Shown: positions 1-64,000, numbered from the stretch's first letter. The stretch is 64,000 nucleotides of DNA from a virus (IMGVR_UViG_3300035527_000189:2889-66888), one strand, 5' to 3'. The notes: generated from the sequence alone by a model not told the origin. Numbers and translations are program-made.

Positions 1-2
1 AA

Positions 3-527
3 CCTATAATAGATAGAACTAATCCAGATCATACACATTTAGAAGGAAGACATATACTTGAGATGGTTAATTTTAATCCTTCTTGGATTTCTGATGCTAA
101 CTTTACAACTAAAGCTATGTTGGAAGATAAGAGTGTGTTATTTCCAGCCCCGCCAGTTGATTCTACTAGTGATGCTATAGCCAATGCTTACAAGTCAGTA
201 GAGGTTTTAAAATCACAATTACTTAACATTGTTGTAACTCAAACACCTACTGGTATACTTCATTTTGACACCCCAACAAAAGGTATGAATAAGGATTTAT
301 ATTCTGCACTTATTTTAGCAGCACACGGTACACGAATGGTTGAACGTGAATTAGAAGAAGAAGGTGATCCTATTCTTTATAATGAAAGTGGTTTGGTTAG
401 AGGAAGAAACACACCAAATCAATCTTTTGATTATTTAGGTGCTACTGGAAATTTAGGGTTTGGGGGAAATAAAATAGCTTCTCGTGTAGGTTTGAGTGCA
501 GCTGTTTTAAAGAAAAAACCTAAATGA
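3..527 (+). CDS. Terminase large subunit, C-terminal nuclease-domain end (5' partial)
   Basis: Frame is open from base 3 (PIIDRTNPDHTHLEGRHILE precedes the M at 63); KDLYSALILA resembles the terminal acidic motif of TerL nuclease domains; lies upstream of the portal. Confidence 0.65.
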   Translation, partial: PIIDRTNPDHTHLEGRHILEMVNFNPSWISDANFTTKAMLEDKSVLFPAPPVDSTSDAIANAYKSVEVLKSQLLNIVVTQTPTGILHFDTPTKGMNKDLYSALILAAHGTRMVERELEEEGDPILYNESGLVRGRNTPNQSFDYLGATGNLGFGGNKIASRVGLSAAVLKKKPK

Positions 528-545
528 TAAGAGGCAGGTACACTG

Positions 546-1106
546 ATGTACTTTGATGAAGGTAAAATAATATCAGAGCACGGTAATGTTAAAGTTTATG
601 AATATGACAATGACTTACTTTTAGAAATAGGTCCTAGTCATAATATATGGGCTCTAGGTAGTGAAATAAAAGATTATATGGATCAATTAAAGGACTTGCC
701 CAAAGGTAGTGTTTTGGAAATAGGTTTGGGACTAGGTGTTGTGTCCAGATATATTTTGTCATTACCGTATGTAACAGATTTAACTACTATAGAAATAAAC
801 AGTAACGTAATAAAAGCTTACAAAGATTTATTAGATATTGATACAGATTTCATAAAGAGGTTTGGTTATAAAGATCATAATATTATAAATAAAAATGGTT
901 TAGATTATATTGATACTTCTGATAAAAAATTTGATTTTATATTTTTAGATTTTTATGATGTAATAGATGAAGATACTCTCCCTGTTATAAAAAGAGTAGC
1001 TAAAAAGAGTAAGAAATTATTAAAAACTAATGGTAGGGTAATGGGGTGGTTCGATCCTTATACCCCGTTAGAATTTATAGATGATTTTTATGAGGTTTTT
1101 AGTTAG
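546..1106 (+). CDS. Class I SAM-dependent methyltransferase (spermidine-synthase-like fold)
   Basis: Motif I VLEIGLGLG, motif II LTTIEIN, later FDFIFLDFYD. Confidence 0.75.
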   Translation: MYFDEGKIISEHGNVKVYEYDNDLLLEIGPSHNIWALGSEIKDYMDQLKDLPKGSVLEIGLGLGVVSRYILSLPYVTDLTTIEINSNVIKAYKDLLDIDTDFIKRFGYKDHNIINKNGLDYIDTSDKKFDFIFLDFYDVIDEDTLPVIKRVAKKSKKLLKTNGRVMGWFDPYTPLEFIDDFYEVFS

Positions 1107-1112
1107 ATTAAA

Positions 1113-1133
1113 CTAACCTCAATATTAAATAGA
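1113..1133 (+). promoter_or_regulatory. Putative phage late-promoter element CTAAC-N11-ATAGA
   Basis: ctaac ctcaatattaa ataga, intergenic, upstream of RBS aaggagg; same pattern recurs at 13054. Confidence 0.45.
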
Positions 1134-1164
1134 GTTATTAAATTAACTTAAAGGAGGTTCTTAT

Positions 1165-1359
1165 ATGTCAGATAGAGGTGATTTTATAGGCGATCCTTGG
1201 TGGAAAAATAAAGAGCAGCCAGAGGATTATACAAAAAGAAGAACTGGTGCTATTACTTACACTATGGATGATTTAATTGGAAGAAGAGACCTAACTAAAT
1301 ACAAACCAGTTACAACCGATGCCACTACGGTTTCTGGTACAGGAGATGTTCTAGTTTAA
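1165..1359 (+). CDS. Small hypothetical protein (64 aa)
   Basis: Strong RBS aaggagg at ~1150; fills the gap before the portal. Confidence 0.55.
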   Translation: MSDRGDFIGDPWWKNKEQPEDYTKRRTGAITYTMDDLIGRRDLTKYKPVTTDATTVSGTGDVLV

Positions 1360-1370
1360 TAGGTAATTTT

Positions 1371-3353
1371 ATGAAAAAAGATACATTAGATACAAATAAG
1401 TTAACAGCTGATTTACAAGCCAGATTTCCTAATGCAGGTATAGAATCGGTTTCTGTAAATTCAGAAACTGGGCAATCTACATTTATGTTGAGACCTACTA
1501 AACAAAATTTAGCTATTTTGGATAAACCAGGTATGGCCATTAAACCACATGTGTATGGTATGGAATCAGCTGCTACAATAAATAGAGATTTTATTTCAAG
1601 GCAAAATTTAGATTTAGGTCTATCTAAATCTCCCCATGAAGATGATCCGAAAAATCTTTTTAAGAGTGCAGAGAGGTATTATTACGAAGATCCCCTTATA
1701 GGGTCAGTTATAAATACTTTAGCTACTTTAGCTATGAAAGGTTTTGAGAATGATATTGATGATACAAATATAAAACAGTTTTATGATACTTGGGCATTTG
1801 ATGTTAATTTTGAAGAGGTTTTAGAGTGGATATTTTTAGATTTTTTTAAGATAGGGCATGTGGTTACTTATAAGGTTTTGGCTAAATATGAACCTAGAGT
1901 CTCTTATTTATCACCCATACCTGGCAAAAAAACTAATACCACTACTGATAAAGCTGAAATAGATCGTTTATATAAGCTTCATAATGGTTATGAGGAAGAA
2001 AAAGACGAAACTATTAGGATGATAATTAGGGATGCTAAAACAGCAGGCGCTGATCAAACTACTTTAGCAAAGATTGAGCAAGCTGCAAAAAAGAATATAT
2101 GGTCAAAAGGTCATCTGCCTGTAGCTTATACCGTGTTAAATCATCAACTTGTAAATATAGAAGGTAATTTGTTATTTGATAATGTTTCTGTTAAATTAAC
2201 CCCACCACAAGAATTAGGACAATTATTAAAAAAAGATAAATCAGAACTTACTGAAGAAGAGAAAGTACTTATTAAATCCCTACCAAATGAGCTTAAAAAA
2301 GCGTCAGAGAAGGGCGGTGAATTTCAATTAGATTCACGTTTAGTTGGAATGATAACTTATAGGAAACAACCTTATGAGCGTTATGCCAAACCTAGATCTA
2401 CTAGGGTGTTTGATACCCTTGAATATAAGAGGGCACTTAAACGTGCTGATATGAGTACTTTAGATGGTATATCGAATTATATATTAAAGATTACAATAGG
2501 TAACGACGAATACCCTGTAGTTTCACAGAAAGAACTTGAAACAGTAGCAAAATTGTTTGATACACCAAGTAAATCATTTGATGTAGTATGGAATCATACT
2601 TTAGAGATTGAAAAAATTGTATCTCCAGAAATAGAAGCTATTTTAGGGCCGTCTAAATATGAACAGGTTAATGAAGATATGACCGCTGGTTTAGCTGTTA
2701 CTAGAGCTTTAATAGACGGTACAGGTGATATTAATACTGCTGAAGTTAGTTTATTAACTAAAGGCATAATGGAGGAAATTCATTATGCTAGGCGTCAAGT
2801 AGAGAAATGGATATATAAAGAGTATCGCCAAATAGCCGAAGCCATGGGTTTTGATCGTTTTCCTAAAATTCGTTGGGATGATAGTGTTTTAAGGGATGAA
2901 ATTCTATATATGAGTACTTTAAGTTCTATGGTAGATAGGAGGATGTTATCTTATCAAACAGCATTAGAGGCATTAGGTTTCGATTATAATAATGAGTTGG
3001 AAAATATGAAGAAAGAGTTACCATTAGTAAAAGATGGAACATTTGGAATTACAGGTTCTCCGTTCCAGCAATCAACTTCAGGTCCTGGGATACAGCCAAC
3101 CCAAAAATCACCTACGGGTACACCATCTGGTGGTCGGCCTAAAGGACAGACTAAAAAGAAAACACCTAATACTAATCCAGATAAACAGCCTGGACAAAAA
3201 CCCACTAAAAAACAAAAATCAGCATCAGTTGAAGAGATTAAAGAAATGACTGAAGAGCAATATGGGGCATTTTTAGATGGAGCTAAAGAGGTATTAAGTG
3301 GGGATGATTATTCTAACTTTTTAGATGATATAGAAGAGATGAGAAATGCGTAA
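1371..3353 (+). CDS. Portal protein
   Basis: 660 aa between terminase and protease; portal-like segments (YYYEDPLIGSVINTLA, PYERYAKP, FPKIRWDD, LEALGFDY) and low-complexity K/P C-tail. Confidence 0.8.
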   Translation: MKKDTLDTNKLTADLQARFPNAGIESVSVNSETGQSTFMLRPTKQNLAILDKPGMAIKPHVYGMESAATINRDFISRQNLDLGLSKSPHEDDPKNLFKSAERYYYEDPLIGSVINTLATLAMKGFENDIDDTNIKQFYDTWAFDVNFEEVLEWIFLDFFKIGHVVTYKVLAKYEPRVSYLSPIPGKKTNTTTDKAEIDRLYKLHNGYEEEKDETIRMIIRDAKTAGADQTTLAKIEQAAKKNIWSKGHLPVAYTVLNHQLVNIEGNLLFDNVSVKLTPPQELGQLLKKDKSELTEEEKVLIKSLPNELKKASEKGGEFQLDSRLVGMITYRKQPYERYAKPRSTRVFDTLEYKRALKRADMSTLDGISNYILKITIGNDEYPVVSQKELETVAKLFDTPSKSFDVVWNHTLEIEKIVSPEIEAILGPSKYEQVNEDMTAGLAVTRALIDGTGDINTAEVSLLTKGIMEEIHYARRQVEKWIYKEYRQIAEAMGFDRFPKIRWDDSVLRDEILYMSTLSSMVDRRMLSYQTALEALGFDYNNELENMKKELPLVKDGTFGITGSPFQQSTSGPGIQPTQKSPTGTPSGGRPKGQTKKKTPNTNPDKQPGQKPTKKQKSASVEEIKEMTEEQYGAFLDGAKEVLSGDDYSNFLDDIEEMRNA

Positions 3354-3373
3354 ATACCTTAAGGAGAATAAAA

Positions 3374-3773
3374 ATGACAACTTTATCAAATATTTACAAT
3401 GCGAATTTTAAAAAGTCCGAGGCAAAGCTGCTGAAGGTTTCGTCAGACCGACCTTGAGTGAATTTTTTATGAGTCATAAATATTTTGTTGAAATTGAAAG
3501 TGCTGCGGGAGGTTGGGTAAGAACTTTGGCCGAGCCATCGCCACTGACAGTTCTGACAATATTTATGTTACAGGTATTTGGGACAACGGGCCTGATAGAG
3601 ACATCTTCATAACCAAACTTCCTAACGATGGTTCTGGAACTGGCACCTATGGTAATTTTACCTATGCAGAAAGTTCATTAACTGATTCAGTGGGCTCATT
3701 AACTGATTCAGCAGGGTCTTTAACTGATTCAGCGGGTTCTTTAACTGAAGGCACACCGTATGAAATTGAATAA
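3374..3773 (+). pseudogene. Decayed beta-propeller (SBBP-repeat-like) virion gene remnant in three frames
   Basis: RBS aaggag + ATG 3374 stops at 3457; ATG 3469 frame gives GGWVRTL; another frame continues GRAIATDSSDNIYVTG..DIFITKL, a single propeller blade, then SLTDS repeats to TAA 3773. Confidence 0.5.
3675..3752 (+). repeat. 21-nt tandem repeat x3.7 encoding SLTDS(V/A)G
   Basis: tcattaactgattcagtgggc / tcattaactgattcagcaggg / tctttaactgattcagcgggt / tctttaactgaaggc. Confidence 0.9.
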
Positions 3774-3802
3774 TTATGTAGTATAAAAGATAGGAGTATA
3801 AT

Positions 3803-4918
3803 ATGGATGATACACAAAAATTTTATTTAACAGCAAGTATTAAGATGGAGAAAGAAACAGATGAACTAAAACAAGAAGTGGCGTCTGTTATAGATCTACC
3901 TGAAGGTAAGGAAAAACAACCAGATTTGTCATATTTTAGTGCGATTTTTGTTTCCAGCGGGGAAAATCTAAACCATGCTTATTTTTTAGGTTCAGAGCTG
4001 GTCGATGCAGCAGAATCTATAGTAAGTAAGGCTTTAGATGTAGAGCATGAGGAGCAAGAAATCATTGGGCATTTGTACTCTTATGCTTTTACTGATGAGT
4101 CAGGTTCCCAGTTAAATATGACTGAATTAGCTTCTACCGAAACTGCAACTTTAGACTCAAAAAATATGCATATACAAATAGGTTCAATTGTATATAAAAA
4201 TAGATTTCCTGAAATTGCTAAAGAGATTGCAGATAATGAGTGGATGGTTTCAATGGAATGTTACTACAAAGATTTCGATGTTAAGATTGGTGACTTAATT
4301 ATAACTAGAGATACAGCCAATTCAATTGGGATAGAAGTATCGAATGATGAAATTTATGGCAAATCAGGTAAGGTAATAAAAGATGGTAAAGAAATTGCTT
4401 CAGGTACTATAGCAAGGGTACTTAGAGGTATTTGTTTTTCAGGTTGCGGAATTGTTAAAAACCCTGCAAATCCACCATCTGTAGTTCTTGAAGTAGCTAC
4501 TAAAGATATTGAAACCATGACTTTTTACATGGATGAACAAGAGGAAACGGCCTCTACTGAAGAGCCTGTGAATAATGTAACCTCTAAAGAAGTAGAAAGT
4601 GTAAATTTTTCTGATGAAGAAGAATCAGCACTAACTTATGACGACACAGTAGGTATTTGTGTTAGTTATAAAAAGCGTTTTGAAGATAAGGAAGGCTCAA
4701 TTATAGCTGAAAACTGGTGTTCTGAATTTTCTACTACATGTACATCAGCTTCCAGAGATGCCTCTGACCAAGGTTGTTTAAGGAATATAGCTATGAATAA
4801 AGCTAATGCTTATGTCGAAAAGCTTTTAGAAGATAGACGGAATAAGATTGACACTAAAGGTTCTCTTAATCGTCTACTTTCAGCTTTGGAAAAGGCTGAT
4901 AAATTTAAAATGGTATAA
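3803..4918 (+). CDS. Prohead maturation protease-like protein
   Basis: Follows the portal; LDVEH..IIGH, VSMEC and FSGCGIVKNPA motifs typical of HK97-type head proteases; acidic linker then Cys-containing C-terminal extension. Confidence 0.65.
   Translation: MDDTQKFYLTASIKMEKETDELKQEVASVIDLPEGKEKQPDLSYFSAIFVSSGENLNHAYFLGSELVDAAESIVSKALDVEHEEQEIIGHLYSYAFTDESGSQLNMTELASTETATLDSKNMHIQIGSIVYKNRFPEIAKEIADNEWMVSMECYYKDFDVKIGDLIITRDTANSIGIEVSNDEIYGKSGKVIKDGKEIASGTIARVLRGICFSGCGIVKNPANPPSVVLEVATKDIETMTFYMDEQEETASTEEPVNNVTSKEVESVNFSDEEESALTYDDTVGICVSYKKRFEDKEGSIIAENWCSEFSTTCTSASRDASDQGCLRNIAMNKANAYVEKLLEDRRNKIDTKGSLNRLLSALEKADKFKMV
4576..4596 (+). promoter_or_regulatory. Intragenic copy of the TGTAAC-N10-NTAGA element
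   Basis: tgtaac ctctaaagaa gtaga within the protease linker. Confidence 0.3.
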
Positions 4919-4932
4919 GGAGGAATAACTAA

Positions 4933-5358
4933 ATGCCACAATTAGGTCAAGCCCAGTCAGGGAAACTTAGGAGTACTCCTAAACAGCTTAATGTTAAAGC
5001 ATCTGATAAATATGCTTTAATGTTTAAGAATTATGGTAATAACCATAATGCACCCTTTATTTGGTCTAGTACAGCTACGGTAGCGAGTGGAGTTTCTGAA
5101 GTTACTGTGGTAAGTGGAATCAAGTTTTATGACATGGATCTTGCTACATATGGAAACTTTGTAGCTACACCTACTTCAGATCCAGGTGATGATTTTTGGA
5201 TTTCACAAGATACTGAGACCAATGAAGTAAAAATTGTAGTAGGTACTTCGGTATCTGACGATGTAACTTTTAATGTTCAGGTAATGTTGGGTGCTGATGT
5301 AGATATTAGTGCTTACAGTACTAGAGGAACTGGTGCCCCTCAACAGTCTTACCCTTAA
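4933..5358 (+). CDS. Hypothetical head-associated protein
   Basis: RBS aaggagg; beta-rich composition; sits in the head cluster. Confidence 0.6.
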   Translation: MPQLGQAQSGKLRSTPKQLNVKASDKYALMFKNYGNNHNAPFIWSSTATVASGVSEVTVVSGIKFYDMDLATYGNFVATPTSDPGDDFWISQDTETNEVKIVVGTSVSDDVTFNVQVMLGADVDISAYSTRGTGAPQQSYP

Positions 5359-5489
5359 TGAATTAAAATTATGTTGAAAATAGGATGAGGAAAAGGAATA
5401 ATTAAACAGTCCTATAAAAACAAAAAAAGAAATCAGGTTGGTGTTACTAAACTTTGTTAGTAATACATTTTACAAGGAGGAATACCTTA

Positions 5490-6218
5490 ATGGATGAAAA
5501 ATTTTTGAAAGAAGTTGAAGAAGCTGTAACTAAAATCTTTTCAGAAAAAGAAGAAGCAGCCCAAAGACAGGCTACACAGGATGCTCTTAATGAGTCTGCT
5601 GAAACTATTTCTAATCTGACTGATAGTTTAGAAGAGAAAACTGAAGAGTTTGAAACAACTAAAGCTTCTTTGGAAGAAACAATTAAAAGCAAAGATGTTG
5701 AAATTGCCGAAATTACTAGTAAGCTTGAGGCAGCTGAAAATAAATTATCGGAAACCGAGGCATCACTGTCTTCTGCAGAAGAAGACTTGGAAAACATGAA
5801 GAAAGACACCCTTGCTGCGGCAAGGATGGTTGAATTAGAGGAAGTAAAAGTAGCAATGGCTAATGACATCGAAGCTCAAACTGCTAAAGTTAGAGAGATG
5901 TCTGACGAAGAATTTGCTGCTTATAAAGCAGAACGCATTGAATTACGTGAGTCTGTCATGAAAGAATTAGAGGAAGCTAGAAAGGCTGAGGAAGAAGCAG
6001 CTAAAAATAACTCTAATAGTGATGAGGGTGGAACTGAAGCAGCTTCTCAAGGCAATAAAGCCAAGGGAACTACAACCCCACCAGCACAAATAGCTCCTGG
6101 GCAAGCAATGGCAGCAGCTATGAATTTCGAACATAAACCTTCGGATGACATGCTTTCAAAATATGCTGATATGGGTAAAGCCATGGCAGCTAGCATGACA
6201 CCTGAAAGATCAAAGTAA
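5490..6218 (+). CDS. Capsid scaffolding protein (coiled coil)
   Basis: RBS aaggagg at 5474-5480 favours ATG 5490 over 5454; E/A/K heptad-rich; lies between protease and capsid genes. Confidence 0.6.
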   Translation: MDEKFLKEVEEAVTKIFSEKEEAAQRQATQDALNESAETISNLTDSLEEKTEEFETTKASLEETIKSKDVEIAEITSKLEAAENKLSETEASLSSAEEDLENMKKDTLAAARMVELEEVKVAMANDIEAQTAKVREMSDEEFAAYKAERIELRESVMKELEEARKAEEEAAKNNSNSDEGGTEAASQGNKAKGTTTPPAQIAPGQAMAAAMNFEHKPSDDMLSKYADMGKAMAASMTPERSK

Positions 6219-6236
6219 CGAGGAGGAAAGAAAGGT

Positions 6237-6863
6237 ATGTTTATTCCTAGACATTCAGTTATAGCAAACCAGTTTTGCAGCTACGCAGAAAGTGAAACCT
6301 TTGGTTCAGCCGGCGTAGGAGGAGTAGTTGCTTATGCTGGTTCAGTAGTATATCTAGATCCTGATGCTACTAATGAGGAACCAATGGTAAAGAAAATGGA
6401 GCATGGTGTTACAGAAACACCTTTTGGTTTCAGTATGCAGAAAGTTAAAGTAGGTTACCATCAGGTACACCCAACTGGTTTCTATATGCCAGGTGATTTG
6501 GGCTCTAGTGATGCTATTGCTCAACCACTTTATAATGCATCAGGTGCAATTACTGGTCATAAATCAGTCCCAGTGGGTATAGCTCATCTTGGCATTTATG
6601 ATACTGTTCATTATATTTGTGATGCTACTGACGGCACCGTTGATACTAAAATGAAACCAGGACAGTCATTGTATCCTGCGTCTTATCAGGCAAGGGTTAC
6701 TAATAATACTGATGCTGCTGCAGAGGATGCAAGTGGTGAAACTGGAGCAAGATGTTCAACAACTGCTGTTGGTAGAGTAGTTAAGGGAGCAAGTGTTGCA
6801 AAATGTCAAGCAAATATTGATAACACAACACTTTATCCAATTAGAATTAAACTCCTTGTTTAA
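6237..6863 (+). CDS. Head decoration / minor capsid protein
   Basis: RBS gaggagg; 208 aa, directly upstream of the major capsid gene. Confidence 0.5.
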   Translation: MFIPRHSVIANQFCSYAESETFGSAGVGGVVAYAGSVVYLDPDATNEEPMVKKMEHGVTETPFGFSMQKVKVGYHQVHPTGFYMPGDLGSSDAIAQPLYNASGAITGHKSVPVGIAHLGIYDTVHYICDATDGTVDTKMKPGQSLYPASYQARVTNNTDAAAEDASGETGARCSTTAVGRVVKGASVAKCQANIDNTTLYPIRIKLLV

Positions 6864-6926
6864 TAGGAGTTAAAATCGGATTAATGTAATTATACATCCG
6901 AAATTATAAATTATTAGGAGGAAATT

Positions 6927-9900
6927 ATGGAAAGACAGGAAATGATGGACTTGTTCAAAGCAACTGCCGAAGTTAATACTCCTGAAGGCATGGCAGCATA
7001 TCGTGCTTTTGCTGCCGCTTTGACAACCCCTATCTTACAAAAAATTGAGTTGGAATCAGTTATGCGCCAACTCTTTACAGTGGAAAGACTAGGTCCGGGA
7101 GCTCAAGCAGTATATCCTGTGGCTGGATGACTTTGGCCACACTTATAGTAATATAAGTTAAATAAAAAGAACTATATGCTGGAACATCCTGTTAATCTTT
7201 AGGTACTAGCCTTAGGGCAGTGAAAATCTTAAAGATAGGGACAATCAGCAGGAAACCTTTTATAGGGTTCCTCAACGACTATACGTTCTTCCCCTCAATC
7301 GAGGGTGATGATATAGTCTGAACTTGGCGGAGACGCCAAGAGGGAGTGCCGAAGAGCCTCCCCGCCTAACAGGTAAAGCTGAGGTCTTTATAAGTAACAG
7401 AGTGGAAGATTTCGAAATTCCGGTTTGGGTGCTCCCTGGACTTGGATATGTTGCACAGAACTTCATTGAGGGTATTTAAACCAATGCTCTCGTAAAATTT
7501 CACTAAATGCTGGAAAATCTTCTAAAGATTATTTTACTGACATCGTAAAAATAAATAATACATGGAGACAATCATGCAGGAAACTATTACAGAAAAGAAT
7601 ATAATTGAATGGATCGCAGGCTTTTATGACGCAGAGGGTTGTTTTAGGATAAGTAAACAAAATAGGAAAAAGTATATTTCCTATAGTCCTAGAGCAATAA
7701 TTAATAATACTGATTTAGATACGATGGAGTATATAATCTCTACGTTAGTTAATAAATATGGAATAAATGGTCATGTTAGAAATTCTAATCCTACTACTAA
7801 TAGAAATGCAGTTAAATATTTGGAAATAGGTAGAATAACTAAAGTGATTGATTTATGTGAGTTATTACTTCCGTATTCTATAGTAAAATACGATGAAGTA
7901 AAGTTATTACAGGAATTTTGTATATCTAGAAGAGATAGATTTATTAGGTATAATATAAAAAATTTCAAACTTCCATATAGTAACTATGAGATATCTCTAT
8001 ACGAATCTATGGCAGAATTTAAAGCTCATAAAAAAGGTAGAAAGTGTTTAAGTTACATCCCAATATATCCAGAGATACGAAATGAAATTACTTGGCCATG
8101 GTTGGCAGGTTATACGGATGGTGATGGCAGCTTTAGTATTAACAAAAGAGGTACAGCTTCTTATTGTTTAGCGACTTCTAATCCTACTGCGAGTGATATG
8201 TTAAAAGCTTTTTTTATTGACAAAAATATATCTTTTTATTTTGATAGTCAATTACCTTCTAAAAACCATTTAAGCACTTGTAAGCGCAGAATATTTAGAT
8301 TTTTTATAAATAATGTTGAAGATATACTATACATTATAAAAAATACAGGAAAATATCTTGTATCGAAATATGATACAGCACAGCTTATGCAAGAATACTG
8401 TGAGTTAAGAAAAGATAGAAAGGGTAAATGGCGAACAGAATATGAAAATTTATTTGTTGGAAGAATGGCTAAATTAACACAATAGATTCCCCAGAGACTA
8501 TACGTGAAACACAACTGTGAAGATATAGTCCGAACTCATAGGAGACTATGAGAGGAGAGGTCGAAGAACTTCTCCCGCCTGATAAATCAGGTCATTAAAG
8601 TAACAGAATATTTGATTGGTGAAGAAGTTTATGTCCCAACATTCACAATAGATGCAGCAGCAGATTGGAAAATAACCTATGCTAGAGATTCTCGTATTGA
8701 TATTGCTACAAGAGCAGCAAATCGAGCAGCAAAAGATCTAGCTAATTACGAGGAAGAGTCAAAAACACATGCTCCTTAATATGGTGACATATTAAGCAAA
8801 CCACGAATATGCTGGAAGGTCTCGTGAGGCTATAAGTACTAGTCGATAGACAGTAATAATCTTATAGATAGAGAAAATCAGCAGAAATGGAGATTTTATG
8901 ATAATTGAAAGAGAAATAATAGAAAATACATATAAAGGTAATATTTTTGAAACTGCTTCAGAATTAAGAGTTTCAGTACAAACTATAATGGCATCACTAA
9001 AAAAATATAATATAAAGTTTGAAAAACCCAAGCACATATATGGTGATCTAAAAAGAACATCATTTTCAAATTTTCAAAAAGGTCTTTTGATAGGTAGTAT
9101 TTTAGGTGACGGTCATTTAGAAAAAAGATCACATTTGAAAAATGCTTCTTTTAGAGAAGAACACTCTATGGATCAAGTGGAATGGTTAAAATGGAAATAT
9201 TATAATCTTAAACCATTTACAACTTCCAATATGTGGAATAGGGATAGAGGAAAGAAATTTCTTATGCCAGATGGTAAGGGAGGCAAAAAATACTATAATA
9301 TACAAAAAGTATGTGCTATGTCTACAAACACTCACCCATATTTAACTGAACTGCATAATGAGTTTTATGTTGATAGAATTAAAACAGTGCCTTTTGATTT
9401 TATAGATAAAAATTTTGACATAATAGCACTTGCGACATTGATTGGTGATGATGGAAATCTATGTGAAAATAGTGTCAGATTTTGTACTGATAGTTTTACA
9501 AAGAAGGAAGTTTATTTTTTGGCTGATATTTTTTCTAAATTTTATAAGAGTAGGATAACTGTCAGAGAAGAAAAGAAAGATAAGTTCAGAATTATATTTA
9601 CTGAAGCAAGAAAAGATATTAATTTTTTTAATACAATAAGAGATATATTACCTAAATGTATGCATCATAAAATTACTCCAGTTCTCAACGAACACCAAGT
9701 GGCTACTCAATGAGTAGATGGTATGTTCTGAACTGTGTGGAGACACACAGAGGGTAAAAGAAATTTTGCCCCGCCCAAATAAATTTGGGTCTTAAAAGTA
9801 ACAGATTTGGTGGTTGGCGTGTAATTATGCCAGCAGCAACCTCGGCTTTTAGTGGTAAAGGTCTATTAGGTTCTAGGCCGGCACCAATTTATGAAATTAA

Positions 9901-11406
9901 CCCTACAGCTCAGGGTGCAGGTTATCTGTCAAAAGAGCTAATTAATAAGATGATTGTTGGATTTAAGAGAATCGGTAGAACACTTACAGATCTCTATGTA
10001 TCACCAGAAGATGCGGCTGATATTCGTGAATGGACCAATTAAACGATCCCGCTGCTCGGTAACGAGTAGATGAAAAACTAGTGAATTCGGAAGAACTCTC
10101 AAATAATTGAGACAATCCCGAGCCAAGTACTGAAAAGTAAAGGTGTAACGACTAAATGGAGGCAACAAATGGCTTATAATGATATAAAAGGTTTAAGAAT
10201 TACAAAAAATAACGAGTTAATAGTACAATCTAAACATCAAGCTAATGGAGTAATAATTGGTATGATGTTAGGAGACTCTTCAATGAATAGATATTTAGTA
10301 ACCAGTAAAAAATTTGAAGGTATGTGTGCTCGTAGAAGAAGCAGGATACAAATGAGCACTTCACATTGCCCTAAGCAATTAGATTACTTGCTGTGGAAAG
10401 AGTCTATTATTAAATCTTATATTAAATTTGGGAAGTTAATTACTGATAGAAGTAAACAAGATGATGGATTTATTTATTATAAAAAAACATCATTAGTAGA
10501 AAGTTCTAAAAACTTAGTTTATCTTTTTGAAAATTTCTATGCGTTAGGCAAAAAAAGAGTGACATCTAAAATTTTAAATAGATTAACGGATTTAGGTTTG
10601 AGTATTTTGTTTATGGATGATGGAAGTTTGATTCCTCATTCTTATAGAAAAGATGGTTCTATAAGGGCTTTGAAATTAAGACTACACACCTCAAATTTTA
10701 CATATAATGAGCATTTAATAATGAAAGAGTATTTTGAAAAAAAATCTATTTATTTTAATATTACTAGAGATAAAAAGTACTATTGTCTGTCAACAGGAAA
10801 AAAAGACAGTATAAGTAATTTCGTTAATATAGTTAGTCCTTTTGTAAATTTAGTTGATTGTATGAAATATAAAATTAAGCCGTTTGATGCTTTTGTAAGC
10901 GCTAGTTATCCTTATGATGTGTAGGGATAAAGATATAGTCTGATCTGCATGGCGACATGCAGTTAACATTATGCGACACGGATATTGACCCAGTAACTCG
11001 TAGAGAAATTTTCCAGGCTTCCGGTATGGGAAGTATTTGGAATGTAACTCTTCACGAACTTCAGCATTTAGGTGCTACCGGTCTTTATAATATTAATGGT
11101 AACACTGCAGCTTATGGTAAGTTTATTGCAGATGGCTCCAATGATTATAATGGTTATAGCCTTGATAATCCAAATATTACTAATGCTGATGGTACTGTAG
11201 GTACTCTTGGTGAAACCCAGATTCTTGGTTTTGATCACAGTGTTAATGATTCTCTTGTTATGCCTATTCGTAAAGAATATGAAGCTCATGATGATCCAAC
11301 ACTTTTACGTATGCAGAAACAGGGATTTTTTGGATGGGCTGAAATCGGTTTTGCATGCCTTGACAGTAGAATGCTTGGTATGGGTGTTATCGACAGATCA
11401 CTATAA
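6927..11406 (+). CDS. Major capsid protein, spliced: join(6927..7124,7405..7473,8615..8759,9810..10035,10974..11406), 356 aa
   Basis: Exons sum to 1071 nt and join in frame: YPVA|EDFEIPVW..FIEG|IGEEVYVPTF..YEEE C|GWRVIMP..EWT|DTDIDPVTRRE; RBS aggagg; position after scaffold and decoration genes. Last junction ambiguous (alternative 10039/10981, 355 aa). Confidence 0.85.
7125..7404 (+). ncRNA. Group I intron MCP-1, ORF-less (280 nt)
   Basis: P1 gtggcT/Ggccac with U.G pair, P4 tgctgg/tcagca, P7 gacta/tagtc, terminal G, P10 gaag/cttt; in-frame TGA at 7128. Confidence 0.92.
7474..8614 (+). mobile_element. Group I intron MCP-2 (1141 nt) with endonuclease ORF in L6
   Basis: P1 gagggT/Gctctc, P10 attggt/accaat, P3 tttcac/gtgaaa, P7 gacta/tagtc, ends aacagaatatttG. 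Confidence 0.92.
7574..8485 (+). CDS. Intron-encoded two-motif LAGLIDADG homing endonuclease
   Basis: WIAGFYDAEG and WLAGYTDGDG; GGAG at 7564 favours ATG 7574 (ORF track start 7562). Confidence 0.9.
   Translation: MQETITEKNIIEWIAGFYDAEGCFRISKQNRKKYISYSPRAIINNTDLDTMEYIISTLVNKYGINGHVRNSNPTTNRNAVKYLEIGRITKVIDLCELLLPYSIVKYDEVKLLQEFCISRRDRFIRYNIKNFKLPYSNYEISLYESMAEFKAHKKGRKCLSYIPIYPEIRNEITWPWLAGYTDGDGSFSINKRGTASYCLATSNPTASDMLKAFFIDKNISFYFDSQLPSKNHLSTCKRRIFRFFINNVEDILYIIKNTGKYLVSKYDTAQLMQEYCELRKDRKGKWRTEYENLFVGRMAKLTQ
8760..9809 (+). mobile_element. Group I intron MCP-3 (1050 nt) with endonuclease ORF in L6
   Basis: P1 gagT/Gctc, P4 tgctgg/tcagca, covaried P7 gaaca/tgttc, P3 ccac/gtgg, ends aagtaacagatttG; phase-1 junction t|gt restores Cys. 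Confidence 0.9.
8898..9713 (+). CDS. Intron-encoded LAGLIDADG endonuclease with N-terminal HTH-like segment
   Basis: GLLIGSILGDG and ALATLIGDDG motifs, F.EEHS.DQ.EWL.WK segment; RBS ggag. Confidence 0.88.
   Translation: MIIEREIIENTYKGNIFETASELRVSVQTIMASLKKYNIKFEKPKHIYGDLKRTSFSNFQKGLLIGSILGDGHLEKRSHLKNASFREEHSMDQVEWLKWKYYNLKPFTTSNMWNRDRGKKFLMPDGKGGKKYYNIQKVCAMSTNTHPYLTELHNEFYVDRIKTVPFDFIDKNFDIIALATLIGDDGNLCENSVRFCTDSFTKKEVYFLADIFSKFYKSRITVREEKKDKFRIIFTEARKDINFFNTIRDILPKCMHHKITPVLNEHQVATQ
10036..10973 (+). mobile_element. Group I intron MCP-4 (~938 nt) with endonuclease ORF between P7 and P3
   Basis: P2 ctgctcg-gtaa-cgagtag, core gaattcgg..aatcccgagc, P7 gacta/tagtc, P3 aactag/ctagtt, P9 ctgcat/atgcag; exact ends uncertain by a few nt. 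Confidence 0.85.
10169..10924 (+). CDS. Intron-encoded LAGLIDADG endonuclease
   Basis: GVIIGMMLGDS and GLSILFMDDG motifs; RBS ggagg. Confidence 0.88.
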   Translation: MAYNDIKGLRITKNNELIVQSKHQANGVIIGMMLGDSSMNRYLVTSKKFEGMCARRRSRIQMSTSHCPKQLDYLLWKESIIKSYIKFGKLITDRSKQDDGFIYYKKTSLVESSKNLVYLFENFYALGKKRVTSKILNRLTDLGLSILFMDDGSLIPHSYRKDGSIRALKLRLHTSNFTYNEHLIMKEYFEKKSIYFNITRDKKYYCLSTGKKDSISNFVNIVSPFVNLVDCMKYKIKPFDAFVSASYPYDV

Positions 11407-11446
11407 TTATTATGTATATTTTTTGATATAACATATATATAAATGT

Positions 11447-11495
11447 AACACTAAAAATCAGGGTTACTAAAAAATCCTGATTTTTAGTGTTTACT
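11447..11495 (+). terminator. 16-bp inverted repeat after the capsid gene (probable terminator)
   Basis: aacactaaaaatcagg (11447-11462) / cctgatttttagtgtt (11476-11491), followed by an A/T tract. Confidence 0.65.
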
Positions 11496-11560
11496 TATAT
11501 AAATTAGTGCTTATATTGTAAGTGTTAGTTTATTAATATGTTTATATGCGAGGTTGTAAT

Positions 11561-13057
11561 ATGGTGAGTTATAAAAGTAAGTTATGTGAACTTTGTGGTA
11601 AAGAATATAATCCTACAAGCCCAAAACAAAAATATTGTATTGATTGTAAAGATGAGGGTAGAAAGTTAGCAGATCGTAAACGTGATAGAAAACGAAGTAG
11701 AGTTAAAAATAATTATAAAAAGTATACAAGAGTATGTCCATCTTGTGGTATGGAATTTACTACATATTATTCTAAAAAGATCTATTGCGGCGATTATGGG
11801 TGCGATGTTGATAGAGTAAGTGTTAAAAATAAACGTGGGCATAAAAATAGAGATAAACAATATCTTATAGAAAAAGGCAAGTGCTATTATAATGAGAACC
11901 GCGATTCTTGTCTTTTGAATAAATCAAAAAAATATAGAGAATCACACCCAGATGCCCCGCCATATGTACCTGGTAAAGTACATAAACACCCTATAGATTA
12001 TATAAAAAGGTACATTAGTGATCGTGGTTATACTTTATTGTCTGATAAATATGTAAATTCTAAAGAAAAGATACTTTTGAGATGCCCTGAAGGCCATGAG
12101 TGGGAAACCACATTTCATAATTTTAGAGATTTAAGTGATAGTACTGGTAATAGGTGTATGGTTTGTTATAGCCAAAATAACTATATATCCAGATTAGAAC
12201 AAAAAATAAGAGATTTTTTTGAATGTAAACTTCCTGATGTAGAAGTTATATACAACGATAGAACTCAGATAGGCCCTAAAGAACTTGACTTGTATTTACC
12301 TAAATATAATTTAGCTATAGAAGTGTGCGGACTTTATTGGCATTCAGACACCGCAAATAATATACATCGTGGGTATCATTATGATAAAATGATCTCATGT
12401 AAGCAAAAAGGTATAAGATTAATTACATTGTTTGAGGATGAAATAAATAAAAAATTTGATCTTGTTGCATCTAGAATATTACAGGCTATAGGTAGGGTAT
12501 CTAATCGTATTTATGCCAGAAAATGTGTAGTACATGAAGTACCTAATAAAATAGCTTCTAAATTTTTTGATAAAAATCATCTACAAGGATTTTGTCCCGC
12601 CAGAAAGATTTTTGGTTTATACTATAATTGTGAATTAGTAGCTGCTATGTCTGTAGGTAATGTCACTAGAAATCATGCTAATTTAGGAAAAACTCTGGAA
12701 TTGAAAAGGTTTTGTTCTATTAGTGGTACTACTATTATAGGCGGGGCAAGTAAATTATTTAAATATGTAGTTTCTTATGCTATAAATAACTCATATGATA
12801 ACATTAAGTCTTATTGTGATATGAGGTACGCAAATATTTTTAATCCTGTTTATGAAATATTAGGGTTTAACTTATTATCAGAGACTAAATATACCCCACA
12901 TTACTTTAAATCTGGTGTGCGTTATAGAAATATGTCATTACGTAAAACATCTAAAGAACGTCTTACAGGTAAAACTGAATTAGAACTTCGTTTAGAACAA
13001 GGTTATAATAGAATATGGGATTGTGGTCATAGAACATACCTATATACATTTAACTAA
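11561..13057 (+). CDS. Free-standing Hef-like endonuclease (Zn fingers + Vsr/DUF559-type PD-(D/E)XK + C-terminal domain)
   Basis: CxxC fingers, CPEGH Zn-ribbon, ELDLYLPKYNLAIEVCGLYWH, ELKRFCS..GGASKL, RIWDCG; RBS gaggt favours ATG 11561. Confidence 0.7.
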   Translation: MVSYKSKLCELCGKEYNPTSPKQKYCIDCKDEGRKLADRKRDRKRSRVKNNYKKYTRVCPSCGMEFTTYYSKKIYCGDYGCDVDRVSVKNKRGHKNRDKQYLIEKGKCYYNENRDSCLLNKSKKYRESHPDAPPYVPGKVHKHPIDYIKRYISDRGYTLLSDKYVNSKEKILLRCPEGHEWETTFHNFRDLSDSTGNRCMVCYSQNNYISRLEQKIRDFFECKLPDVEVIYNDRTQIGPKELDLYLPKYNLAIEVCGLYWHSDTANNIHRGYHYDKMISCKQKGIRLITLFEDEINKKFDLVASRILQAIGRVSNRIYARKCVVHEVPNKIASKFFDKNHLQGFCPARKIFGLYYNCELVAAMSVGNVTRNHANLGKTLELKRFCSISGTTIIGGASKLFKYVVSYAINNSYDNIKSYCDMRYANIFNPVYEILGFNLLSETKYTPHYFKSGVRYRNMSLRKTSKERLTGKTELELRLEQGYNRIWDCGHRTYLYTFN

Positions 13058-13074
13058 CCATTCTTTATAATAGA
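13054..13074 (+). promoter_or_regulatory. Putative late-promoter element CTAAC-N11-ATAGA
   Basis: ctaac cattctttata ataga abutting RBS gaggag of TTG 13085. Confidence 0.45.
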
Positions 13075-13084
13075 GGAGTATAAA

Positions 13085-13381
13085 TTGATATTAGAGCTTA
13101 TTACTTTAGTAATATTTACAGAAGCTGTAACTGAAATAGTTACTAAATCTGAAATTTTTAGTCCAATAAAAGAGTGGTTTTTTAATAGGCGCAACAAAAA
13201 AGTATTTAATTTTATCCATAATCTACTTGATTGTGGTTATTGTTTTTCAGTATGGGCAAGTTTTTTTGGTTTAATTTTATTAATTACTGAAAATAATTTT
13301 GCCTATTTTTTTATAACAGGAGTCGTTGTACATCGTTTGTCCAATTTTTTTCACTTTGTATTAGATAGAGTTCGTGGATGA
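13085..13381 (+). CDS. Small membrane protein (DUF1360-like, possible holin)
   Basis: TTG start with RBS; hydrophobic helices; LLDCGYCFSVW motif. Confidence 0.55.
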   Translation: MILELITLVIFTEAVTEIVTKSEIFSPIKEWFFNRRNKKVFNFIHNLLDCGYCFSVWASFFGLILLITENNFAYFFITGVVVHRLSNFFHFVLDRVRG

Positions 13382-13430
13382 AAGAATAATTTATAGGAAA
13401 AGGGAAATATAATTAGAAAAGGAGAGTAAA

Positions 13431-13898
13431 ATGAATGGATATGTAAAAAATATATCACCAGAATGGATCTATGCTATGAAAAGAGCTATTAGACCTGGTG
13501 GTGAAGTTCCGCTCGATGAATTATATGAGCAGTATGGTAAGAAGTATAATATGGAGCCAGACGATGAGTTTATTAATTGGCTTACAAATGTAAAACTGAA
13601 GAATGTTAATAAATGGAAGATAGTCTTTGATACTAATGCTAAATCCGAAGCTGTTGAAAAAGAAAAAGAAGGTAATAAGAAAACAAGTAATTCTAGTGTT
13701 ACACCTATGGTTTCTAAAGGTATGCAGGTGGAGGATATTGTTAATTTGACAGTTCGGAAAGCTCGTGAAGAATTACCAAAGATTACTGATTTAAATTTAC
13801 TTAAATATTCTTTACAAGAGGCTAACCAGTTGTCTAATAAAGATAGTTTATGTAGAATTATTCGAAAAAGAATAAAGGAATTACAGATTTCAAGGTAA
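13431..13898 (+). CDS. Hypothetical protein
   Basis: RBS aaggag; 155 aa. Confidence 0.65.
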   Translation: MNGYVKNISPEWIYAMKRAIRPGGEVPLDELYEQYGKKYNMEPDDEFINWLTNVKLKNVNKWKIVFDTNAKSEAVEKEKEGNKKTSNSSVTPMVSKGMQVEDIVNLTVRKAREELPKITDLNLLKYSLQEANQLSNKDSLCRIIRKRIKELQISR

Positions 13899-13957
13899 TT
13901 TGATTCTCACTCTAGTGAGATTTAATTGCACCGATATGTAATTTGGGTGGTTAAAAC

Positions 13958-14284
13958 ATGATTATATTAAGAAAAAAGAGTACTAACCATGTTGAAAAAA
14001 TCATACAGCCCGGGCAAACGGAGCAATTCTTTGATTTAGATTTAAGTGGGAATGAAGCTTATGACTGGAATATTAAAATACGGTGTATGGGGAAATCTAG
14101 TATAACTAAAATTACCAGTCTGTATAACGACGACTTTATAGAATCTACTAAGTATGCTTTTTTGGGTGTAAGATTTAATGCTGATACTAATATTTTAGTA
14201 TCAGGGGGCTCATCTTGTAGTCTTTCGGTTACAAACAATGAGTCTGAATTAATGACGTGTAGTGTTAAAGTAAAAACATTTTAA
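13958..14284 (+). CDS. Hypothetical virion protein
   Basis: 108 aa, beta-rich, in operon. Confidence 0.55.
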   Translation: MIILRKKSTNHVEKIIQPGQTEQFFDLDLSGNEAYDWNIKIRCMGKSSITKITSLYNDDFIESTKYAFLGVRFNADTNILVSGGSSCSLSVTNNESELMTCSVKVKTF

Positions 14285-14299
14285 GGAGGAATTTAAATT

Positions 14300-16477
14300 A
14301 TGGCACTTTTTGCTATTAAAAACGGTCTTAAGTTATTTAATTCCGATCAGGTAGAGTCTGATGTTCTTAATGGTACAGTAGATCCATCACAAGGTGCTGG
14401 TATCTCTGCCCCGCAAGGCTCACTCTACTTAAAGCAAGATGGTATTTCGTACAAGAAAACCGGTGCTGGTGATACTGATTGGCAGCCTTACAGTGAGATT
14501 GAAGGTGGAGGACTTCTTTGGTCCACTATTAGTGGTGCTACTACAGCAGTGTCTAGTAAGGGTTATATTCTAGACTCTAGTTCTGCTGGATTTACAGTTA
14601 CTATGCCCGCCTCTCCTGAAGAAGGCGATTCAGTAGGTTTTGCTGGTCTTGGTGATATTGAAACTAATAATATAACTGTTAGTCTTAATGGGAACAACCT
14701 AAATGGTTCTAGTGATGATTTAGTTATTGATCTTAATTATTGTTACTTCGAGATGTTGTACACAGGTGATGCAACAACTGGTTGGGTTTTATCTAACACA
14801 GATGAGTCTGGAAATGTAGATAATATCCAAAACTTTATTGGTAACAATGATAATGTTGATGCAGGTACTACAGAATTTACCGAAGAAAATTATATTGTAG
14901 GTGGGGACTCTCTTGAAGATGCTATTGATAAATTAGATATAGCTCTTGCTGATGCAGAGGCCACCACTTCTGGTGTTGATGCAGATCTTTCTGCTCTAGA
15001 TGCAAGGGTAACTACTAATGAAGGAGATATTTCAACTAATATCTCTAATATTGCCACAAACTCTGGTAATATTGCGACAAACGCTTCTGATATCGATACT
15101 CTTGAAAGTGATATGTCCACTGCTCAATCTGATATTATTACTAATACTAATAATATTGCTACAAACTCTGGTAATATCGCATCTAATGATACTGATATTA
15201 GTAATTTGGAAACTTTTGTTGGTTCTGCTGGAAGTTCTTCTCCAGATTATACTACAGAGTATTATATCACTGATGGCGACGATCTTGAAGCAGCTATTAG
15301 CAAACTTGATGCGGCACTTAATACTGTTGACAATATAGCTCAAACTGGTGTTAATTGGCAACAGACAGCTAAAGCTATTACGGCTGATGTAGTTAATACT
15401 ACAGTTGGTGCTTACTCTGGAACTGATCACTTTTCTGATGACGATGTCCCTTTCTGGACCCATGATGACTGGTCAGATGGTGATAGGGTTGTATCAATGA
15501 ACGCAGCTACTTCAGGTGTTATTTATACCTGGGATGATGGTGCTGATCAATGGAATCAATCAGGCTCTCTTGGGGCTAATGATGCTATTGCGGTCCAGTA
15601 TGATTTCCCAGATGCTCCTGGTAGTCAAGAAGACGGCGCAGCTTATATGATGAAATCAGATCTATCAGGTCTTATCAAGATTGCTGATTTTGACCTTGAA
15701 ACAGCAGCTTCTATTGCTATTTCTTCTGGTTATACTGCTACTTCTGGTACTATTTCAGCTTCTGATTCAGTTGAATCTGCAATTGAGAAACTTGATTGGG
15801 AAATTCAGAATGCAGTTGCTGGTGATATTTCAGCTCTAGAATCTAGAGTAACAACTAATGAAGGTGATATTGATACTCTTGAAAGTGATATGAGTACTGC
15901 TCAAGCAGATATTATCACTAATACTAATAATATTACCACTAATTCTGGAAATATTGCAACAAACGCATCTGATATTGATTCTCTTGAAGGTAGAATGGAT
16001 ACAGCTGAAACTGATATTCTAACTAATGCTGGCGATATTACTACTAATTCTGGTAATATTGCTGACAATTATACCTATATTACAAACGTAGATACTGCAC
16101 ATGATAATCTTGCTGCGGCTGTTCTAACTGAAACCTCTACTGTGGTAGCGGATTCAGCTACAGATACAGTACTTGATACTGTGACCCAGGCAGGAAATTT
16201 AGGTGCTAAATGGTTTGTAATTGCATATGATGGTGCGGGCAAGAGATATGCTTGTGAAATCTATGCTATGCATAATGGGGCAACTTCTGCTGACCTTACA
16301 GAGTATGCTATTTTAAGTATTGGTACCCCAATACTTGATGTAGATTTTGATATTGCAGCGGATGGTACTAATATGAGTTTAACTGTAGATAATGCAAGTG
16401 GGGGATCTGTTACTGTTAAGACACAGAGAGTTACAGTTCAAACTACTGAAGTTGATACTACTGCAGTACTTTCCTAA
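14300..16477 (+). CDS. Fibre/whisker-like virion protein with coiled-coil repeats
   Basis: RBS aaggagg; repeated TTNEGDI / IATNSGNIATNASDIDTLE heptads and three D(S/D)(L/V)E.AI.KLD knots; fibre-type TVTMPASP domain. Confidence 0.7.
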   Translation: MALFAIKNGLKLFNSDQVESDVLNGTVDPSQGAGISAPQGSLYLKQDGISYKKTGAGDTDWQPYSEIEGGGLLWSTISGATTAVSSKGYILDSSSAGFTVTMPASPEEGDSVGFAGLGDIETNNITVSLNGNNLNGSSDDLVIDLNYCYFEMLYTGDATTGWVLSNTDESGNVDNIQNFIGNNDNVDAGTTEFTEENYIVGGDSLEDAIDKLDIALADAEATTSGVDADLSALDARVTTNEGDISTNISNIATNSGNIATNASDIDTLESDMSTAQSDIITNTNNIATNSGNIASNDTDISNLETFVGSAGSSSPDYTTEYYITDGDDLEAAISKLDAALNTVDNIAQTGVNWQQTAKAITADVVNTTVGAYSGTDHFSDDDVPFWTHDDWSDGDRVVSMNAATSGVIYTWDDGADQWNQSGSLGANDAIAVQYDFPDAPGSQEDGAAYMMKSDLSGLIKIADFDLETAASIAISSGYTATSGTISASDSVESAIEKLDWEIQNAVAGDISALESRVTTNEGDIDTLESDMSTAQADIITNTNNITTNSGNIATNASDIDSLEGRMDTAETDILTNAGDITTNSGNIADNYTYITNVDTAHDNLAAAVLTETSTVVADSATDTVLDTVTQAGNLGAKWFVIAYDGAGKRYACEIYAMHNGATSADLTEYAILSIGTPILDVDFDIAADGTNMSLTVDNASGGSVTVKTQRVTVQTTEVDTTAVLS

Positions 16478-16516
16478 TTTTGGATAAAAATAGTTTTAAT
16501 TAATTAATTAATCAGA

Positions 16517-16544
16517 AGGGGTGTGAGTAATCATACCCCTTTTT
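16517..16544 (+). terminator. Intrinsic terminator
   Basis: aggggtgtg-agtaat-catacccct followed by tttt. Confidence 0.75.
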
Positions 16545-16549
16545 ATTTA

Positions 16550-16603
16550 TGTAACTTCATAGTTTATAGAGTTATATAATTATGTAACTTCTATAGATAT
16601 AGA
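16550..16603 (+). promoter_or_regulatory. Two tandem TGTAAC-N10-ATAGA elements
   Basis: tgtaac ttcatagttt ataga (16550-16570) and tgtaac ttctatagat ataga (16583-16603), directly after the terminator and before RBS aaggag. Confidence 0.55.
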
Positions 16604-16617
16604 AAAGGAGAAACAAT

Positions 16618-16791
16618 ATGTTTAGAAATATTTTAAAATTTTTACTTCGTATTTCCTGTTGTACTTTTACTTTTCATGTTAAGGGTGATAAAATACAATC
16701 TAATAAAGCTTATTATGTTTATTCATGTAGCAGATGTGGGACTATGTTTGCGGTAAAAAAAGATAAATACAAAGGTGATACTTTAAAATAA
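16618..16791 (+). CDS. 57-aa Cys/His small protein (below ORF-track cutoff)
   Basis: RBS aaggag, MFRNILKFLLRISCCTFTFHVKG..YSCSRCGTMF..TLK*. Confidence 0.55.
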   Translation: MFRNILKFLLRISCCTFTFHVKGDKIQSNKAYYVYSCSRCGTMFAVKKDKYKGDTLK

Positions 16792-16804
16792 GGATATTAA
16801 TTAT

Positions 16805-17107
16805 ATGTCATCTACAAGATATTTAAATGCAAAAAATGGTATAGAGATTCTACATTCTGAAGGAACTACTCAAATTTTGGCTGGGAATATAAATCCTACT
16901 ACTTCAGGTGTTGATGCTAATGTGGGATCTATTTATCTTAATACTACTGGTTTAAGTTTTATAAAAGTGGGTGAGTTAGATACTGATTGGGAGATTACTT
17001 CTCAAAGCATAACAGAGGTTAATACTAATTTAGATGGTGGATCTGCAGCAAGTGTTTATGGAGGTACTGAATCTATTGATGGTGGTAATGCATCAACAAC
17101 TTATTAG
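16805..17107 (+). CDS. Small virion protein sharing the N-terminal motif of 14300
   Basis: G.I(N/D)P...G..A..GS.YL...G....K.G..DTDW is shared with ORF 14300; C-terminal LDGG/IDGG repeats. Confidence 0.6.
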   Translation: MSSTRYLNAKNGIEILHSEGTTQILAGNINPTTSGVDANVGSIYLNTTGLSFIKVGELDTDWEITSQSITEVNTNLDGGSAASVYGGTESIDGGNASTTY

Positions 17108-17127
17108 GGGGTTTGTTTAAAAATATT

Positions 17128-20100
17128 ATGGCAAAACAAATACAATTAAGAAGAGATACAGAAATAGGTTGGTCTTCTACTAATCCTATTTTAGCTCAAG
17201 GTGAAATAGGTATAAATCTTGATGATAATACTTTTAAGCTAGGTAATGGTGTAACAACATGGTCAGGGTTAGACTATTACGCTATAGGAGAAACAAATAC
17301 TGTTGTTAATTTAGGCACAGGTGAAGGTATATTTTACCAAAAAGATGGAGAAGAGTTACAATTTAAAAGTCTAAAGTCCGATGGGTTGGTAGAAATAACT
17401 TCTGATGATGATTCTATAACCATAGATGTGACCAATTCAGGTATAGCTGATTATAGAGGATTTTCAAATATAGTTTATTTAACCTATAGTGGAGCTTCAG
17501 GTACATCTACAGGAGAAAAGGGGTGTACTTTAACCACCCCCGGCAATTGGACAATTACTGACACAAATGCTATGTACTACCTTGACACAGAAGATGGTAG
17601 TTTAATGGTTACTATACCTGATGCATCTTCTTCTAATGAAACAAATGCTTTAGCATTTAGAATGCCAGATTTGGCATCAGATGTTAATACTGCCACCTTA
17701 CAAACAATCTCAAGCCAAAAGATTGGTCCAGCAACAACCTATGTTATGAGAAGACCCGGAGATCAGTTAGAAATAACTTCTAATAATTTTGGGGGGAGTG
17801 GTAATCCGGCCTGGAAGTGGAGACAAACATATAGTGATCGAAGTTATAAAAATGTTTATACTGTAGCAAAATATGGTGGTGATTTTACTGATATACAAAG
17901 TGCTATAGACCATATAAATTCTACAGAAGAATCAGGGGTTCATGGGATCAGTGTGATGCCCGGCGTATATGACATTAGTTCTATTATAACTTTAGATAGT
18001 GATTTGTGTAAAAGTATTTCTGGATTAGATACAAGAACCGTTATATTAAAGCCAACAAATGATTTAATTGGTGAAGTCTTATTAGAGATAAGAAATTCAG
18101 CCTATGTACAGAATATAACCATAGATGCTACTGATAATGATGATTTTAGAACTACTATTGGTAGTACAGGGATCAAGATAGATGATGATTCTTATGATGA
18201 AAACGCATTAAATAATGTAGAGATAAAAGGTTTTTATTCCAATGTTAATGTAGTAAATGGTTCTAATTTATATGTATTTAATTCGGATTTAAGTAAAAGT
18301 AAGTATAATATTACTACAAGTAGCGGATCTTTATTAGATATAGACAGCTCTTACATTTATGACGCAGAGAATATTAATATATATGCTAAAGATGATAGTG
18401 AAGTTTATATAGAGGGCACTGAAATTTATAATTGGGATTATACCTCAAATAGTGGTATTGCTGTACAATCAGAAAATGAAGCTTATGTAGAAATGTTTGG
18501 GGGAACTAATATATGGGGCCTTAATAAAAATCTTTTAGTACAAAATACTGCTACTATAAGAGTTGATTCTTGTGTTATAGAAGAAACAACAGCTAATCCA
18601 GGTATAGAGCAGAAGGATACATCTACATTAGTTATAGTAAATTCTAGAGCACCTTTAAGTGACATCGATATTGATATTGATGATCCTACCAATGTGTATA
18701 TAAATTCTTATGATTCAACTTTAGGTAGAACTACTATAGGAAGAATGAGTGATGAAGATTCAACATTATTTTCTGTTAATGTAGGTTCTTCCACTAATCC
18801 AGAACTTAAATATATATCTAATTATTATGGGTACAAAGGGTTAGTTTATTATAATTCTACATCTGGGCAAAAAACTATGCTGTCTGTAGAAAGTCTTAAT
18901 GCAGAAGCTGAATTGTTAGCTATAACAAAAGGTGTTAGTGCTCATGATAGTGGGGTGTATTTTAATTTGTATAGTGATCAGTCAGGATCTTTACGAGGAT
19001 GGGAAGTAGGTAAAAGTACTGGATGGAATCCGTCTTTTACTTTTAAGTATTTAGCTTCTACACTAGCTTTACAATTAAATTCTGATGGTTCAATACAACT
19101 TAATTCTGGTGAAAATGTAAATAAGATTTTAGATGAAGATGACATGTCATCTGATGATAGTTCTGCTCTTTCTACACAACAAGCTATCAAGGCTTATGTG
19201 GATAATAATACTTATTCTACTACTGCTCTTAATAATGGGCAATTAGATAATAGATATTATACAGAAAGTGAAGTAGATACTATATCGGGTACTATAGATT
19301 TACAGGTAGTTAAAAGAGACGGAACTAGTCCTTTAACAAATGATTGGGATGTTGGGGATCATGATATTTCAGCCGCCGGATTCAATAAAGATGATACAGA
19401 AGTTGATTTAGCTTCTTTTGTGAATATCACTGGTTTATTAACTGGGGGAGAAATAGCTATAAATGCTGATCCGACTAAATTAAATGTAGCTTCAGGAACC
19501 TCTGTTTATGTTGATATGTCAGATAGAAGCAATCCTGTAGTAGAAACACTATATTGGGATTCAGATACAATAGATTCTACTTTATCAGGTGTTAGAAGTA
19601 AATGGGTAGGTATTTATAGAACAGGAAGCAACACTGGTAGCATTTTAACTGATACAGATTTTTCTCAACTAGAGAAGCGAACAATAACTGTTTTAGGCCG
19701 TTATTGGGGCGATGGTGATGATACTATTACGGGTATTGGTAATTACTCTACTGGTGCTTTTAATGATGGTAAAACAGTTGAAGACATAGCTTATGCTATG
19801 GGGTCAATTAATATATCTGGTAATGTTATTTCACCATCAGATACATCAATGAAATTAAATAGAAGTGCTGGACAAGCATTAAGATATGCTGCTGGTTATA
19901 GTAGTAGTTCTACAAGTCCTAATGTAATAGACTCTGTAGATCAGAATGACATTTCTATCTACCAATACCATGTTCAAAATTCTAATTCTACTACTTTAGC
20001 ATCTGGAATAGATTCAAACTATTATGACAATGGCGGTGTAAAAACAGAAGTTCCTACAGACTATTGGACAGCACAAAGGGTCTATTATTTCCCTGGTAGT

Positions 20101-23100
20101 AGTAATGTACATGCTATATACGATCAGGATGTACATGCTACTAAATCTTTGGCAATAGATGGTATTCAAAAAGACACTTTAATTCTTAATGAGAGTATAT
20201 TATCTGGGTCAATTCTTTTGTGTTACATTGTTATAAAGCAAGGGTGTACTGATCTGTCTGATTCAAACCAAGCAGAAATAATAAAGTCAGTGGAAGGTAT
20301 AGAAGGTTTACTTCCTGGAAATAGAAACCACGGTGAACTTGGAGGTCTTTCAGACGATGATCATCCACAATACTTAACTTTATCTCGTGGTGATTCTTAT
20401 TACCCAAGAACAAGTTATATTGAACAGTCAAGTAACATAAAGTACAGTGACACAACATTTGAACAAGAAAATGAAGAACCCCATGATAATGTTGAAGAGT
20501 TTTTAGATCATGTAGCTCATACATTGGTTTGGGATGGGATAACAGCAAGAACAAATATTGAAGAACCGTTGTCTTATGGTGCATACAACATAGTTAATGT
20601 TGCTTCAGGTATAGCCCATATTAATGACTCTGAATCAGAAAAAATATTCCATGTTACTTGGTCTGGAACCTCATTTAATACTGCTGATATGTATAGCGGG
20701 ACAAATTGGTTTTATGTTGATGAAGAAGGTGATATCCAAATATCACAGTCAGAGCCTAATTACTATTCTAATGCGGTGTTAGGTTATGTTTTTACTGCCG
20801 GTGGGGCAAAATCAATAGGCACAATATATAACAGCGGTGTTTATGGTGGGGCTTTTGGAAGTAGAGTAGCACAAGCTTTAAAAAATATGGGTCCTTTTGT
20901 TGTAAGTGGTCTTACTCTATCTGTAGATAATAGTGATCATATGAAAATAGTAAATTCATTAGGAAATGTTCAACATACTCTTTTGAATTACGATCTAACA
21001 GCTAAAGATTCTTCTGATGCTGGATATACTTTTGGTAAATTTTTATGTTGGTATAGGAATGGTTCAAGCGGTAGTGCTTCTAATTGGTCAACTGACATGG
21101 ATTTTGTTAATAATGAAGAAGGAAGAATACCATTAAGATACAATGATACGACATTATCTGGTTTTTATAACACAGAAGAAACAGCCACAGTTAATAGCGG
21201 GACAAACACCATAGACATATCAGTTGATATTACTTCTGAAATAGACCCTTATGACTTTGCACAGGTTGGCTACTCAAATTATATGTACTCTACACTAGTT
21301 TCTGGTGTTGAATGGACTGGAAGTGAGACAAGAATACATTTATTCTATGATTGGACTGGGCCTACTGCTGCAGACACTTTATATCTTTATAAAGCAGTAA
21401 GGCCTATAGACACTGGTAAGTATGTTAAGCATTTAATACTAAGAACAACAGATGACCAGATGCATTTTATATATGGAACTGAGCAGTTTGATACTGAAGA
21501 TGATGCTAAAGATGGAGCATTGCCTGAAATACCTGAAGCAATAACAGAAAATTCGATTAATATTGCTTATATAATAGTAAGTTCAGATACTACTTCTCTT
21601 GAAGGAAATATTTATGATATAAGACCAACACCTTTTGCTGTATCTTCAGCAGGCGGGGCAGGAGGTGGTTCCACAGCATCAGATCATGGGGCATTAACTG
21701 GATTATCCAATGATGACCATACCCAATATATTTTGGCAGCCGGCACAAGAAATTTTTCTGGTAAAGTTGGTTACTCAAGTAATCAATCATTCTCCAATGA
21801 CACAGACATTATAAGTAAAAAATATGTAGATGACTCAATAGTAATTGATCATGGAAATCTTGAAGGTTTAAGTGACGACGATCATGATCAATATTCCCTT
21901 TCTGATGGATCTAGGGATTACACAGGTATAGTTAGTTATGATGCTGAAAAAACATTTACTTCTGACTCACAAATAGTTGATAAAAAATATGTTGATGATG
22001 GAATAAGCAATTTAACAACTGATCATGGAAATCTAGAAGGATTGGCTGATGATGATCATGAACAGTATCATAATGATACAAGAGGTGATGCTCGTTATTA
22101 TACCCAGTCTCAAGTTAATACTGCTATATCAAACCACCATGCTTCAAGTAGTACAGATCATGATGATAGATATTATACTGAAACTGAATCTGACAGTCTT
22201 TTAACTACTTTATCTGGTGTGCTTCAGACCTCTATCGATAATATAGAAACTGGCCCTTTATCTGCATGTCAAATAAGAAGAACAACAGACTTTATTTTTC
22301 CTTCATCCTTTATTTTTCCTTCATCTTGGGGAGATGTCACTTTTGATACTACTGATATTGAAAACAATACAGACGAGTTACAACATAATGACATTAATAC
22401 TGAAAGAATAGATATAAAAGAAAGTGGATTATATTTACTACATTATAAGTTTCAGGTTATAAGAAGTGAATCTAACTTTAGTTACTCAAGAGTGGTTAAA
22501 AATGGTTCTACTGTTTTAAATGGAAGCGAATCTGAAGCTAATACTTATACTAATGAAGTACACGAATTAACAAGCACATTTGTAGCCAATCTTTCAGCAG
22601 GAGATTATATAAGTCTTCAAGGGTATGAGAATACAACAGGCACAACTACTGGTACAGATGATACAATACTATCAATAATTTCTCTTAAAGGTTTAAGAGG
22701 GGACCAAGGTTTACCAGGCCAAGATGGTGCTCCTGGTACTGGATCTACTATTAATATATCAGAAGATGGTAGCATTGTTGCAGCAGATACATCTAACTTA
22801 AATTTTACTGGTAGTGCTGTTACGGTAACATCTGGGGTATCATATACAACAGTAGATATTGAGGGAGCTAAAACTATTCAGTGCTATAGTACTGATACTA
22901 CTACTAATTTAAATTCTGTTACTCCTGTAACCATTAACTGGAATGGTGAAGATATAAAAGATAATGATACTTTTACACATTCTACTTCTACTAACACATC
23001 CAGATTAACTGTTACAACCGATGGTTGGTATGAGGTATCTTATAATGTTTATTATTCTGGAGCCAGCACTAGATCAAATGTAAGAGGTAGGATTAGAAAA

Positions 23101-23313
23101 AATGGTAATGAATATTTGGGAAGAGGTGTATCTGTAAATTACACAAGAAACTCAACAAATGCTTCTGGTAGTATATCTTCTGGCCCATTCTTGGTACAAT
23201 TATCAAATAATGACTATATTGAGTTACTTACTGATGAGCAAGGAAATTCTACTAACGTGTATATGGTTTCTGGTGATAATTATATAAGACTTACACTTTT
23301 TAGGACAACATAA
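17128..23313 (+). CDS. Large tail fibre / receptor-binding protein (~2060 aa)
   Basis: N-terminal KQIQLRRD..W.STNPILAQGEIG (Mtd_N-like), beta-helix-like region after DFTDIQSAID, DHG.L.GL.DDDH.QY repeats, short collagen GLRGDQGLPGQDGAPG, two C1q-like C-terminal domains; ATG 17128 or TTG 17113. Confidence 0.75.
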   Translation: MAKQIQLRRDTEIGWSSTNPILAQGEIGINLDDNTFKLGNGVTTWSGLDYYAIGETNTVVNLGTGEGIFYQKDGEELQFKSLKSDGLVEITSDDDSITIDVTNSGIADYRGFSNIVYLTYSGASGTSTGEKGCTLTTPGNWTITDTNAMYYLDTEDGSLMVTIPDASSSNETNALAFRMPDLASDVNTATLQTISSQKIGPATTYVMRRPGDQLEITSNNFGGSGNPAWKWRQTYSDRSYKNVYTVAKYGGDFTDIQSAIDHINSTEESGVHGISVMPGVYDISSIITLDSDLCKSISGLDTRTVILKPTNDLIGEVLLEIRNSAYVQNITIDATDNDDFRTTIGSTGIKIDDDSYDENALNNVEIKGFYSNVNVVNGSNLYVFNSDLSKSKYNITTSSGSLLDIDSSYIYDAENINIYAKDDSEVYIEGTEIYNWDYTSNSGIAVQSENEAYVEMFGGTNIWGLNKNLLVQNTATIRVDSCVIEETTANPGIEQKDTSTLVIVNSRAPLSDIDIDIDDPTNVYINSYDSTLGRTTIGRMSDEDSTLFSVNVGSSTNPELKYISNYYGYKGLVYYNSTSGQKTMLSVESLNAEAELLAITKGVSAHDSGVYFNLYSDQSGSLRGWEVGKSTGWNPSFTFKYLASTLALQLNSDGSIQLNSGENVNKILDEDDMSSDDSSALSTQQAIKAYVDNNTYSTTALNNGQLDNRYYTESEVDTISGTIDLQVVKRDGTSPLTNDWDVGDHDISAAGFNKDDTEVDLASFVNITGLLTGGEIAINADPTKLNVASGTSVYVDMSDRSNPVVETLYWDSDTIDSTLSGVRSKWVGIYRTGSNTGSILTDTDFSQLEKRTITVLGRYWGDGDDTITGIGNYSTGAFNDGKTVEDIAYAMGSINISGNVISPSDTSMKLNRSAGQALRYAAGYSSSSTSPNVIDSVDQNDISIYQYHVQNSNSTTLASGIDSNYYDNGGVKTEVPTDYWTAQRVYYFPGSSNVHAIYDQDVHATKSLAIDGIQKDTLILNESILSGSILLCYIVIKQGCTDLSDSNQAEIIKSVEGIEGLLPGNRNHGELGGLSDDDHPQYLTLSRGDSYYPRTSYIEQSSNIKYSDTTFEQENEEPHDNVEEFLDHVAHTLVWDGITARTNIEEPLSYGAYNIVNVASGIAHINDSESEKIFHVTWSGTSFNTADMYSGTNWFYVDEEGDIQISQSEPNYYSNAVLGYVFTAGGAKSIGTIYNSGVYGGAFGSRVAQALKNMGPFVVSGLTLSVDNSDHMKIVNSLGNVQHTLLNYDLTAKDSSDAGYTFGKFLCWYRNGSSGSASNWSTDMDFVNNEEGRIPLRYNDTTLSGFYNTEETATVNSGTNTIDISVDITSEIDPYDFAQVGYSNYMYSTLVSGVEWTGSETRIHLFYDWTGPTAADTLYLYKAVRPIDTGKYVKHLILRTTDDQMHFIYGTEQFDTEDDAKDGALPEIPEAITENSINIAYIIVSSDTTSLEGNIYDIRPTPFAVSSAGGAGGGSTASDHGALTGLSNDDHTQYILAAGTRNFSGKVGYSSNQSFSNDTDIISKKYVDDSIVIDHGNLEGLSDDDHDQYSLSDGSRDYTGIVSYDAEKTFTSDSQIVDKKYVDDGISNLTTDHGNLEGLADDDHEQYHNDTRGDARYYTQSQVNTAISNHHASSSTDHDDRYYTETESDSLLTTLSGVLQTSIDNIETGPLSACQIRRTTDFIFPSSFIFPSSWGDVTFDTTDIENNTDELQHNDINTERIDIKESGLYLLHYKFQVIRSESNFSYSRVVKNGSTVLNGSESEANTYTNEVHELTSTFVANLSAGDYISLQGYENTTGTTTGTDDTILSIISLKGLRGDQGLPGQDGAPGTGSTINISEDGSIVAADTSNLNFTGSAVTVTSGVSYTTVDIEGAKTIQCYSTDTTTNLNSVTPVTINWNGEDIKDNDTFTHSTSTNTSRLTVTTDGWYEVSYNVYYSGASTRSNVRGRIRKNGNEYLGRGVSVNYTRNSTNASGSISSGPFLVQLSNNDYIELLTDEQGNSTNVYMVSGDNYIRLTLFRTT
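22291..22326 (+). repeat. 18-nt in-frame tandem duplication (FIFPSS x2)
   Basis: tttatttttccttcatcc tttatttttccttcatct. Confidence 0.9.
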
Positions 23314-23327
23314 GGGGGAATTTTAAA

Positions 23328-23639
23328 ATGGCAATGCAGATGGAGGTTAATTTAAGTAATGGTATAGAACTCACAGAGGCATACTTGGTGATATCTAAAA
23401 TGGTTTTTTCATATACTGATATTAATTCAGTAGATATACAATTAAGTGTCTATAAGGATGCTTATGCATTTAATAATGGAAAACCTGAAGTTCTGTACTT
23501 TACACATACTTGTTCTGGGAATGAGTTTGAATCTTATTTTTCTTATAATATCTTAAATGTAGAAAGTAATAATCATATAAATAGAGCATATGCCTGGCTT
23601 TTAAATTTAGATGCTTATTCTACAGCAGTAGAAGTTTAG
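23328..23639 (+). CDS. Small protein after the fibre gene (possible fibre chaperone)
   Basis: RBS ggggga; position. Confidence 0.55.
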   Translation: MAMQMEVNLSNGIELTEAYLVISKMVFSYTDINSVDIQLSVYKDAYAFNNGKPEVLYFTHTCSGNEFESYFSYNILNVESNNHINRAYAWLLNLDAYSTAVEV

Positions 23640-23649
23640 GGGGAACACT

Positions 23650-24636
23650 ATGATTATAAATTTATCTAATAATACAGATACAATAATAACTATAAATGAT
23701 TTGGGAAGAGTTAATATAAGCCCAGGTTCAACCATTGATATAGCTTTGACTAAACCACTTAGTGATATAGCTGATAGTAATGATTTAGTAGAATTAATAA
23801 GTAATGGAAGTATAATTGTTGATAACGGGGTAGATACTTTTGATAAAACAGCAGCAATACAATATATTTCTCTACACAATGTTTTGAATGAGCCAAGGGA
23901 TAGATCGGGCAAATTAAGAGTTCATCAAACATCTCGAAAGTTTGGCACTATGGTAATGTGGTCAGGAGAGGGCGACGACCCAAACAATCCAGTGGCGGTA
24001 GGAGGAGGACAAAGACTAGCTTTTGCTTACTCAGTTGGACAAACAGATCCTCTTACAAAGTACATTGATTATAATATGGTAGAGAATGAAACCTGGCTTC
24101 ATGAAGGTTATGTTACTTGGGAGGATGCTCAATTAGATACGTTAGATTTACAATTAGTTCCTAGAGTAACTTCTACAATATCTGGAACCAATTATAATAT
24201 TTATGGGGGTTATTTGATTGTCCCGTCCAACCCTGGTGAAGGTTCGGTTGATATAACTTCAGATATAACACAACATGATGGTGGTTTGGTTTATATGCCA
24301 CCTAATGATTTAGGTGTCAAAACTACTGCATTTTGGAATGCTGAATGGGATACTAATACTAAAACATATACAAACATTTCTCCAGCCCCATCGGGTAATG
24401 GAGAATACAATATGTTTTCTACTGAAATAGTTATTGCCCAATTTGTTAGGAAGATGACATTAATAGGCTCTGGGTTTATAGCATTAAACTCATCTGATAC
24501 GGATCAATTGGGGCATGGTATGAGACTCAAGATGATAGCTGATACTAATACCGAAGACTATCCTGATCACGATTGGAGAATAGCATGTATGATGTGTTTG
24601 CATAGGGAAAAATCAGTTGTAGGCAGTGCTTTATAA
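23650..24636 (+). CDS. Hypothetical virion structural protein
   Basis: RBS agggg; 328 aa, beta-rich. Confidence 0.6.
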   Translation: MIINLSNNTDTIITINDLGRVNISPGSTIDIALTKPLSDIADSNDLVELISNGSIIVDNGVDTFDKTAAIQYISLHNVLNEPRDRSGKLRVHQTSRKFGTMVMWSGEGDDPNNPVAVGGGQRLAFAYSVGQTDPLTKYIDYNMVENETWLHEGYVTWEDAQLDTLDLQLVPRVTSTISGTNYNIYGGYLIVPSNPGEGSVDITSDITQHDGGLVYMPPNDLGVKTTAFWNAEWDTNTKTYTNISPAPSGNGEYNMFSTEIVIAQFVRKMTLIGSGFIALNSSDTDQLGHGMRLKMIADTNTEDYPDHDWRIACMMCLHREKSVVGSAL

Positions 24637-24657
24637 AAAGAAGGGAGGTAGAGTAGT

Positions 24658-25206
24658 ATGAGCATCAAAAGTTCTTTAATAAACTTTTTTGGTGGTATAA
24701 AAATTTATAAAGGGGGAGTTATATTTTTTGGAGAATCTCCTTATAAAATTAAAGGCCCCGATATGCGTGAGGTACTAGATCTTATACGTCCTGGGGATAT
24801 AGTTGTAAATAGAAAAGATCACTATGTTAGTAACATGTTTATCAAAGGTGATTTTAGTCATGCTGGATTATATGTGGGCAGAAATGATGTAATTCATGTA
24901 ATGAGTCGTGGGATAAGGAAAGAGGATATTTTGGTTTTTTTGAGAGCTGATGCTTTTGCTTTGATAAGACCACTAGATCAAAGTAAGACAGAGTCTGCTA
25001 TAACTAAAGCCCATGATAAATTTAGGAAAGGGGTTCTGTATGATTATGATTTTGATAAGGACTGCCCAGAAGAATTTTATTGTTCTGAATTTACCGATTA
25101 TTGCTATGATTATGCTTTGAGAGATAATTTTTCTAAAAACTTTATCTATCCTGATGATTATATAAATTCCTCTAAATACCATAAAATAATTTGGATTAAA
25201 AGGTAA
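24658..25206 (+). CDS. Permuted papain-like amidase (YiiX/YebB, peptidase C92-like)
   Basis: RPGDIVV, FSHAGLYVG (His), YDYDF and FYCSEF (Cys) in permuted His-before-Cys order. Confidence 0.8.
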   Translation: MSIKSSLINFFGGIKIYKGGVIFFGESPYKIKGPDMREVLDLIRPGDIVVNRKDHYVSNMFIKGDFSHAGLYVGRNDVIHVMSRGIRKEDILVFLRADAFALIRPLDQSKTESAITKAHDKFRKGVLYDYDFDKDCPEEFYCSEFTDYCYDYALRDNFSKNFIYPDDYINSSKYHKIIWIKR

Positions 25207-25218
25207 GGTTATATTAAT

Positions 25219-25755
25219 ATGATAGAGGCCAATAAAAACGAATCTTTCCCAATAGCAGTAACTTTAATTAATGATGAGACAGGTGAGTTAGAGACCGGAG
25301 AACAGGTGTTTTATGATATTAGGGATATGAATGACATACCATTGAGCCCTGTTACTAGTGGTACTTTGACAGAATCTACTGTTGAATATGGTATATATAA
25401 GGCTGAGGTAAGTATTTCAGATGCTGGCTTATATATTTGTTACGCTACTTGTTCAGGGTTTTTGGCCGGCACGGAGGAGATTATTATACATGAAGAAAAT
25501 ATTTATGATCTAGCGAAATCACAAAGACCGTATAATGTATCAGTAGAGGATGTAATCAGAACAACTGATGATATAGATAGAACTCCTTCACAAATAGCAC
25601 GTAAAGTTCCATTAGGTAAAACAGATTATATTATAACAAAAATTAAGGCTGAAAATGCAGTTGATTGGAGTAATCCTATAAGTGAAGGTATTAGTTATGC
25701 ACATTATGTATCTGAAGATCAAGAGCTGCCTTATATGATGGGAGGGGAATTCTAA
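25219..25755 (+). CDS. Hypothetical virion protein
   Basis: 178 aa, acidic, beta-sandwich-like N-half. Confidence 0.55.
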   Translation: MIEANKNESFPIAVTLINDETGELETGEQVFYDIRDMNDIPLSPVTSGTLTESTVEYGIYKAEVSISDAGLYICYATCSGFLAGTEEIIIHEENIYDLAKSQRPYNVSVEDVIRTTDDIDRTPSQIARKVPLGKTDYIITKIKAENAVDWSNPISEGISYAHYVSEDQELPYMMGGEF

Positions 25756-26555
25756 TGGATATTCGCCCACTAGTAGCAAATGGATATAATTTATGGACGA
25801 CTACAATTGATTATTCAGATTTGGAAACTGTTTCTTATATCTGGAATGGGACCGGGAATGCTGATGTTTATGGTGATTGGATTCATTCTGGAGAGGGTGT
25901 GGAAGTTCCAGCAGCTATGTATCGTGGAACTAATGGTATGTCTGTAATTGGTGTGGCTAATAACACAGAAATGGTTTTTACAAGTAATACCTTAAAGTAT
26001 CTTGATAATTTTGATTTTCTTTCTTTTTGGGTAAATATAAGATCTTGGGAAATTGGTAGAGATTTTAAAATAAAACTTGAAAATTCTGATGGTTACCAAA
26101 GCGATACACTTAAAATGGCTAATTATATTGATTATTTTAATACTTTAGATTGGCAGAGAGTGGTGATACCTTTACATATATTTAATATGAATTCAGAGGC
26201 TATAGATACTGTTAGATTCATATTAACTAAACATTTAGATTTTTGGATGGATGAATTAATGCTTACATTGGGTTCATCTATTATTATACCTGTAGGTAAA
26301 CCTGATATGGAAACACAGGATGTTGGAAATAAAACAATGAGAACTAATATTAATATATCCCCTACACCTAAAGTTAGAACTAAAATGGAGGAATTAATGC
26401 TTACATTGGGTCCGTCTATTATACCTGAAGATGAACCTGATATGGAAACACAGGATGTTGGAAATAAAACAATGAGAACTAATATGAATATATCCCCTAC
26501 ACCTAAAGTTAGAACTAAAGTAGTGGATAATTTTCCAGGACCCATTAATTTATAA
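25755..26555 (+). CDS. Virion protein with carbohydrate-binding-like domain and duplicated C-terminus
   Basis: FLSFWVN..WQRVVIPL..F..IDTVRF pattern resembles galactose-binding-like CBMs; translational coupling taATG. Confidence 0.5.
   Translation: MDIRPLVANGYNLWTTTIDYSDLETVSYIWNGTGNADVYGDWIHSGEGVEVPAAMYRGTNGMSVIGVANNTEMVFTSNTLKYLDNFDFLSFWVNIRSWEIGRDFKIKLENSDGYQSDTLKMANYIDYFNTLDWQRVVIPLHIFNMNSEAIDTVRFILTKHLDFWMDELMLTLGSSIIIPVGKPDMETQDVGNKTMRTNINISPTPKVRTKMEELMLTLGPSIIPEDEPDMETQDVGNKTMRTNMNISPTPKVRTKVVDNFPGPINL
26247..26519 (+). repeat. Tandem duplication 138 nt + 135 nt
   Basis: 26247-26384 and 26385-26519 both encode M(D/E)ELMLTLG..PDMETQDVGNKTMRTN.NISPTPKVRTK. Confidence 0.92.
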
Positions 26556-26567
26556 GGCGGTGAGAAT

Positions 26568-27560
26568 ATGATAGGTTTAAATTTTACAGTAGAAAATATA
26601 AGTACGATAATACAAGTTTATGATCAGATACAGATTATAAAATACACTGGAGATGAAGCTGATCAACCAGATACTCCAGTAGGTAGTATAGCTAGTTTAA
26701 CTGAATGGGTTACGGTGTCTGGAACTGATAGTTATAAAGTACCAGTAGATTTAGTAGCTGGTGTGAGTAGTTACCAGACTTATGATTATGCTGGTGATTA
26801 TAGTGATTGGTATAGTTCTAGGTATTATAGTACTTCTACTGGTTCTTATAGTGGTTGGTCAGATCCTATATTAGGAGAAACTGGTGATTTATACTATGAT
26901 CCTATATTTCCACCAGAGGTAGAATATGGTACAGCTGATCAGAGAATAATTGATAGAATAAGACTCTATATTGGAGATCCTTTAGGGCTTAGAAGAGAGT
27001 ATGGAGAAGAGGCACTGTCCTCTATTCATCCTGATGGGAGGACTTATGAAATGGATGAAAAGGGGTTCCCATGTTATATTACAATGGGTGGAAAGACCTT
27101 TACAGATACCTTAAATCCATCGGTTAATGGTTATAAGTTGTTGAAGTTTAATGAATTTATAGATACAACTTGTACTGTATGTTCAGGTATAACTAATGTG
27201 TGTGGGGACGATGAGATAAAAGAAATAGAAAATGGAGTCGATATTTGGTACTATACTTTTCGTCATTCGGATAGACAGATTATGGAGGCTTATGATAATT
27301 GTCCTCCACCTATAGGTCTTACTGAAACTACTGCTACATCCACAGCTTATATGCTTCAAACAGCTATAGATTTGATTAGAAAAGAGTTATTGGAAGATGC
27401 TGCAGAGGATGGGGCACGTATTGTAGATGACCGAACGTCTTATGATCCTTCGTCGGGCCAAAAGATAAGAAAGGCTATTTTAGATGATTTAATAAAACAA
27501 TTAAGAGATTTAGTTAATTCACTTAAAATGAACGGCATCACCGGAGTTCTTATAGATTAG
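26568..27560 (+). CDS. Putative head-tail connector / neck protein
   Basis: Position; IIDRIRLYIGD and helical C-terminus ending ITGVLID. Confidence 0.45.
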   Translation: MIGLNFTVENISTIIQVYDQIQIIKYTGDEADQPDTPVGSIASLTEWVTVSGTDSYKVPVDLVAGVSSYQTYDYAGDYSDWYSSRYYSTSTGSYSGWSDPILGETGDLYYDPIFPPEVEYGTADQRIIDRIRLYIGDPLGLRREYGEEALSSIHPDGRTYEMDEKGFPCYITMGGKTFTDTLNPSVNGYKLLKFNEFIDTTCTVCSGITNVCGDDEIKEIENGVDIWYYTFRHSDRQIMEAYDNCPPPIGLTETTATSTAYMLQTAIDLIRKELLEDAAEDGARIVDDRTSYDPSSGQKIRKAILDDLIKQLRDLVNSLKMNGITGVLID

Positions 27561-27593
27561 TATAAGTTATATATAATATTAATAGGAGTCAAT

Positions 27594-28184
27594 ATGAGAG
27601 GAAGAATTAGTTTTAAAACTAAAGAAAGATACAGAAAATCTATGCGGGATGTTATTAAAGGTCTTGGTAGGAAAGTTTTAGTTTATAAACAACCTATAAA
27701 GAATGAGTGTGCTAATTGCTTCTTTGATAAATTTACTGGTACTTCTTCTGGAAAATGTAAATGGTCTTATAACCAAGCTAAAGATAAGCAGGCTGAATAT
27801 GAGGCATCTGGTGGAACAGATCTGCGTTATAAATACTTTAGAGCTGGCCGTTGCCCAATATGTAGAGGACAGGGTTATATAGAAATACCTAGGAAGGTTT
27901 GGGTGGACTGTCTTGTTACTTGGAATCCTAGTGAAGATAGTGCTAATAATTTAACTTTTACACCAGCGGGTACTGAAGGTTCTACTGTAGTTAGATTAAA
28001 AACTGATCCCAAATATTTTGACATATTTAAGAACTGTGATAAGCTTGAGATTGATGGTATAGAGTGTAAGTTGTCTAAACCACCTACTGTTAGAGGGCTA
28101 GGTAATCAAACTACTTTAATAATTGTAGCCTTTACTACTGAAAAGCCTCAATTAGATAGTGGTGAGGTAATCAAAGAGTATTAA
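27594..28184 (+). CDS. Putative head-closure/neck protein with Zn-binding Cys pairs
   Basis: ECANC..C and RCPICRGQGY; RBS aggag. Confidence 0.45.
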   Translation: MRGRISFKTKERYRKSMRDVIKGLGRKVLVYKQPIKNECANCFFDKFTGTSSGKCKWSYNQAKDKQAEYEASGGTDLRYKYFRAGRCPICRGQGYIEIPRKVWVDCLVTWNPSEDSANNLTFTPAGTEGSTVVRLKTDPKYFDIFKNCDKLEIDGIECKLSKPPTVRGLGNQTTLIIVAFTTEKPQLDSGEVIKEY

Positions 28185-28825
28185 TGGGTGTTGAAAGTAA
28201 AATAAAAAAGATGGCTAAAGACATTGATGCTTTTGTATTAGAGGCATTAAAAGAAGTATTGAATGAAGAGGTAGAGAATATTAAGTATTTAATTATGGAT
28301 GGCTTTAATCTTTTATCGGCCATGGTAACTAATCCAGATAGTAAAACAGATCCTATATTATATAGAAGGAAATTTGAAGATAGAATTGAGAATTTTAATT
28401 ATATAGAGGTTGGAGAAAATAGTGTAAAAATACACACACCTGATATGGAAAATTTTGATTTTTCTGAATTAGAAATTGTAGAACAGATATTAGAAGGTAC
28501 AGTAGGGGTGTTTGTTGAAATATCACAAGAGGATATGGAAAAAATTACCGGTAAGACTGTAGTAAATAATAAACCAGTAGATCCATCAGTTCCTAAAAAG
28601 GATAGAATATATTTAGAAAGATATACTCCAAAGGTTAGACAGAAAGAAAAAGAGGTTCTTGAAAAGAAACTAGTTAGATTTCCTTTTTCAAACACACCCC
28701 CTTTATATGGGAGGGTTTTTGGTCCGGCAGAAGAGTATGTAAGTGATAATATCGAATTTTGGTCAGATGAGGCCTTAAGAAAAGGTAGAAGCAAAATGTT
28801 AGATTATTATAAGGGGGTAAGATGA
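28184..28825 (+). CDS. Hypothetical neck/tail-completion protein
   Basis: Coupled taATG; position. Confidence 0.5.
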   Translation: MGVESKIKKMAKDIDAFVLEALKEVLNEEVENIKYLIMDGFNLLSAMVTNPDSKTDPILYRRKFEDRIENFNYIEVGENSVKIHTPDMENFDFSELEIVEQILEGTVGVFVEISQEDMEKITGKTVVNNKPVDPSVPKKDRIYLERYTPKVRQKEKEVLEKKLVRFPFSNTPPLYGRVFGPAEEYVSDNIEFWSDEALRKGRSKMLDYYKGVR

Positions 28826-29769
28826 TGCAATCATTGAGGAAGGAAGATTTAAGTTTATCTCATCATATAAAACACACCGCACTTAGAGATTTTATTGAAA
28901 AAGAAGAACAGGTGCCTCTACAATTGATGTCTAATATGTCTTGTACTGGTACATATGTCTATGAAGCTATTACTTCTACCTTACCTAGTCCTACAGATAG
29001 GGGAAGGGGTTGGGTTTATTTTGATTGCCCACAATATGATGAGTACGGTGATTGTATTTATTCATTACCGACTTGTAATCCTGAATTTGTTATGGTTTCA
29101 GGTACTGATGCACATGGTGCATCTTGTATAGGTACTCCAGAGCAATCGGAAAGAGTTATAGTTTATGACAGTAACTTACAAACAATTTCAGGGGTTCCAT
29201 ATGTAATAGATTATCTTGATGGTAGGGTTGTTTTGGCTACTAATTCAGTGATACCTAAATATGTTGATTATTATTGGAATTATGTAAGTGTTGTCGATGA
29301 ATGGGCAGCTATAGAAGCTTCAGATCCACCAGTAGTTGTAATAGATATGTTTGGAACTGATAAAGATGGTTATCAGTTTGGCGGGGGAAAGAAGGTTAAT
29401 AGAAAAGTTGATATACATGTATTTGCATCTAATACATCTGAAAGAAATGATCTTGTAGAAGCCATACATGATAGTTTATATAATAAGAGTGCCCCAATTT
29501 ATGAATTTCCTACAGGTGATGTTTTAGATTTTGATGGGACTTTTTATGGTAGAAAAGATAATCCAAATAAACTAACCTCTCTATTTAATAGAACGACATT
29601 AAATAATACAAGTGTCACACACGGAGGAATGATGTTTCAAAAAGTTTCTTCTAGGCACGTTAATTTACCTCTGGTTATGTCGTTAAGTAGGAATGAAGTC
29701 ATGTTGAGTGACTTAAATGCGTACAGATCTAGAATATCTTTTGAAGTAGAAATATATACAAGGAAATAA
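28822..29769 (+). CDS. Putative tail terminator/completion protein
   Basis: PPVVVID..G.....GGG......VDIHVFASN.SERNDLVE pattern; upstream of the tail tube gene. Confidence 0.5.
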   Translation: MMQSLRKEDLSLSHHIKHTALRDFIEKEEQVPLQLMSNMSCTGTYVYEAITSTLPSPTDRGRGWVYFDCPQYDEYGDCIYSLPTCNPEFVMVSGTDAHGASCIGTPEQSERVIVYDSNLQTISGVPYVIDYLDGRVVLATNSVIPKYVDYYWNYVSVVDEWAAIEASDPPVVVIDMFGTDKDGYQFGGGKKVNRKVDIHVFASNTSERNDLVEAIHDSLYNKSAPIYEFPTGDVLDFDGTFYGRKDNPNKLTSLFNRTTLNNTSVTHGGMMFQKVSSRHVNLPLVMSLSRNEVMLSDLNAYRSRISFEVEIYTRK

Positions 29770-29770
29770 T

Positions 29771-31195
29771 ATGCCAGCAAAACTGACTATTGAAAAGGTA
29801 AGGAAAGAATTTAAGGATAAGGGTTTTGAGTTGATTACTGATACTTATATCAATTCAAGGCAGTTATTTAGATTCAAATGTAGTTGTGGTAATGAGTCTC
29901 AAATGAGACTTGATCACTTAAGACAAGGAGTCAAATGTGCTTATTGTTCTGGGAATAAAAAACTAACAATAGAACATGTTAGGAAAGAACTGCTTAAAGA
30001 GGGATATACATTAGACAGTACTACTTATACTAATAGTGCTACTAAATTTAATTATACTTGCCCAAAAGGGCATAAAGGTAGTATTAATTGGAATAATTGG
30101 GGCATAGGTCATAGATGTTCAGTGTGCTTTGGTACTAGTAAATACTCTACTGATTATATAAAAGAAAATTTGGCGGAAGAAGGATATCAACTTATTGATA
30201 AAGAGTATTTAGGTAATAAATATAAATTAACACTTATTTGTCCCAACAAACATGAATATAAAGTGTCTTGGGATAATTGGAAAAGTAAAGGATCAAGATG
30301 CCCTAAATGTAACGAGATAGGAATTTCAAAACCAGAAAAAGAAATTCAGGATTTCTTAAAGAGTTTCGATATTAGTTTTAGAACTAATGATAGACTTTTA
30401 ATTAAACCATATGAATTAGATATAGTAATTCCTTCTAAAAAGATAGCTATTGAATACTGTGGTTTATACTGGCATTCCGAAATTTTAGGTAAGGATAGAA
30501 AATATCATTCACTTAAATTAGATAAATGTTTAGAGAGGGGCTACAAATTAATAACTATTTTTGAAGATGAATGGTTGAGTAAAACTGAAATAGTTAAAAA
30601 TAGATTAAGAAATCTTTTATTTGATTATAATAATCTAACTACAGTATATGCAAGAAACTGTGTTGTTAAAGAAATAAGTAGTAAAGTAGCAAAAGAGTTT
30701 TGTATTGATAATCATATACAAGGCTATGCTATTAGTAATACAAGATTAGGTTTATTTTTAAAGGATGAATTAGTATCAGTTATGACATTTGCTAAACCAT
30801 CATTAAGTAAAGGACAGAAGATTAGTAAAGAATATGTATGGGAATTATCTAGGTTTTGTTCTAAATCAGGTTTTAGGGTTATTGGTGGAGCATCGAAACT
30901 CTTGAAGTATTTTGAGAGGAATTATGACTGGTCAGAGATTTTTTCATATGCTGATAGAAGATGGTCTGATGGTAATTTATATGATAAGTTGGGGTTTGAC
31001 TATATTAATACTACTAAACCTAATTACTGGTATTTTAAAAATAATACTAAAAGATATCATCGTTTTTCTTTAAGGAAAACAAAAGAAGACATTAAAGAAA
31101 TGACAGAATGGGAAATTAGAAAATCACAAAATTGGAATAGAATCTGGGATTGTGGAAATTTAAAATTTAATAAGACAAAGGAAAGGTTTGCCTGA
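29771..31195 (+). CDS. Free-standing Hef-like endonuclease, paralogue of 11561
   Basis: Three C..GH / CP..H Zn-ribbon repeats, ELDIVIPSKKIAIEYCGLYWH, ELSRFCS..GGASKL, RIWDCG. Confidence 0.7.
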   Translation: MPAKLTIEKVRKEFKDKGFELITDTYINSRQLFRFKCSCGNESQMRLDHLRQGVKCAYCSGNKKLTIEHVRKELLKEGYTLDSTTYTNSATKFNYTCPKGHKGSINWNNWGIGHRCSVCFGTSKYSTDYIKENLAEEGYQLIDKEYLGNKYKLTLICPNKHEYKVSWDNWKSKGSRCPKCNEIGISKPEKEIQDFLKSFDISFRTNDRLLIKPYELDIVIPSKKIAIEYCGLYWHSEILGKDRKYHSLKLDKCLERGYKLITIFEDEWLSKTEIVKNRLRNLLFDYNNLTTVYARNCVVKEISSKVAKEFCIDNHIQGYAISNTRLGLFLKDELVSVMTFAKPSLSKGQKISKEYVWELSRFCSKSGFRVIGGASKLLKYFERNYDWSEIFSYADRRWSDGNLYDKLGFDYINTTKPNYWYFKNNTKRYHRFSLRKTKEDIKEMTEWEIRKSQNWNRIWDCGNLKFNKTKERFA

Positions 31196-31286
31196 CGATA
31201 TCGACGCCTCATCATATCAAGGGCAAATAAGGAAGTTTTATACCAACCTGAGTGCTATTTAAAATTGACAGGAGGAAATAAAAAAT

Positions 31287-33391
31287 ATGGCACGTAACAG
31301 AATAATTTATGCATCACAAAGTGTTTGGGTAAATGGTGAGGTACTTTACAGAGTTCAGTCTCTTGGTACTACAACTTCATTTACAAGCGAAGATATTTTC
31401 GAGCTCGGTCCAAGTGGCCCTTCATATCAGTAATGATATGTCGAAACTCCTCTAATTGCTGGAACTCCCTAACATATAGAGATGAGGGTAATCAGCAGCG
31501 AAGCCTTAATATTTTAAGGAACGTTCAACGACTAGGCGAAAGCCGTAGGTTCTAAGTGGAATCGAAACGGGGAGGTTCCTAGTGTAATAGGAACTTGATA
31601 TAGTCTGAACTTATAAGAAATTATAAGCCACATAGGTGGGAGCAAAAGTAACGATTTTGCTTTAACAAAATGCATCTCGATATTATCGACGTAGTGGACG
31701 ATGTCAGGTAGGCATCCTTATTAGGTAACTAATATGTAAAATTTCACGATATGCTGGAAACTCTCGTTAAGCTTTAGGTACTAGCCTTAAGGCAGTGAAA
31801 ATCTTAAAGATAGAGACAATCAGCAGGAAACCTTTTATAGGGTTCCTCAACGACTGATGTGTGAAACCCCTTAAATAAGGGTGATGATACAGTCTGAACT
31901 TGGCGGAGACGTCAAGAGGGAGTGCCGAAGAGCCTCCCCGCCTAACAGGTAAAGCTGAGGTCTTTACAAGTAACAGTATGCCCTGCAGTAAGTGTAACAC
32001 TAAATACCAATGATTTTGGTGATGTAAAAACTCTTGCAGTACTTGCACAAGTAGCTCCAGCGAAAATTATGATGGACGCTACCGCTACTTCAAGTAATGC
32101 TAACTTAGTTGCCGGTGGGAGCACCTATTTACATGGTGTAGCTCTTGCAGATTTCGCGGTAACTTGTGGTAACCTTACTGGGGTTACGCTTTGGGCTCCA
32201 GTACAGGGTGAATGTTCTATTGGTACATTGGCTAATGACATTGATCAGACTATGTTTCTTGATGAAGTTTATATCAACAGTTTTGAACTTAGTTATTCAA
32301 CTGGAGCTAATGCTACCGAGAACTACGGAGCAGAAACAGATAATAAGATGTGGTTATTGAATGATGGTAAATTTGTTAATTATCAGGAAATCACCGTTAC
32401 AGGTGGAGCGGTTTCTGGTACTTTGAATTTAGCAGATGACGAAGAGGTAGCTGTACTTACAGCTGGTATTGGTTTCTTGAGAAAAGATGCTAATGGTGCT
32501 CCAGCGGTAACTTGGTGGGATTCCAGTGAAAACGAGATGGAGAATGTTGAAATTGCAGTTGGTACTGCTCCTGTAGATAATACTTATATTTATCACAACA
32601 CTGGTTCAGGACATATTATCTATTTCCCAACCGTGACCAAAGTTCCAGCAGATGGAGATAAAATCCAGTTAGTCTACTCTGCTAGTGCTTATGCAGCGAT
32701 GAATGAATATTTTATACCTCTAGAAGAACCTACTGAAAGACCAGATAGTGTAGGTGCTTTAAGACAGGGACAAGTAGAAGTTTACATTGTAGATCCAGAT
32801 GATATTTCAGCTGTTGATTATACTAATGCTTGGCGCTTAACCAGTGCCTCCATTTCTGCAGATCTTACTCGTGAGCCACTTGCAGAACTTGGTCATTTAG
32901 GTCCTTATGATAGACCGTTAACTCTGCCTATCCCAATTACTATGAGTGTTGATTCTACTGCTGGTGATTTGGAAAACTGGGCAAAGTTTGCAGGGCTTTT
33001 GAAAGATTACCAAGATGAAACAGTAGATGATATCGATCTTGCTGATCTTATGAACAAAAGTAATTTAATTTTGGTTGCTAAGGTTTTTCAGCAGACTGAT
33101 GAGGAAGCTGGCGGAACCCACGATAATCGTAAGGTTCTTACTGGTTCGGAACTAGAAGGTGAGGAGTATTTCTTTGATGGTACAATGTCTACCTATTCAG
33201 GTGGAGACACCGAGAGAGCTCTAAAAACTGTTGTTGTTAAGAATCTAAAAATCACTGACGAAGGTATGACTTTGGATGTAGGCTCTAATGCTACCCAGAC
33301 CTTTGGTTTTAGATCCACTAATGATCTATTTGTAATTAAAGGTGATGTTTCTTACGACACTGTTAAATCTAGTATTGTACGTAACGTTTAA
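31287..33391 (+). CDS. Major tail (tube) protein, spliced: join(31287..31409,31673..31704,31981..33391), 521 aa
   Basis: RBS aggagg + ATG 31287; exons sum to 1566 nt: MARNRIIYAS..IFELG|HLDIIDVVDDV|PAVSVTLNTND.. in frame with the track ORF at 32069; followed by chaperones and TMP. Confidence 0.85.
31410..31672 (+). ncRNA. Group I intron Tail-A, ORF-less (263 nt)
   Basis: P1 ggT/Gcc, P2 catatc/gatatg, P4 tgctgg/tcagca, P7 gacta/tagtc, P7.1 ggc-gaaa-gcc, ends taacaaaatG; in-frame TAA at 31431. Confidence 0.9.
31705..31980 (+). ncRNA. Group I intron Tail-B, ORF-less (276 nt), near-identical to MCP-1
   Basis: P1 gatgT/Gcatc, P3 tttcac/gtgaaa, core shared with 7125-7404, ends aagtaacagtatG; phase-2 junction gt|c restores Val. 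Confidence 0.92.
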
Positions 33392-33400
33392 AACATATAA

Positions 33401-33427
33401 GGGAGGGGATTTTCCCCTCCCATTTAT
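33401..33427 (+). terminator. Intrinsic terminator-like hairpin
   Basis: gggagggg-atttt-cccctccc then atttat. Confidence 0.7.
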
Positions 33428-33447
33428 GTAACTTAATAATAGATATA
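33427..33447 (+). promoter_or_regulatory. TGTAAC element directly after the terminator
   Basis: ttatgtaacttaataata is identical to 63304-63321. Confidence 0.5.
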
Positions 33448-33468
33448 AAGGAAGGTAGTAAAAGGGAT

Positions 33469-33717
33469 ATGGAAAATAAATACACTGAAAATAGCAGAAA
33501 AAAATTAACGGCACTTATTAAGAAAGAAGTGACTAGGATGATGGAACAATCATTGGATTTTGCTCATGTGGCTTGCCCGCCGGATAACTTCAAGCAGCTA
33601 AGATCGAAGATTTTAAGGGCAGGAAACAATTGTATGAGAAGTTTAGAAAGAGACCTCGATGATTTTGAGGTTAATTATACCAGAGTAACCGAAGAGGTTA
33701 TTGAATTTAGAAATTAA
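33469..33717 (+). CDS. Hypothetical protein (82 aa)
   Basis: RBS; coupled to the next gene via taATG. Confidence 0.6.
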   Translation: MENKYTENSRKKLTALIKKEVTRMMEQSLDFAHVACPPDNFKQLRSKILRAGNNCMRSLERDLDDFEVNYTRVTEEVIEFRN

Positions 33718-34541
33718 TGGAAAAGGAGAAAAGTAATATGGTTGAAGTAAATGAAGATAGGAGAAGTTTTGTTGGTCCAGATGAGGAGACAGAATATTTT
33801 ATTAGTACTCCCAGTGCTGAAGATATTAGAGGTGCAGATTGGCAATATAGTAAAACCTATACCAGATGTTTAAATGAAGGTATTGTTACTAGTGCTGAAA
33901 TGACTGACATTCTGAAAAGAAGAGGAATTATTGGTAACGATTACAATATGAGGGTACGTGAATTACAGAATGAGCTCAATAGAAGAATTTTGGCTTTAAA
34001 TGATTCTACTGATAATGAAAACAAAGCTGATTTAGCAGTTCAGGTAGCTGAATGTAGAGAAGAGCTTTTTCAATGGAATCAACGATTAAGTGGACCTATG
34101 TCTAATACTTGTGAACAGATATCAGACGATGCCCGTTTAGAATATTTAACTGCTTGTATTATTGAAGATAAAGAGGGGAATCGGGTTTGGCCAGAATATG
34201 AAGATTTTTTGGCTGTGAAAGATCAATCCCTTTCTATGAAAGCTAGATATGAAGTTATGCTTTTCTTACAAGGGTATTCTTCTGATTTCTTGGAACAAAC
34301 ACCAGAAGCACGGGCTATGAAAGAGATAGAGGCTGAGATTATTTCAAAAGCTGCACAAGAAGCTGCTGACGAATTGGAAGAGGAAGATAAAGCTAAAAAG
34401 GAAGATATTGATTCAGAACCATCTTCTGAAGAAAAACCGATTGCAGATGAAAAACCTGCAGTTGCTAAAAATAAACCTGCAGCTAGTAAAAAGAAAACTA
34501 AGTCTAAAAAGCCAGAAAAGAGTAAAGATTCTAAAGGTTAA
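33717..34541 (+). CDS. Putative tail assembly chaperone
   Basis: Between tail tube and TMP; helical, acidic then K-rich tail. Confidence 0.55.
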   Translation: MEKEKSNMVEVNEDRRSFVGPDEETEYFISTPSAEDIRGADWQYSKTYTRCLNEGIVTSAEMTDILKRRGIIGNDYNMRVRELQNELNRRILALNDSTDNENKADLAVQVAECREELFQWNQRLSGPMSNTCEQISDDARLEYLTACIIEDKEGNRVWPEYEDFLAVKDQSLSMKARYEVMLFLQGYSSDFLEQTPEARAMKEIEAEIISKAAQEAADELEEEDKAKKEDIDSEPSSEEKPIADEKPAVAKNKPAASKKKTKSKKPEKSKDSKG

Positions 34542-34544
34542 AAA

Positions 34545-35552
34545 ATGCTACTTAATGAGGATGAAGTAGAGAAATATTTAATTAATATAAGCTCGGGCAA
34601 AAAATTGGTTTGTATAGATAATAAGTTTCTTACTTTTAAGTATCCTGATAATTTAGTAAAGCAAAAAGCAGAAATTATATATGATAATGAACTAGAGGAG
34701 GCCGTTAAAGGCGGCCTCCTTCTTAAAAAGGATTTACAAAAATTAATTGATGTTAGGGAACTTTTTTCAGAGGATGATCAGAAGAAACTTAATAGATTAG
34801 AATCTAAATTAGAAGGGCAAAAAGTTCTTTTAGCTAAAACTACAGTAGTTAAGGCTAATCAAGAAAGAATAAAGAAAATAATAAATGAAATACAGACAGA
34901 GATAAATGAGTTAAATTTTAAGAAATCATCTAAATTATCAATGTCTGCTGAAGTAAGGGCAAATGAAGAAAGATCATTATTTCTTTGTTGGGCTTGTACA
35001 TTTAATGAAAATGATGAGCTTTATTGGCCAGATTTTAAATCATTTAAGTGTACAAAAGATATAAATCATAGGGATAAAATTCTTACCGATTTTTTGAAAT
35101 TTTATTTCGGCTTGCCGACAAATATTGTGAGATTTATAGCTAGAAATAACTTATGGAGAATAAGATATGTCAGTAGTCAAAAAGTTTCAGATCCTCTATT
35201 TGGGGTACCTACTTCTGAATATACTTCTGACATGTTGAGTTTAGCTTATTGGTCTAATTATTATGATAATATTTATCAGATGATGCCTGAAGACAGACCA
35301 AGTGATTTGGTTATAGAAGATGATCAATCTCTTGACGCATATATGAAATCATATTATGAGGAAAGGAACAGGGAGGATGCGTCCAGGAGAAGTAAGAAAA
35401 AATCAACTGGCAAATTGTCAGCATTTGATCAGGAAGAAGTAATTGTTACTGCTTCTAATGAATTATATCAAGATATCGAATATAGTACTCCAAGAGAGTC
35501 TCAAAGAATTAAAGATAGAATTGATATAAAAAAGAAGGTTAAGCGAGGATAG
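34545..35552 (+). CDS. Putative second tail assembly chaperone
   Basis: Immediately upstream of TMP; DDQSLDAYM..YYEER motif; partly similar in style to the preceding ORF. Confidence 0.55.
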   Translation: MLLNEDEVEKYLINISSGKKLVCIDNKFLTFKYPDNLVKQKAEIIYDNELEEAVKGGLLLKKDLQKLIDVRELFSEDDQKKLNRLESKLEGQKVLLAKTTVVKANQERIKKIINEIQTEINELNFKKSSKLSMSAEVRANEERSLFLCWACTFNENDELYWPDFKSFKCTKDINHRDKILTDFLKFYFGLPTNIVRFIARNNLWRIRYVSSQKVSDPLFGVPTSEYTSDMLSLAYWSNYYDNIYQMMPEDRPSDLVIEDDQSLDAYMKSYYEERNREDASRRSKKKSTGKLSAFDQEEVIVTASNELYQDIEYSTPRESQRIKDRIDIKKKVKRG

Positions 35553-35622
35553 GGTTTTACATTTTTTTGAATTAAAGGATTAAATATATGCAATGTATAT
35601 TATAAACTAGGAGGGTACAATC

Positions 35623-38600
35623 TTGGCTACCAATGAAATTGTTGTAAAACACAACATCAATTCTGCAAACACAACTGGGGGTAGATCTCCAGAAATCTCA
35701 AATAATAATAATTTTAAACAAATGCTTGCTTCTTTAGAGAAGATGTTTTCAGGTCTTCCAAAGGAGATAGCTAAAGATATAACTCGTGCTATTATGCCTG
35801 AAGTGGTGAGACTTGTATCCAAGAGTATTGGTACGTCTTCAGGTGGGGCTACTGGTGTATCTAAAGCTGATATTACTAATTTGGTATCTACTGTGGCTAA
35901 AGAAGCAGCTAGACAGGCTACTAGCCATTTAGAGAAATCAGCCAAGTATGGTACTTCTACAGGAAATGCTGGAAGGCAACCAAATATTGCTTCTTTTTAT
36001 GCTAGTATGGATAAGCGTGTTGAGAGTATAATGAGTTCCCAATTATCTTCTCTTAAACAAAAAGGTATAAAATTAGAGTCTTCTACTGAAAAGGCTATTA
36101 TAGCTTTAGCTCAACAAGCTACACGCTCATCAATACCAAATGATTTCACTTCAGCTGTCAAGGAGATGTCGTCTGCTGTAAAGACTTTAGGTGCTTCTGG
36201 GTCTGAGATACATAAGGCTATTAAGGCTATTGGAAACCTTCGTACTAGTGGTGGCGGTTTAGATTTTAAAGAGCTGATACCTTATCTTTCAAATACAAAA
36301 AATATTGGTAAAGATTTAAAAAATACTCATGAGGCAGTAAAGAAAGTTTCTTCAGCCATTGAAAAATTACCCAGTGATTATAGGAAAAGTTTTTCTGATG
36401 TACTTACTGAATTAAAATCTTTAACTGCTGAAATTAAAAAAGGTTTGGTTGCTAAAGTTAGTCAGACAAGGGCTAAAGCCCAAGACGACCCACAGAAATT
36501 TGCTACTGCAATAGCTAATCAACTTAAGAAAGCTCTTGATTCCAGTCCTGCCCTTCAAAATACTCAGTTGGCCAAAGCTGTTGATAAAATGGTTAATGGG
36601 GTAGCTGATATTTCTTCATTACAAAAAGCTATTAGTAAATTTTCTTCTGAATTGGCCCAAATTAAAGGTGCAGATCCTAAAAATATTAGAAGTGTAGAAC
36701 AGGCCATTGATAAGATGGAAAAAGTTTTGATAGCAGCCTCTAAAATAACTATTGATGGTGGTGCTATTAAGAGCAAACAGTGGAAGAAATATGTAGATCA
36801 GTTTGACTCAATGATATCTAAAATGTCGGACGCTATAGTTAAAGTTAGACTTGTGTTTGATGATTCTGGTGTTCTTAAAGCCATGGCCGAATTTAAAGAC
36901 AAAGAGTTCAAGGTTACTGCTAAAGCGGATACAAAAGAAGCTAAGAAAAAAATTGATAGTGATATAACTGATAGAGAGGTAAAAGCTGTTGTTGTAGCTG
37001 ATACTGGGGCTGCAGAAAAAGATATAGATAAAGCGACTAAGGACAGAACTACTAAATTAATTTTAGAAGCTAAAACCAAAGAATCTAAATCTGTAGCAGG
37101 TATCGACAAAAGAATAGAGAATATAGAAAAAGCGCTTGATAATTTTTTCACTGTCCTTGGTAAATACTCTTCTGATAGAAAGAGCCTTGAATCTAATATT
37201 CAAGGTAAAAAATATTATAAAGGGAATTTAAATGATTTAAGTGCAACTATGCAAGGAGACTACAAGTCTCTATTTGATGAATTTAGTAAAGAAGTAAAAT
37301 CACGTAATTATGGTTATTTAAAACCTAGGATTCAACGGGAAATGGCCCCTGTGCATTCTTCCGAAAATTATCAGCATTTTCCTAAAGAAGTACAAAAAGC
37401 TTTCGAATTACTCAATTCTGCATTAGAGGAAGCTCCTCAAAGACTTCTTAATAAAGTTTCTAAAAAGAGTACTTCATCTGATAAGGAGCTTGTTAATGCT
37501 CTTAAAGACTTGAAGAAAGAATTAAAAAATATTGGGGTAGCATCTGATAATTCTGATATAGTTAGAGAGGTTAAGTCTTATGGGGCTTCGCTACTAAGTA
37601 AATTAGAGGCCGCAGGTAAAGATGTTGAATCTTTAAAATCAATAATTAGGAAGGAAGGTGGGATCACAAATTATGATGGCCAACTTTTTTCTTCTTATGT
37701 TAGTGATGGCGTAAAAAATGCTATTTCTTCTGTAAGAGATATAGTAGAAACTAGATCTACTGATAGTAGTAAGGCTGCAAGCAAAGAAGCTAAACGTATT
37801 AAAGACGGTATTAAAGAAACTGCTAATAATTTTACTGAGGCCTCTAGGATTATTGCTGATTCCACAGAGAAACTGAAGAAACAAGCTGGAAGGTCTGGTG
37901 TTGGGGATGGTATGGCCTCTAAAGGTGGTCTACCACAAGGTCTACCTTCTGGTTCTCCTTTATTTAATACAAAAACACAAGGTAGTAACTATTATAATTA
38001 TGGTAAGCAACTTATTAATCCAAATATGTCAGGGATAAGTTCTAGAGATGGTGAAGTTACTACAAAAGGCGGAGAGGAAATTAGAAAGGTTGTTAGTGAG
38101 AATGTTAAAGGTCTTTCTAAATCTTTATTTGAATTACAGCAATATATAGTTGATACCCTTGATAAAGAGCTTAAAGCTTCACACAATAAGATTGGCGGAA
38201 ATGAGTGGAAAATAGTAAGAGATCATGCTAAACAGAATATTAATGAATATTTCAAAATAGCTTCTGGTTATAATAAAAAAATGTCTGGTAAACAATGGAC
38301 TTTGCAAATCGCAGACATTGACAGGCTGAGGAGGACAGTCGGTGATTTTGATCCAAAAAGCACACCTACATCTTTAATAAAACAATTTAAAGAGCAGAAT
38401 TTTAGAAATCTAGTTTCTAAAAACGAACAACGTTTGCCCGAAGCAATTAGTGGTTGGATGAAGAGGTTTTCTGAAGCCGAGATTAAATCCTGGGATAATT
38501 TACCGGAACTTGTAGTTAAAAAACTAGCTAGAATAAAGAGAACTACTGATACTGGTCCCGGAATTTCTGAAAAGATGTTAAATGCTGTTACAGAGTTGGG

Positions 38601-41600
38601 CCAAGATCAGTTAAAAAGTATCTATAAGCAAACCATTAGTGAAATAGATTCAATTCAAAAATTAACTGGTGGATGGACAGAACAAAATGGTGTGGATCAA
38701 AGTCCTCTTGTTAGGAATGTATCATTACCTGCTGCCAGATTAAACCCTACAGGTGCAGCAACATTTGAAACAGCACAAGGTAGCCAAAGAGTAATACCTA
38801 AATTTGCTGTTTATAAGACTGGTTTTGAAGAGCTTTATGAGAAACTGCATGAATCTGGTAACTTAAAATTAGATAAAAAATATGCTGAAACTATTAAATC
38901 TGGAGGAATACGTCCAGATCCTTCCCAATTTACAGAATTTAATAATTTAGCTGAAAACATGTTAAGAGATCTGGCTTCGGCCCCAGGTAAAGAGGATGAG
39001 GCGCTTGGTTTTATTAAAGGCCAGTATAGGAAAGCTTCAAAGATTAGAGGGGCTGAACTAAAGAAAACAGGCCAAATAGATGATATAAGTGCTTTTAATA
39101 AACAAATTGAGGATGCATTTTCAAAAACCCATGGTGGTTTAGATAATTTTATGGAAGCAATGGAAAATGTTGGGGTTTCGGCCTACGATGTTGCTAAAAG
39201 CATGGAGAAAGTAGAATTTAAAGATATATATCAGATGTTCAAAAAGTTAATATCTGGTGCTGGAGATCCTAAAAGTAGTCCTTTAGTAGCATTAGCTGCT
39301 AATCCAAGTTATGATAGAAATATACGTGATTACGAAACTTACATGCGTAAATTAGTAGGTACAATTCCTATAGCTGATCCTAAAAAACCACGTAGATATG
39401 CTCATCAAGAACGTGTTATTAATCTCATGTCTATGGCTTCTCCAATATTTGAAGGTGGAAAAGGTGAAGGCTCAGGGGCTTCTGATTTTACTTCAGATCA
39501 ACAGAAAGAGTTTATTAGAGATCTTAATCTTTCTTTGAGAGACTTTATCAAAAATAATGAGGTATTGGGTGAAACTCGTGGCCTTCCTAAACATATAAAG
39601 AATATTTCTAGTTTAGGGGTTCCTGAAGCTCAGGCAGCAACTCTAGATGAATATAGAAAAACTGCTAGAAATGAAGATACTAAATATTTAGGTACTTTTA
39701 ATGCTACTAATTTAAAAATGTATACTGATAATCTTGCTGAAATATCTCCTTTTGGGGCACAATTTCAGCAATTAGGGCGTAATATCGCTAGTACAACAAA
39801 TGCTATGTCGGCTTTTAAAGTCGGTATGGAGAGTACTGATTTTCCAAAATTAAGATCAGAAAAAGAAGACTCATTAATTTCTTCTGGCCGATATGGGGGA
39901 GAGGGTTATGGTTTTAATGTTATTGCTGAATTAAGAAACACAGCCAGTACTTTTGAAGATCAGATACTTGTTTCAGGTAAATTAGCAGATGTTATGACTG
40001 AATCTGTTAAGACTATTGTAGGTCCTGATGGGTTAGGCAGGTTGGGGGATCTTGCAAATTCAGGTCTTCTTGATAATCTTGATACTGCTGCAGTATCTAA
40101 TATAGAAGCAAAAAAGTTAGTTAAATTAGTTGGTGATGCTGATAGAGTTTTTCAGGAAGTTCTTGGTGTTAAGTCTGAATATAAAGGAAGAGCGGACGAG
40201 GCTCTTATAAAAGATGTAGGTAAGATGATTACTGTAGTGAGAGGTAAAGAACTTAATGTTCAGACTGCTAAACTAGCTGAAACTTTTTTGAATTACTATG
40301 GTAGAAAATTTACTACCAGATTTGGTTCAAAGGGTGTCTCTGTTACTCCTCAAGGAGAGGGCACCGAATTTGGTAGAATTTTAAAAGAATTTCCTGACAA
40401 AAAGATTAAAGTACTTTCAAAGTCTGAAGCTGAAAAGGCTGGTTTAGGTACTGCGGTCTTGCCAAAGAGTATGGGTAAGCTACTTGATGAAATTCTTGAA
40501 AAAAATGCAAGTGAACTTCAATCTAAAGGTTTTACTGGTGTAGAAGTTGGTGAGTTGCAAACAAATCTATTAAAATCAGGCAATAAATTTATTATGGATA
40601 TGTTTACAGATGCTTCTTTAGGGGTTGTAACTTCAGATGAGGCTGAACTTAATAAAACGTTGTTTAATAAGATAAATAACGCTTTAAAGACTTTAAATCT
40701 CGGCGAGATAGATAAAAATATAGAAGGTATAAATCAGATAAAGTCTTTATATAAAACACAGATAGGTGAAAAAGATGCTAAACTTTTTGAGGAGAAACCT
40801 ATAGATATAAGAATAAGCTCATATGGTGCTGCTAAACGTGGACTACAGACGGAAACTCTAGAGACTATAATGAATAATGTAATTTCTGCTGGAGAGACTG
40901 GATCTACTGTTGTTAAGGATAAATTTGATAAGTCAGTTTATAGAAGTTTATTAGGTACAGCCACTGGCAGTAAAGAAGATCCCAAAAAGTTTCCAAGTTT
41001 AAGTGAATTTAGTAAAGCTTTAGGTTTTGAAGGGGCTGGTAAAGATAAGAGTCAGATTAGTAAAGATCTTTTTGAGACTTTTATGTCAAAAGAAACAAAG
41101 GGTGGGACTGTCTCTTTAATAGACAGAGATCAGTTTGTAAAAGATTATACCAAAGAAATGTCTGGTTCAATAGATCCTGATAAGTTAGAGTCTGAATATC
41201 AAAAGGCTGTAGCTTCAGCAGAAGATGTTTTGAGAGAAAAAGCTGACAAACTTGCTGAATTGGAGGCAAGATCTAACTATTATACAAGTGTTATAGATGA
41301 ATTCGGTGATGCCAGAAAAGGCCTTGTTGGTTCCAAGTTTGTAGAGATAGTTGAAGATCCGCATAAATATGATGAATGGTCAAAGAAGGATATTGAGAAA
41401 CAAATAAAGGGTGAGAGGTTGAATATCCCTGCGTTTGGAGCATATGCCTCTATTTTTGGTGAACAGTCTGAATTTATGAAGGACATGTTGGGGAATGTAC
41501 CTACAGAATCTAAAAAACATTGGGAATATATAAAAGCACTTCAAGTACTTAATGAAGAATCAGCAGAGATGCGTAAGAACTTGTTATCGTCTGCAAAAAA

Positions 41601-44600
41601 AGTAGATGTAAGTTCTTTAAAATCTTTTACTAAATCTACTGGTACTTTTGTTCCTGGTTTAGATGAATCTAGAAGTTTATCGGATACAATATTAGATGCT
41701 GATAAGTTTCCAGGCCCAGTAGATTTATCTATTCCTAGTACAATGGACCCGTCCAAAAGAGAATCTTTTTATGTTCCTGGAGCAATAGCCAGAAGTACTT
41801 ATCCTGAACCAACTATTGCTGGTGAAAGGGGCCTAGATTTAATTTCTAGACGACTACAACAGGTTGTTAATGCTGCTAAAAAAGTAGATGAATTAATGAA
41901 TTCTAAAGAGCGTGGTGAAGGTAGTGTTAGGAAAGATAGGACTATAGGTAGAGTTAAATCTAACATAAATAAACTACGTGAAGAGGCACGTGAAATAGCT
42001 AAACGTACACCTAAAAAAGAAATGACACCTCAAGGGGATGCACAAGCTATACAAGATATTATTGATAGTTTAATGCCTGTAATTTCTGGGTACAAACCTG
42101 ATCCAGATTTAACTATAGGTTATAACCAATGGAATGATGCTGCTAAATATATTGAAAATGTAAGATCATCTCAAATGGCTAAAGTAAATGCTGGTGAAAA
42201 AAATGTAGGGGAAGCTTTATACTATACTTTAGGCCAGGTAGTTGATGTTATAATAGGTGCTGATCCTAAAGGATCTTCATCTGAAAAAAGGAAAGAAGCA
42301 TCTTCTATGTTAACTGAGAAGGTAGCTCTTGGACAGAATGCTTTAGAGCAGTTTTCCAAAAAATTAGGTATTACCCCTCCAGAAGGTGATGAGGATAAGA
42401 TTATAAATAATGCTCTTGATAGTTTAGAAAAAGCTAAAATTAAATACTATCATTCTTTAGCAGAGACGGTCCTTGGTAAAACCGGTTCAATTCAAGAATT
42501 TGTATTTACCAGAAAAGTCCCAGCTATAATGAGTAAAGCTGTAACTGCTGTAGTAGATAAGACTAAAGAGTTTAAATCTTTGGAAGATTCTTTGAGAGAT
42601 GTTGCTGAAGGGGCTAGCAATTTAGGTATAGAAACTAGTTTAAAGGGCCTTGAAGAAGCAGCAGATGAATTACGCCAAGTTAGGTTTGAACATTCTGAAG
42701 ATATTAGAAAGTTATCTAAAGACAAAGGTTTACCTGTATTAAAACAACATGAGCTTGGTGTTCCTAAAGAGCTTGCAGAAAAACTACCTGTGGAATTTAA
42801 TAGAAAGGCATCATTTGACTATAAACTTGGGGAATTTAAATTTGATGAAAAAGGTACAAAAGAAGACACTACTCTAGACGTTTTACTTGAGCATAGGGAT
42901 AAGTTAAAAAAAGCTTTAAGTAAAAAAGGCTTAAAGGTAGGAAAAAAGACTATAAAAGTAGAAGACGAGATTAGAGGGGAAGTTGAGAAATACATTAAAG
43001 CTGAATTAACTCCTTATGTTGAAAGTGTTCGTTATCCTTTTACGGGGATATCTTCTGTACAACCATATGAAGCAAAACTTTTAAAACCTAAAAAAGGTGA
43101 AAGACAGTTTGAGAAACATTCTCTGATAGTACCAGGTATCCCTGAAATGGATTTCCAGGCTTTTGATAAAGTTAAAAGTTCTGTAGAACAAAATATTGAG
43201 TCTTTAAGAGGTGAGAGGGAGAAAGAATGGAAAAAAATTACTCCTGATACAGATAAAATAGAAAAGTTAAATATTGTTATTGATCGTCTTTCTCAAGTTT
43301 TATCAGATGCTATACCAAAATACATTGCACATCAACAAAAACTTGATTTTGATGGAGATCAAATAGAAATTCATTCCGCAAAAACAGCTAAAGCCAGAAA
43401 AGAGATAGAAACTCATTTTAAAACTCTTATTGATTATAATATTAACAAGGGAACCACAGCACAAGTTCTTAGGGATGATTTTACATATGATGCTATGGTA
43501 CCTTCTACCGGCAAATATCCTATTGCTGAACAAGCGATGGCATTTAATAAAAAGTTTAAAGAGTCTGAAGGTTTTGGTTTCTTACAAAAGCCCTTTTTAA
43601 CAGAAGATCTGGAATATTTATCCAAAGAAGAACGGTTAGGTATTCTATCTTCTTTCCCATCGGCGGCAACTGGAAAACCACGTGGACCAGTAACTGCTTT
43701 AAATGAAGCAGCATCAGCGGTAATAAGAGATCAAGGACAGTTATCTAAACTTGATGATATAATTTCTAATGTTAGTACTGTGGATGCCTCTGGTAAGAAA
43801 CTAGATGATTCAGAATATATTTCTAAATTACTAACTACAGTTGAGAAGGCCGATAGTAGGTTATCTAAAATACTTGAGGCTTCTGTTAGAGATAGGCTCT
43901 TTGAGTCAAAGTTTTTAAACACAATAAATGCCCAGTTATTTAAAATAAATACTGGTCCTGATACTGAAGCTCTTAATAGAATCCTTAAAATATTTGAAAG
44001 AAGTCTGGGTTTTGGATCAAAAGGCATTATTGGTACTCCTAGTAAAGGGCGTTTAGGTTTAGATTATAATCCTTCAGAATCTCTATCTGAAATGTTTCCT
44101 GAAGATTTGAAAATTTTTAAGAGTAAAGATTCAGATATGATGGGTAATGAGCTTCATACTATGATGAATGAAATTATCCGTGTTGCTTTTCAGAAAGGTA
44201 TGGATGTTAAACATGCAGGCGAAGTTCCTATTGCTACTGAAATGTATGAACTTTTAACACAAGGGCAGACTGGCCTGGAAACTTTAGTAAAAAAGATTAA
44301 TGAGGATGATTCTTATGCCGATATAAAATCTTTAAAAGAAGTAAATGAAACTGCTTTAAAAAGAAGAATGGGGGGCCTTTCTACTGAGGACATAAGGAAA
44401 GACGCTGTTAAAATAGCTACTAGTAGGGGGGAAGATCCAGAGACTGCTGGATTAGCATATGCAGATAGAGATACCTTGAAGACTTATATTGTAGAAAAGT
44501 TAAATCTTACTAATTTTTTATCAGAAATAACCAGACAGGTTGAGCAAGCAGCTTATGATGGAATAATTGAGCAGATTAAATCATGGGATATTAAAACAAG

Positions 44601-47600
44601 AAGTAAAAAATTAAAGGGTAAAACCCCTGAACAATTCGCTAAAGATACCATAGCTACACAAATGAAAGACGGTGGATTAGATATTAAAGGTATGGCTGAG
44701 GGTGGATTAATGCCGTTATATAAGTATAGAACTATGGGTTCTTCTTTGTATAAACAACGAGGGGAATATCAGAATAAATATGGTGATGTGGATGCTTCCT
44801 TTCTAGAAGGTAGATTTAAAGGTAAACCTGATGAATTAAAAGAATATACTAAAAAAATTAAAGAAGCTAAAGCATTAGCTAGAAACCTAAAAGACGAGTT
44901 TTCAAATTTTAATATATATGATTCAGGTGACAAAGGTAGTTATGCTATGTTTGTCCAAAGTGCTATAGATAATGTAAAGTCAGATAGTGAGGAAATTAAA
45001 AGGCTTGTAGCTCAATTAAATGAAGAAGAAGGTTTAATGGATTCTAGTGTTTTAGATAGGGCTTTAGGTAAATCAACACGTCATCAGTTTACAAGAGATG
45101 TGTTTTCTGAACCTAGTGATAAAGCTTCAGAAAAATACCTTGAAAAATATAGTAGAATAGTGGGTGTTCCTAGTTTAGGTACAGAATCTAAAGCACGTAT
45201 ACGTAAGAAATACCTTGAAGGTGCTGCAGTAGCAGCTGAACAACGTGTAGCTATGAGAGAAGATTCGAGAGAAACCTACAAAGGAGGCCCCGAAAAATAT
45301 GATCAATTAGTTGAACAAGAGACGGAACAAATTCTACGTGATGTAATTAAAGTTGCACAAGCTGATCTTATATTAAGGGCTGCTAAAGCTAGAGCTACAG
45401 AATCTAGATTTGTACAAAATATGTTTGGTGAAACTGTTCCTCCTGGAAAATCTAAATCTGAATTATCTAGTTCAAGAAGGCAAGAGATTTTAGATCAAGC
45501 TAGAGATATGTATGCAACTACTATCACTGGTTATGGCCAGCAACCTCCAGGGATAGGCGGGACTCCAGGCATGGCTTCTGGCGGTGGTAAGAGATATCAT
45601 GGTATGGGTGGCTCTGGCGGTTTATTATCAGGAGAAGGTCCTATTCCAGTACATATTGCTAGTATTGAAAATGGTGTTGGTCTTATTATTGGAGGCTCTG
45701 GGGTAGGTGTTAATGCTTCAATGTCTCCACATACAAGTAAATTAGATCATCCAATGTTTACATCTGATTTAATAAAGGATATTAAACGTGCCCGAGAAAT
45801 TGCTTCTGAATTAACTGGTGGATTAAACGAGCTTAAGGATACAACTTATGAGTTTAAATATAGAGCGAGTGGACTTAAAGGAGGGGCTGGCCGTAACCAA
45901 ATAGATGAGATAGCCGCAGTTATGGCTGGTGCTGAAGAAGATAAAGCTATTTTAGATGCCTCCTCTTTAAGAGGAACAGCTATGCATGCAAAACTTGAAC
46001 CTAGATACAAGGCAGCAAAAATATCAGGTTTGAAAACTTATACTGAAGAACCTGTTAAATATGAAGACCCTAAAGCTGGATTAATCACTGGTACTGTTGA
46101 TGTTTTAAGGAAAGATTTAGATGGTGTAGTTCAGGAAGTTATTGATATTAAGACAGTGAGTCCTGAAAATTTCAAAAAGCTAAAAGATGCTGTAGATGCT
46201 AGTGGATCTATTAAATTTGAAGATGTTAAGAAAGCAATTCCTGATATAAAAAAGAATAAATATTTAAGAAATGAGAAACTAGATGAGGTAGCTTCTCAAT
46301 TGAATTTATATTTAGCTTCTCAAAATAAAAATGCTAAAGCAGAAGCTCATTTCTATAATGCTTTAGATGATTCTATGAGTGAGGTTGTGGCAATTCAATT
46401 TGATTTTGATGAAAAAAGACTTGAAGCAGATATGAGTGCAGTTTCAGCTGCTCGTGAAAAAGTTAAAGATTCTGCTTTAGGGTTTGCCAAATCAGGTTCA
46501 TTTGAAGCATCTCAAAAAGCTGTTGAAGGGGTAGATAAAGCTAGGAAAGATAAAGGCGAAGAGTATTTCAAAAAAATTGAAGATGAGCTTATGGCCATAG
46601 GTAAAAGATATTACGAATTAATTAGGGAGAGAAAAGCCTATGGTGTTGGTGCTCCTGCTATGCCGTCTAGAGGGGGTATATCAAAAGATGAATTGAAGAA
46701 TCTTTGGGCTGCCACAAGGAATCAGACTAAGGGTTTAGATCAATTTATTAAAGCTAATCCTAGAGTATCTGGTGATGAAACTATTCCAGTGTCTCAAAAC
46801 TTAATAGCATTCCATCAAGCTGCAAAAATGATGCAAGCTCAGGAGGGGGTATCTTTAGACCCAGCAACTCTTGATAGCATGCGCCCAGAACTCAAAGGTA
46901 TTATAGATAAAATACCGTCTGAAGGTAAAAAAGGGATCGAATTTACCGAAGCGGTTAATAAATTAGTAGATGAAAATAAAATCAGTCGTACTGAAGTAAA
47001 TAAAGCTTGGAAGACATATAGAGTAGCTGTAGGTGATTATTATGTTTCAATGATAGAAAAAGCTAAACAAGAACTAGCTAAAGCTCAAGAAAGCGGGGAT
47101 TTAAGAGCCCAATCTACTAAATATGTAGATTTTGAGGTGGCAGTTGCTAATTTCCAGGATTACATTCGTTCTAGTTTAGGTAAAGGTACGGACATATATA
47201 CAAGAGATAAGAGATATATGACACCTGAACTTGCAAAGGGTGCTAAAGTTTATATGGACCCCCAGTCTATAGCTAAGAAAGCTTCGACTGAGTTAGGGGA
47301 CAATGAAAAACTTAAATCTATATTTGATAAAGTGGTTGATGTAAGAGAGGGTGAATACCCTATACCTCAAGATGCTGTTAGAAAGATGTTAATTGAGCTT
47401 ACTAATATGGATAAAGAGCTTGCTAAAGTTATTGTAGATGCAAGGGAGGTTGCTCAGTTAGGTCCAGAAATTGTTAAAGCTTGGGACTTTAGTCAGTTAA
47501 GGGTAGGGCTAGCTAGATTAAAAGCCGCTATGCAGAAGTACATGACTGGCCCATTGCATGAGTGGGATGCTGAACAAAAAGAGTATTTAACAAAAGTATT

Positions 47601-50600
47601 GAAAAGGATTAAAGTTTTAGAAGACCTTTATGGCAATATAGATATATCACAAACCGGAGAAAGCGGTTTTCGTACAGGAACTACTGGTGTAGTACCTGTG
47701 CCTAAAGAATTACTTCCTAATGAGCAAAGGGCTTGGCACGAAAGAAATTTAGAGATGGAACGTTTGAGGTTTTCTTTACCTGAAGAAGAGGGTGGGCCAA
47801 AGGAAGGAGCAGTTAATAGTTATGATTATAAGATTTTTGGCCAAAACAATAGAGTTATAGAGAACCATAAACACATGTTTGAAAAGTATGGTGATGTTAT
47901 GACTGAAACTGGTCAAAAAATCGGCAGGTTTAATGAAAAACATCGCGATCTTATTAAGGAGATGATGGCCGGCAAAAGGCCTTTTTCTGTTGCTATAGAG
48001 CGTGTTGTTAAATGGGGTGCTGCCGCCTCTTTAGTTTATGGTAGTATAAGGGAATTAAAGGATACTTTAAGTCATATTGCTGAAGTTGAATATGCAATGG
48101 CAAAACTATCTATGGTAATGAGTCCAATTTCTACTGATTTTGATAAAATGCAAAAGTCTGCTATATCTTTTGCTAAATCTTATGGTGTAGGGGTAGAAGA
48201 TGTGTTGGAAGGTATGAGGGTGTATGCTCAACAGGGTTTAGGGCAAGAAGAGGTTATAGACAGGACTAGAACTTCTGTAGTTGCTTCTAATATAACAGAG
48301 CTTGATTCTAGTGGTGCTACTGAAGCTTTAACAGCTGCCATGAAGATTTTCCGCCAAGAGGGTGAGTCATCTATGCGGTTTCTTGATTCCTGGAGTAATG
48401 TTGAGTCTAAAGCGGCCATTAAGGCAGGGGATTTAGCCGATGCAATTAAAAAATCAGCTGCGGCTGGTAGGAACGCTGGTTTTACTTTTGATGAATTGAA
48501 TGGTATGATTGCAGCTATTGGTTCTGTAACTCGTCAGACTGGTAAAGAGGTAGGTACTTCTTTACGTTTTATTTTTAGAAGGTTGACAACTGATAAAGGC
48601 CCTAAAGCCTTAAAAGCCCAGGGCATTGATATCCTTGGTGATAAAGGAGAACTAAAAGCTGGATTTGATATTTTGTCTGAACTTGCTGCTAAATGGGATG
48701 AATTAACAAGGGCTGAAAAACTTAATATTTCTCAAGCTATTGGTGGAACTAGACAATATAATGCACTTTTAACCTTGATGGATAATTGGGGCGAAGCTCA
48801 AAGAAGTATTAAAAACAGTATTGAGTCTAAAGGATCAGCTGAACGAAGAAATTTAGCCCTTATGAAAACTTATACTAAGCAATTAGAAAAGACTAAGGCC
48901 GCTTTCTCGGAGCTTAAAATTTCTATAGGTAAAATTGTATTACCTACCTTTAAAACCGGTTTAAAAGGTTTGAGAGGGTTTGTTGAGGTTGTAAATGATA
49001 TTCCAGGCCCAATAAAAGCTGTTACAGCAGCATTAATAGGTTTATATACTTATATAAGTAAAGGCCAGGGATTATTGGATAAGTTTAGTGATATATTTGG
49101 TGGTGTTGGAAGTTCTATGGGCTCAATTCAGGACAGTTTTAAGTTAAATATGAAACGTGGGTTATATGAAGGTTTAGGTATAGGCAATAAAGAAACCAAC
49201 TCCGCGCTGTATAATTTGAATAAGATAGGTGATCCCGGAGCAAATGGATTTAATAAGTTTGAATCTTCTGTTGGGGATATGGCTTATTTAACAGCGTCGG
49301 CTTTTAAGGGGATAAATAATTTTATTGGTGTTACCACAGATGAAACTGGGAAAGCTACTTCAGCAATAGGTGAGTTGGCAGAAAAAATATCAAATATGTT
49401 ATCCAAAATCGGTATGATTGCTGGTTTAGCTCCCATCCCTGGGATACTTGATGAGATAATAGCAGTTGGTACTACTGCTGCTTCAGTTCCTTTAGATTTT
49501 TTTGGTGATACTACTAAATGGGTTGGAGAAAATGTGTCCAAAAAAGCCCAAGGGTTTTTGGATACATTTGCATCTGAAAATACTGGTTTGGTAAAAGCAG
49601 CAGTACCTTCTTTAGCTCTTGGTACAATCGGGGCACTTGCTTTACCTAGTCTTGTAAAGTCCTTTAAAACTTTAGCTGAAAGTGCAGAAGATTATAAGGA
49701 AGCTCAATATGATATTATTGTTTCAGAAGAAAAACAGTTAGATGTTTTGGATGAGTTAATAGGTAGATACGATAAATTATCTGAAAAAAGAAAGAATATT
49801 ATAGAAGAACCAGTTTATAGTAAAGATATAGGCGAGAAAAGAAGAAAGATTTCAGTGGATGAATATAAGAGCCCACTATTAGAAAGAGTTAGAGTTGCCC
49901 GTGAATTTAGAGATTATCAAAATGATTTGGCAAAAATAGCACCGGAATTAGTAGCTGGTTTTGATGAGTTTGGTAATGCTGAAGTATATGATACAGAAAA
50001 GATAAGATCTTATTTAAAAGAACTTGAAAAAGTGCAAAAGTTGCAAACCTCTATGCGTTATGTGGATATAGCTGGCAAGTTTGCTGAAGATCTTACAGAA
50101 ACTGGTGGAGTACAAAATAAGAAGAAATTTTGGAAGGATGTGTCTAAAGAGATTCCTTTAGTGGGAGGCTTATTTGAGGATCAGATAAAGTTAGGCCCTA
50201 AAAAAGCTTTATCTATAGTCCAAGACGAAATGAATCGTTTGAATATAGCTAGAAGAGAGAACCCATTTACAAAAGCTTTTGATAAAGATTTAGAGTCTTT
50301 AAGTAAAGCTTTAGTTAAAGCCACTGAACACTATTCAGATCAGATTGATGAATTTCAGAAAGCCATAGATAATATATCTGCAGAAGGTTTAGATACTGAT
50401 CGTGTGGTAGATATGCTTTCTAACCCTAAAATACTAAAAGGTTTTGAAGAGGTAGTTATTCCTTATTCTGTTGAATTAAATGAGCCAACCATAAAAGGCA
50501 GAGTTAGTACTGAAGATGTATTAGCTTCTGAAGTTTTTAAAAAACTAAAACCTGAACTTTCTGGTGTTATATCACCTATAGCTGATCTTACTATGGCCAA

Positions 50601-53600
50601 ATTTGAAGAATCTGGTATAAAGAGACGTTTACCTGATGCTTTTGGAAAAGTTGATTTGAAAGCAGGTGATTATGTGGCTTTTACGGATGAATTTGCTGAT
50701 AAATACAATATAGCTAGTAATCAGGCTTTTGATACTATAGTTGAAGGGGATAAGGTAAGATTTAAGTATTTTAACGAGACCCTCAAAGAAGTAATGATGA
50801 CTGATTCTGTAGATAGTTCTGATATCGATGGTATAGTTAAGGCTGTTTTTCCAGTCAGAGAAATGATAAATAAGATGGAAGATGAGTTAGTTAAATTAGA
50901 TGTTTTTGTTACTGGTGCTGCGGCAGGTATTCCCGGGCTGTCCGATAAAATGCTTAAAAAGAGAGAGGTTGATTTAGGAGCAAGATTTTTTAGTGGGATA
51001 AGTACTAATACACTGTTACAGACCCCTATGGGTTATGATATGAGAACCGGTGAGTTGTCTAAAGAAGTTTCTTATAAAAAAGGTTGGGATGATGATTTTA
51101 TTAATAGTCTTTATAAACCAATTCAAAAATATAAGAGTTTGTTGGATGAGGTGCGCGCCAGTACTTCTGAACCGGATAAGTCTATTTATGGAGAGGCTAA
51201 AGCTGAACAAATTGAGTTATATCAAGATTTGATAAAAAATAATCAAGCAACTTTTCAATTTAGGGCGGCATTGGTAGATCTAGGTAAAGAACTTTATAAT
51301 ACTAGAGATGAAGTAGAAAAAAATATTCAGGCCGAGAAGAATAGGCAGATTGTGCAAAAGAATACCGCAGGTTATCTAAAGGGTATATCTAAAGGATTGG
51401 ATTCTGTAGATGTTGGTATAAGAGATTATGAGGATCTAAATGTACAACAACGTACATTGTTAAATAATGATTCTTATTCACAAATGGTTAAAGATTTGAT
51501 AACTTCTGAAAAGAGGTTGGAAGGTTACAATGAACAACTTATAAAAATTGCTTCAACTGCCCAGGATCTTGAAAAAATAAAGGACGTTAATTCTGCTTGG
51601 GGCGGAAGGTTTGAGACAGAAGAGCAGTTTAGCAAATGGAATAAAATAAAAGAGCGTACAGGTGGGGATAGAGGAGCTACAGAAATAGTTACAGCTGTGC
51701 ACAGGGTGAAAGATGATACGTCAACAATGGTTGAAAAGCTTGACACTTTAATAGGTGTTGTATCCGCTCCTGATGAAGAAACCAAAGAAGTTATTTTAAG
51801 TACTAATAAGGCATTAAGTAAGGCAATTGAAACAGCACCACAAACTGAACATGAAAGAATTTTCTCTACTAAGGGTATCCAGTCAGGCTGGCACAAAGGT
51901 AAGTTTGTTGAGGGAATTCAGAACCTAATGGCCATAAGGGATGACGAAGTTGTTAGTTCTGGTGCTAATAGTAAGGTGGCTGCTAGGATTGATAATATTG
52001 TTAATAAGTTTTTAGCTGAATATATGAATAGTTTTGGTATTGAGAGGACTACTAAGGAGTTTGCTCTTAATAGTGACATACCAGGTAGTCGTTTAAATAG
52101 AGGACAGTATATGGGTCGTGCTCTTACTGGTATGGGTATGACGCCTGATAAATTAATTAATGTAATAGAAAGATCGACAAAATCAAGTGGCCCAAAGTCT
52201 GATATAGCTAAAAGTATATATGAGAGTAAGGAGTATGGTAATTTTATAAAAGCCTTAGGTAAAGAACGGAATGAAGTTTCTGGTTTGGTCAAAGGTATTA
52301 ACAAAGCCACAGTTTTTGCAACAATACAATCACAATTTGCTAATGTGGAGTCTGATAAAAAAGTAGCTGAATTTACCAAAATTGTTTCTGATCTCAAGGA
52401 TCAACGTAAAGCCAGAGTTATAGAATTAACTAGAATTAATAAACCATTGGAAGGTGACACCAGGCTGGAAGGTTTAGATGAAAAAATTAAAGCCAACCAA
52501 ACAGTTCTCGATGAATCAAAGTTAGATAGATATATCTATGGTACTGCTAGGGATTTATTTGCATTAAATTCTGTTGCTATTAACGCTACTCAACAAATGG
52601 AGGCCACCCCAGCACAAACTGTGCAAGCAATGACAGCTATCACTGGTGTGTATGGTTTAACTAAGGTTATTTCGGCTGTGTTTGGTGAAGAACTGCCTAA
52701 GTTTTTTGAAAAAGCTAAAGGTTCCATGGAAGAAATGCAGGAAGCTATGGCAGAAGGTAAATCTTTTAAAGATATAGGAGAGGATCAGAAAAAAGCCTGG
52801 GGAAAAGATGCTTTAGATTTTTTAGCTGCGATGCAGGATAGGATTAAATCTAAAAAAATAGATAAATTACCAGAATCTGATAAATCTAAAACTGAATCCC
52901 TAAAAGACCTTTCTGATGTAATAAAGGTAGAAAAACTTATAAAAGATGCCCAAGAGTCTTATAAAGCTGGTAAAACAGATCGCATCGCTAAAAAAGCTCT
53001 GGGTACACTTGTTGGTGCAGCTGGTGCTACATTAGCAGGATATGCTTCTAATCAAATGGGTTTTTCTGTAGAATTATCACAGAATACAGCAATAGCTGCA
53101 GATCAAGCTAGAGCATTGGCTGAGCTATTTAGAAAAAATGCTAAAGAATTTGATCAGTTATTTGCTATGGACAGGGAGAAACACCCAAAAGATTATGTGG
53201 ATGAGAAGGGTGAAGGATCAAAATTACCAATAAGTGCTGTAGATGTGGCAGAATCTTTTGAAAATAAAGCCCTAGCTTTAAATAAAGCTATTAAAGAGTC
53301 AGGAGAGATAATGACTTCTACTGAAAAAGCTACTATAGAAAGGGTTAAGGCTGAGCAAGAAGTACAGTCTATTATACAGGACAACATAGCATCAATGATG
53401 AGTTTTACTGAAAAACTTATGATTCTTGAGGATGTTACTAAAAAAATTAGGGTTGCTATTAATGAATTTGATACACAAAGAAAATTTAAACCCACTTTAG
53501 CTGTTGGAAATGCTTTAGTTGGGTATGGTGGGGACATTAATCTCCCATTATCTAAAGATAAAATGAGTACGCAACAACGTATTTGGTCGGAAGGCAGTGA

Positions 53601-56600
53601 AGTTTTACAGAATATATTAACTGACTATAAAAAACTTGCTATAGTAAGGGATAATTTTGCTGATCGTATTCCTATTTTAGAAGAAGACATATACAAATTA
53701 ACTAAATTTGTACCAGACAACCCAGAAACAGTGGCTCAAAAAGATACTTCTTTAGAAAATCTTAAGATTATTCTAGATGGTGTCGAAGCTTCAGCCGCTT
53801 TAGCTAATGAGGCTCTTTTAGATATTGGGGAAAATCTGAACCCGTTCGTTCAGTATTCAGATGCCTTTTATGAATTACGTAGATCTTTGGAATCTATAAA
53901 TGTAGATTCGGCTATTAGACAAATAGATAGATTAGGTGCTTATTTTGAAGGTATGGATAAATTATACGGAGGATCTCACCCTGATGCTCCTATTGCTATA
54001 TCTGAAGCCCAAAAATTTAAAGGTATTAGATCTGGAGTTTCTTTAAAAAATTTAGAATCTACTCAATATGATTTGAGAGAGTCTGAACTTATGGATCAGA
54101 TTATAAGAGGTAATTTAAGTGGTGATCAAAAAACTGAAGTATTAATGGAATATATTAATCTGCCAAAACAAAGAAAGCAGGATATAGAGAATTATAAATA
54201 TAGTAAAAGTATTGACTCTTTTAGAAACAGGATGGCCCCTTATGAAAAGTTTGCTATGGATATGGAAAGATTAAGGTTTTCTGGTCAAATTAATGAGAAT
54301 AATATTAAACCTTATACTGAAACACAGAGAAAATTAGAATCTATAATGAAAGCTGCTCAAGTGGAAATTTCTAAGGAAGAAAAATTAAAAGAGTTTGATA
54401 GTGCAGTTGCTGGGTTATCTGAAAGTGAGCGTGAGGATAGAGAATATGAATTAAAATCTAGAAGAAAAACTATTGAAGAAGGGCCAGATGTACAACGTCG
54501 TGGTCCAGGTCTTAATGCAGAGAGTTTATTAAGTGATTTTATAGGGCAATGGAGGGATACTATAAGTAAAAATCTTACAGGAAACGCTAAAGACCTTCTT
54601 GATTCTATTAAGAATTCAGGTGTACTTGAAAAAATAGATGTTTCTAATACCTGGCTAGAGCTTATAGCAAAATCATTAGGTGATAAAGGTTGGGGAGAAA
54701 CCCCGTATGATGTTGCAAAGGCTGTAGTAGCAGAGATTGAAGGAAAGCTAAAGGCAGTACCTATGAGAGAACGCCCCCCTGAAAAAGATGTTTTAGATAG
54801 TAAAACTGATTTAGAAAAAAAATATTCTAGAAGACCAGAGGCTGAATTTTTAGCCCCATTTGACCTAATTGGTGAAGCAAAGTTAAGTCCAAAGAAGAGG
54901 CTTCCTAGTGAAGTTGCTGAAGATCTAAACAAAGGTATACTTGATGTTATTAAAACAATGATTAATCCTAAATATGCATTAGCAGTGTTTGGTGCAGCCT
55001 CACTTTCTCCAGCTGCAGCTTATTCAGGCAAATTTTCTTCAGAGGCTGATCGTTCAGACGAAAAAGAAGGCACTCCCACGTTGCTTAAGCCTTTGAATGC
55101 CACACTTAAATCTTTAGGCTACGTTAAAAAAGCATTTGATTTTATGATGCCAAGTATGGCTGATTTTTCTTGGTTAGGTAAGACTGCTTTAGGTGCTGTA
55201 AAAAGTACTGTATCAGGGCCTAGTAGGGGCGATTTTTTGGAAAAAATACGTAAAGAGGATACTATTGCTCAAGTTAAATCAGACTATTCGAAACCTTTTA
55301 CTGATGATGATAAAAGCGAAGGTTGGTTAGAGAAAATATATAGTGGCATTAAAGAAATGTCTTCTAAACTTCCAGATAAAGATGAGTCACCTAACCAGGA
55401 AAAACCTTTTACTGTAGGAAGAGCCCCTGGTGGTTTGGCCAAACCTACTTATAATGAAATACTTAAAGCTCATGCAGTAAACGGTAAGGTTTCAGGCGAA
55501 GGTGATCAAGAATCAGATTCTGTTTTAGCACGCCTTAGTACCGGTGAATTTGTTCTGAAAGCTGATTCAGTAGAAAAATTAGGCATTGATGCGCTTGCTT
55601 ATATGAATAATACAGGTAAAATACCTCCCTTTGCGAAATTTGCTGAAGGTGGGGAAGTTGGATCGATATCTGAAAAAAATAAAGCATTGTCAGAAAAATA
55701 CAAAGGGGTTAAGTTTAATTTTAAAGACAATGAATATTTTAATTTGGATCAATATAACAAATTAGCCCCATATATTGAAAAGATATTAGATAAGTATCCA
55801 GAAATACAAGATGGATTAACAATTGGATTATTTGATGGGAACTTGCCTAAAGGACATGATCTTAAAGACTTCAAACATTCAACTCGTCTTGGGGCACATA
55901 CTGCAAGTAATGTAATGAGGAATTCGGATGGTAGTATTAATAGAAAGTCTAAAGTTCTTCTAAACAGTAGTTCTCTTTTTGATAAAAATAGTCCATTAAG
56001 ATTATATGATAGTTACGCTTACGATCCTATTAGTACTTTAATGCATGAGTTTGGCCATCGTAAAGATTTTATAGACCAAAGGTACTCACCAGAAAAAAGA
56101 ATAGGTGTTTTAGATAGATTGTGGGGTATACCGAAAAAAAATCTTACTCCATACGGTAGAGATAATTCTAATGAGGAAAGGTATGCAGAGATTTTTGCGT
56201 TACATGAAATGTCTGGAGATCCAGATCGTATAGATGCTTCTGGAGAACTCAAAGAGTCTATAGAAGAATTTCATAGCAAAAAATGGCCTGACATTGATCC
56301 GAGAACTAAGATAGATGGCTTGCCTTCTTTTGATTCTGGGGGTTTTGTAGCTAAATCAATAGATGAAAAAAATAAAGCGTTGTCTAAAAAATATCCAGGG
56401 ACTAATTTCAATTATAAAAAGAATGATTATTTTAATTTAGATAAATATAACCAATTATCTCCTTATATTGAAAAGTTTTTAGAAAGATACCCTGAAGCTG
56501 CTAAAGGTCTTACACTTGGGCTGTTTGATGGTAATCTTAATGAGAGTGATTTCAAAAAATGGAGTGATGAGGCAAGAGGGTTACACGATCCGGCCGGTGT

Positions 56601-58866
56601 TAAAGATGGTTCTTATATATCTAGTGCTCTTATTAACAGTAAAAAGTTATCTGGGAATAAGTCGTATTTAAGTGAAGAAGATATAATGACTCTTTTACAT
56701 GAATTAGGGCATCGTAAAGCAGGAGTAGATAGTATACAAAATCCGAGAAAAATGGCAACTATCAAAGATATATTGAGAAATATCCCAATGAAAAACCTTT
56801 CTCCTCACATATCATATGAGTTGGCAGGTTATCCAATTAGTTTTACTAAACCGTCAGAAGCTTATGCAGAATTATTCGCTCAACATACTATGTCCGGTGA
56901 TCCAGATCGTATAGATGCTCCTGGTGAATTTAAAGACGCTGTAAATAAGTTTTATGGAAAACCCTGGTCAGGCCCGAGAATTTTTGAAGAGAATAATGAG
57001 GATGAAATTTCCAAATTGTGGGGCGAAGATACAGCTACTGCTACTATGCGAAGAAATAAACGTGTACTTGAAGAGCGTGCTCAATTAAGAGTAACAGATG
57101 CTAATGCTAGGGCTGAAGAATTTAAAGAAAGATTAGCAAAAGATGCAAAAACAAGAGAATACTTAAGGTCTGATGAATTTGAATCTGAATATGGAAAATC
57201 TTTAAGGGATGGTAAAATAGGAGATCTTAATCGATTAACCGGTAGTCGTACTATGGAGGTTGATGGGATTAAAGTAGGTAGATTAACAAAGAGGGCTTTT
57301 ATGGAGGACTTTGTTAGGGAACAAATTAAGAATAAAGCTTATAGACCTGAAGGTTTTGTACCGTCTCAAGAAAGAGGAAAGGTTTATACTGGTTTTCAAG
57401 GTGTTCATCCAAGTTATTCTTCAGGTAAAGAGAAAAAACGTAGTGTACTTGATACTTATACTTTAAAACGTGATAGAATGAAGGATTTATCTCTTGAACT
57501 TAATGATAAATTACAATCAGACAGTTTGAGTAAAGATGAAAGAGAGAAGTTAGAAAGAGATAAAGAACTATTAGTGCGAGGAATGCGTATTTATAAATTA
57601 ATGGAAAGTGTTCATAAAAAAGGTGGAAACATATTCACTGATCCATCATTATTTAAAGAGTTGCATGTGAAAGATCTTTTAACTGATAAACAATTAAAAG
57701 AATATGAAGATAAAAATATGGTGGGTCCAGGATATACTATGCGATCTAGTGCATTGAAATCTTTTAACGATATTTTCAAATCTGTAGTTTTTACCAGTGA
57801 TGTAGAGAAAAGGGGAGGAAAAATTAGAGAGGTTACAGATAGATTAGAAAAGATGAAATATGATAAAAATATTGGGTTTTATGATATATGGGAACTTAGA
57901 AAATATCTGGAACCAGGTGCGATTGAAAAATTTCTTAAAGAGTCTGAAAGAAAGAGAAGACCAGAAGAACATGGACATGTTGCTACTCATATTGATCAAG
58001 ACCCAGTCTATAACTCTAATGCTCGCCAGTTTTATGATAATGTTAATAATGGGTCAAATCCACCACTTCATTTAGGTACAGACAGTGTACCTAAAACCGG
58101 TAATTACTTTTTACAAAAAGATGAAATGGTATTACCCAAAAATACACCTACTTTGGATACATCTAATATAGCTAGTAATACTTTGAATAATGGTACTGAT
58201 ATGAAAAGTATAGTAAACGAATTAAAAAATATAACACTTAATGCTAAATTAGATAATGATACTGTTGAATTAAATACTAAAGAGGTTATAGCAAAACTTG
58301 AAAATGACACTGTAAGGCTTGAAAATAACACTGTAAGACTTGAGAATGACACCGTTGTAGTAAAACTTGAGAATGATACTGTAAGACTTGAGAATGATAC
58401 GGTTATAGCAAAACTTGAAAATGACACTGTAAGGCTTGAAAATAACACTGTAAGACTTGAGAATGATACTGTAAGACTTGAAAATAGTACTGTTACGGCT
58501 AGGCTTGAAAATGATACTGTACGTATAGATCAGGCATCTATTCCTGAGTCTGCGGGAGCCGCTGCTAATGATAAATTACAAGAGTTAATTATGTCAGTTA
58601 ATGATAAATTGATGGCTTCTAATGTTCAATTTGACTCAAGGATAAAAGTTTTGGAGGATACTCCAGTTATTGACAGTAGTGTAACAAATCAAGAGGTGGA
58701 TTTTATTGCAGAACAAAAGATGAATTCAGTTAGATCTGAAATTACAGATTTAAGCATTGATACTGATGTTAAAATTAATAATCTAACCTCTTTAATTAAT
58801 AGAGCTGATAGGAGTGCCCAAGAAGCTGAAAGAATGGCACGGACTGCTCTAACTAAAATAAAGTAA
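35623..58866 (+). CDS. Giant tape measure polyprotein (7747 aa): RNA polymerase + PD-(D/E)XK nuclease + tape-measure core + two HExxH metallopeptidases
   Basis: TTG start with AGGAGG at 35609-35614; TP901-type TMP core at ~47980-48950; enzyme motifs listed in the sub-features. Confidence 0.9.
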   Translation: MATNEIVVKHNINSANTTGGRSPEISNNNNFKQMLASLEKMFSGLPKEIAKDITRAIMPEVVRLVSKSIGTSSGGATGVSKADITNLVSTVAKEAARQATSHLEKSAKYGTSTGNAGRQPNIASFYASMDKRVESIMSSQLSSLKQKGIKLESSTEKAIIALAQQATRSSIPNDFTSAVKEMSSAVKTLGASGSEIHKAIKAIGNLRTSGGGLDFKELIPYLSNTKNIGKDLKNTHEAVKKVSSAIEKLPSDYRKSFSDVLTELKSLTAEIKKGLVAKVSQTRAKAQDDPQKFATAIANQLKKALDSSPALQNTQLAKAVDKMVNGVADISSLQKAISKFSSELAQIKGADPKNIRSVEQAIDKMEKVLIAASKITIDGGAIKSKQWKKYVDQFDSMISKMSDAIVKVRLVFDDSGVLKAMAEFKDKEFKVTAKADTKEAKKKIDSDITDREVKAVVVADTGAAEKDIDKATKDRTTKLILEAKTKESKSVAGIDKRIENIEKALDNFFTVLGKYSSDRKSLESNIQGKKYYKGNLNDLSATMQGDYKSLFDEFSKEVKSRNYGYLKPRIQREMAPVHSSENYQHFPKEVQKAFELLNSALEEAPQRLLNKVSKKSTSSDKELVNALKDLKKELKNIGVASDNSDIVREVKSYGASLLSKLEAAGKDVESLKSIIRKEGGITNYDGQLFSSYVSDGVKNAISSVRDIVETRSTDSSKAASKEAKRIKDGIKETANNFTEASRIIADSTEKLKKQAGRSGVGDGMASKGGLPQGLPSGSPLFNTKTQGSNYYNYGKQLINPNMSGISSRDGEVTTKGGEEIRKVVSENVKGLSKSLFELQQYIVDTLDKELKASHNKIGGNEWKIVRDHAKQNINEYFKIASGYNKKMSGKQWTLQIADIDRLRRTVGDFDPKSTPTSLIKQFKEQNFRNLVSKNEQRLPEAISGWMKRFSEAEIKSWDNLPELVVKKLARIKRTTDTGPGISEKMLNAVTELGQDQLKSIYKQTISEIDSIQKLTGGWTEQNGVDQSPLVRNVSLPAARLNPTGAATFETAQGSQRVIPKFAVYKTGFEELYEKLHESGNLKLDKKYAETIKSGGIRPDPSQFTEFNNLAENMLRDLASAPGKEDEALGFIKGQYRKASKIRGAELKKTGQIDDISAFNKQIEDAFSKTHGGLDNFMEAMENVGVSAYDVAKSMEKVEFKDIYQMFKKLISGAGDPKSSPLVALAANPSYDRNIRDYETYMRKLVGTIPIADPKKPRRYAHQERVINLMSMASPIFEGGKGEGSGASDFTSDQQKEFIRDLNLSLRDFIKNNEVLGETRGLPKHIKNISSLGVPEAQAATLDEYRKTARNEDTKYLGTFNATNLKMYTDNLAEISPFGAQFQQLGRNIASTTNAMSAFKVGMESTDFPKLRSEKEDSLISSGRYGGEGYGFNVIAELRNTASTFEDQILVSGKLADVMTESVKTIVGPDGLGRLGDLANSGLLDNLDTAAVSNIEAKKLVKLVGDADRVFQEVLGVKSEYKGRADEALIKDVGKMITVVRGKELNVQTAKLAETFLNYYGRKFTTRFGSKGVSVTPQGEGTEFGRILKEFPDKKIKVLSKSEAEKAGLGTAVLPKSMGKLLDEILEKNASELQSKGFTGVEVGELQTNLLKSGNKFIMDMFTDASLGVVTSDEAELNKTLFNKINNALKTLNLGEIDKNIEGINQIKSLYKTQIGEKDAKLFEEKPIDIRISSYGAAKRGLQTETLETIMNNVISAGETGSTVVKDKFDKSVYRSLLGTATGSKEDPKKFPSLSEFSKALGFEGAGKDKSQISKDLFETFMSKETKGGTVSLIDRDQFVKDYTKEMSGSIDPDKLESEYQKAVASAEDVLREKADKLAELEARSNYYTSVIDEFGDARKGLVGSKFVEIVEDPHKYDEWSKKDIEKQIKGERLNIPAFGAYASIFGEQSEFMKDMLGNVPTESKKHWEYIKALQVLNEESAEMRKNLLSSAKKVDVSSLKSFTKSTGTFVPGLDESRSLSDTILDADKFPGPVDLSIPSTMDPSKRESFYVPGAIARSTYPEPTIAGERGLDLISRRLQQVVNAAKKVDELMNSKERGEGSVRKDRTIGRVKSNINKLREEAREIAKRTPKKEMTPQGDAQAIQDIIDSLMPVISGYKPDPDLTIGYNQWNDAAKYIENVRSSQMAKVNAGEKNVGEALYYTLGQVVDVIIGADPKGSSSEKRKEASSMLTEKVALGQNALEQFSKKLGITPPEGDEDKIINNALDSLEKAKIKYYHSLAETVLGKTGSIQEFVFTRKVPAIMSKAVTAVVDKTKEFKSLEDSLRDVAEGASNLGIETSLKGLEEAADELRQVRFEHSEDIRKLSKDKGLPVLKQHELGVPKELAEKLPVEFNRKASFDYKLGEFKFDEKGTKEDTTLDVLLEHRDKLKKALSKKGLKVGKKTIKVEDEIRGEVEKYIKAELTPYVESVRYPFTGISSVQPYEAKLLKPKKGERQFEKHSLIVPGIPEMDFQAFDKVKSSVEQNIESLRGEREKEWKKITPDTDKIEKLNIVIDRLSQVLSDAIPKYIAHQQKLDFDGDQIEIHSAKTAKARKEIETHFKTLIDYNINKGTTAQVLRDDFTYDAMVPSTGKYPIAEQAMAFNKKFKESEGFGFLQKPFLTEDLEYLSKEERLGILSSFPSAATGKPRGPVTALNEAASAVIRDQGQLSKLDDIISNVSTVDASGKKLDDSEYISKLLTTVEKADSRLSKILEASVRDRLFESKFLNTINAQLFKINTGPDTEALNRILKIFERSLGFGSKGIIGTPSKGRLGLDYNPSESLSEMFPEDLKIFKSKDSDMMGNELHTMMNEIIRVAFQKGMDVKHAGEVPIATEMYELLTQGQTGLETLVKKINEDDSYADIKSLKEVNETALKRRMGGLSTEDIRKDAVKIATSRGEDPETAGLAYADRDTLKTYIVEKLNLTNFLSEITRQVEQAAYDGIIEQIKSWDIKTRSKKLKGKTPEQFAKDTIATQMKDGGLDIKGMAEGGLMPLYKYRTMGSSLYKQRGEYQNKYGDVDASFLEGRFKGKPDELKEYTKKIKEAKALARNLKDEFSNFNIYDSGDKGSYAMFVQSAIDNVKSDSEEIKRLVAQLNEEEGLMDSSVLDRALGKSTRHQFTRDVFSEPSDKASEKYLEKYSRIVGVPSLGTESKARIRKKYLEGAAVAAEQRVAMREDSRETYKGGPEKYDQLVEQETEQILRDVIKVAQADLILRAAKARATESRFVQNMFGETVPPGKSKSELSSSRRQEILDQARDMYATTITGYGQQPPGIGGTPGMASGGGKRYHGMGGSGGLLSGEGPIPVHIASIENGVGLIIGGSGVGVNASMSPHTSKLDHPMFTSDLIKDIKRAREIASELTGGLNELKDTTYEFKYRASGLKGGAGRNQIDEIAAVMAGAEEDKAILDASSLRGTAMHAKLEPRYKAAKISGLKTYTEEPVKYEDPKAGLITGTVDVLRKDLDGVVQEVIDIKTVSPENFKKLKDAVDASGSIKFEDVKKAIPDIKKNKYLRNEKLDEVASQLNLYLASQNKNAKAEAHFYNALDDSMSEVVAIQFDFDEKRLEADMSAVSAAREKVKDSALGFAKSGSFEASQKAVEGVDKARKDKGEEYFKKIEDELMAIGKRYYELIRERKAYGVGAPAMPSRGGISKDELKNLWAATRNQTKGLDQFIKANPRVSGDETIPVSQNLIAFHQAAKMMQAQEGVSLDPATLDSMRPELKGIIDKIPSEGKKGIEFTEAVNKLVDENKISRTEVNKAWKTYRVAVGDYYVSMIEKAKQELAKAQESGDLRAQSTKYVDFEVAVANFQDYIRSSLGKGTDIYTRDKRYMTPELAKGAKVYMDPQSIAKKASTELGDNEKLKSIFDKVVDVREGEYPIPQDAVRKMLIELTNMDKELAKVIVDAREVAQLGPEIVKAWDFSQLRVGLARLKAAMQKYMTGPLHEWDAEQKEYLTKVLKRIKVLEDLYGNIDISQTGESGFRTGTTGVVPVPKELLPNEQRAWHERNLEMERLRFSLPEEEGGPKEGAVNSYDYKIFGQNNRVIENHKHMFEKYGDVMTETGQKIGRFNEKHRDLIKEMMAGKRPFSVAIERVVKWGAAASLVYGSIRELKDTLSHIAEVEYAMAKLSMVMSPISTDFDKMQKSAISFAKSYGVGVEDVLEGMRVYAQQGLGQEEVIDRTRTSVVASNITELDSSGATEALTAAMKIFRQEGESSMRFLDSWSNVESKAAIKAGDLADAIKKSAAAGRNAGFTFDELNGMIAAIGSVTRQTGKEVGTSLRFIFRRLTTDKGPKALKAQGIDILGDKGELKAGFDILSELAAKWDELTRAEKLNISQAIGGTRQYNALLTLMDNWGEAQRSIKNSIESKGSAERRNLALMKTYTKQLEKTKAAFSELKISIGKIVLPTFKTGLKGLRGFVEVVNDIPGPIKAVTAALIGLYTYISKGQGLLDKFSDIFGGVGSSMGSIQDSFKLNMKRGLYEGLGIGNKETNSALYNLNKIGDPGANGFNKFESSVGDMAYLTASAFKGINNFIGVTTDETGKATSAIGELAEKISNMLSKIGMIAGLAPIPGILDEIIAVGTTAASVPLDFFGDTTKWVGENVSKKAQGFLDTFASENTGLVKAAVPSLALGTIGALALPSLVKSFKTLAESAEDYKEAQYDIIVSEEKQLDVLDELIGRYDKLSEKRKNIIEEPVYSKDIGEKRRKISVDEYKSPLLERVRVAREFRDYQNDLAKIAPELVAGFDEFGNAEVYDTEKIRSYLKELEKVQKLQTSMRYVDIAGKFAEDLTETGGVQNKKKFWKDVSKEIPLVGGLFEDQIKLGPKKALSIVQDEMNRLNIARRENPFTKAFDKDLESLSKALVKATEHYSDQIDEFQKAIDNISAEGLDTDRVVDMLSNPKILKGFEEVVIPYSVELNEPTIKGRVSTEDVLASEVFKKLKPELSGVISPIADLTMAKFEESGIKRRLPDAFGKVDLKAGDYVAFTDEFADKYNIASNQAFDTIVEGDKVRFKYFNETLKEVMMTDSVDSSDIDGIVKAVFPVREMINKMEDELVKLDVFVTGAAAGIPGLSDKMLKKREVDLGARFFSGISTNTLLQTPMGYDMRTGELSKEVSYKKGWDDDFINSLYKPIQKYKSLLDEVRASTSEPDKSIYGEAKAEQIELYQDLIKNNQATFQFRAALVDLGKELYNTRDEVEKNIQAEKNRQIVQKNTAGYLKGISKGLDSVDVGIRDYEDLNVQQRTLLNNDSYSQMVKDLITSEKRLEGYNEQLIKIASTAQDLEKIKDVNSAWGGRFETEEQFSKWNKIKERTGGDRGATEIVTAVHRVKDDTSTMVEKLDTLIGVVSAPDEETKEVILSTNKALSKAIETAPQTEHERIFSTKGIQSGWHKGKFVEGIQNLMAIRDDEVVSSGANSKVAARIDNIVNKFLAEYMNSFGIERTTKEFALNSDIPGSRLNRGQYMGRALTGMGMTPDKLINVIERSTKSSGPKSDIAKSIYESKEYGNFIKALGKERNEVSGLVKGINKATVFATIQSQFANVESDKKVAEFTKIVSDLKDQRKARVIELTRINKPLEGDTRLEGLDEKIKANQTVLDESKLDRYIYGTARDLFALNSVAINATQQMEATPAQTVQAMTAITGVYGLTKVISAVFGEELPKFFEKAKGSMEEMQEAMAEGKSFKDIGEDQKKAWGKDALDFLAAMQDRIKSKKIDKLPESDKSKTESLKDLSDVIKVEKLIKDAQESYKAGKTDRIAKKALGTLVGAAGATLAGYASNQMGFSVELSQNTAIAADQARALAELFRKNAKEFDQLFAMDREKHPKDYVDEKGEGSKLPISAVDVAESFENKALALNKAIKESGEIMTSTEKATIERVKAEQEVQSIIQDNIASMMSFTEKLMILEDVTKKIRVAINEFDTQRKFKPTLAVGNALVGYGGDINLPLSKDKMSTQQRIWSEGSEVLQNILTDYKKLAIVRDNFADRIPILEEDIYKLTKFVPDNPETVAQKDTSLENLKIILDGVEASAALANEALLDIGENLNPFVQYSDAFYELRRSLESINVDSAIRQIDRLGAYFEGMDKLYGGSHPDAPIAISEAQKFKGIRSGVSLKNLESTQYDLRESELMDQIIRGNLSGDQKTEVLMEYINLPKQRKQDIENYKYSKSIDSFRNRMAPYEKFAMDMERLRFSGQINENNIKPYTETQRKLESIMKAAQVEISKEEKLKEFDSAVAGLSESEREDREYELKSRRKTIEEGPDVQRRGPGLNAESLLSDFIGQWRDTISKNLTGNAKDLLDSIKNSGVLEKIDVSNTWLELIAKSLGDKGWGETPYDVAKAVVAEIEGKLKAVPMRERPPEKDVLDSKTDLEKKYSRRPEAEFLAPFDLIGEAKLSPKKRLPSEVAEDLNKGILDVIKTMINPKYALAVFGAASLSPAAAYSGKFSSEADRSDEKEGTPTLLKPLNATLKSLGYVKKAFDFMMPSMADFSWLGKTALGAVKSTVSGPSRGDFLEKIRKEDTIAQVKSDYSKPFTDDDKSEGWLEKIYSGIKEMSSKLPDKDESPNQEKPFTVGRAPGGLAKPTYNEILKAHAVNGKVSGEGDQESDSVLARLSTGEFVLKADSVEKLGIDALAYMNNTGKIPPFAKFAEGGEVGSISEKNKALSEKYKGVKFNFKDNEYFNLDQYNKLAPYIEKILDKYPEIQDGLTIGLFDGNLPKGHDLKDFKHSTRLGAHTASNVMRNSDGSINRKSKVLLNSSSLFDKNSPLRLYDSYAYDPISTLMHEFGHRKDFIDQRYSPEKRIGVLDRLWGIPKKNLTPYGRDNSNEERYAEIFALHEMSGDPDRIDASGELKESIEEFHSKKWPDIDPRTKIDGLPSFDSGGFVAKSIDEKNKALSKKYPGTNFNYKKNDYFNLDKYNQLSPYIEKFLERYPEAAKGLTLGLFDGNLNESDFKKWSDEARGLHDPAGVKDGSYISSALINSKKLSGNKSYLSEEDIMTLLHELGHRKAGVDSIQNPRKMATIKDILRNIPMKNLSPHISYELAGYPISFTKPSEAYAELFAQHTMSGDPDRIDAPGEFKDAVNKFYGKPWSGPRIFEENNEDEISKLWGEDTATATMRRNKRVLEERAQLRVTDANARAEEFKERLAKDAKTREYLRSDEFESEYGKSLRDGKIGDLNRLTGSRTMEVDGIKVGRLTKRAFMEDFVREQIKNKAYRPEGFVPSQERGKVYTGFQGVHPSYSSGKEKKRSVLDTYTLKRDRMKDLSLELNDKLQSDSLSKDEREKLERDKELLVRGMRIYKLMESVHKKGGNIFTDPSLFKELHVKDLLTDKQLKEYEDKNMVGPGYTMRSSALKSFNDIFKSVVFTSDVEKRGGKIREVTDRLEKMKYDKNIGFYDIWELRKYLEPGAIEKFLKESERKRRPEEHGHVATHIDQDPVYNSNARQFYDNVNNGSNPPLHLGTDSVPKTGNYFLQKDEMVLPKNTPTLDTSNIASNTLNNGTDMKSIVNELKNITLNAKLDNDTVELNTKEVIAKLENDTVRLENNTVRLENDTVVVKLENDTVRLENDTVIAKLENDTVRLENNTVRLENDTVRLENSTVTARLENDTVRIDQASIPESAGAAANDKLQELIMSVNDKLMASNVQFDSRIKVLEDTPVIDSSVTNQEVDFIAEQKMNSVRSEITDLSIDTDVKINNLTSLINRADRSAQEAERMARTALTKIK
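39742..41460 (+). other. RNA polymerase beta-like region within the TMP (aa ~1374-1946)
   Basis: ISPF..GRN; GFNVIAEL..TFEDQILVS (cf. G.N..VA.M...NFEDSILVS); GRKFTTRFGSKGVS with K1562-x7-K1570 (cf. GDKMAGRHGNKGVI); PIDIRISSYGAAKRGLQTETLET (cf. [23 protein letters not shown]); KGERL. Confidence 0.88.
41760..43380 (+). other. RNA polymerase beta'-like region within the TMP, with catalytic DFDGD at 43345-43359
   Basis: SLAETVLGKTGSIQEFVFTRKV (cf. [22 protein letters not shown]); LKQHELGVPKELA (cf. LRLHQCGLPKKMA); VESVRYPFTGISSVQPYE (cf. VLLNRAPTLHRLGIQAFE); KLDFDGDQIEIH (cf. NADFDGDQMAVH). Confidence 0.92.
45961..46420 (+). other. RecB/Cas4-type PD-(D/E)XK nuclease domain within the TMP
   Basis: RGTAMH, EEPV, ITGTVD, VIDIKT and QLNLY in canonical order. 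Confidence 0.8.
47980..48950 (+). other. Tape-measure core domain (TP901/PhageMin_Tail-like)
   Basis: GSIRELKD..EYAMAKL..FDKMQKSAISFAKSYG..VYAQQG..ATEALTAA..DELNGMIAAIGSVTRQTGKEVGTSL. Confidence 0.85.
55642..56967 (+). repeat. Tandem duplicated zincin metallopeptidase domains within the TMP
   Basis: Copy 1 55642-56286 (HEFGH at 56044, EERYAE), copy 2 56332-56967 (HELGH at 56698, SEAYAE); both share EKNKALS.KY, GLFDGNL and MSGDPDRIDA. Confidence 0.85.
58243..58524 (+). repeat. ~21-nt tandem repeats encoding V(R/K)LEN(D/N)T heptads
   Basis: About 11 copies of LEN(D/N/S)T near the TMP C-terminus. Confidence 0.9.
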
Positions 58867-58890
58867 ATTAAAGATTTTGAGGAGTAGGAA

Positions 58891-60912
58891 ATGACAAATA
58901 GTAATCCAGAAGTTGTTAACAATATGTGGGCAAATTTTGGTGATGAATCTCTGATGGGTGGGTACGAAGAACCTTGTTCTACTGGTAGTTTAGCAGAAGA
59001 AGTGGTGAACTATTTTAATTTACCTTCCTCGCTGGGCGGCGCTGGTGGCTCGTTAGATGGTTTAGATATAAATCATATGGATGCGTTAGAAGTAATTAAA
59101 TTGTCTTTATTAGAAGATTCAGCTAATTCTGGATTTTCTTCGATATATGAAGTGTCAGTTAATGAAGAAGGAGAAATTGAGTTTATAGCTATTGGCCAGG
59201 GTAGCGCAGGTATATCTGATGTATACTATGAAATACAATCTTCCACATATATAGAGGGTTGTGTTGGGGTAATGGTACATGGAGGTAAAAGTTTACCTGT
59301 TAGAAAACCTTTAGAATGGAAACCTATCTGGGGCTCCGAAAAACCAACTCCCTATAATTTAACTAAATTTACTAGTCAATGTGCCATGCCTGGTTATAAC
59401 ACGCATGCAACTATAGTTTTTAAAGATCCACATATGAGTTCTGGTGAATCTCAATATAATGATGGTATAAATAATTTATATGATATTACTGAGCCTTTTG
59501 AGTCTATAATAGGTTATGTTTTTGCTATTAGTTTACCTGATAATAAGACTAAGCAGACTAATGTTAGTCTAAATCAGGAATCAGCAATAATACCGATAAA
59601 AATTGGTGAAGGTGGTGGTGAAGGTGAAGGGCCTTATATGGGCGTTTTGCAGCCAATACGCTTAGCAAGTAGCGGGTATAGTTCTAATTGTTGGGTCGAA
59701 GGTTGGGGTGCTGCTACAGAGGATGGTGTGGAAATTGTTATACCTGAAGAATTTAGATATGAAGATATACGAGGAAATCTGGTAGATAAATTTGTAGCTG
59801 TTGAACAGATTTTTGTACATGGTTATAAAATAGATGGAATGCATGTTTCACATAAATCTGGGGTAACACCTAATAGCCCTTTAACAAAAGAAAATAGTAA
59901 GTGTGTTTTAACGATAAATGATTACAATAAAAGCATGCATAAGTTAGAAGAAGGTCGCCAATTTGTAATTAATTATCCCGAGGGTGACGGGACTAACCCT
60001 GTTGTAATTTTTGCTAGATCTTCTCTACCAGGAGATCCAATGGAATATGGACAAAACACACCATATACTATAAACCCTTTTTGTGAGGCAGCATCTATTG
60101 GTATGGAGGGGTTTGATCCTGAAAGTTCATACAATGGATCAATTTTACCTGTTGAGGGTAATACTGGTTTTTTAGTTGAGGAAATTTTTGCACTTGTTAA
60201 AATTAATACTCCATCTATAACTGTAACAGACCCTCATCAGAATGATAATCCTGGCGAGTCTTTGGCTTATGATATAGCAGATGGCTTGGATTTTCAAGTG
60301 GCAGCGGTAGTTGTAGATGATCCTCCTGCACCGATTGCTTTTAATGGTGACATAATAGATCAATCTGAAGGAGTGGCTGATAAAGACCCAACTACTCAAG
60401 AAGATTTTGAAGATACCCCTTTAGAACAAGCTATGGACATAATGGGGAGTGGCCAAGGTTTAACTCTTAATTTGTCTTTTATTAAAGATGAGGGGAAATT
60501 AGCTGATATATCAAGTAATCTTTATAATTATATGAATGGAACAGATGGGACTGAAACTACTTATGTTTGTGGTCCTAATGCTACACCAAAGTTGGGCGCA
60601 AATGGAAATTCAGGTGGTGTAATTAACAGTATAACATATTCTTACTCTGATAGTTCTGCGTATACTATATCTGTTAATGAAGGACCAAAAATACCAGAGG
60701 GGTTTAGTGGTGTTTCTTTTGCACCAACTTATAAGGCTACTGAATCTTTAAATGCAAAAGGTACTATTATTGGAGATCTTGGTAATGGTATCCATTATAA
60801 AGTAAGAATTGATAGTATTGGTAATAGAATAGCAGTAAATATGTGCCCAGAGTTTTTACGTAAGGGGGACATTGTTAATTGTGCAGTTTATAACATTCCA
60901 GTGGAGGCTTAA
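58891..60912 (+). CDS. Putative tail tip/hub protein
   Basis: First gene after the TMP; acidic; C-terminal OB-like end (YKVRID..LRKGDIV). Confidence 0.5.
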   Translation: MTNSNPEVVNNMWANFGDESLMGGYEEPCSTGSLAEEVVNYFNLPSSLGGAGGSLDGLDINHMDALEVIKLSLLEDSANSGFSSIYEVSVNEEGEIEFIAIGQGSAGISDVYYEIQSSTYIEGCVGVMVHGGKSLPVRKPLEWKPIWGSEKPTPYNLTKFTSQCAMPGYNTHATIVFKDPHMSSGESQYNDGINNLYDITEPFESIIGYVFAISLPDNKTKQTNVSLNQESAIIPIKIGEGGGEGEGPYMGVLQPIRLASSGYSSNCWVEGWGAATEDGVEIVIPEEFRYEDIRGNLVDKFVAVEQIFVHGYKIDGMHVSHKSGVTPNSPLTKENSKCVLTINDYNKSMHKLEEGRQFVINYPEGDGTNPVVIFARSSLPGDPMEYGQNTPYTINPFCEAASIGMEGFDPESSYNGSILPVEGNTGFLVEEIFALVKINTPSITVTDPHQNDNPGESLAYDIADGLDFQVAAVVVDDPPAPIAFNGDIIDQSEGVADKDPTTQEDFEDTPLEQAMDIMGSGQGLTLNLSFIKDEGKLADISSNLYNYMNGTDGTETTYVCGPNATPKLGANGNSGGVINSITYSYSDSSAYTISVNEGPKIPEGFSGVSFAPTYKATESLNAKGTIIGDLGNGIHYKVRIDSIGNRIAVNMCPEFLRKGDIVNCAVYNIPVEA

Positions 60913-60914
60913 AA

Positions 60915-61529
60915 ATGGCAATTGATCTAGTAAAGGTAAGGGCCAAAATAAAGGTAGGGGGTATTACTGTAGAAACGCCATTTATTCAATCCTTTACTGT
61001 AAATAAAGCAAGAAACCAGGTTTCGACTTTTAATGCCTCTTTAAAAGTTGAGGCGGGTCAGTTAAGTGGTGGTGCTACTGGAGGGGATGTAGAGATATGG
61101 GCAGGTGCTGGTAGTGCATCAAATAAGATATTTACTGGCATTCTTAAACATGCTAATATATCACCTTGCTGGGATGATCCTGGTTATGTATTACTTAGTA
61201 TAAGTGGTGTTGATGTTTTAAGTAGATTGGTTGGCAAAAAATATACCAGAAGGTGTAGAGCTATAAAAGGTACATGGGTGGCTATAACTGGTTTAGCTAG
61301 GCCGGGTTTAAGAGATGGAAAATTTAGTTATGAAACAGATTCAATTTCAATATCTGGTGATCAGATTATACCTACTAATAAAGAACATACTACAAATGCA
61401 TTGTTTGCGGATGCAGCTAATCCTACAGCAACTTCATGGACAGCAAGTATAAACTCTACTGTTACTACCAATGTTGAAAAAACCGAAGAAGTGAATGAGG
61501 ATTCAGGTGATCCTGGGGCACTTGTTTAA
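60915..61529 (+). CDS. Putative tail tip protein
   Basis: FTVNKARNQVSTFNASL..IFTGIL..ISGVDVLSRL resembles hub-type beta-barrel segments. Confidence 0.45.
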   Translation: MAIDLVKVRAKIKVGGITVETPFIQSFTVNKARNQVSTFNASLKVEAGQLSGGATGGDVEIWAGAGSASNKIFTGILKHANISPCWDDPGYVLLSISGVDVLSRLVGKKYTRRCRAIKGTWVAITGLARPGLRDGKFSYETDSISISGDQIIPTNKEHTTNALFADAANPTATSWTASINSTVTTNVEKTEEVNEDSGDPGALV

Positions 61530-61547
61530 TAAGGAGGAGGACAATAA

Positions 61548-61928
61548 ATGCACACATCATTAACACATGTAGGGATATATTTAAGAGCAGGTGTGGTGTA
61601 TGATATAACTATACCTGCAACGATAACAAATCTAGGTGGGTTTGCTCCGGCAGTGGGCGAAGACCCTGATGGTGAACCTTATAAGAATGGTTTTTGGATC
61701 GAGAACAAAGAGGTAGGGGAAATAATTGATCAAGATGATACACTTGTTAAAATTTCTTATCATCATAAATTACCTTATGAAAATACAATATGGTTTGTAT
61801 CACAATTAGGGCACAAGGTTCGTTATTCACTGACTAATGTTGCGGTACATGATCATGCTACTATTACTACAGGTGGTCCGGCTTTCGGAACTTATTATAG
61901 TACTCCTTCACCTGAAGGGGGTTCCTAA
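61548..61928 (+). CDS. Hypothetical tail protein
   Basis: RBS aaggaggagg. Confidence 0.6.
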   Translation: MHTSLTHVGIYLRAGVVYDITIPATITNLGGFAPAVGEDPDGEPYKNGFWIENKEVGEIIDQDDTLVKISYHHKLPYENTIWFVSQLGHKVRYSLTNVAVHDHATITTGGPAFGTYYSTPSPEGGS

Positions 61929-62509
61929 TGTCTTCATCATGTTGTTATCTTGTTGGTAATTTTGATGAGTTATCTCTTTCAAATTGTATTATATCTGTTA
62001 ATAATAATATAAATACAGCTTTTAGTTATCAAGGCTGTAGCAACTCTGGGGGTGTAAGGATTGGGACTATAAATATATCTGGCTATGCTGATACTCAACC
62101 CTTTTCTGGTTGTCCTGGTAGAGCGGGAGCCGCAGTTTCGTGGTTAAGAAAATTTGATTGTGAGAACAATGAAGTGCATTTTATATATACTGGTCAAGGA
62201 AGATCTTTTTCTTCTGGAGGAGCTAATAGCTTTGTTTCTTTAGATACCACTTTTGGTGATTCTTCTAGTATTATGAGTGCTTCGGCCCAAAGCGGTCCTA
62301 TGTCTTTGTACCAATCGTATACACAAATTGAAGGTATGGGGCTATCTTATTCAGGACCACCAATTAGTTTTAATACTTCATCAAAATCCGGGTGTGTGGT
62401 TGGTAATATGGGTATAGGAACTGGTGAATATTATTTACAAAACTTTAATTTAGAGGTTGTGCCAGGATCAATACCTGTAGCTAGTTATACTTTTGTATAC
62501 AGACCATAA
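61928..62509 (+). CDS. Hypothetical tail protein (S/G/C-rich)
   Basis: Coupled taATG. Confidence 0.6.
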   Translation: MSSSCCYLVGNFDELSLSNCIISVNNNINTAFSYQGCSNSGGVRIGTINISGYADTQPFSGCPGRAGAAVSWLRKFDCENNEVHFIYTGQGRSFSSGGANSFVSLDTTFGDSSSIMSASAQSGPMSLYQSYTQIEGMGLSYSGPPISFNTSSKSGCVVGNMGIGTGEYYLQNFNLEVVPGSIPVASYTFVYRP

Positions 62510-62532
62510 ATTTTTAAAATAGGAGATTAATT

Positions 62533-62826
62533 ATGACGACTTCAATAACTATAACAGATGCACAATATAGATTAAGGGCAGGAAACCCTATGCCAATAGC
62601 TTCTGCAGGATCATTTGTAATTCACTCTTTTATGGCAGAAACTAATGATATAGATATACACCCTTGTGCTACTGATTTACCATCTAGTTCTGATTTTAGG
62701 GGTCAGGGTGGGGAATTTATTAGTGCCAGTTTTTCTCAATTACCTATTCAAGGTGGAAATTATTTTCAGGGTAAGGTGGTTCATAATCCTAAATATGTAG
62801 AAGAATCAGCTTTGGGGTTTAATTAA
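62533..62826 (+). CDS. Hypothetical tail protein
   Basis: RBS aggag. Confidence 0.6.
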   Translation: MTTSITITDAQYRLRAGNPMPIASAGSFVIHSFMAETNDIDIHPCATDLPSSSDFRGQGGEFISASFSQLPIQGGNYFQGKVVHNPKYVEESALGFN

Positions 62827-63071
62827 TGGCTGATTTTATAGAATGTGGTACTGTAAGTATTAATTATAATATGATGGGCATTGTTACTGTGAACTATACT
62901 GTTATTACTGATAGCCCTAGTATGAGTGTTGTTAGTAATAGTCTATCTTATGGCGGTCAGACTTTTAGTGGTTATATTTCTGATGTTAGTGTACAGTCTT
63001 TGACTAATATGGTAGAAGGTAGTGATGAAAATTGGTATGCGATGAGTGTAACTTTAACCGCTACTACATAA
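62826..63071 (+). CDS. Hypothetical tail protein
   Basis: Coupled taATG; beta-rich. Confidence 0.55.
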   Translation: MADFIECGTVSINYNMMGIVTVNYTVITDSPSMSVVSNSLSYGGQTFSGYISDVSVQSLTNMVEGSDENWYAMSVTLTATT

Positions 63072-63081
63072 AGGAGGTATT

Positions 63082-63303
63082 ATGGCTTGTGGGGGATGTA
63101 GAAAAAGATCAGTTTCTAAAAGTAATCCAAAGTCACCTGATCAGTATGATTTGACTGGTGGCGTAGATATAAAAAGCTTAAATTCAAAACAGATTCAAGC
63201 TAGGCTTGAAGTGTTTAAAAGGAAGTATTGTAAAAATTGTAACTTTAGGTACAGATGTGATTATCCATCTTATTTGGGTTGTAAGGGGATGCACCCTAAA
63301 TAA
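63082..63303 (+). CDS. Small basic Cys-rich protein
   Basis: RBS aaggagg; MACGGC and CKNC..RC...C. Confidence 0.6.
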   Translation: MACGGCRKRSVSKSNPKSPDQYDLTGGVDIKSLNSKQIQARLEVFKRKYCKNCNFRYRCDYPSYLGCKGMHPK

Positions 63304-63306
63304 TTA

Positions 63307-63327
63307 TGTAACTTAATAATATTTAGA
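63307..63327 (+). promoter_or_regulatory. TGTAAC-N10-TTAGA element
   Basis: tgtaac ttaataatat ttaga immediately before RBS aaggag. Confidence 0.5.
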
Positions 63328-63342
63328 AAGGAGAAAAAAATT

Positions 63343-63999
63343 ATGAGCACATCAGTAATAATAGGTAACGCAACTACTGCTAGTTTTGGAGGTGCTTGTG
63401 TTATATCGGCTCAATGGGGGTTTGAGCCTGGAAGACAGGATGCTTTTTGTTTAGGTGATTGGAACCCGTCAACAACCCACACTATTTATAAACCACAGAA
63501 TACTTTAAGTTTGACAATTTATTCTCCTGGCCCTTCTTACTCAACAACACCCTCCAGTTCGTGTGCTGATGCTGGTACATTATCAGCTTCTGTCTCACCT
63601 ACAGGTTGTGGTGGCGGAGTAACTGGTGTAAGTGGGAATTGGCATGTTACTAGTTATAGTTATACTAAAGACAGTAAAGACCAGGTGGCTCAAGAATCTT
63701 GGTCACTTGTTCAGTATAATGGGTTTACAGCTTCGACGCCTGCTGGTAACACTGTACTCCCTACCACTATATTAAGAGGAATTGCTCAGGGCCAAGCTAC
63801 AAATACAGCCTCCACTGGGATATCTTTTTCATCAACTTTTGCTTCAGGTAGTAGTGGTAGTGTATCTGCCGGAGGTATGGGAAAGGCCCAAGAAACCACA
63901 CATGGTGTAGTTTCTAGTGTTGGTGGAGGTTCAGGGGCATTAGTAGCTGATATTGCTACTGGTAGCGCATCTATACCTTATACACCTTTATATATTTAA
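63343..63999 (+). CDS. Hypothetical tail/virion protein (S/T/G-rich)
   Basis: RBS aaggag; complete ORF ending TAA at 63999. Confidence 0.65.
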   Translation: MSTSVIIGNATTASFGGACVISAQWGFEPGRQDAFCLGDWNPSTTHTIYKPQNTLSLTIYSPGPSYSTTPSSSCADAGTLSASVSPTGCGGGVTGVSGNWHVTSYSYTKDSKDQVAQESWSLVQYNGFTASTPAGNTVLPTTILRGIAQGQATNTASTGISFSSTFASGSSGSVSAGGMGKAQETTHGVVSSVGGGSGALVADIATGSASIPYTPLYI

Positions 64000-64000
64000 T

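Follow-up and report, generated by a model that had tools for sequence, protein, structure and literature searches.

Two introns of one phage genome, MCP-1 in the major capsid protein gene and Tail-B in a tail-tube-like gene, are mosaics of each other: two long tracts are almost the same in both, while the remaining segments differ and follow the lineage of each insertion site, the trees of the two sets of segments conflict, and the RNA pairings are intact. Patchy ectopic gene conversion between these co-resident introns is the best explanation for this pattern and, in our judgement, a probable one. The window, that is the whole stretch of DNA analysed (64,000 nucleotides), contains the following features:

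6927-7124, exon 1 of the capsid gene
7125-7404, + strand, intron MCP-1, ORF-less group I intron of the major capsid protein gene
7131-7140, + strand, MCP-1 guide: P10 strand CUUU (7131-7134) and P1 internal guide GGCCAC (7135-7140)
7167-7172, + strand, 5' strand of MCP-1 P3, AAGAAC, with its partner GUUCUU at 7285-7290; marker of the capsid-site lineage
7197-7280, + strand, shared tract 1, MCP-1 copy: P5a-c, P5-3', P4-3', P6 hairpin and P7-5'
7281-7314, + strand, unconverted block: J7/3, P3 3' strand (7285-7290), P8 (7292-7305) and J8/7 to the T/C site at 7314
7315-7400, + strand, shared tract 2, MCP-1 copy: P7-3', P9, P9.1, P9.2 and 3' tail
7405-7473, exon 2 of the capsid gene
7474-8614, + strand, intron MCP-2, same family as MCP-1 and Tail-B, with a LAGLIDADG ORF at 7562-8485; junctions from intronless homologues
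8760-9809, + strand, intron MCP-3, same family, with a LAGLIDADG_2 ORF at 8898-9713
11546-13057, + strand, free-standing endonuclease gene immediately after the capsid gene
29771-31195, + strand, free-standing gene of an HNH-type homing endonuclease, immediately before the tail gene
31410-31672, + strand, intron Tail-A, ORF-less group I intron belonging to another lineage, 32 nt before Tail-B
31673-31704, exon 2 of the tail gene (32 nt)
31705-31980, + strand, intron Tail-B, ORF-less group I intron of the tail-tube-like gene, phase 2
31705-31716, + strand, Tail-B guide: P10 strand CAGG (31705-31708) and P1 internal guide GCAUC (31712-31716)
31742-31747, + strand, 5' strand of Tail-B P3, UUUCAC, with its partner GUGAAA at 31861-31866; marker of the tail lineage
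31772-31855, + strand, shared tract 1, Tail-B copy, two differences from MCP-1 (7215 and 7239)
31891-31976, + strand, shared tract 2, Tail-B copy, two differences from MCP-1 (7336 and 7391)
31981-33391, exon 3 of the tail gene

The coordinates of MCP-1 and Tail-B had been correctly placed in the original prediction, which had also rightly described both as ORF-less. Both are group I introns by the Rfam model RF00028, scoring above its curated 50-bit gathering score, MCP-1 with 71.8 bits (E 1.5e-18, in a 316-nt scan) and Tail-B with 59.8 bits (E 1.1e-12); the MCP-1 match was absent from scans of 64 kb and 4.5 kb, probably owing to speed filters that are stricter on longer input. We found no endonuclease ORF inside either intron, where loop L6 counts 7 nt and the longest stop-to-stop frame 41 codons. 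Removing MCP-1 leaves a continuous gene whose exons 1 and 2 are contiguous in intronless homologues such as L047 (5365-5562 then 5563-5631), and removing Tail-B leaves a product collinear with intronless homologues, for example in L006 (3845-3967 then 3968-4117); for both genes, the uninterrupted exon peptides were found in dozens of intronless homologues. As for the other introns, Tail-A reached 82.2 bits against RF00028 and its boundaries come from intronless homologues, the ORF of MCP-2 matches LAGLIDADG_1 in Pfam and its P1 and P10 are GAGGGU/GCUCUC and ACCAAU/AUUGGU, and the probable boundaries of MCP-3 are those given by collinearity with L047 (...EEE-CGW-RVIM...).

Both host genes encode virion proteins. 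The capsid gene product matches the major head protein family phrog_2522 (1.5e-10) and the PDB entry 6wkk, 'Gp27 major capsid protein' (8.8e-15). For the product of the Tail-B host gene, sequence searches of Pfam, PHROGs and PDB gave no match, and the one lead to a tail-tube-like protein comes from the protein atlas (score of 0.93 to Phage_tube_2 clusters). Free-standing endonuclease genes flank both host genes; their products are paralogues (BLASTP 39% identity, E 2e-72), and the one encoded at 29771-31195 matches phrog_559 HNH endonuclease (E 2.2e-124). These genes are possible sources of DNA breaks, and a role for such breaks in the exchange described here is speculative.

Each intron pairs with its own context, and all the P1, P10 and P3 pairings that had been predicted to differ between the two were confirmed. 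First, P1 is perfect with a U.G at the splice site in both introns, formed by GUGGCU (7119-7124) with GGCCAC in MCP-1 and by GAUGU (31700-31704) with GCAUC in Tail-B. Second, P10 joins CUUU to GAAG at the start of exon 2 (7405-7408) in MCP-1, and CAGG to CCUG in Tail-B; the terminal G is G7404 in the former and G31980 in the latter. Third, four of the six P3 pairs are changed on both sides with pairing kept throughout, and P5 and P8 each differ at one pair, on both sides, and are still paired. Across the intron family, P3 covaries between at least 12 complementary types and P9 covaries too. Every annotated helix of MCP-1 is fully paired, as are P3 to P9.2 of Tail-B in the alignment, where its P1 and P2 are shifted by indels; in an energy fold they pair in their own register. 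Inspection by eye revealed no P7.1/P7.2 in MCP-1 or Tail-B, and the P5a-c extension, P9.1 and P9.2 are present. Both are group I introns, predicted to be self-splicing.

The claim that the two introns are near-identical holds for the two tracts (98% identity) and fails for the introns as a whole (80.4%; 55 of 281 columns differ). A repeat finder matched 7171-7280 to 31746-31855 at 93% and 7291-7400 to 31867-31976 at 94%. By segment, identity between MCP-1 and Tail-B is 56% in the 5' module, 96% in P5a-c, 59% in P3'-P8 and 97-99% in P7'-P9; P1, P2, P3 and P3'-P8 are all below 60%, and the ORF-less P6 of MCP-1 is identical to that of Tail-B. Speaking of homogenisation of the 'core' was imprecise: the exchange covered P5a-c, P6, P9-P9.2 and the adjoining conserved strands and left out P3 and P8. 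The three longest stretches without a mismatch measure 54, 41 and 23 nt; with the Tail-B copy of a sister strain, to which tract 2 of MCP-1 is 100% identical (0 differences), identity runs over 86 nt. Pairwise mapping gave sharp breakpoints and significantly clustered differences: none of 20,000 permutations reached the observed run lengths, and none of 2,000 reached the observed max-chi-square value, for which the breakpoint is at column 46. The tract ends fall in short blocks conserved family-wide (P4, P7-5', J8/7-P7-3' and the AAGUAACAG tail). From P7-3' to the 3' end, MCP-1 and Tail-B are 96.8-98.9% identical, higher than is usual in the family (29 distinct 3' cores; median 69%, 99th percentile 89.6%). 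The sister strain has a 100% identical MCP-1 and an identical mosaic, which makes the event older than the split between the strains.

Introns inserted at the same sites in other phages account for the segments that are not shared. L071 and L247 lie after GTGGCT and before GAAGAT, exactly the MCP-1 site, and L031 lies after GATGT, exactly the Tail-B site. The MCP-1 guide is also present in L071 and L247, and the guide GCAUC of Tail-B in L031. More broadly, the unshared parts of MCP-1 (guide, P2, J2/3, P3 and P3'-P8) match L071 and L247 and those of Tail-B match L031, identity between site-specific parts and same-site introns being 75-89%. Compared with L071, MCP-1 is 78% identical in the 5' module and 81% in P3'-P8 (7281-7306), versus 60% in P5a-c and 75% in P7'-P9. 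Its P5a-c through the P5 3' strand is 60-71% identical to L071 and L247, and its tract 2 is 88% identical to L029 versus 71-75% to L071, L247 and L075. Compared with L031, Tail-B is 100% identical in P5-5', 75% in P3'-P8, 71% in P5a-c and 70% in P7'-P9, with 37 contiguous identical bases around the P3 helix. The AAGAAC P3 of MCP-1 is common to L071 and L075; L247 retains the AAGAAC 5' strand and has GUUCUC as its 3' strand. L071, L247 and L031 all carry endonucleases, with LAGLIDADG_2 ORFs in P6 of L071 and L031 and site-orthologue ORF sizes of 273 and 279 aa. Since the site-specific parts of each intron match same-site introns elsewhere, both introns are long established at their respective sites. 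The parental state is read from phages whose capsid exon 1 is just 80-82% identical at the protein level; close relatives yielded no unconverted MCP-1 allele or intermediate, the search turning up only the sister strain, mosaic too, and distant site orthologues.

These comparisons do not bear out two parts of the original prediction. A recent ectopic move is at odds with the match of the site-specific parts to the capsid-site and tail-site introns of other phages. Likewise, the 5' modules, which had been taken as new, are old parts; it is the shared tracts that arrived later, most likely in MCP-1. It had also been noted, correctly, that the P3 of Tail-B matches that of MCP-2 (UUUCAC/GUGAAA at 7498-7503 and 8504-8509), which was taken as a hint of module swapping among the introns. 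However, UUUCAC/GUGAAA is the commonest P3 type in the tail-gene introns of the family (sister-strain Tail-B copy in L004, L008, L031, L033). Given this and the 37-base identity with L031, the match does not single out MCP-2 as a partner.

The two sets of columns yield conflicting trees. The unconverted columns place MCP-1 in a group with L071, L247 and L075 (support 99/100), and the AU test rejects a topology constrained to unite it with Tail-B (p 0.0005). In the tree of the tract columns, MCP-1 and Tail-B are 0.008-0.023 substitutions per site apart, and a topology that forces MCP-1 into the capsid-site lineage fails the AU test (p 0.027; 0.0005-0.004 without L247), although the clustering on these columns is partly circular because the partitions were picked after the pairwise pattern was known. 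This conflict again implies that both introns are old at their sites. Together, the clustered differences, the segment identities and the conflicting trees with their AU tests support the remaining proposal of the original prediction, namely homogenisation by recombination between introns, producing a chimeric ribozyme.

From these data we infer the following course of events. The intron family occupies many capsid-gene and tail-tube-like-gene sites in a group of large uncultured phages, and the exchange would have taken place in the recent ancestor that this phage shares with the sister strain. There, non-reciprocal recombination joining copies 24.5 kb apart, by ectopic gene conversion or by template switching during break repair or replication, would have copied two patches one way, P5a-c/P6/P7-5' and P7-3'/P9-P9.2, with the tail-gene lineage as the likely donor and MCP-1 as the likely recipient. 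The same event would have swapped an endonuclease-bearing P6 of MCP-1 for an ORF-less P6. The survivors would be those products that still spliced, with the resident P1/P10 guide and with no P3, P5 or P8 helix split between the parents; such selection would explain why unconverted islands persist inside near-identical sequence.

Three observations bear on the direction. First, the shared P9 is identical to that of the tail-site intron L029. Second, the extra hairpin of the shared P5a-c is also found in L029 and L031. Third, each of the three relatives in the capsid lineage differs, either by a shorter P5 region or in its P9 and P9.2. However, the family is a recombining network, in which the capsid-gene introns L105 and L093 also have the 'tail-type' P9.2, and a transfer from the tail lineage into MCP-1 can therefore be proposed only tentatively.

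Instead of a direct exchange between co-residents, the tracts could have been imported into one of the two introns by homing or homologous recombination with a co-infecting relative whose same-site intron had them beforehand, which we regard as unlikely. The intron family is indeed widespread and mosaic among related phages, and the P9.2 type is found in introns of several of them. Moreover, the sister strains differ in the presence of an intron at a third tail site, adjoining a co-conversion-like cluster of five synonymous changes, which shows ongoing exchange between genomes. However, the nearest outside source of a tract, L029, is just 79-88% identical, versus 96-99% between the co-residents, exact-pattern scans of IMG/VR with either tract recovered only the phage's own lineage, and an exchange from intron to intron would be needed somewhere regardless.

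The high identity of the tracts could also suggest a recent ectopic transposition, by reverse splicing or off-target endonuclease cleavage, followed by divergence of the guide, P2, P3 and P8; the family has colonised many sites, and the AAGAAC P3 lineage is found at two different capsid-gene sites (MCP-1/L071 versus L075). We nevertheless hold this to be improbable. The supposedly rewritten parts are not new, and the AU test on the unconverted columns stands against it. Furthermore, as P3 does not touch the exons, a move would not require four of its six pairs to change, and no one divergence time fits both a divergence of more than 40% in the unshared parts and 1-2% in the tracts.

Typical assembly k-mers are shorter than the exact repeats (41-86 nt), and repeat collapse or consensus polishing could have rendered merely similar introns identical over the tracts. 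Such an artefact is very improbable: the same mosaic, with identical single-base differences, is present in contigs of two further samples (3300035039 and 3300035051), which makes three independent assemblies in agreement, both genes are intact and collinear with homologues, and the remaining differences (7215, 7239 and 7314) are kept in each copy. Least probable of all, and refuted by the family identity distribution given above (97-99% for the pair), is the absence of any special event, the tracts being slow-evolving parts of the family, for although their ends coincide with family-wide conserved blocks, they span peripheral hairpins and loops (P5c, L6, P9.1 and P9.2) that vary freely in the family.

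In the family as a whole, 405 pairs of 3' cores were compared, and the top three exact matches (86, 54 and 53 nt) all join introns at different sites of the same genome, one of them an independent pair in phage L093, versus a between-genome maximum of 42 nt. The extra tail intron of the sister strain shares 41 identical 3' bases with Tail-B. However, same-genome pairs are not generally more alike than between-genome pairs (Mann-Whitney p 0.71), and MCP-2 and MCP-3, in the same genome, are unaffected by homogenisation, the longest exact match of MCP-2 to MCP-1 or Tail-B being 9-10 nt. It is conceivable, though rather doubtful, that co-resident introns generally undergo concerted evolution filtered by structure, with frequent ectopic conversion, survivors in which no helix mixes strands of the two parents, and conversion by an ORF-less paralogue removing the endonuclease gene while the intron is kept. 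If general, ORF-less introns would be templates that purge endonuclease genes from their neighbours, adding a step to the accepted homing cycle.

Intron-rich large phages include the crAss-like phages, and orf142 of Twort is a further case. Jug phages (PMC12880540) and Bastillevirinae (PMC11878797) are likewise large and rich in introns. As in the present phage, several group I introns, with or without homing endonuclease genes, interrupt essential genes. In some introns of Bastillevirinae, the 5' half of the core fits one subgroup model and the 3' half another, a hint of mosaicism (PMC11878797). The introns in those studies are mostly in DNA-metabolism and terminase genes and exchange between introns was outside their analysis, whereas here a capsid gene and a tail-tube-like gene are the hosts, and site orthologues served as outgroups in locating the chimerism at single-base resolution.

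Ectopic transposition of group I introns would likewise leave relatives in unrelated genes, each with a guide of its own; reverse splicing or relaxed endonuclease specificity has been considered for it, with no direct evidence for the route (review PMC3984707). As the guide-bearing modules were inherited at each site, MCP-1 and Tail-B need no such transposition. Collaborative or trans homing, in which free-standing endonucleases act beside ORF-less introns (review PMC2988022), recalls the arrangement of ORF-less introns beside the paralogous genes at 11546-13057 and 29771-31195. Yet homing fills the same site of an intronless allele, and leaves an exchange between sites unexplained.

The recombining introns of phage T4, td, nrdB and sunY (nrdD), are group I introns, and the T4 recombinants are laboratory isolates, mostly crossovers with genome rearrangements or deletions. 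Hall, Liu and Shub reportedly described in 1989 'Exon shuffling by recombination between self-splicing introns of bacteriophage T4', and Bryk and Belfort are said to have found, in 1990, spontaneous shuffling of domains between T4 introns. In T4 and, probably, in the present phage too, co-resident group I introns recombine via short conserved core elements to yield chimeric ribozymes, the patch ends here lying in conserved P4, P7 and J8/7 blocks. Unlike in T4, the products here are natural patches without crossover, fixed in two genes for virion proteins, the resident intron has kept its guide, P3 and P8, and comparable unusually long exact matches between co-resident introns are found in another wild phage, L093. 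The MCP-1/Tail-B pair is probably a natural case of the T4-type intron recombination previously shown in the laboratory.

Two unrelated genes of this phage, one for the major capsid protein and one whose product may be a tail-tube protein, carry introns that are near-identical over two tracts and clearly different elsewhere. The IMG/VR virus record from which the window is taken (its bases 2889-66888) is 98 kb long, with a CheckV completeness of 37%. The features concerned are:

6927-11406, major capsid protein gene, interrupted by four introns (MCP-1 to MCP-4)
7125-7404, intron MCP-1, ORF-less, L6 loop of 7 nt
7197-7280, tract 1 of MCP-1 (P5a-c, P5-3', P4-3', P6 and P7-5'), with 2 differences from Tail-B
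7315-7400, tract 2 of MCP-1 (P7-3', P9, P9.1, P9.2 and 3' tail), with 2 differences from Tail-B and 0 from the Tail-B copy of a sister strain
31287-33391, tail-tube-like gene, interrupted by two introns (Tail-A and Tail-B) 32 nt apart
31705-31980, intron Tail-B, ORF-less, L6 loop of 7 nt

An intronless homologue of the capsid gene (356 aa; locus L047, L numbers denoting homologous loci from other IMG/VR phages) matches phrog_2522 “major head protein” (E 1.5e-10) and PDB chain 6wkk_A, “Gp27 major capsid protein” (E 8.8e-15). The tail gene had no match in Pfam, PHROGs or PDB sequence searches; the label “tail-tube-like” is provisional and comes from a protein atlas that groups the gene's homologue with tail-tube clusters (score 0.93 to clusters bearing Phage_tube_2). 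Two free-standing endonuclease genes, paralogous to each other (39% identity, E 2e-72), directly follow the capsid gene (11546-13057) and directly precede the tail gene (29771-31195, matching phrog_559 HNH endonuclease), and a single plus-strand ORF of 7747 codons occupies 35623-58866.

Intronless homologues define the intron boundaries exactly: capsid exons 1 and 2 are contiguous in most related phages (for example L047 5365-5562 then 5563-5631), the tail N-terminus is unbroken in others (L006 3845-3967 then 3968-4117), and the boundaries of MCP-3 and Tail-A were set in the same way. Both MCP-1 and Tail-B exceed the Rfam group I gathering threshold, Tail-B with 59.8 bits and MCP-1 with 71.8 bits when a 316-nt segment (7105-7420) was scanned alone. 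On 64-kb and 4.5-kb scans MCP-1 went unreported, probably because of speed filters, which the scan tool states to be laxer with shorter input. The remaining capsid introns were likewise unreported on longer scans, MCP-1 being the only one re-scanned alone. For annotation, this means that standard Rfam scans of long sequence can overlook such introns. We annotated the core helices of MCP-1 and Tail-B by hand, consistently with the Rfam alignment; minimum-energy folding yields P1, P2, P5a-c, P6, P8 and P9, and does not recover the P3/P7 pseudoknot. P1, the splice-site U.G pair, the terminal G and P10 are all present and perfect in each context, and P3 differs with perfect pairing in both introns (AAGAAC/GUUCUU in MCP-1, UUUCAC/GUGAAA in Tail-B). 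The 3' end of MCP-4 (10926-10962) is 97% identical over 37 nt to a sequence of the T4-like Escherichia coli phage phiS annotated as the large subunit of anaerobic NTP reductase (nrdD), a gene known to carry an intron in T4-like phages; this match places MCP-4 in a separate, T4-sunY-like lineage.

By using protein-guided IMG/VR searches, we collected 36 tail loci and 80 capsid loci, many of which have introns of the same family, ending ...AAGUAACAG. These introns sit at many different sites of both genes, and most have a LAGLIDADG ORF in P6. Two phages (L071 and L247) have an intron at the exact MCP-1 site, with GTGGCT before and GAAGAT after it, and one (L031) at the exact Tail-B site, following GATGT. 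The sister strain, a close relative from another sample (contig 3300035039_000077, sharing 98.4-99.6% identity with the window), likewise carries both introns in this mosaic form, its MCP-1 being 100% identical. No close DNA or protein relative of the capsid or tail exons was found among INPHARED isolated phages. Scans of metagenome contigs and GTDB genomes with P4/P4' motifs gave no closer relatives and no clue to the host, matching a very broad range of bacterial and archaeal group I introns; a guide-hairpin pattern scan of IMG/VR gave mainly chance matches, together with L247 as the second MCP-1-site orthologue; and exact-pattern scans for either tract or for the 5' module of either intron added nothing to the sister strain and the contigs of L071 and L031, which were already known. 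The intron family is previously undescribed.

The alignment bears out the similarity of MCP-1 and Tail-B, but the description “near-identical” holds for the two tracts and not for the whole introns, which are 80.4% identical with strongly clustered differences. The longest stretches of identity measure 54, 41 and 23 nt (86 nt with the sister strain's Tail-B), and runs that long were reached in 0 of 20,000 permutations of the differences. Across the tract-2 region, the median identity among 29 distinct 3' cores of the family is 69% and the 99th percentile 89.6%, as against 96.8-98.9% for MCP-1 and Tail-B. The tracts are therefore far more alike than unrelated introns of the same subgroup.

Segment by segment, the two introns have different relatives:

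Identity of MCP-1 segments to two other introns
L071 (same site): 5' module 78%; P3'-P8 81%; P5a-c 60%; P7'-P9 75%
Tail-B (same genome): 5' module 56%; P3'-P8 59%; P5a-c 96%; P7'-P9 97-99%

Likewise, Tail-B and its site orthologue L031 are 100% identical in the P5 5' strand and 75% in P3'-P8, with 37 contiguous identical bases around P3-P5, and 71% and 70% identical in the tracts. In a tree of the unconverted columns, that is, those outside the tracts, MCP-1 forms a clade with L071, L247 and L075 (support 99/100), the nearest rows to Tail-B are L031, L029 and L030, and an AU test rejects a tree forced to join MCP-1 and Tail-B (p 0.0005); a separate run with a slightly wider column set recovers these nearest rows as a clade (91/93). 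For the tract columns, the distances of MCP-1 in substitutions per site are 0.008-0.023 to Tail-B, 0.14 to L029 and about 0.8 to L071, and the AU test rejects placing MCP-1 with the capsid-site lineage (p 0.027 with L247, 0.0005-0.004 without). Column sets were chosen once the pairwise pattern was known; the independent part of this test is the grouping of unconverted columns with site orthologues. Clustered differences, segment identities and conflicting trees together uphold the suggestion of homogenisation by recombination between introns.

The competing suggestion, a recent ectopic move with a rewritten guide, is unsupported because the “rewritten” segments match introns at the same sites in other phages and were inherited at each site. 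Both introns have thus long been resident at their own sites, and unrelated genes sharing near-identical intron tracts need not imply recent transposition. Repeat collapse during assembly could also make tracts look identical, but three assemblies from different samples agree on the mosaic down to its single-base differences, both genes stay collinear with their homologues, and the sister strain's Tail-B differs from the window's at the equivalents of 7336 and 7391, having there the MCP-1 state. The last observation fits two later substitutions in the window's Tail-B.

The best explanation, and one we consider likely, is patchy ectopic gene conversion between co-resident MCP-1 and Tail-B, filtered by helix integrity. 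The tracts would have arisen by non-reciprocal exchange between the two resident copies. Had the copies, which lie 24.5 kb apart, recombined by crossover, virion genes would have been deleted or rearranged, so that presumably only patch-type products could persist. Patches end in family-wide blocks, namely ATGCTGGAA (P4), CAACGACT (P7-5'), GATGATA (J8/7) and AAGTAACAG, which correspond to the conserved core elements in which T4 introns reportedly recombined (Hall et al. 1989; Bryk & Belfort 1990). The elements left unconverted are exactly those with partner strands on opposite sides of a tract: P3 of MCP-1 has its 5' strand (7167-7172) before tract 1 and its 3' strand (7285-7290) between the two tracts, the one P5-3' base that was retained (7239) compensates for the retained 5' strand of P5, and P8 differs between the introns by one compensated pair. 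We infer that recombinants may have been filtered by the splicing of two virion-protein genes. An alternative reading of the retained P5 pair, as L9-P5 tetraloop-receptor co-variation, was dropped because L071 does not fit it. The exchange offers a map of ribozyme module compatibility, with P5a-c, P6 and P9-P9.2 interchangeable and the guide, P2, P3 and P8 moving together.

On balance, the transfer seems to have run from the tail lineage into MCP-1. The shared P9 is identical to that of the tail intron L029, the shared P9.2 is the same as in L029 and one difference away from that of L031, and the shared P5a-c has an extra hairpin also present in both. In the capsid lineage, the P5 region is shorter (L071 and L247) or different and longer (L075), and P9 and P9.2 differ from the shared sequences in all three. 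However, the capsid introns L105 and L093 also have the shared P9.2 type, the family being a recombining network. Since L071 and L031 both encode LAGLIDADG_2 proteins within P6, an event in this direction would also have swapped an endonuclease-bearing P6 for the ORF-less hairpin of Tail-B. An ORF-less neighbour acting as conversion donor could thus strip a homing endonuclease gene while the intron stays, which is a testable route.

When 405 pairs of family 3' cores were compared, the three longest exact matches (86, 54 and 53 nt) all joined different sites of the same genome, the between-genome maximum being 42 nt. The match of 53 nt comes from phage L093 (IMGVR_UViG_3300034152_000987) and is an independent pair. 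L093 also has two ORF-less capsid introns, at 4351-4593 and 5389-5642, with nearly identical P3-P6 halves and different 3' halves. The second has a 3' half 95% identical to that of the adjacent endonuclease-bearing intron and one P3 mismatch, and may therefore be a recent chimera. Overall, intron similarity within and between genomes did not differ significantly (Mann-Whitney p 0.71), and MCP-2 and MCP-3 have only 9-10 nt runs in common with MCP-1 and Tail-B: homogenisation is pair-specific and not genome-wide. The hint of module swapping with MCP-2, drawn from its matching P3, falls away, since UUUCAC/GUGAAA is the commonest P3 type of tail-gene introns (L008, L031, L033 and the sister Tail-B copy, L004) and P3 covaries across at least 12 types in the family; the match therefore carries no specific information.

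The tail-gene region is also variable among relatives. In the sister strain, tail exon 1 contains a third intron of the family (L004 3111-3415, 305 nt, ORF-less), inserted after ...GAGGACAT and absent from the window phage; its last 41 bases are identical to those of Tail-B. Around its insertion point (window 31385-31406) the two alleles have 5 synonymous changes in 22 nt, against 0 differences over the 98 nt before it and 2 over the 1000 nt upstream, a cluster that resembles a co-conversion tract left by homing or by precise intron loss. The middle of the gene, just downstream of the introns (32129-33025), has 9-23 sister-strain differences per 150 nt, compared to 0-2 in most windows beyond 33176, and may be a recombination or host-range cassette. 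In L033 (IMGVR_UViG_3300005264_000830, 178-373 and 1491-1734), the tail-gene intron region has three copies of the family's 5' half-core, two in tandem and one immediately before the 3' core, which may reflect nested insertion or unequal intron-intron recombination.

Intron-intron recombination in phage T4 is classical knowledge from laboratory work, and the T4 introns are reportedly able to recombine with one another according to Hall et al. 1989 and Bryk & Belfort 1990. Among intron-rich large phages, the Jug phages are documented to have about 18 introns each (PMC12880540), a Bastillevirinae survey noted some introns with 5' and 3' core halves that fit different subgroup models (PMC11878797), and the routes by which introns reach ectopic sites are still considered unproven in a review (PMC3984707). 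Given that intron-rich phages and T4 recombination were already known, MCP-1 and Tail-B add a well-resolved natural case to a known process and are not a new kind of element. They offer a base-resolved natural exchange of ribozyme domains within one genome, in which outgroups tell the kept from the replaced parts, and suggest that wild phages too undergo intron-intron recombination that can be fixed in genes for major virion proteins. In contrast to T4, where such recombination is known from the laboratory, this pair is its natural counterpart in a wild phage.

Follow-up and report, generated by a model that had tools for sequence, protein, structure and literature searches.

A predicted single-chain, cellular-type RNA polymerase ahead of the tape measure core in a giant tail protein of an uncultured large phage

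The closest described counterpart of the locus studied here is gp96 of the Thermus phage P23-45, a tape-measure-fused virion RNA polymerase (RNAP) that transcribes the pre-early genes in a promoter-specific manner (Chaban et al. 2024, PMC10770324; PDB 8H2M, 8H2N). In the searchable literature this fusion of a polymerase to the tail ruler is reported only from P23-45 and from three closely related Thermus phages, P74-26, G20c and TSP4. Virion-packaged polymerases that are injected for early gene expression within a very large protein also include gp66 of phi14:2 (a crAss-like phage), a two-barrel enzyme, and the T7-like vRNAP of phage N4 (PMC10770324). A first-pass annotation of the window analysed here, a 64,000-nucleotide stretch of phage DNA, had claimed with gp96 as its precedent that a two-barrel RNAP is built into a tape measure protein of 7,747 residues. 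The precedent is real, and the reading is supported by fold searches that return a beta-type and then a beta-prime-type module, and by the invariance of the active-site residues. The protein comes from an uncultured large phage of oil-field metagenomes, and in it a single-chain beta plus beta-prime core of a cellular-type RNAP is predicted to precede the tape-measure core.

The gene (Table 1) encodes a TP901-type tail tape measure protein within a tail gene module: PHROG searches return 14 families of tape measures, at E values down to 2e-84, and the gene has portal, head-protein and tail-fibre genes upstream of it. The RNAP motif strings quoted in the first-pass annotation all occur at their residues in this stop-free frame, and both polymerase modules share it without interruption with the bona fide tape-measure core. 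An assembly error joining separate genes was rejected, because independent contigs from other runs tile positions 37000-56900 free of indels and thereby connect the polymerase with the tape-measure core. The same architecture is present in more than 90 independent metagenomic proteins, and the fusion is found across about 100 clusters, in each of which the RNAP comes before the tape-measure core; these include remote relatives of 4-5.6 kaa in which DFDGD is kept. The tape measures bearing the fusion are 4-8 kaa long and belong to large uncultured phages, the related genomes being ~230-270 kb in size. The fusion of a polymerase to the tail ruler is therefore widespread, beyond one Thermus phage. 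Among the remaining domains, the conserved one at aa ~3420-3630 has no Pfam support, with only a weak ASCH match (E 0.003), and the HExxH domains show weak metalloprotease matches (phrog_87, E 0.0013; PF13582, E 0.045). The entire protein is free of cysteine (0 residues versus ~93 expected from the neighbouring ORFs) and hence has no zinc-binding Cys clamp, as the first-pass annotation had noted.

Table 1. Features of the tape measure gene, in coordinates of the window
Feature	Residues (aa)	Position	Strand	Basis and remarks
Whole ORF, tape measure protein P0001		35623..58866	+	7,747 codons, stop-free; TTG start
Conserved RNAP module	~800-3150	38020..45072	+	BLAST coverage, 53 homologues
Beta-like (second-largest-subunit) fold	1196-1915	39208..41367	+	AlphaFold model and fold searches
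Beta barrel motif GYGFNV..TFEDQILVSGKLA		39904..39987	+	E1445, D1446 invariant; best E. coli match RpoB 812-822, FEDSILVSERV
Beta barrel motif GRKFTTRFGSKGVS		40288..40350	+	K1562, K1570 invariant; aligned to RpoB GDKMAGRHGNKGV, 1063-1075
Beta motif PIDIRISSYGAAKRGLQTETLE		40792..40872	+	K1738, R1739, G1740 invariant; best E. coli match RpoB 1093-1115
Beta-prime-like fold	~1978-2624	41554..43494	+	Clamp-core-like N-terminal part and catalytic barrel; fold searches
Beta-prime motif SLAETVLGKTGSIQEFVFTRKV		42454..42528	+	Ungapped best match RpoC 326-347; 4/300 shuffles
Beta-prime motif PVLKQHELGVPKELAEKL		42733..42792	+	Best match RpoC 359-376, PYLRLHQCGLPKKMALEL; 0/300 shuffles
Beta-prime motif VRYPFTGISSVQPYEAKL		43018..43092	+	R2470, P2472, G2475 invariant
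Metal-binding motif KLDFDGDQIEIH		43324..43392	+	D2575, D2577, D2579, H2584 invariant; aligns to RpoC 460-469
Gly/Pro/Ser-rich linker after RNAP module	3301-3360	45523..45702	+	Composition scan
Conserved domain	~3420-3630	45880..46512	+	Kept in most homologues; putative RecB/PD-(D/E)XK-like (earlier note, by motifs)
Tape-measure core	~3720-5330	46780..51612	+	TP901-type, Pfam and PHROG
PF10145 (PhageMin_Tail)	4177-4375	48151-48747	+	E 1.9e-26, 93.6 bits vs cut-off 33.2
Hydrophobic membrane-type segments	4596-4678	49408-49656	+	Hydropathy scan
Two HExxH motifs	HEFGH 6808, HELGH 7026	56044..56712	+	Paralogous C-terminal domains

The conserved block of ~2,350 residues contains both polymerase modules, and within it a fold is assigned to aa ~1196-2624 only. 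AlphaFold models supply the decisive support for the proposed pair of modules, aa 1196-1915 matching second-largest and aa ~1978-2624 largest RNAP subunits. When aa 1196-1915 were compared with 48,161 chains using VIA-align, the top 9 were all RNAP beta/Rpb2 homologues (Z 11.9-15.2), separated by a clean gap from the noise, with the next unrelated fold at Z 6.1. VIA-align gave 251 chains at Z of at least 8 for the beta-like fold (best 16.2), with ~300-350 residues aligned, and bacterial beta chains made up 45 of the top 50 Foldseek matches. The solved single-chain RNAPs gp96, gp64, crAss gp66 and QDE-1 were all absent from these beta-side lists. A beta-type barrel with the conserved lysine pair and an E-D pair is thus predicted, at modest confidence for the barrel itself (pLDDT ~50-68; pTM of the two-barrel model 0.48).

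For the beta-prime-like module VIA-align recovered 534 chains at Z of at least 8, the top 50 being without exception RNAP largest subunits (Z 10.6-11.1), with 246-289 residues aligned within the first ~500 of those subunits; E. coli beta-prime 23-503 was matched at 18-20% identity. Beta-prime or Rpb1 chains likewise accounted for 49 of the top 50 Foldseek matches, and a wide fold search returned 12 largest-subunit clusters. The model places aa 1978-2300 as the N-terminal clamp-core region of beta-prime, which is matched by the archaeal clamp construct 3qqc (Z 9.3), followed by a beta-prime-type barrel predicted to carry the DxDGD metal-binding triad, into which two helical hairpins are inserted as a predicted four-helix bundle. 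Beyond the barrel, aa 2585-3200 show no similarity to RpoC or to a free-standing phage RNAP (see below) and no Pfam match, and neither bridge helix nor trigger loop was located there; the C-terminal 525 residues of the RNAP module match nothing, and both flanks (aa 810-1340 and 2585-3200) lack a match to anything known in similarity and Pfam searches.

The only solved single-chain RNAP on the beta-prime side is QDE-1, at rank 27 (Z 9.4). The two-barrel fold does serve RNA-dependent polymerases, the module flanks match nothing known, and neither a sigma-like or promoter-recognition element nor alpha, omega or sigma partners were identified; this would suit a protein in which the RNAP fold is kept mainly for something other than promoter-dependent transcription, such as a DNA-pulling motor, a primase-like maker of short RNAs or a QDE-1-like RNA-templated polymerase. 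We regard such a role as quite improbable, since in structure the module comes nearest to DNA-dependent multisubunit RNAPs, with QDE-1 aligned over 140 residues only, the motif set, including the beta lysine pair, is that of transcribing enzymes, and the lone enzyme of the tape-measure-fused kind to have been characterised transcribes from specific promoters (PMC10770324).

The first-pass annotation had listed nine motif segments said to match cellular RNAP in order. The strings start at residues 1374 (ISPF), 1385 (GRN), 1430 (GFNVIAEL), 1444 (FEDQILVS), 1560 (GRKFTTRFGSKGVS), 1726 (PIDIRISSYGAAKRG), 1930 (GERL), 2278 (SLAETVLGKTG), 2373 (LKQHELGVPK), 2470 (RYP), 2478 (SVQPYE) and 2575 (DFDGDQIEIH). 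Each segment was locally aligned to E. coli RpoB and RpoC and compared with 300 shuffles. For six of the nine the canonical E. coli motif was the best local match, in colinear order (RpoB FEDSILVSERV at 812, GDKMAGRHGNKGV at 1063 and the site at 1093; RpoC 326, PYLRLHQCGLPKKMALEL at 359 and DFDGDQMAVH at 460). In three of these six the score was reached in at most 4 of 300 shuffles; the match of PIDIRISSYGAAKRGLQTETLE to RpoB 1093-1115 is in the canonical place and by itself not significant. In the same alignments the canonical sites of ISPF..GRN, GERL and RYP..SVQPYE were not recovered. R2470, P2472 and G2475 are invariant in the family although the alignment missed the RYP..SVQPYE segment, and by inspection VRYPFTGISSVQPYEAKL may be equivalent to RpoC NRAPTLHRLGIQAFEP, a pairing that the alignment test did not recover. 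The further impressions that unusually many cellular motifs are kept, with long insertions between them, hold: the lists from the fold searches are filled with beta and beta-prime chains of multisubunit enzymes, and the insertions are real.

Across 52 homologues, down to ~29% identity, E1445/D1446, K1562/K1570 and D2575/D2577/D2579 are invariant. That all tested catalytic residues stay fixed at 29-57% overall identity while their surroundings drift indicates purifying selection on the chemistry. Together with the retention of DFDGD in the remote relatives, this makes it highly improbable that the module is a catalytically dead relic that now does no more than add length or play a structural part in the tail, even though low model confidence in the barrel regions, sub-threshold Pfam scores and the missing bridge helix and trigger loop could be read that way.

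Direct searches by sequence stop short of the known RNAPs. Neither sequence nor profile searches of the PDB returned a match to the tape-measure RNAP; PF00623 scored 20.3 bits against a cut-off of 25.3, which is below threshold, and is still matched in 40 of 54 family members, PF00562 was not matched, and hhalign scores versus proteobacterial RpoB and RpoC were only marginally above cross-controls. Its language-model neighbours are viral Rpb1-domain-2 clusters. The beta-like core is significantly similar to a free-standing two-barrel RNAP of ~1,100 aa from related phages (hhalign E 3.9e-10), which also matches the connector (E 9e-6), contains cysteine and passes the cut-offs of both PF00623 and PF00562. 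Through this paralogue-like enzyme the tape-measure RNAP is tied, transitively, to the curated RNAP models. The free-standing enzyme is encoded by three relatives (G001, G003 and G004), and among the five largest of the related genomes covered (86-100% complete) three have it; it was not found in the window's own record (37% complete) or in G002, G005, G006, G007 and G008, and one relative lacking it is 89% complete.

What the analysis shows is that both folds are there, in beta-to-beta-prime order and with invariant active-site residues, and that they are physically fused to the tape measure. We consider it likely that this single-chain two-barrel RNAP is delivered with the virion and would transcribe early genes. 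Since a tape measure protein is part of the virion and exits the tail upon infection, the polymerase would be carried along. If the C-terminus lies at the tail tip, as in siphophage tape measures, the polymerase would sit at the head-proximal end beside the leading DNA end, and hence would leave the tail last. It might then fold or refold at a membrane channel formed by the hydrophobic tape-measure segments, transcribe the first-entering genes there independently of the host RNAP, and perhaps help to pull in the genome, some 230-270 kb in length. The absence of cysteine, and hence of zinc sites, would fit extended passage through tail tube and envelope and folding without metal clusters or disulfides. 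In the genomes that encode it, the free-standing, cysteine-containing RNAP could assume transcription at later stages, in the manner of P23-45.

Against virion delivery it may be held that a folded polymerase of ~260 kDa would not fit in the tail tube, which leaves its storage and refolding unexplained. The same consideration would favour a real RNAP that does not travel with the tape measure, being cut away while the tail is assembled or once ejection has taken place, for instance at the Gly/Pro-rich linker that parts it from the remainder of the protein, and acting free as a middle or late polymerase in the producing cell, or in the new host. Tape measure proteins of some phages do undergo processing. 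We nevertheless find such a course unlikely: conservation of the fusion and its order in ~100 clusters, remote forms included, points to a selected physical linkage, the RNAP part is itself cysteine-free, as expected with a shared translocation route, and P23-45 carries the fused form as its virion enzyme (PMC10770324).

Virion delivery has a bolder version, for which we see a little less than an even chance: that the fusion arose independently of gp96, by convergence, with a fused beta/beta-prime polymerase of nearly full size as its source and not a gp96-type minimal enzyme, and defines a widespread superfamily of 4-8-kaa tape measures of large uncultured phages, whose ~260 kDa cysteine-free polymerase would be threaded unfolded through the tail and refold at the membrane of the host, where it would initiate genome entry and perhaps drive it. 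The ~100 clusters and the lack of detectable kinship to gp96 suggest that a tape measure linking genome injection with transcription is a solution of general use, which may have evolved more than once. The protein would also offer a natural test case of a very large multidomain enzyme that is stored extended, passes a channel of a few nanometres and folds without cysteines or zinc. As this RNAP lies inside a structural gene, surveys of huge phages reporting 'no RNAP' may miss polymerases hidden in such genes.

With phi14:2 gp66 and N4 vRNAP the protein shares the concept of a virion RNAP within a very large polypeptide; those, however, are capsid or cargo proteins rather than tape measures, N4 vRNAP folds differently, gp66 is absent from the structural matches, and sequence similarity was found to neither. 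The closest folds are multisubunit RNAPs (E. coli RpoB/RpoC and the AR9 and phiKZ non-virion RNAPs; beta Z 13.6-16.2, beta-prime Z ~11), with which it shares canonical motifs in canonical order, sequence similarity being confined to these short motifs; the beta module is directly followed by the beta-prime one, an arrangement shared with natural fusions of rpoB and rpoC. Unlike the multisubunit enzymes it is a single chain inside a structural protein, without cysteine or zinc sites, with large helical insertions in both barrels and a beta-prime C-terminal half that is much reduced or unrecognisable. In P23-45 (Oshimavirus), gp96 likewise has a DFDGD two-barrel RNAP, the beta-type barrel ahead of the beta-prime-type one, N-terminal of tape-measure, membrane and metallopeptidase parts in one giant ORF, and a second, free-standing two-barrel RNAP is present in P23-45 itself as in the three related genomes here. 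Yet no similarity emerged when the family profile was compared with gp96 1-1300 by hhalign, and phmmer at maximum sensitivity with gp96 against 126 family proteins gave nothing meaningful; fold searches return multisubunit RNAPs and not gp96. The host settings differ as well: the phage studied here is mesophilic and low in GC, and its relatives measure 230-270 kb, as opposed to an 84-kb thermophilic phage. While the gp96 core spans ~800 aa and is flat and clamp-less with a short connector, the tape-measure RNAP module comprises ~2,350 aa with its barrels ~900 aa apart, and its connector models as the beta C-terminus plus the first ~500 beta-prime residues, clamp-like elements included. Judged from these models the polymerase is larger and more canonical than gp96, with a predicted clamp, and stands far nearer to the cellular beta/beta-prime design.

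The window covers bases 2889-66888 of a 98,142-bp IMG/VR record (completeness ~37%, CheckV) and represents a phage structural module with every gene on the + strand (see table). Its profile matches make the 2,066-aa ORF a likely receptor-binding fibre. The second of two paralogous homing-endonuclease-like ORFs also shows a Mom-like domain (PF25680) and CapR and Vsr-type endonuclease signatures. The giant ORF is uninterrupted over 7,747 codons and, judged by a PF10145 domain at aa 4177-4375 (Pfam scan, E 1.9e-26) and matches to 14 tape-measure PHROG families (best E 2e-84), contains a genuine tape-measure core; were the entire 7,747-residue chain to serve as ruler, the tail would measure ~1.1 micrometres. 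Motifs and weak matches additionally hint at nuclease-like and metallopeptidase-like domains in this protein. Two paralogous HExxH domains lie 654 nt apart; in contigs of two runs a joint that 'goes back 681' (window 56218-56898) falls inside this pair, so the tandem pair may differ in copy number, or assemblies may render that number ambiguously. Another segment of ~1 kb within the same gene (51025-52034) is also found on a different contig in two other oil-field runs, which share identical foreign flanks, with depth ~4x higher in one of them (X11), suggesting a mosaic segment common to another phage population.

Features of the window, segments of the giant ORF and free-standing RNAPs of related phages
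Feature	Position	Strand	Remarks
Portal-like gene	window	+	structural module
Head protein gene	window	+	structural module
2,066-aa ORF	window 17113-23313	+	N-terminal Mtd_N (PF18454, E 4e-9); tail-fibre PHROG matches
Homing-endonuclease-like ORF	window 11546-13057	+	phrog_559, E 1e-76
Homing-endonuclease-like ORF, paralogue	window 29771-31195	+	phrog_559, E 2e-124
Giant ORF	window 35623-58866	+	tape measure protein
Helical hairpin	window ~42544-42723 (aa ~2308-2367)		in beta-prime barrel
Helical hairpin	window ~43153-43311 (aa ~2511-2563)		in beta-prime barrel
Two hydrophobic, membrane-type segments	aa 4596-4678		after tape-measure core
FEDQILVS			best E. coli match RpoB 812-822
GRKFTTRFGSKGV			best E. 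coli match RpoB 1063-1075
PIDIRISS..KRG..LET			best E. coli match RpoB 1093-1115
SLAETVLGKTGSIQEFVFTRKV			best E. coli match RpoC 326-347, ungapped
PVLKQHELGVPKELAEKL			best E. coli match RpoC 359-376
DFDGDQIEIH			best E. coli match RpoC 460-469
Free-standing RNAP, G001	L131:1215-4520	-
Free-standing RNAP, G003	L132:835-4089	+
Free-standing RNAP, G004	L133:1001-4534	+

Window 39742-43380, where the first-pass annotation had placed a two-barrel RNAP, occurs in at least 24 runs labelled oil field metagenome, at 62-100% of its sampled words; no RNA run is among the runs listed for it. The same annotation had named an assembly error fusing separate genes as a possible refutation. In four runs that are not flagged as the likely source, contigs tile 37000-56900 and differ from it by substitutions alone, free of indels; one contig covers 40054-48470, extending from the beta barrel through the DFDGD motif to the PF10145 domain. 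These independent contigs bridging RNAP and PF10145 exclude a chimera, and the architecture is also recurrent: a search of JGI, ENA, Logan and NCBI assemblies recovered 53 homologues of 4.5-8 kaa, all with PF10145, and the tape-measure-RNAP combination was found at 46 IMG/VR loci and in 100 of 1.84 billion cluster representatives. The latter include remote forms of 4.0-5.6 kaa, and in all nine of these that match the tape-measure core DFDGD lies N-terminal to it. Eight remote relatives of this size (P0100, P0102, P0107, P0118, P0119, P0121, P0122 and P0126) all show DFDGD or DLDGD/DYDGD upstream of the core. The position of this motif in remote relatives indicates that the fusion extends to a broader superfamily in which the polymerases are more compact.

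All nine strings previously quoted as cellular beta and beta-prime motifs sit at the residues assigned to them. In local alignments of each segment to the E. coli proteins RpoB and RpoC (NC_000913), six scored best at the canonical motif and in colinear order, whereas the canonical sites of ISPF..GRN, GERL and RYP..SVQPYE were not recovered, leaving these three equivalences to inspection only. In an alignment of 52 of the 53 homologues (33-57% identity to the query) the invariant residues include E1445, D1446 and Q1447; G1560, K1562, G1568, K1570 and G1571; K1738, R1739 and G1740; R2470, P2472 and G2475; and D2575, D2577, G2578, D2579 and H2584. Beside this conservation, the reading of the module as a dead relic appears less probable than that of a working transcriptase.

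Structure prediction, which the first-pass annotation had named as a check, recovers a beta-like and a beta-prime-like module. An AlphaFold2 model of aa 1100-2010 on the family alignment (pLDDT 74.6, pTM 0.68) was structurally aligned to 48,161 representative PDB chains (VIA-align), and the best nine chains were all second-largest RNAP subunits (Z 11.9-15.2, 206-346 residues aligned), namely Xanthomonas beta, plastid PEP beta, Pol I, Pol III, Pol IV, ASFV and vaccinia subunits, with the non-virion RNAPs of phages AR9 and phiKZ also among them; the match at rank 10 falls to Z 6.1. The matched range, 97-816 of the model, corresponds to aa 1196-1915. Bacterial beta chains account for 45 of Foldseek's own top 50, and when its top 1,000 were re-examined, 251 chains reached Z >=8 (maximum 16.2), the best 50 of which are all Rpb2 or beta homologues. 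With a model of aa 1425-2624 (pLDDT 79.1) the Foldseek top 50 are beta-prime or Rpb1 in 49 cases, and on re-examination 534 chains reach Z >=8, the best 50 all being largest subunits (Z 10.6-11.1, 246-289 residues aligned). Residues 554-1200 of this model pair with residues 23-503 of E. coli beta-prime (18-20% identity); hence aa ~1978-2624 are predicted to comprise the N-terminal clamp-core region and catalytic barrel of beta-prime, directly after the beta-like module. As no Foldseek E-value against PDB is significant taken singly for either model, the case for the fold is made by the exclusive, reciprocal composition of these lists and the gap in Z-scores; confidence in the barrel strands is modest. 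A Foldseek search of predicted structures of viral proteins (BFVD) added no information. A wide fold search with aa 1425-2624 returned 12 largest-subunit clusters amid helical-bundle noise. The two hairpins inserted in the beta-prime barrel are predicted to form together a four-helix bundle, and this bundle dominated that noise (ROP-like bundles, Z ~11). Neither a bridge helix nor a trigger loop was found, aa 2585-3200 being without any match, and no fold is assigned to aa 810-1195; that the RNAP fold is put to some non-transcriptional use is likewise given lower odds.

Known RNAPs are out of reach of direct sequence methods. Neither aa 1300-2750 (phmmer) nor the family profile matched an RNAP among all PDB sequences, and tblastn found nothing in 50,697 GenBank phage records. 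PF00623 matched below cut-off in 40 of 54 family members, PF00562 in none of 53 in a scan of the beta core, and no Pfam family matched either flank of the module, N- or C-terminal; look-alikes of the beta part retrieved by a language model were tape-measure clusters only. Family profiles were also compared by hhalign with single E. coli RpoB and RpoC and then with proteobacterial alignments from 80 genome loci; only motif cores aligned, at E-values (9e-4 and 0.01) that barely beat the cross-controls (0.027 and 0.13), and we discount them as evidence of homology.

The connection is instead provided by another two-barrel RNAP, a free-standing single chain of 1,085-1,178 aa. The five largest records of related phages were searched, and three encode it, including the 268,764-bp, 100% complete G001. 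These proteins are 43-45% identical between phages, contain 15-18 Cys and the WEDQ/FEDQ and DFDGD motifs, reach or nearly reach the cut-offs of two Pfam models, PF00562 and PF00623, and match jumbo-phage RNAP PHROGs. The tape-measure beta core aligns with them over 234 columns (hhalign probability 96.7%, E 3.9e-10), and the connector (aa 1888-2088) aligns colinearly (E 9e-6), which provides a strong, albeit indirect, sequence link of the tape-measure RNAP to known RNAPs. The free-standing enzyme is likely to be a non-virion partner polymerase; it was not found in the window's own record, which says little given that only 37% of the genome is represented.

The zinc clamp reported missing by the first-pass annotation is indeed absent, and with it every cysteine: the giant ORF has none in 7,747 residues, against ~93 expected from neighbouring ORFs (1.2% Cys; Poisson P ~3e-41), and 14 relatives (4.1-7.9 kaa and one 758-aa fragment) have 0-2. 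Such a composition suits a chain that passes the envelope in extended form and has to fold without zinc sites or disulfides. In characterised siphophages the C-terminus of the tape measure lies at the tail tip. By analogy, a tape measure protein housed in the virion and expelled at infection would release its N-terminal polymerase last, adjoining the DNA end. Such an order, together with the lack of cysteine, favours the module being an early transcriptase that the virion delivers, that works independently of the host and that is anchored at the entry pore, a reading which we consider probable; its release from the tape measure by cleavage, which would leave it unanchored, has lower odds.

Our literature search found no paper on the giant-ORF family; the 'moraphage' lineage (PMC12619734) proved to be different, being contractile-tailed, with no tape measure or RNAP found there. 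The precedent invoked by the first-pass annotation, the tape-measure-fused virion RNAP gp96 of phage P23-45, is described by Chaban et al. (PMC10770324): it transcribes pre-early genes, including that of a second, non-virion RNAP (gp64), and has a flat, clamp-less core of ~800 aa. The GenBank survey in that study was filtered on [RK]xP-x{20,100}-DxDxD, and the corresponding spacing in the giant ORF is 102 residues. The free-standing RNAPs show no similarity to gp64. Concept and domain order are common to the two systems, as is a second RNAP where relatives of the window's phage encode one. However, none of the 126 collected family proteins resembles gp96 in sequence, and gp96 is missing from the structural match lists of the giant ORF's models. 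Furthermore, the RNAP module of the giant ORF is ~3x larger than the gp96 core, and its inter-barrel connector models as a beta C-terminus followed by a beta-prime N-terminus, clamp-like elements included, unlike the clamp-less gp96.
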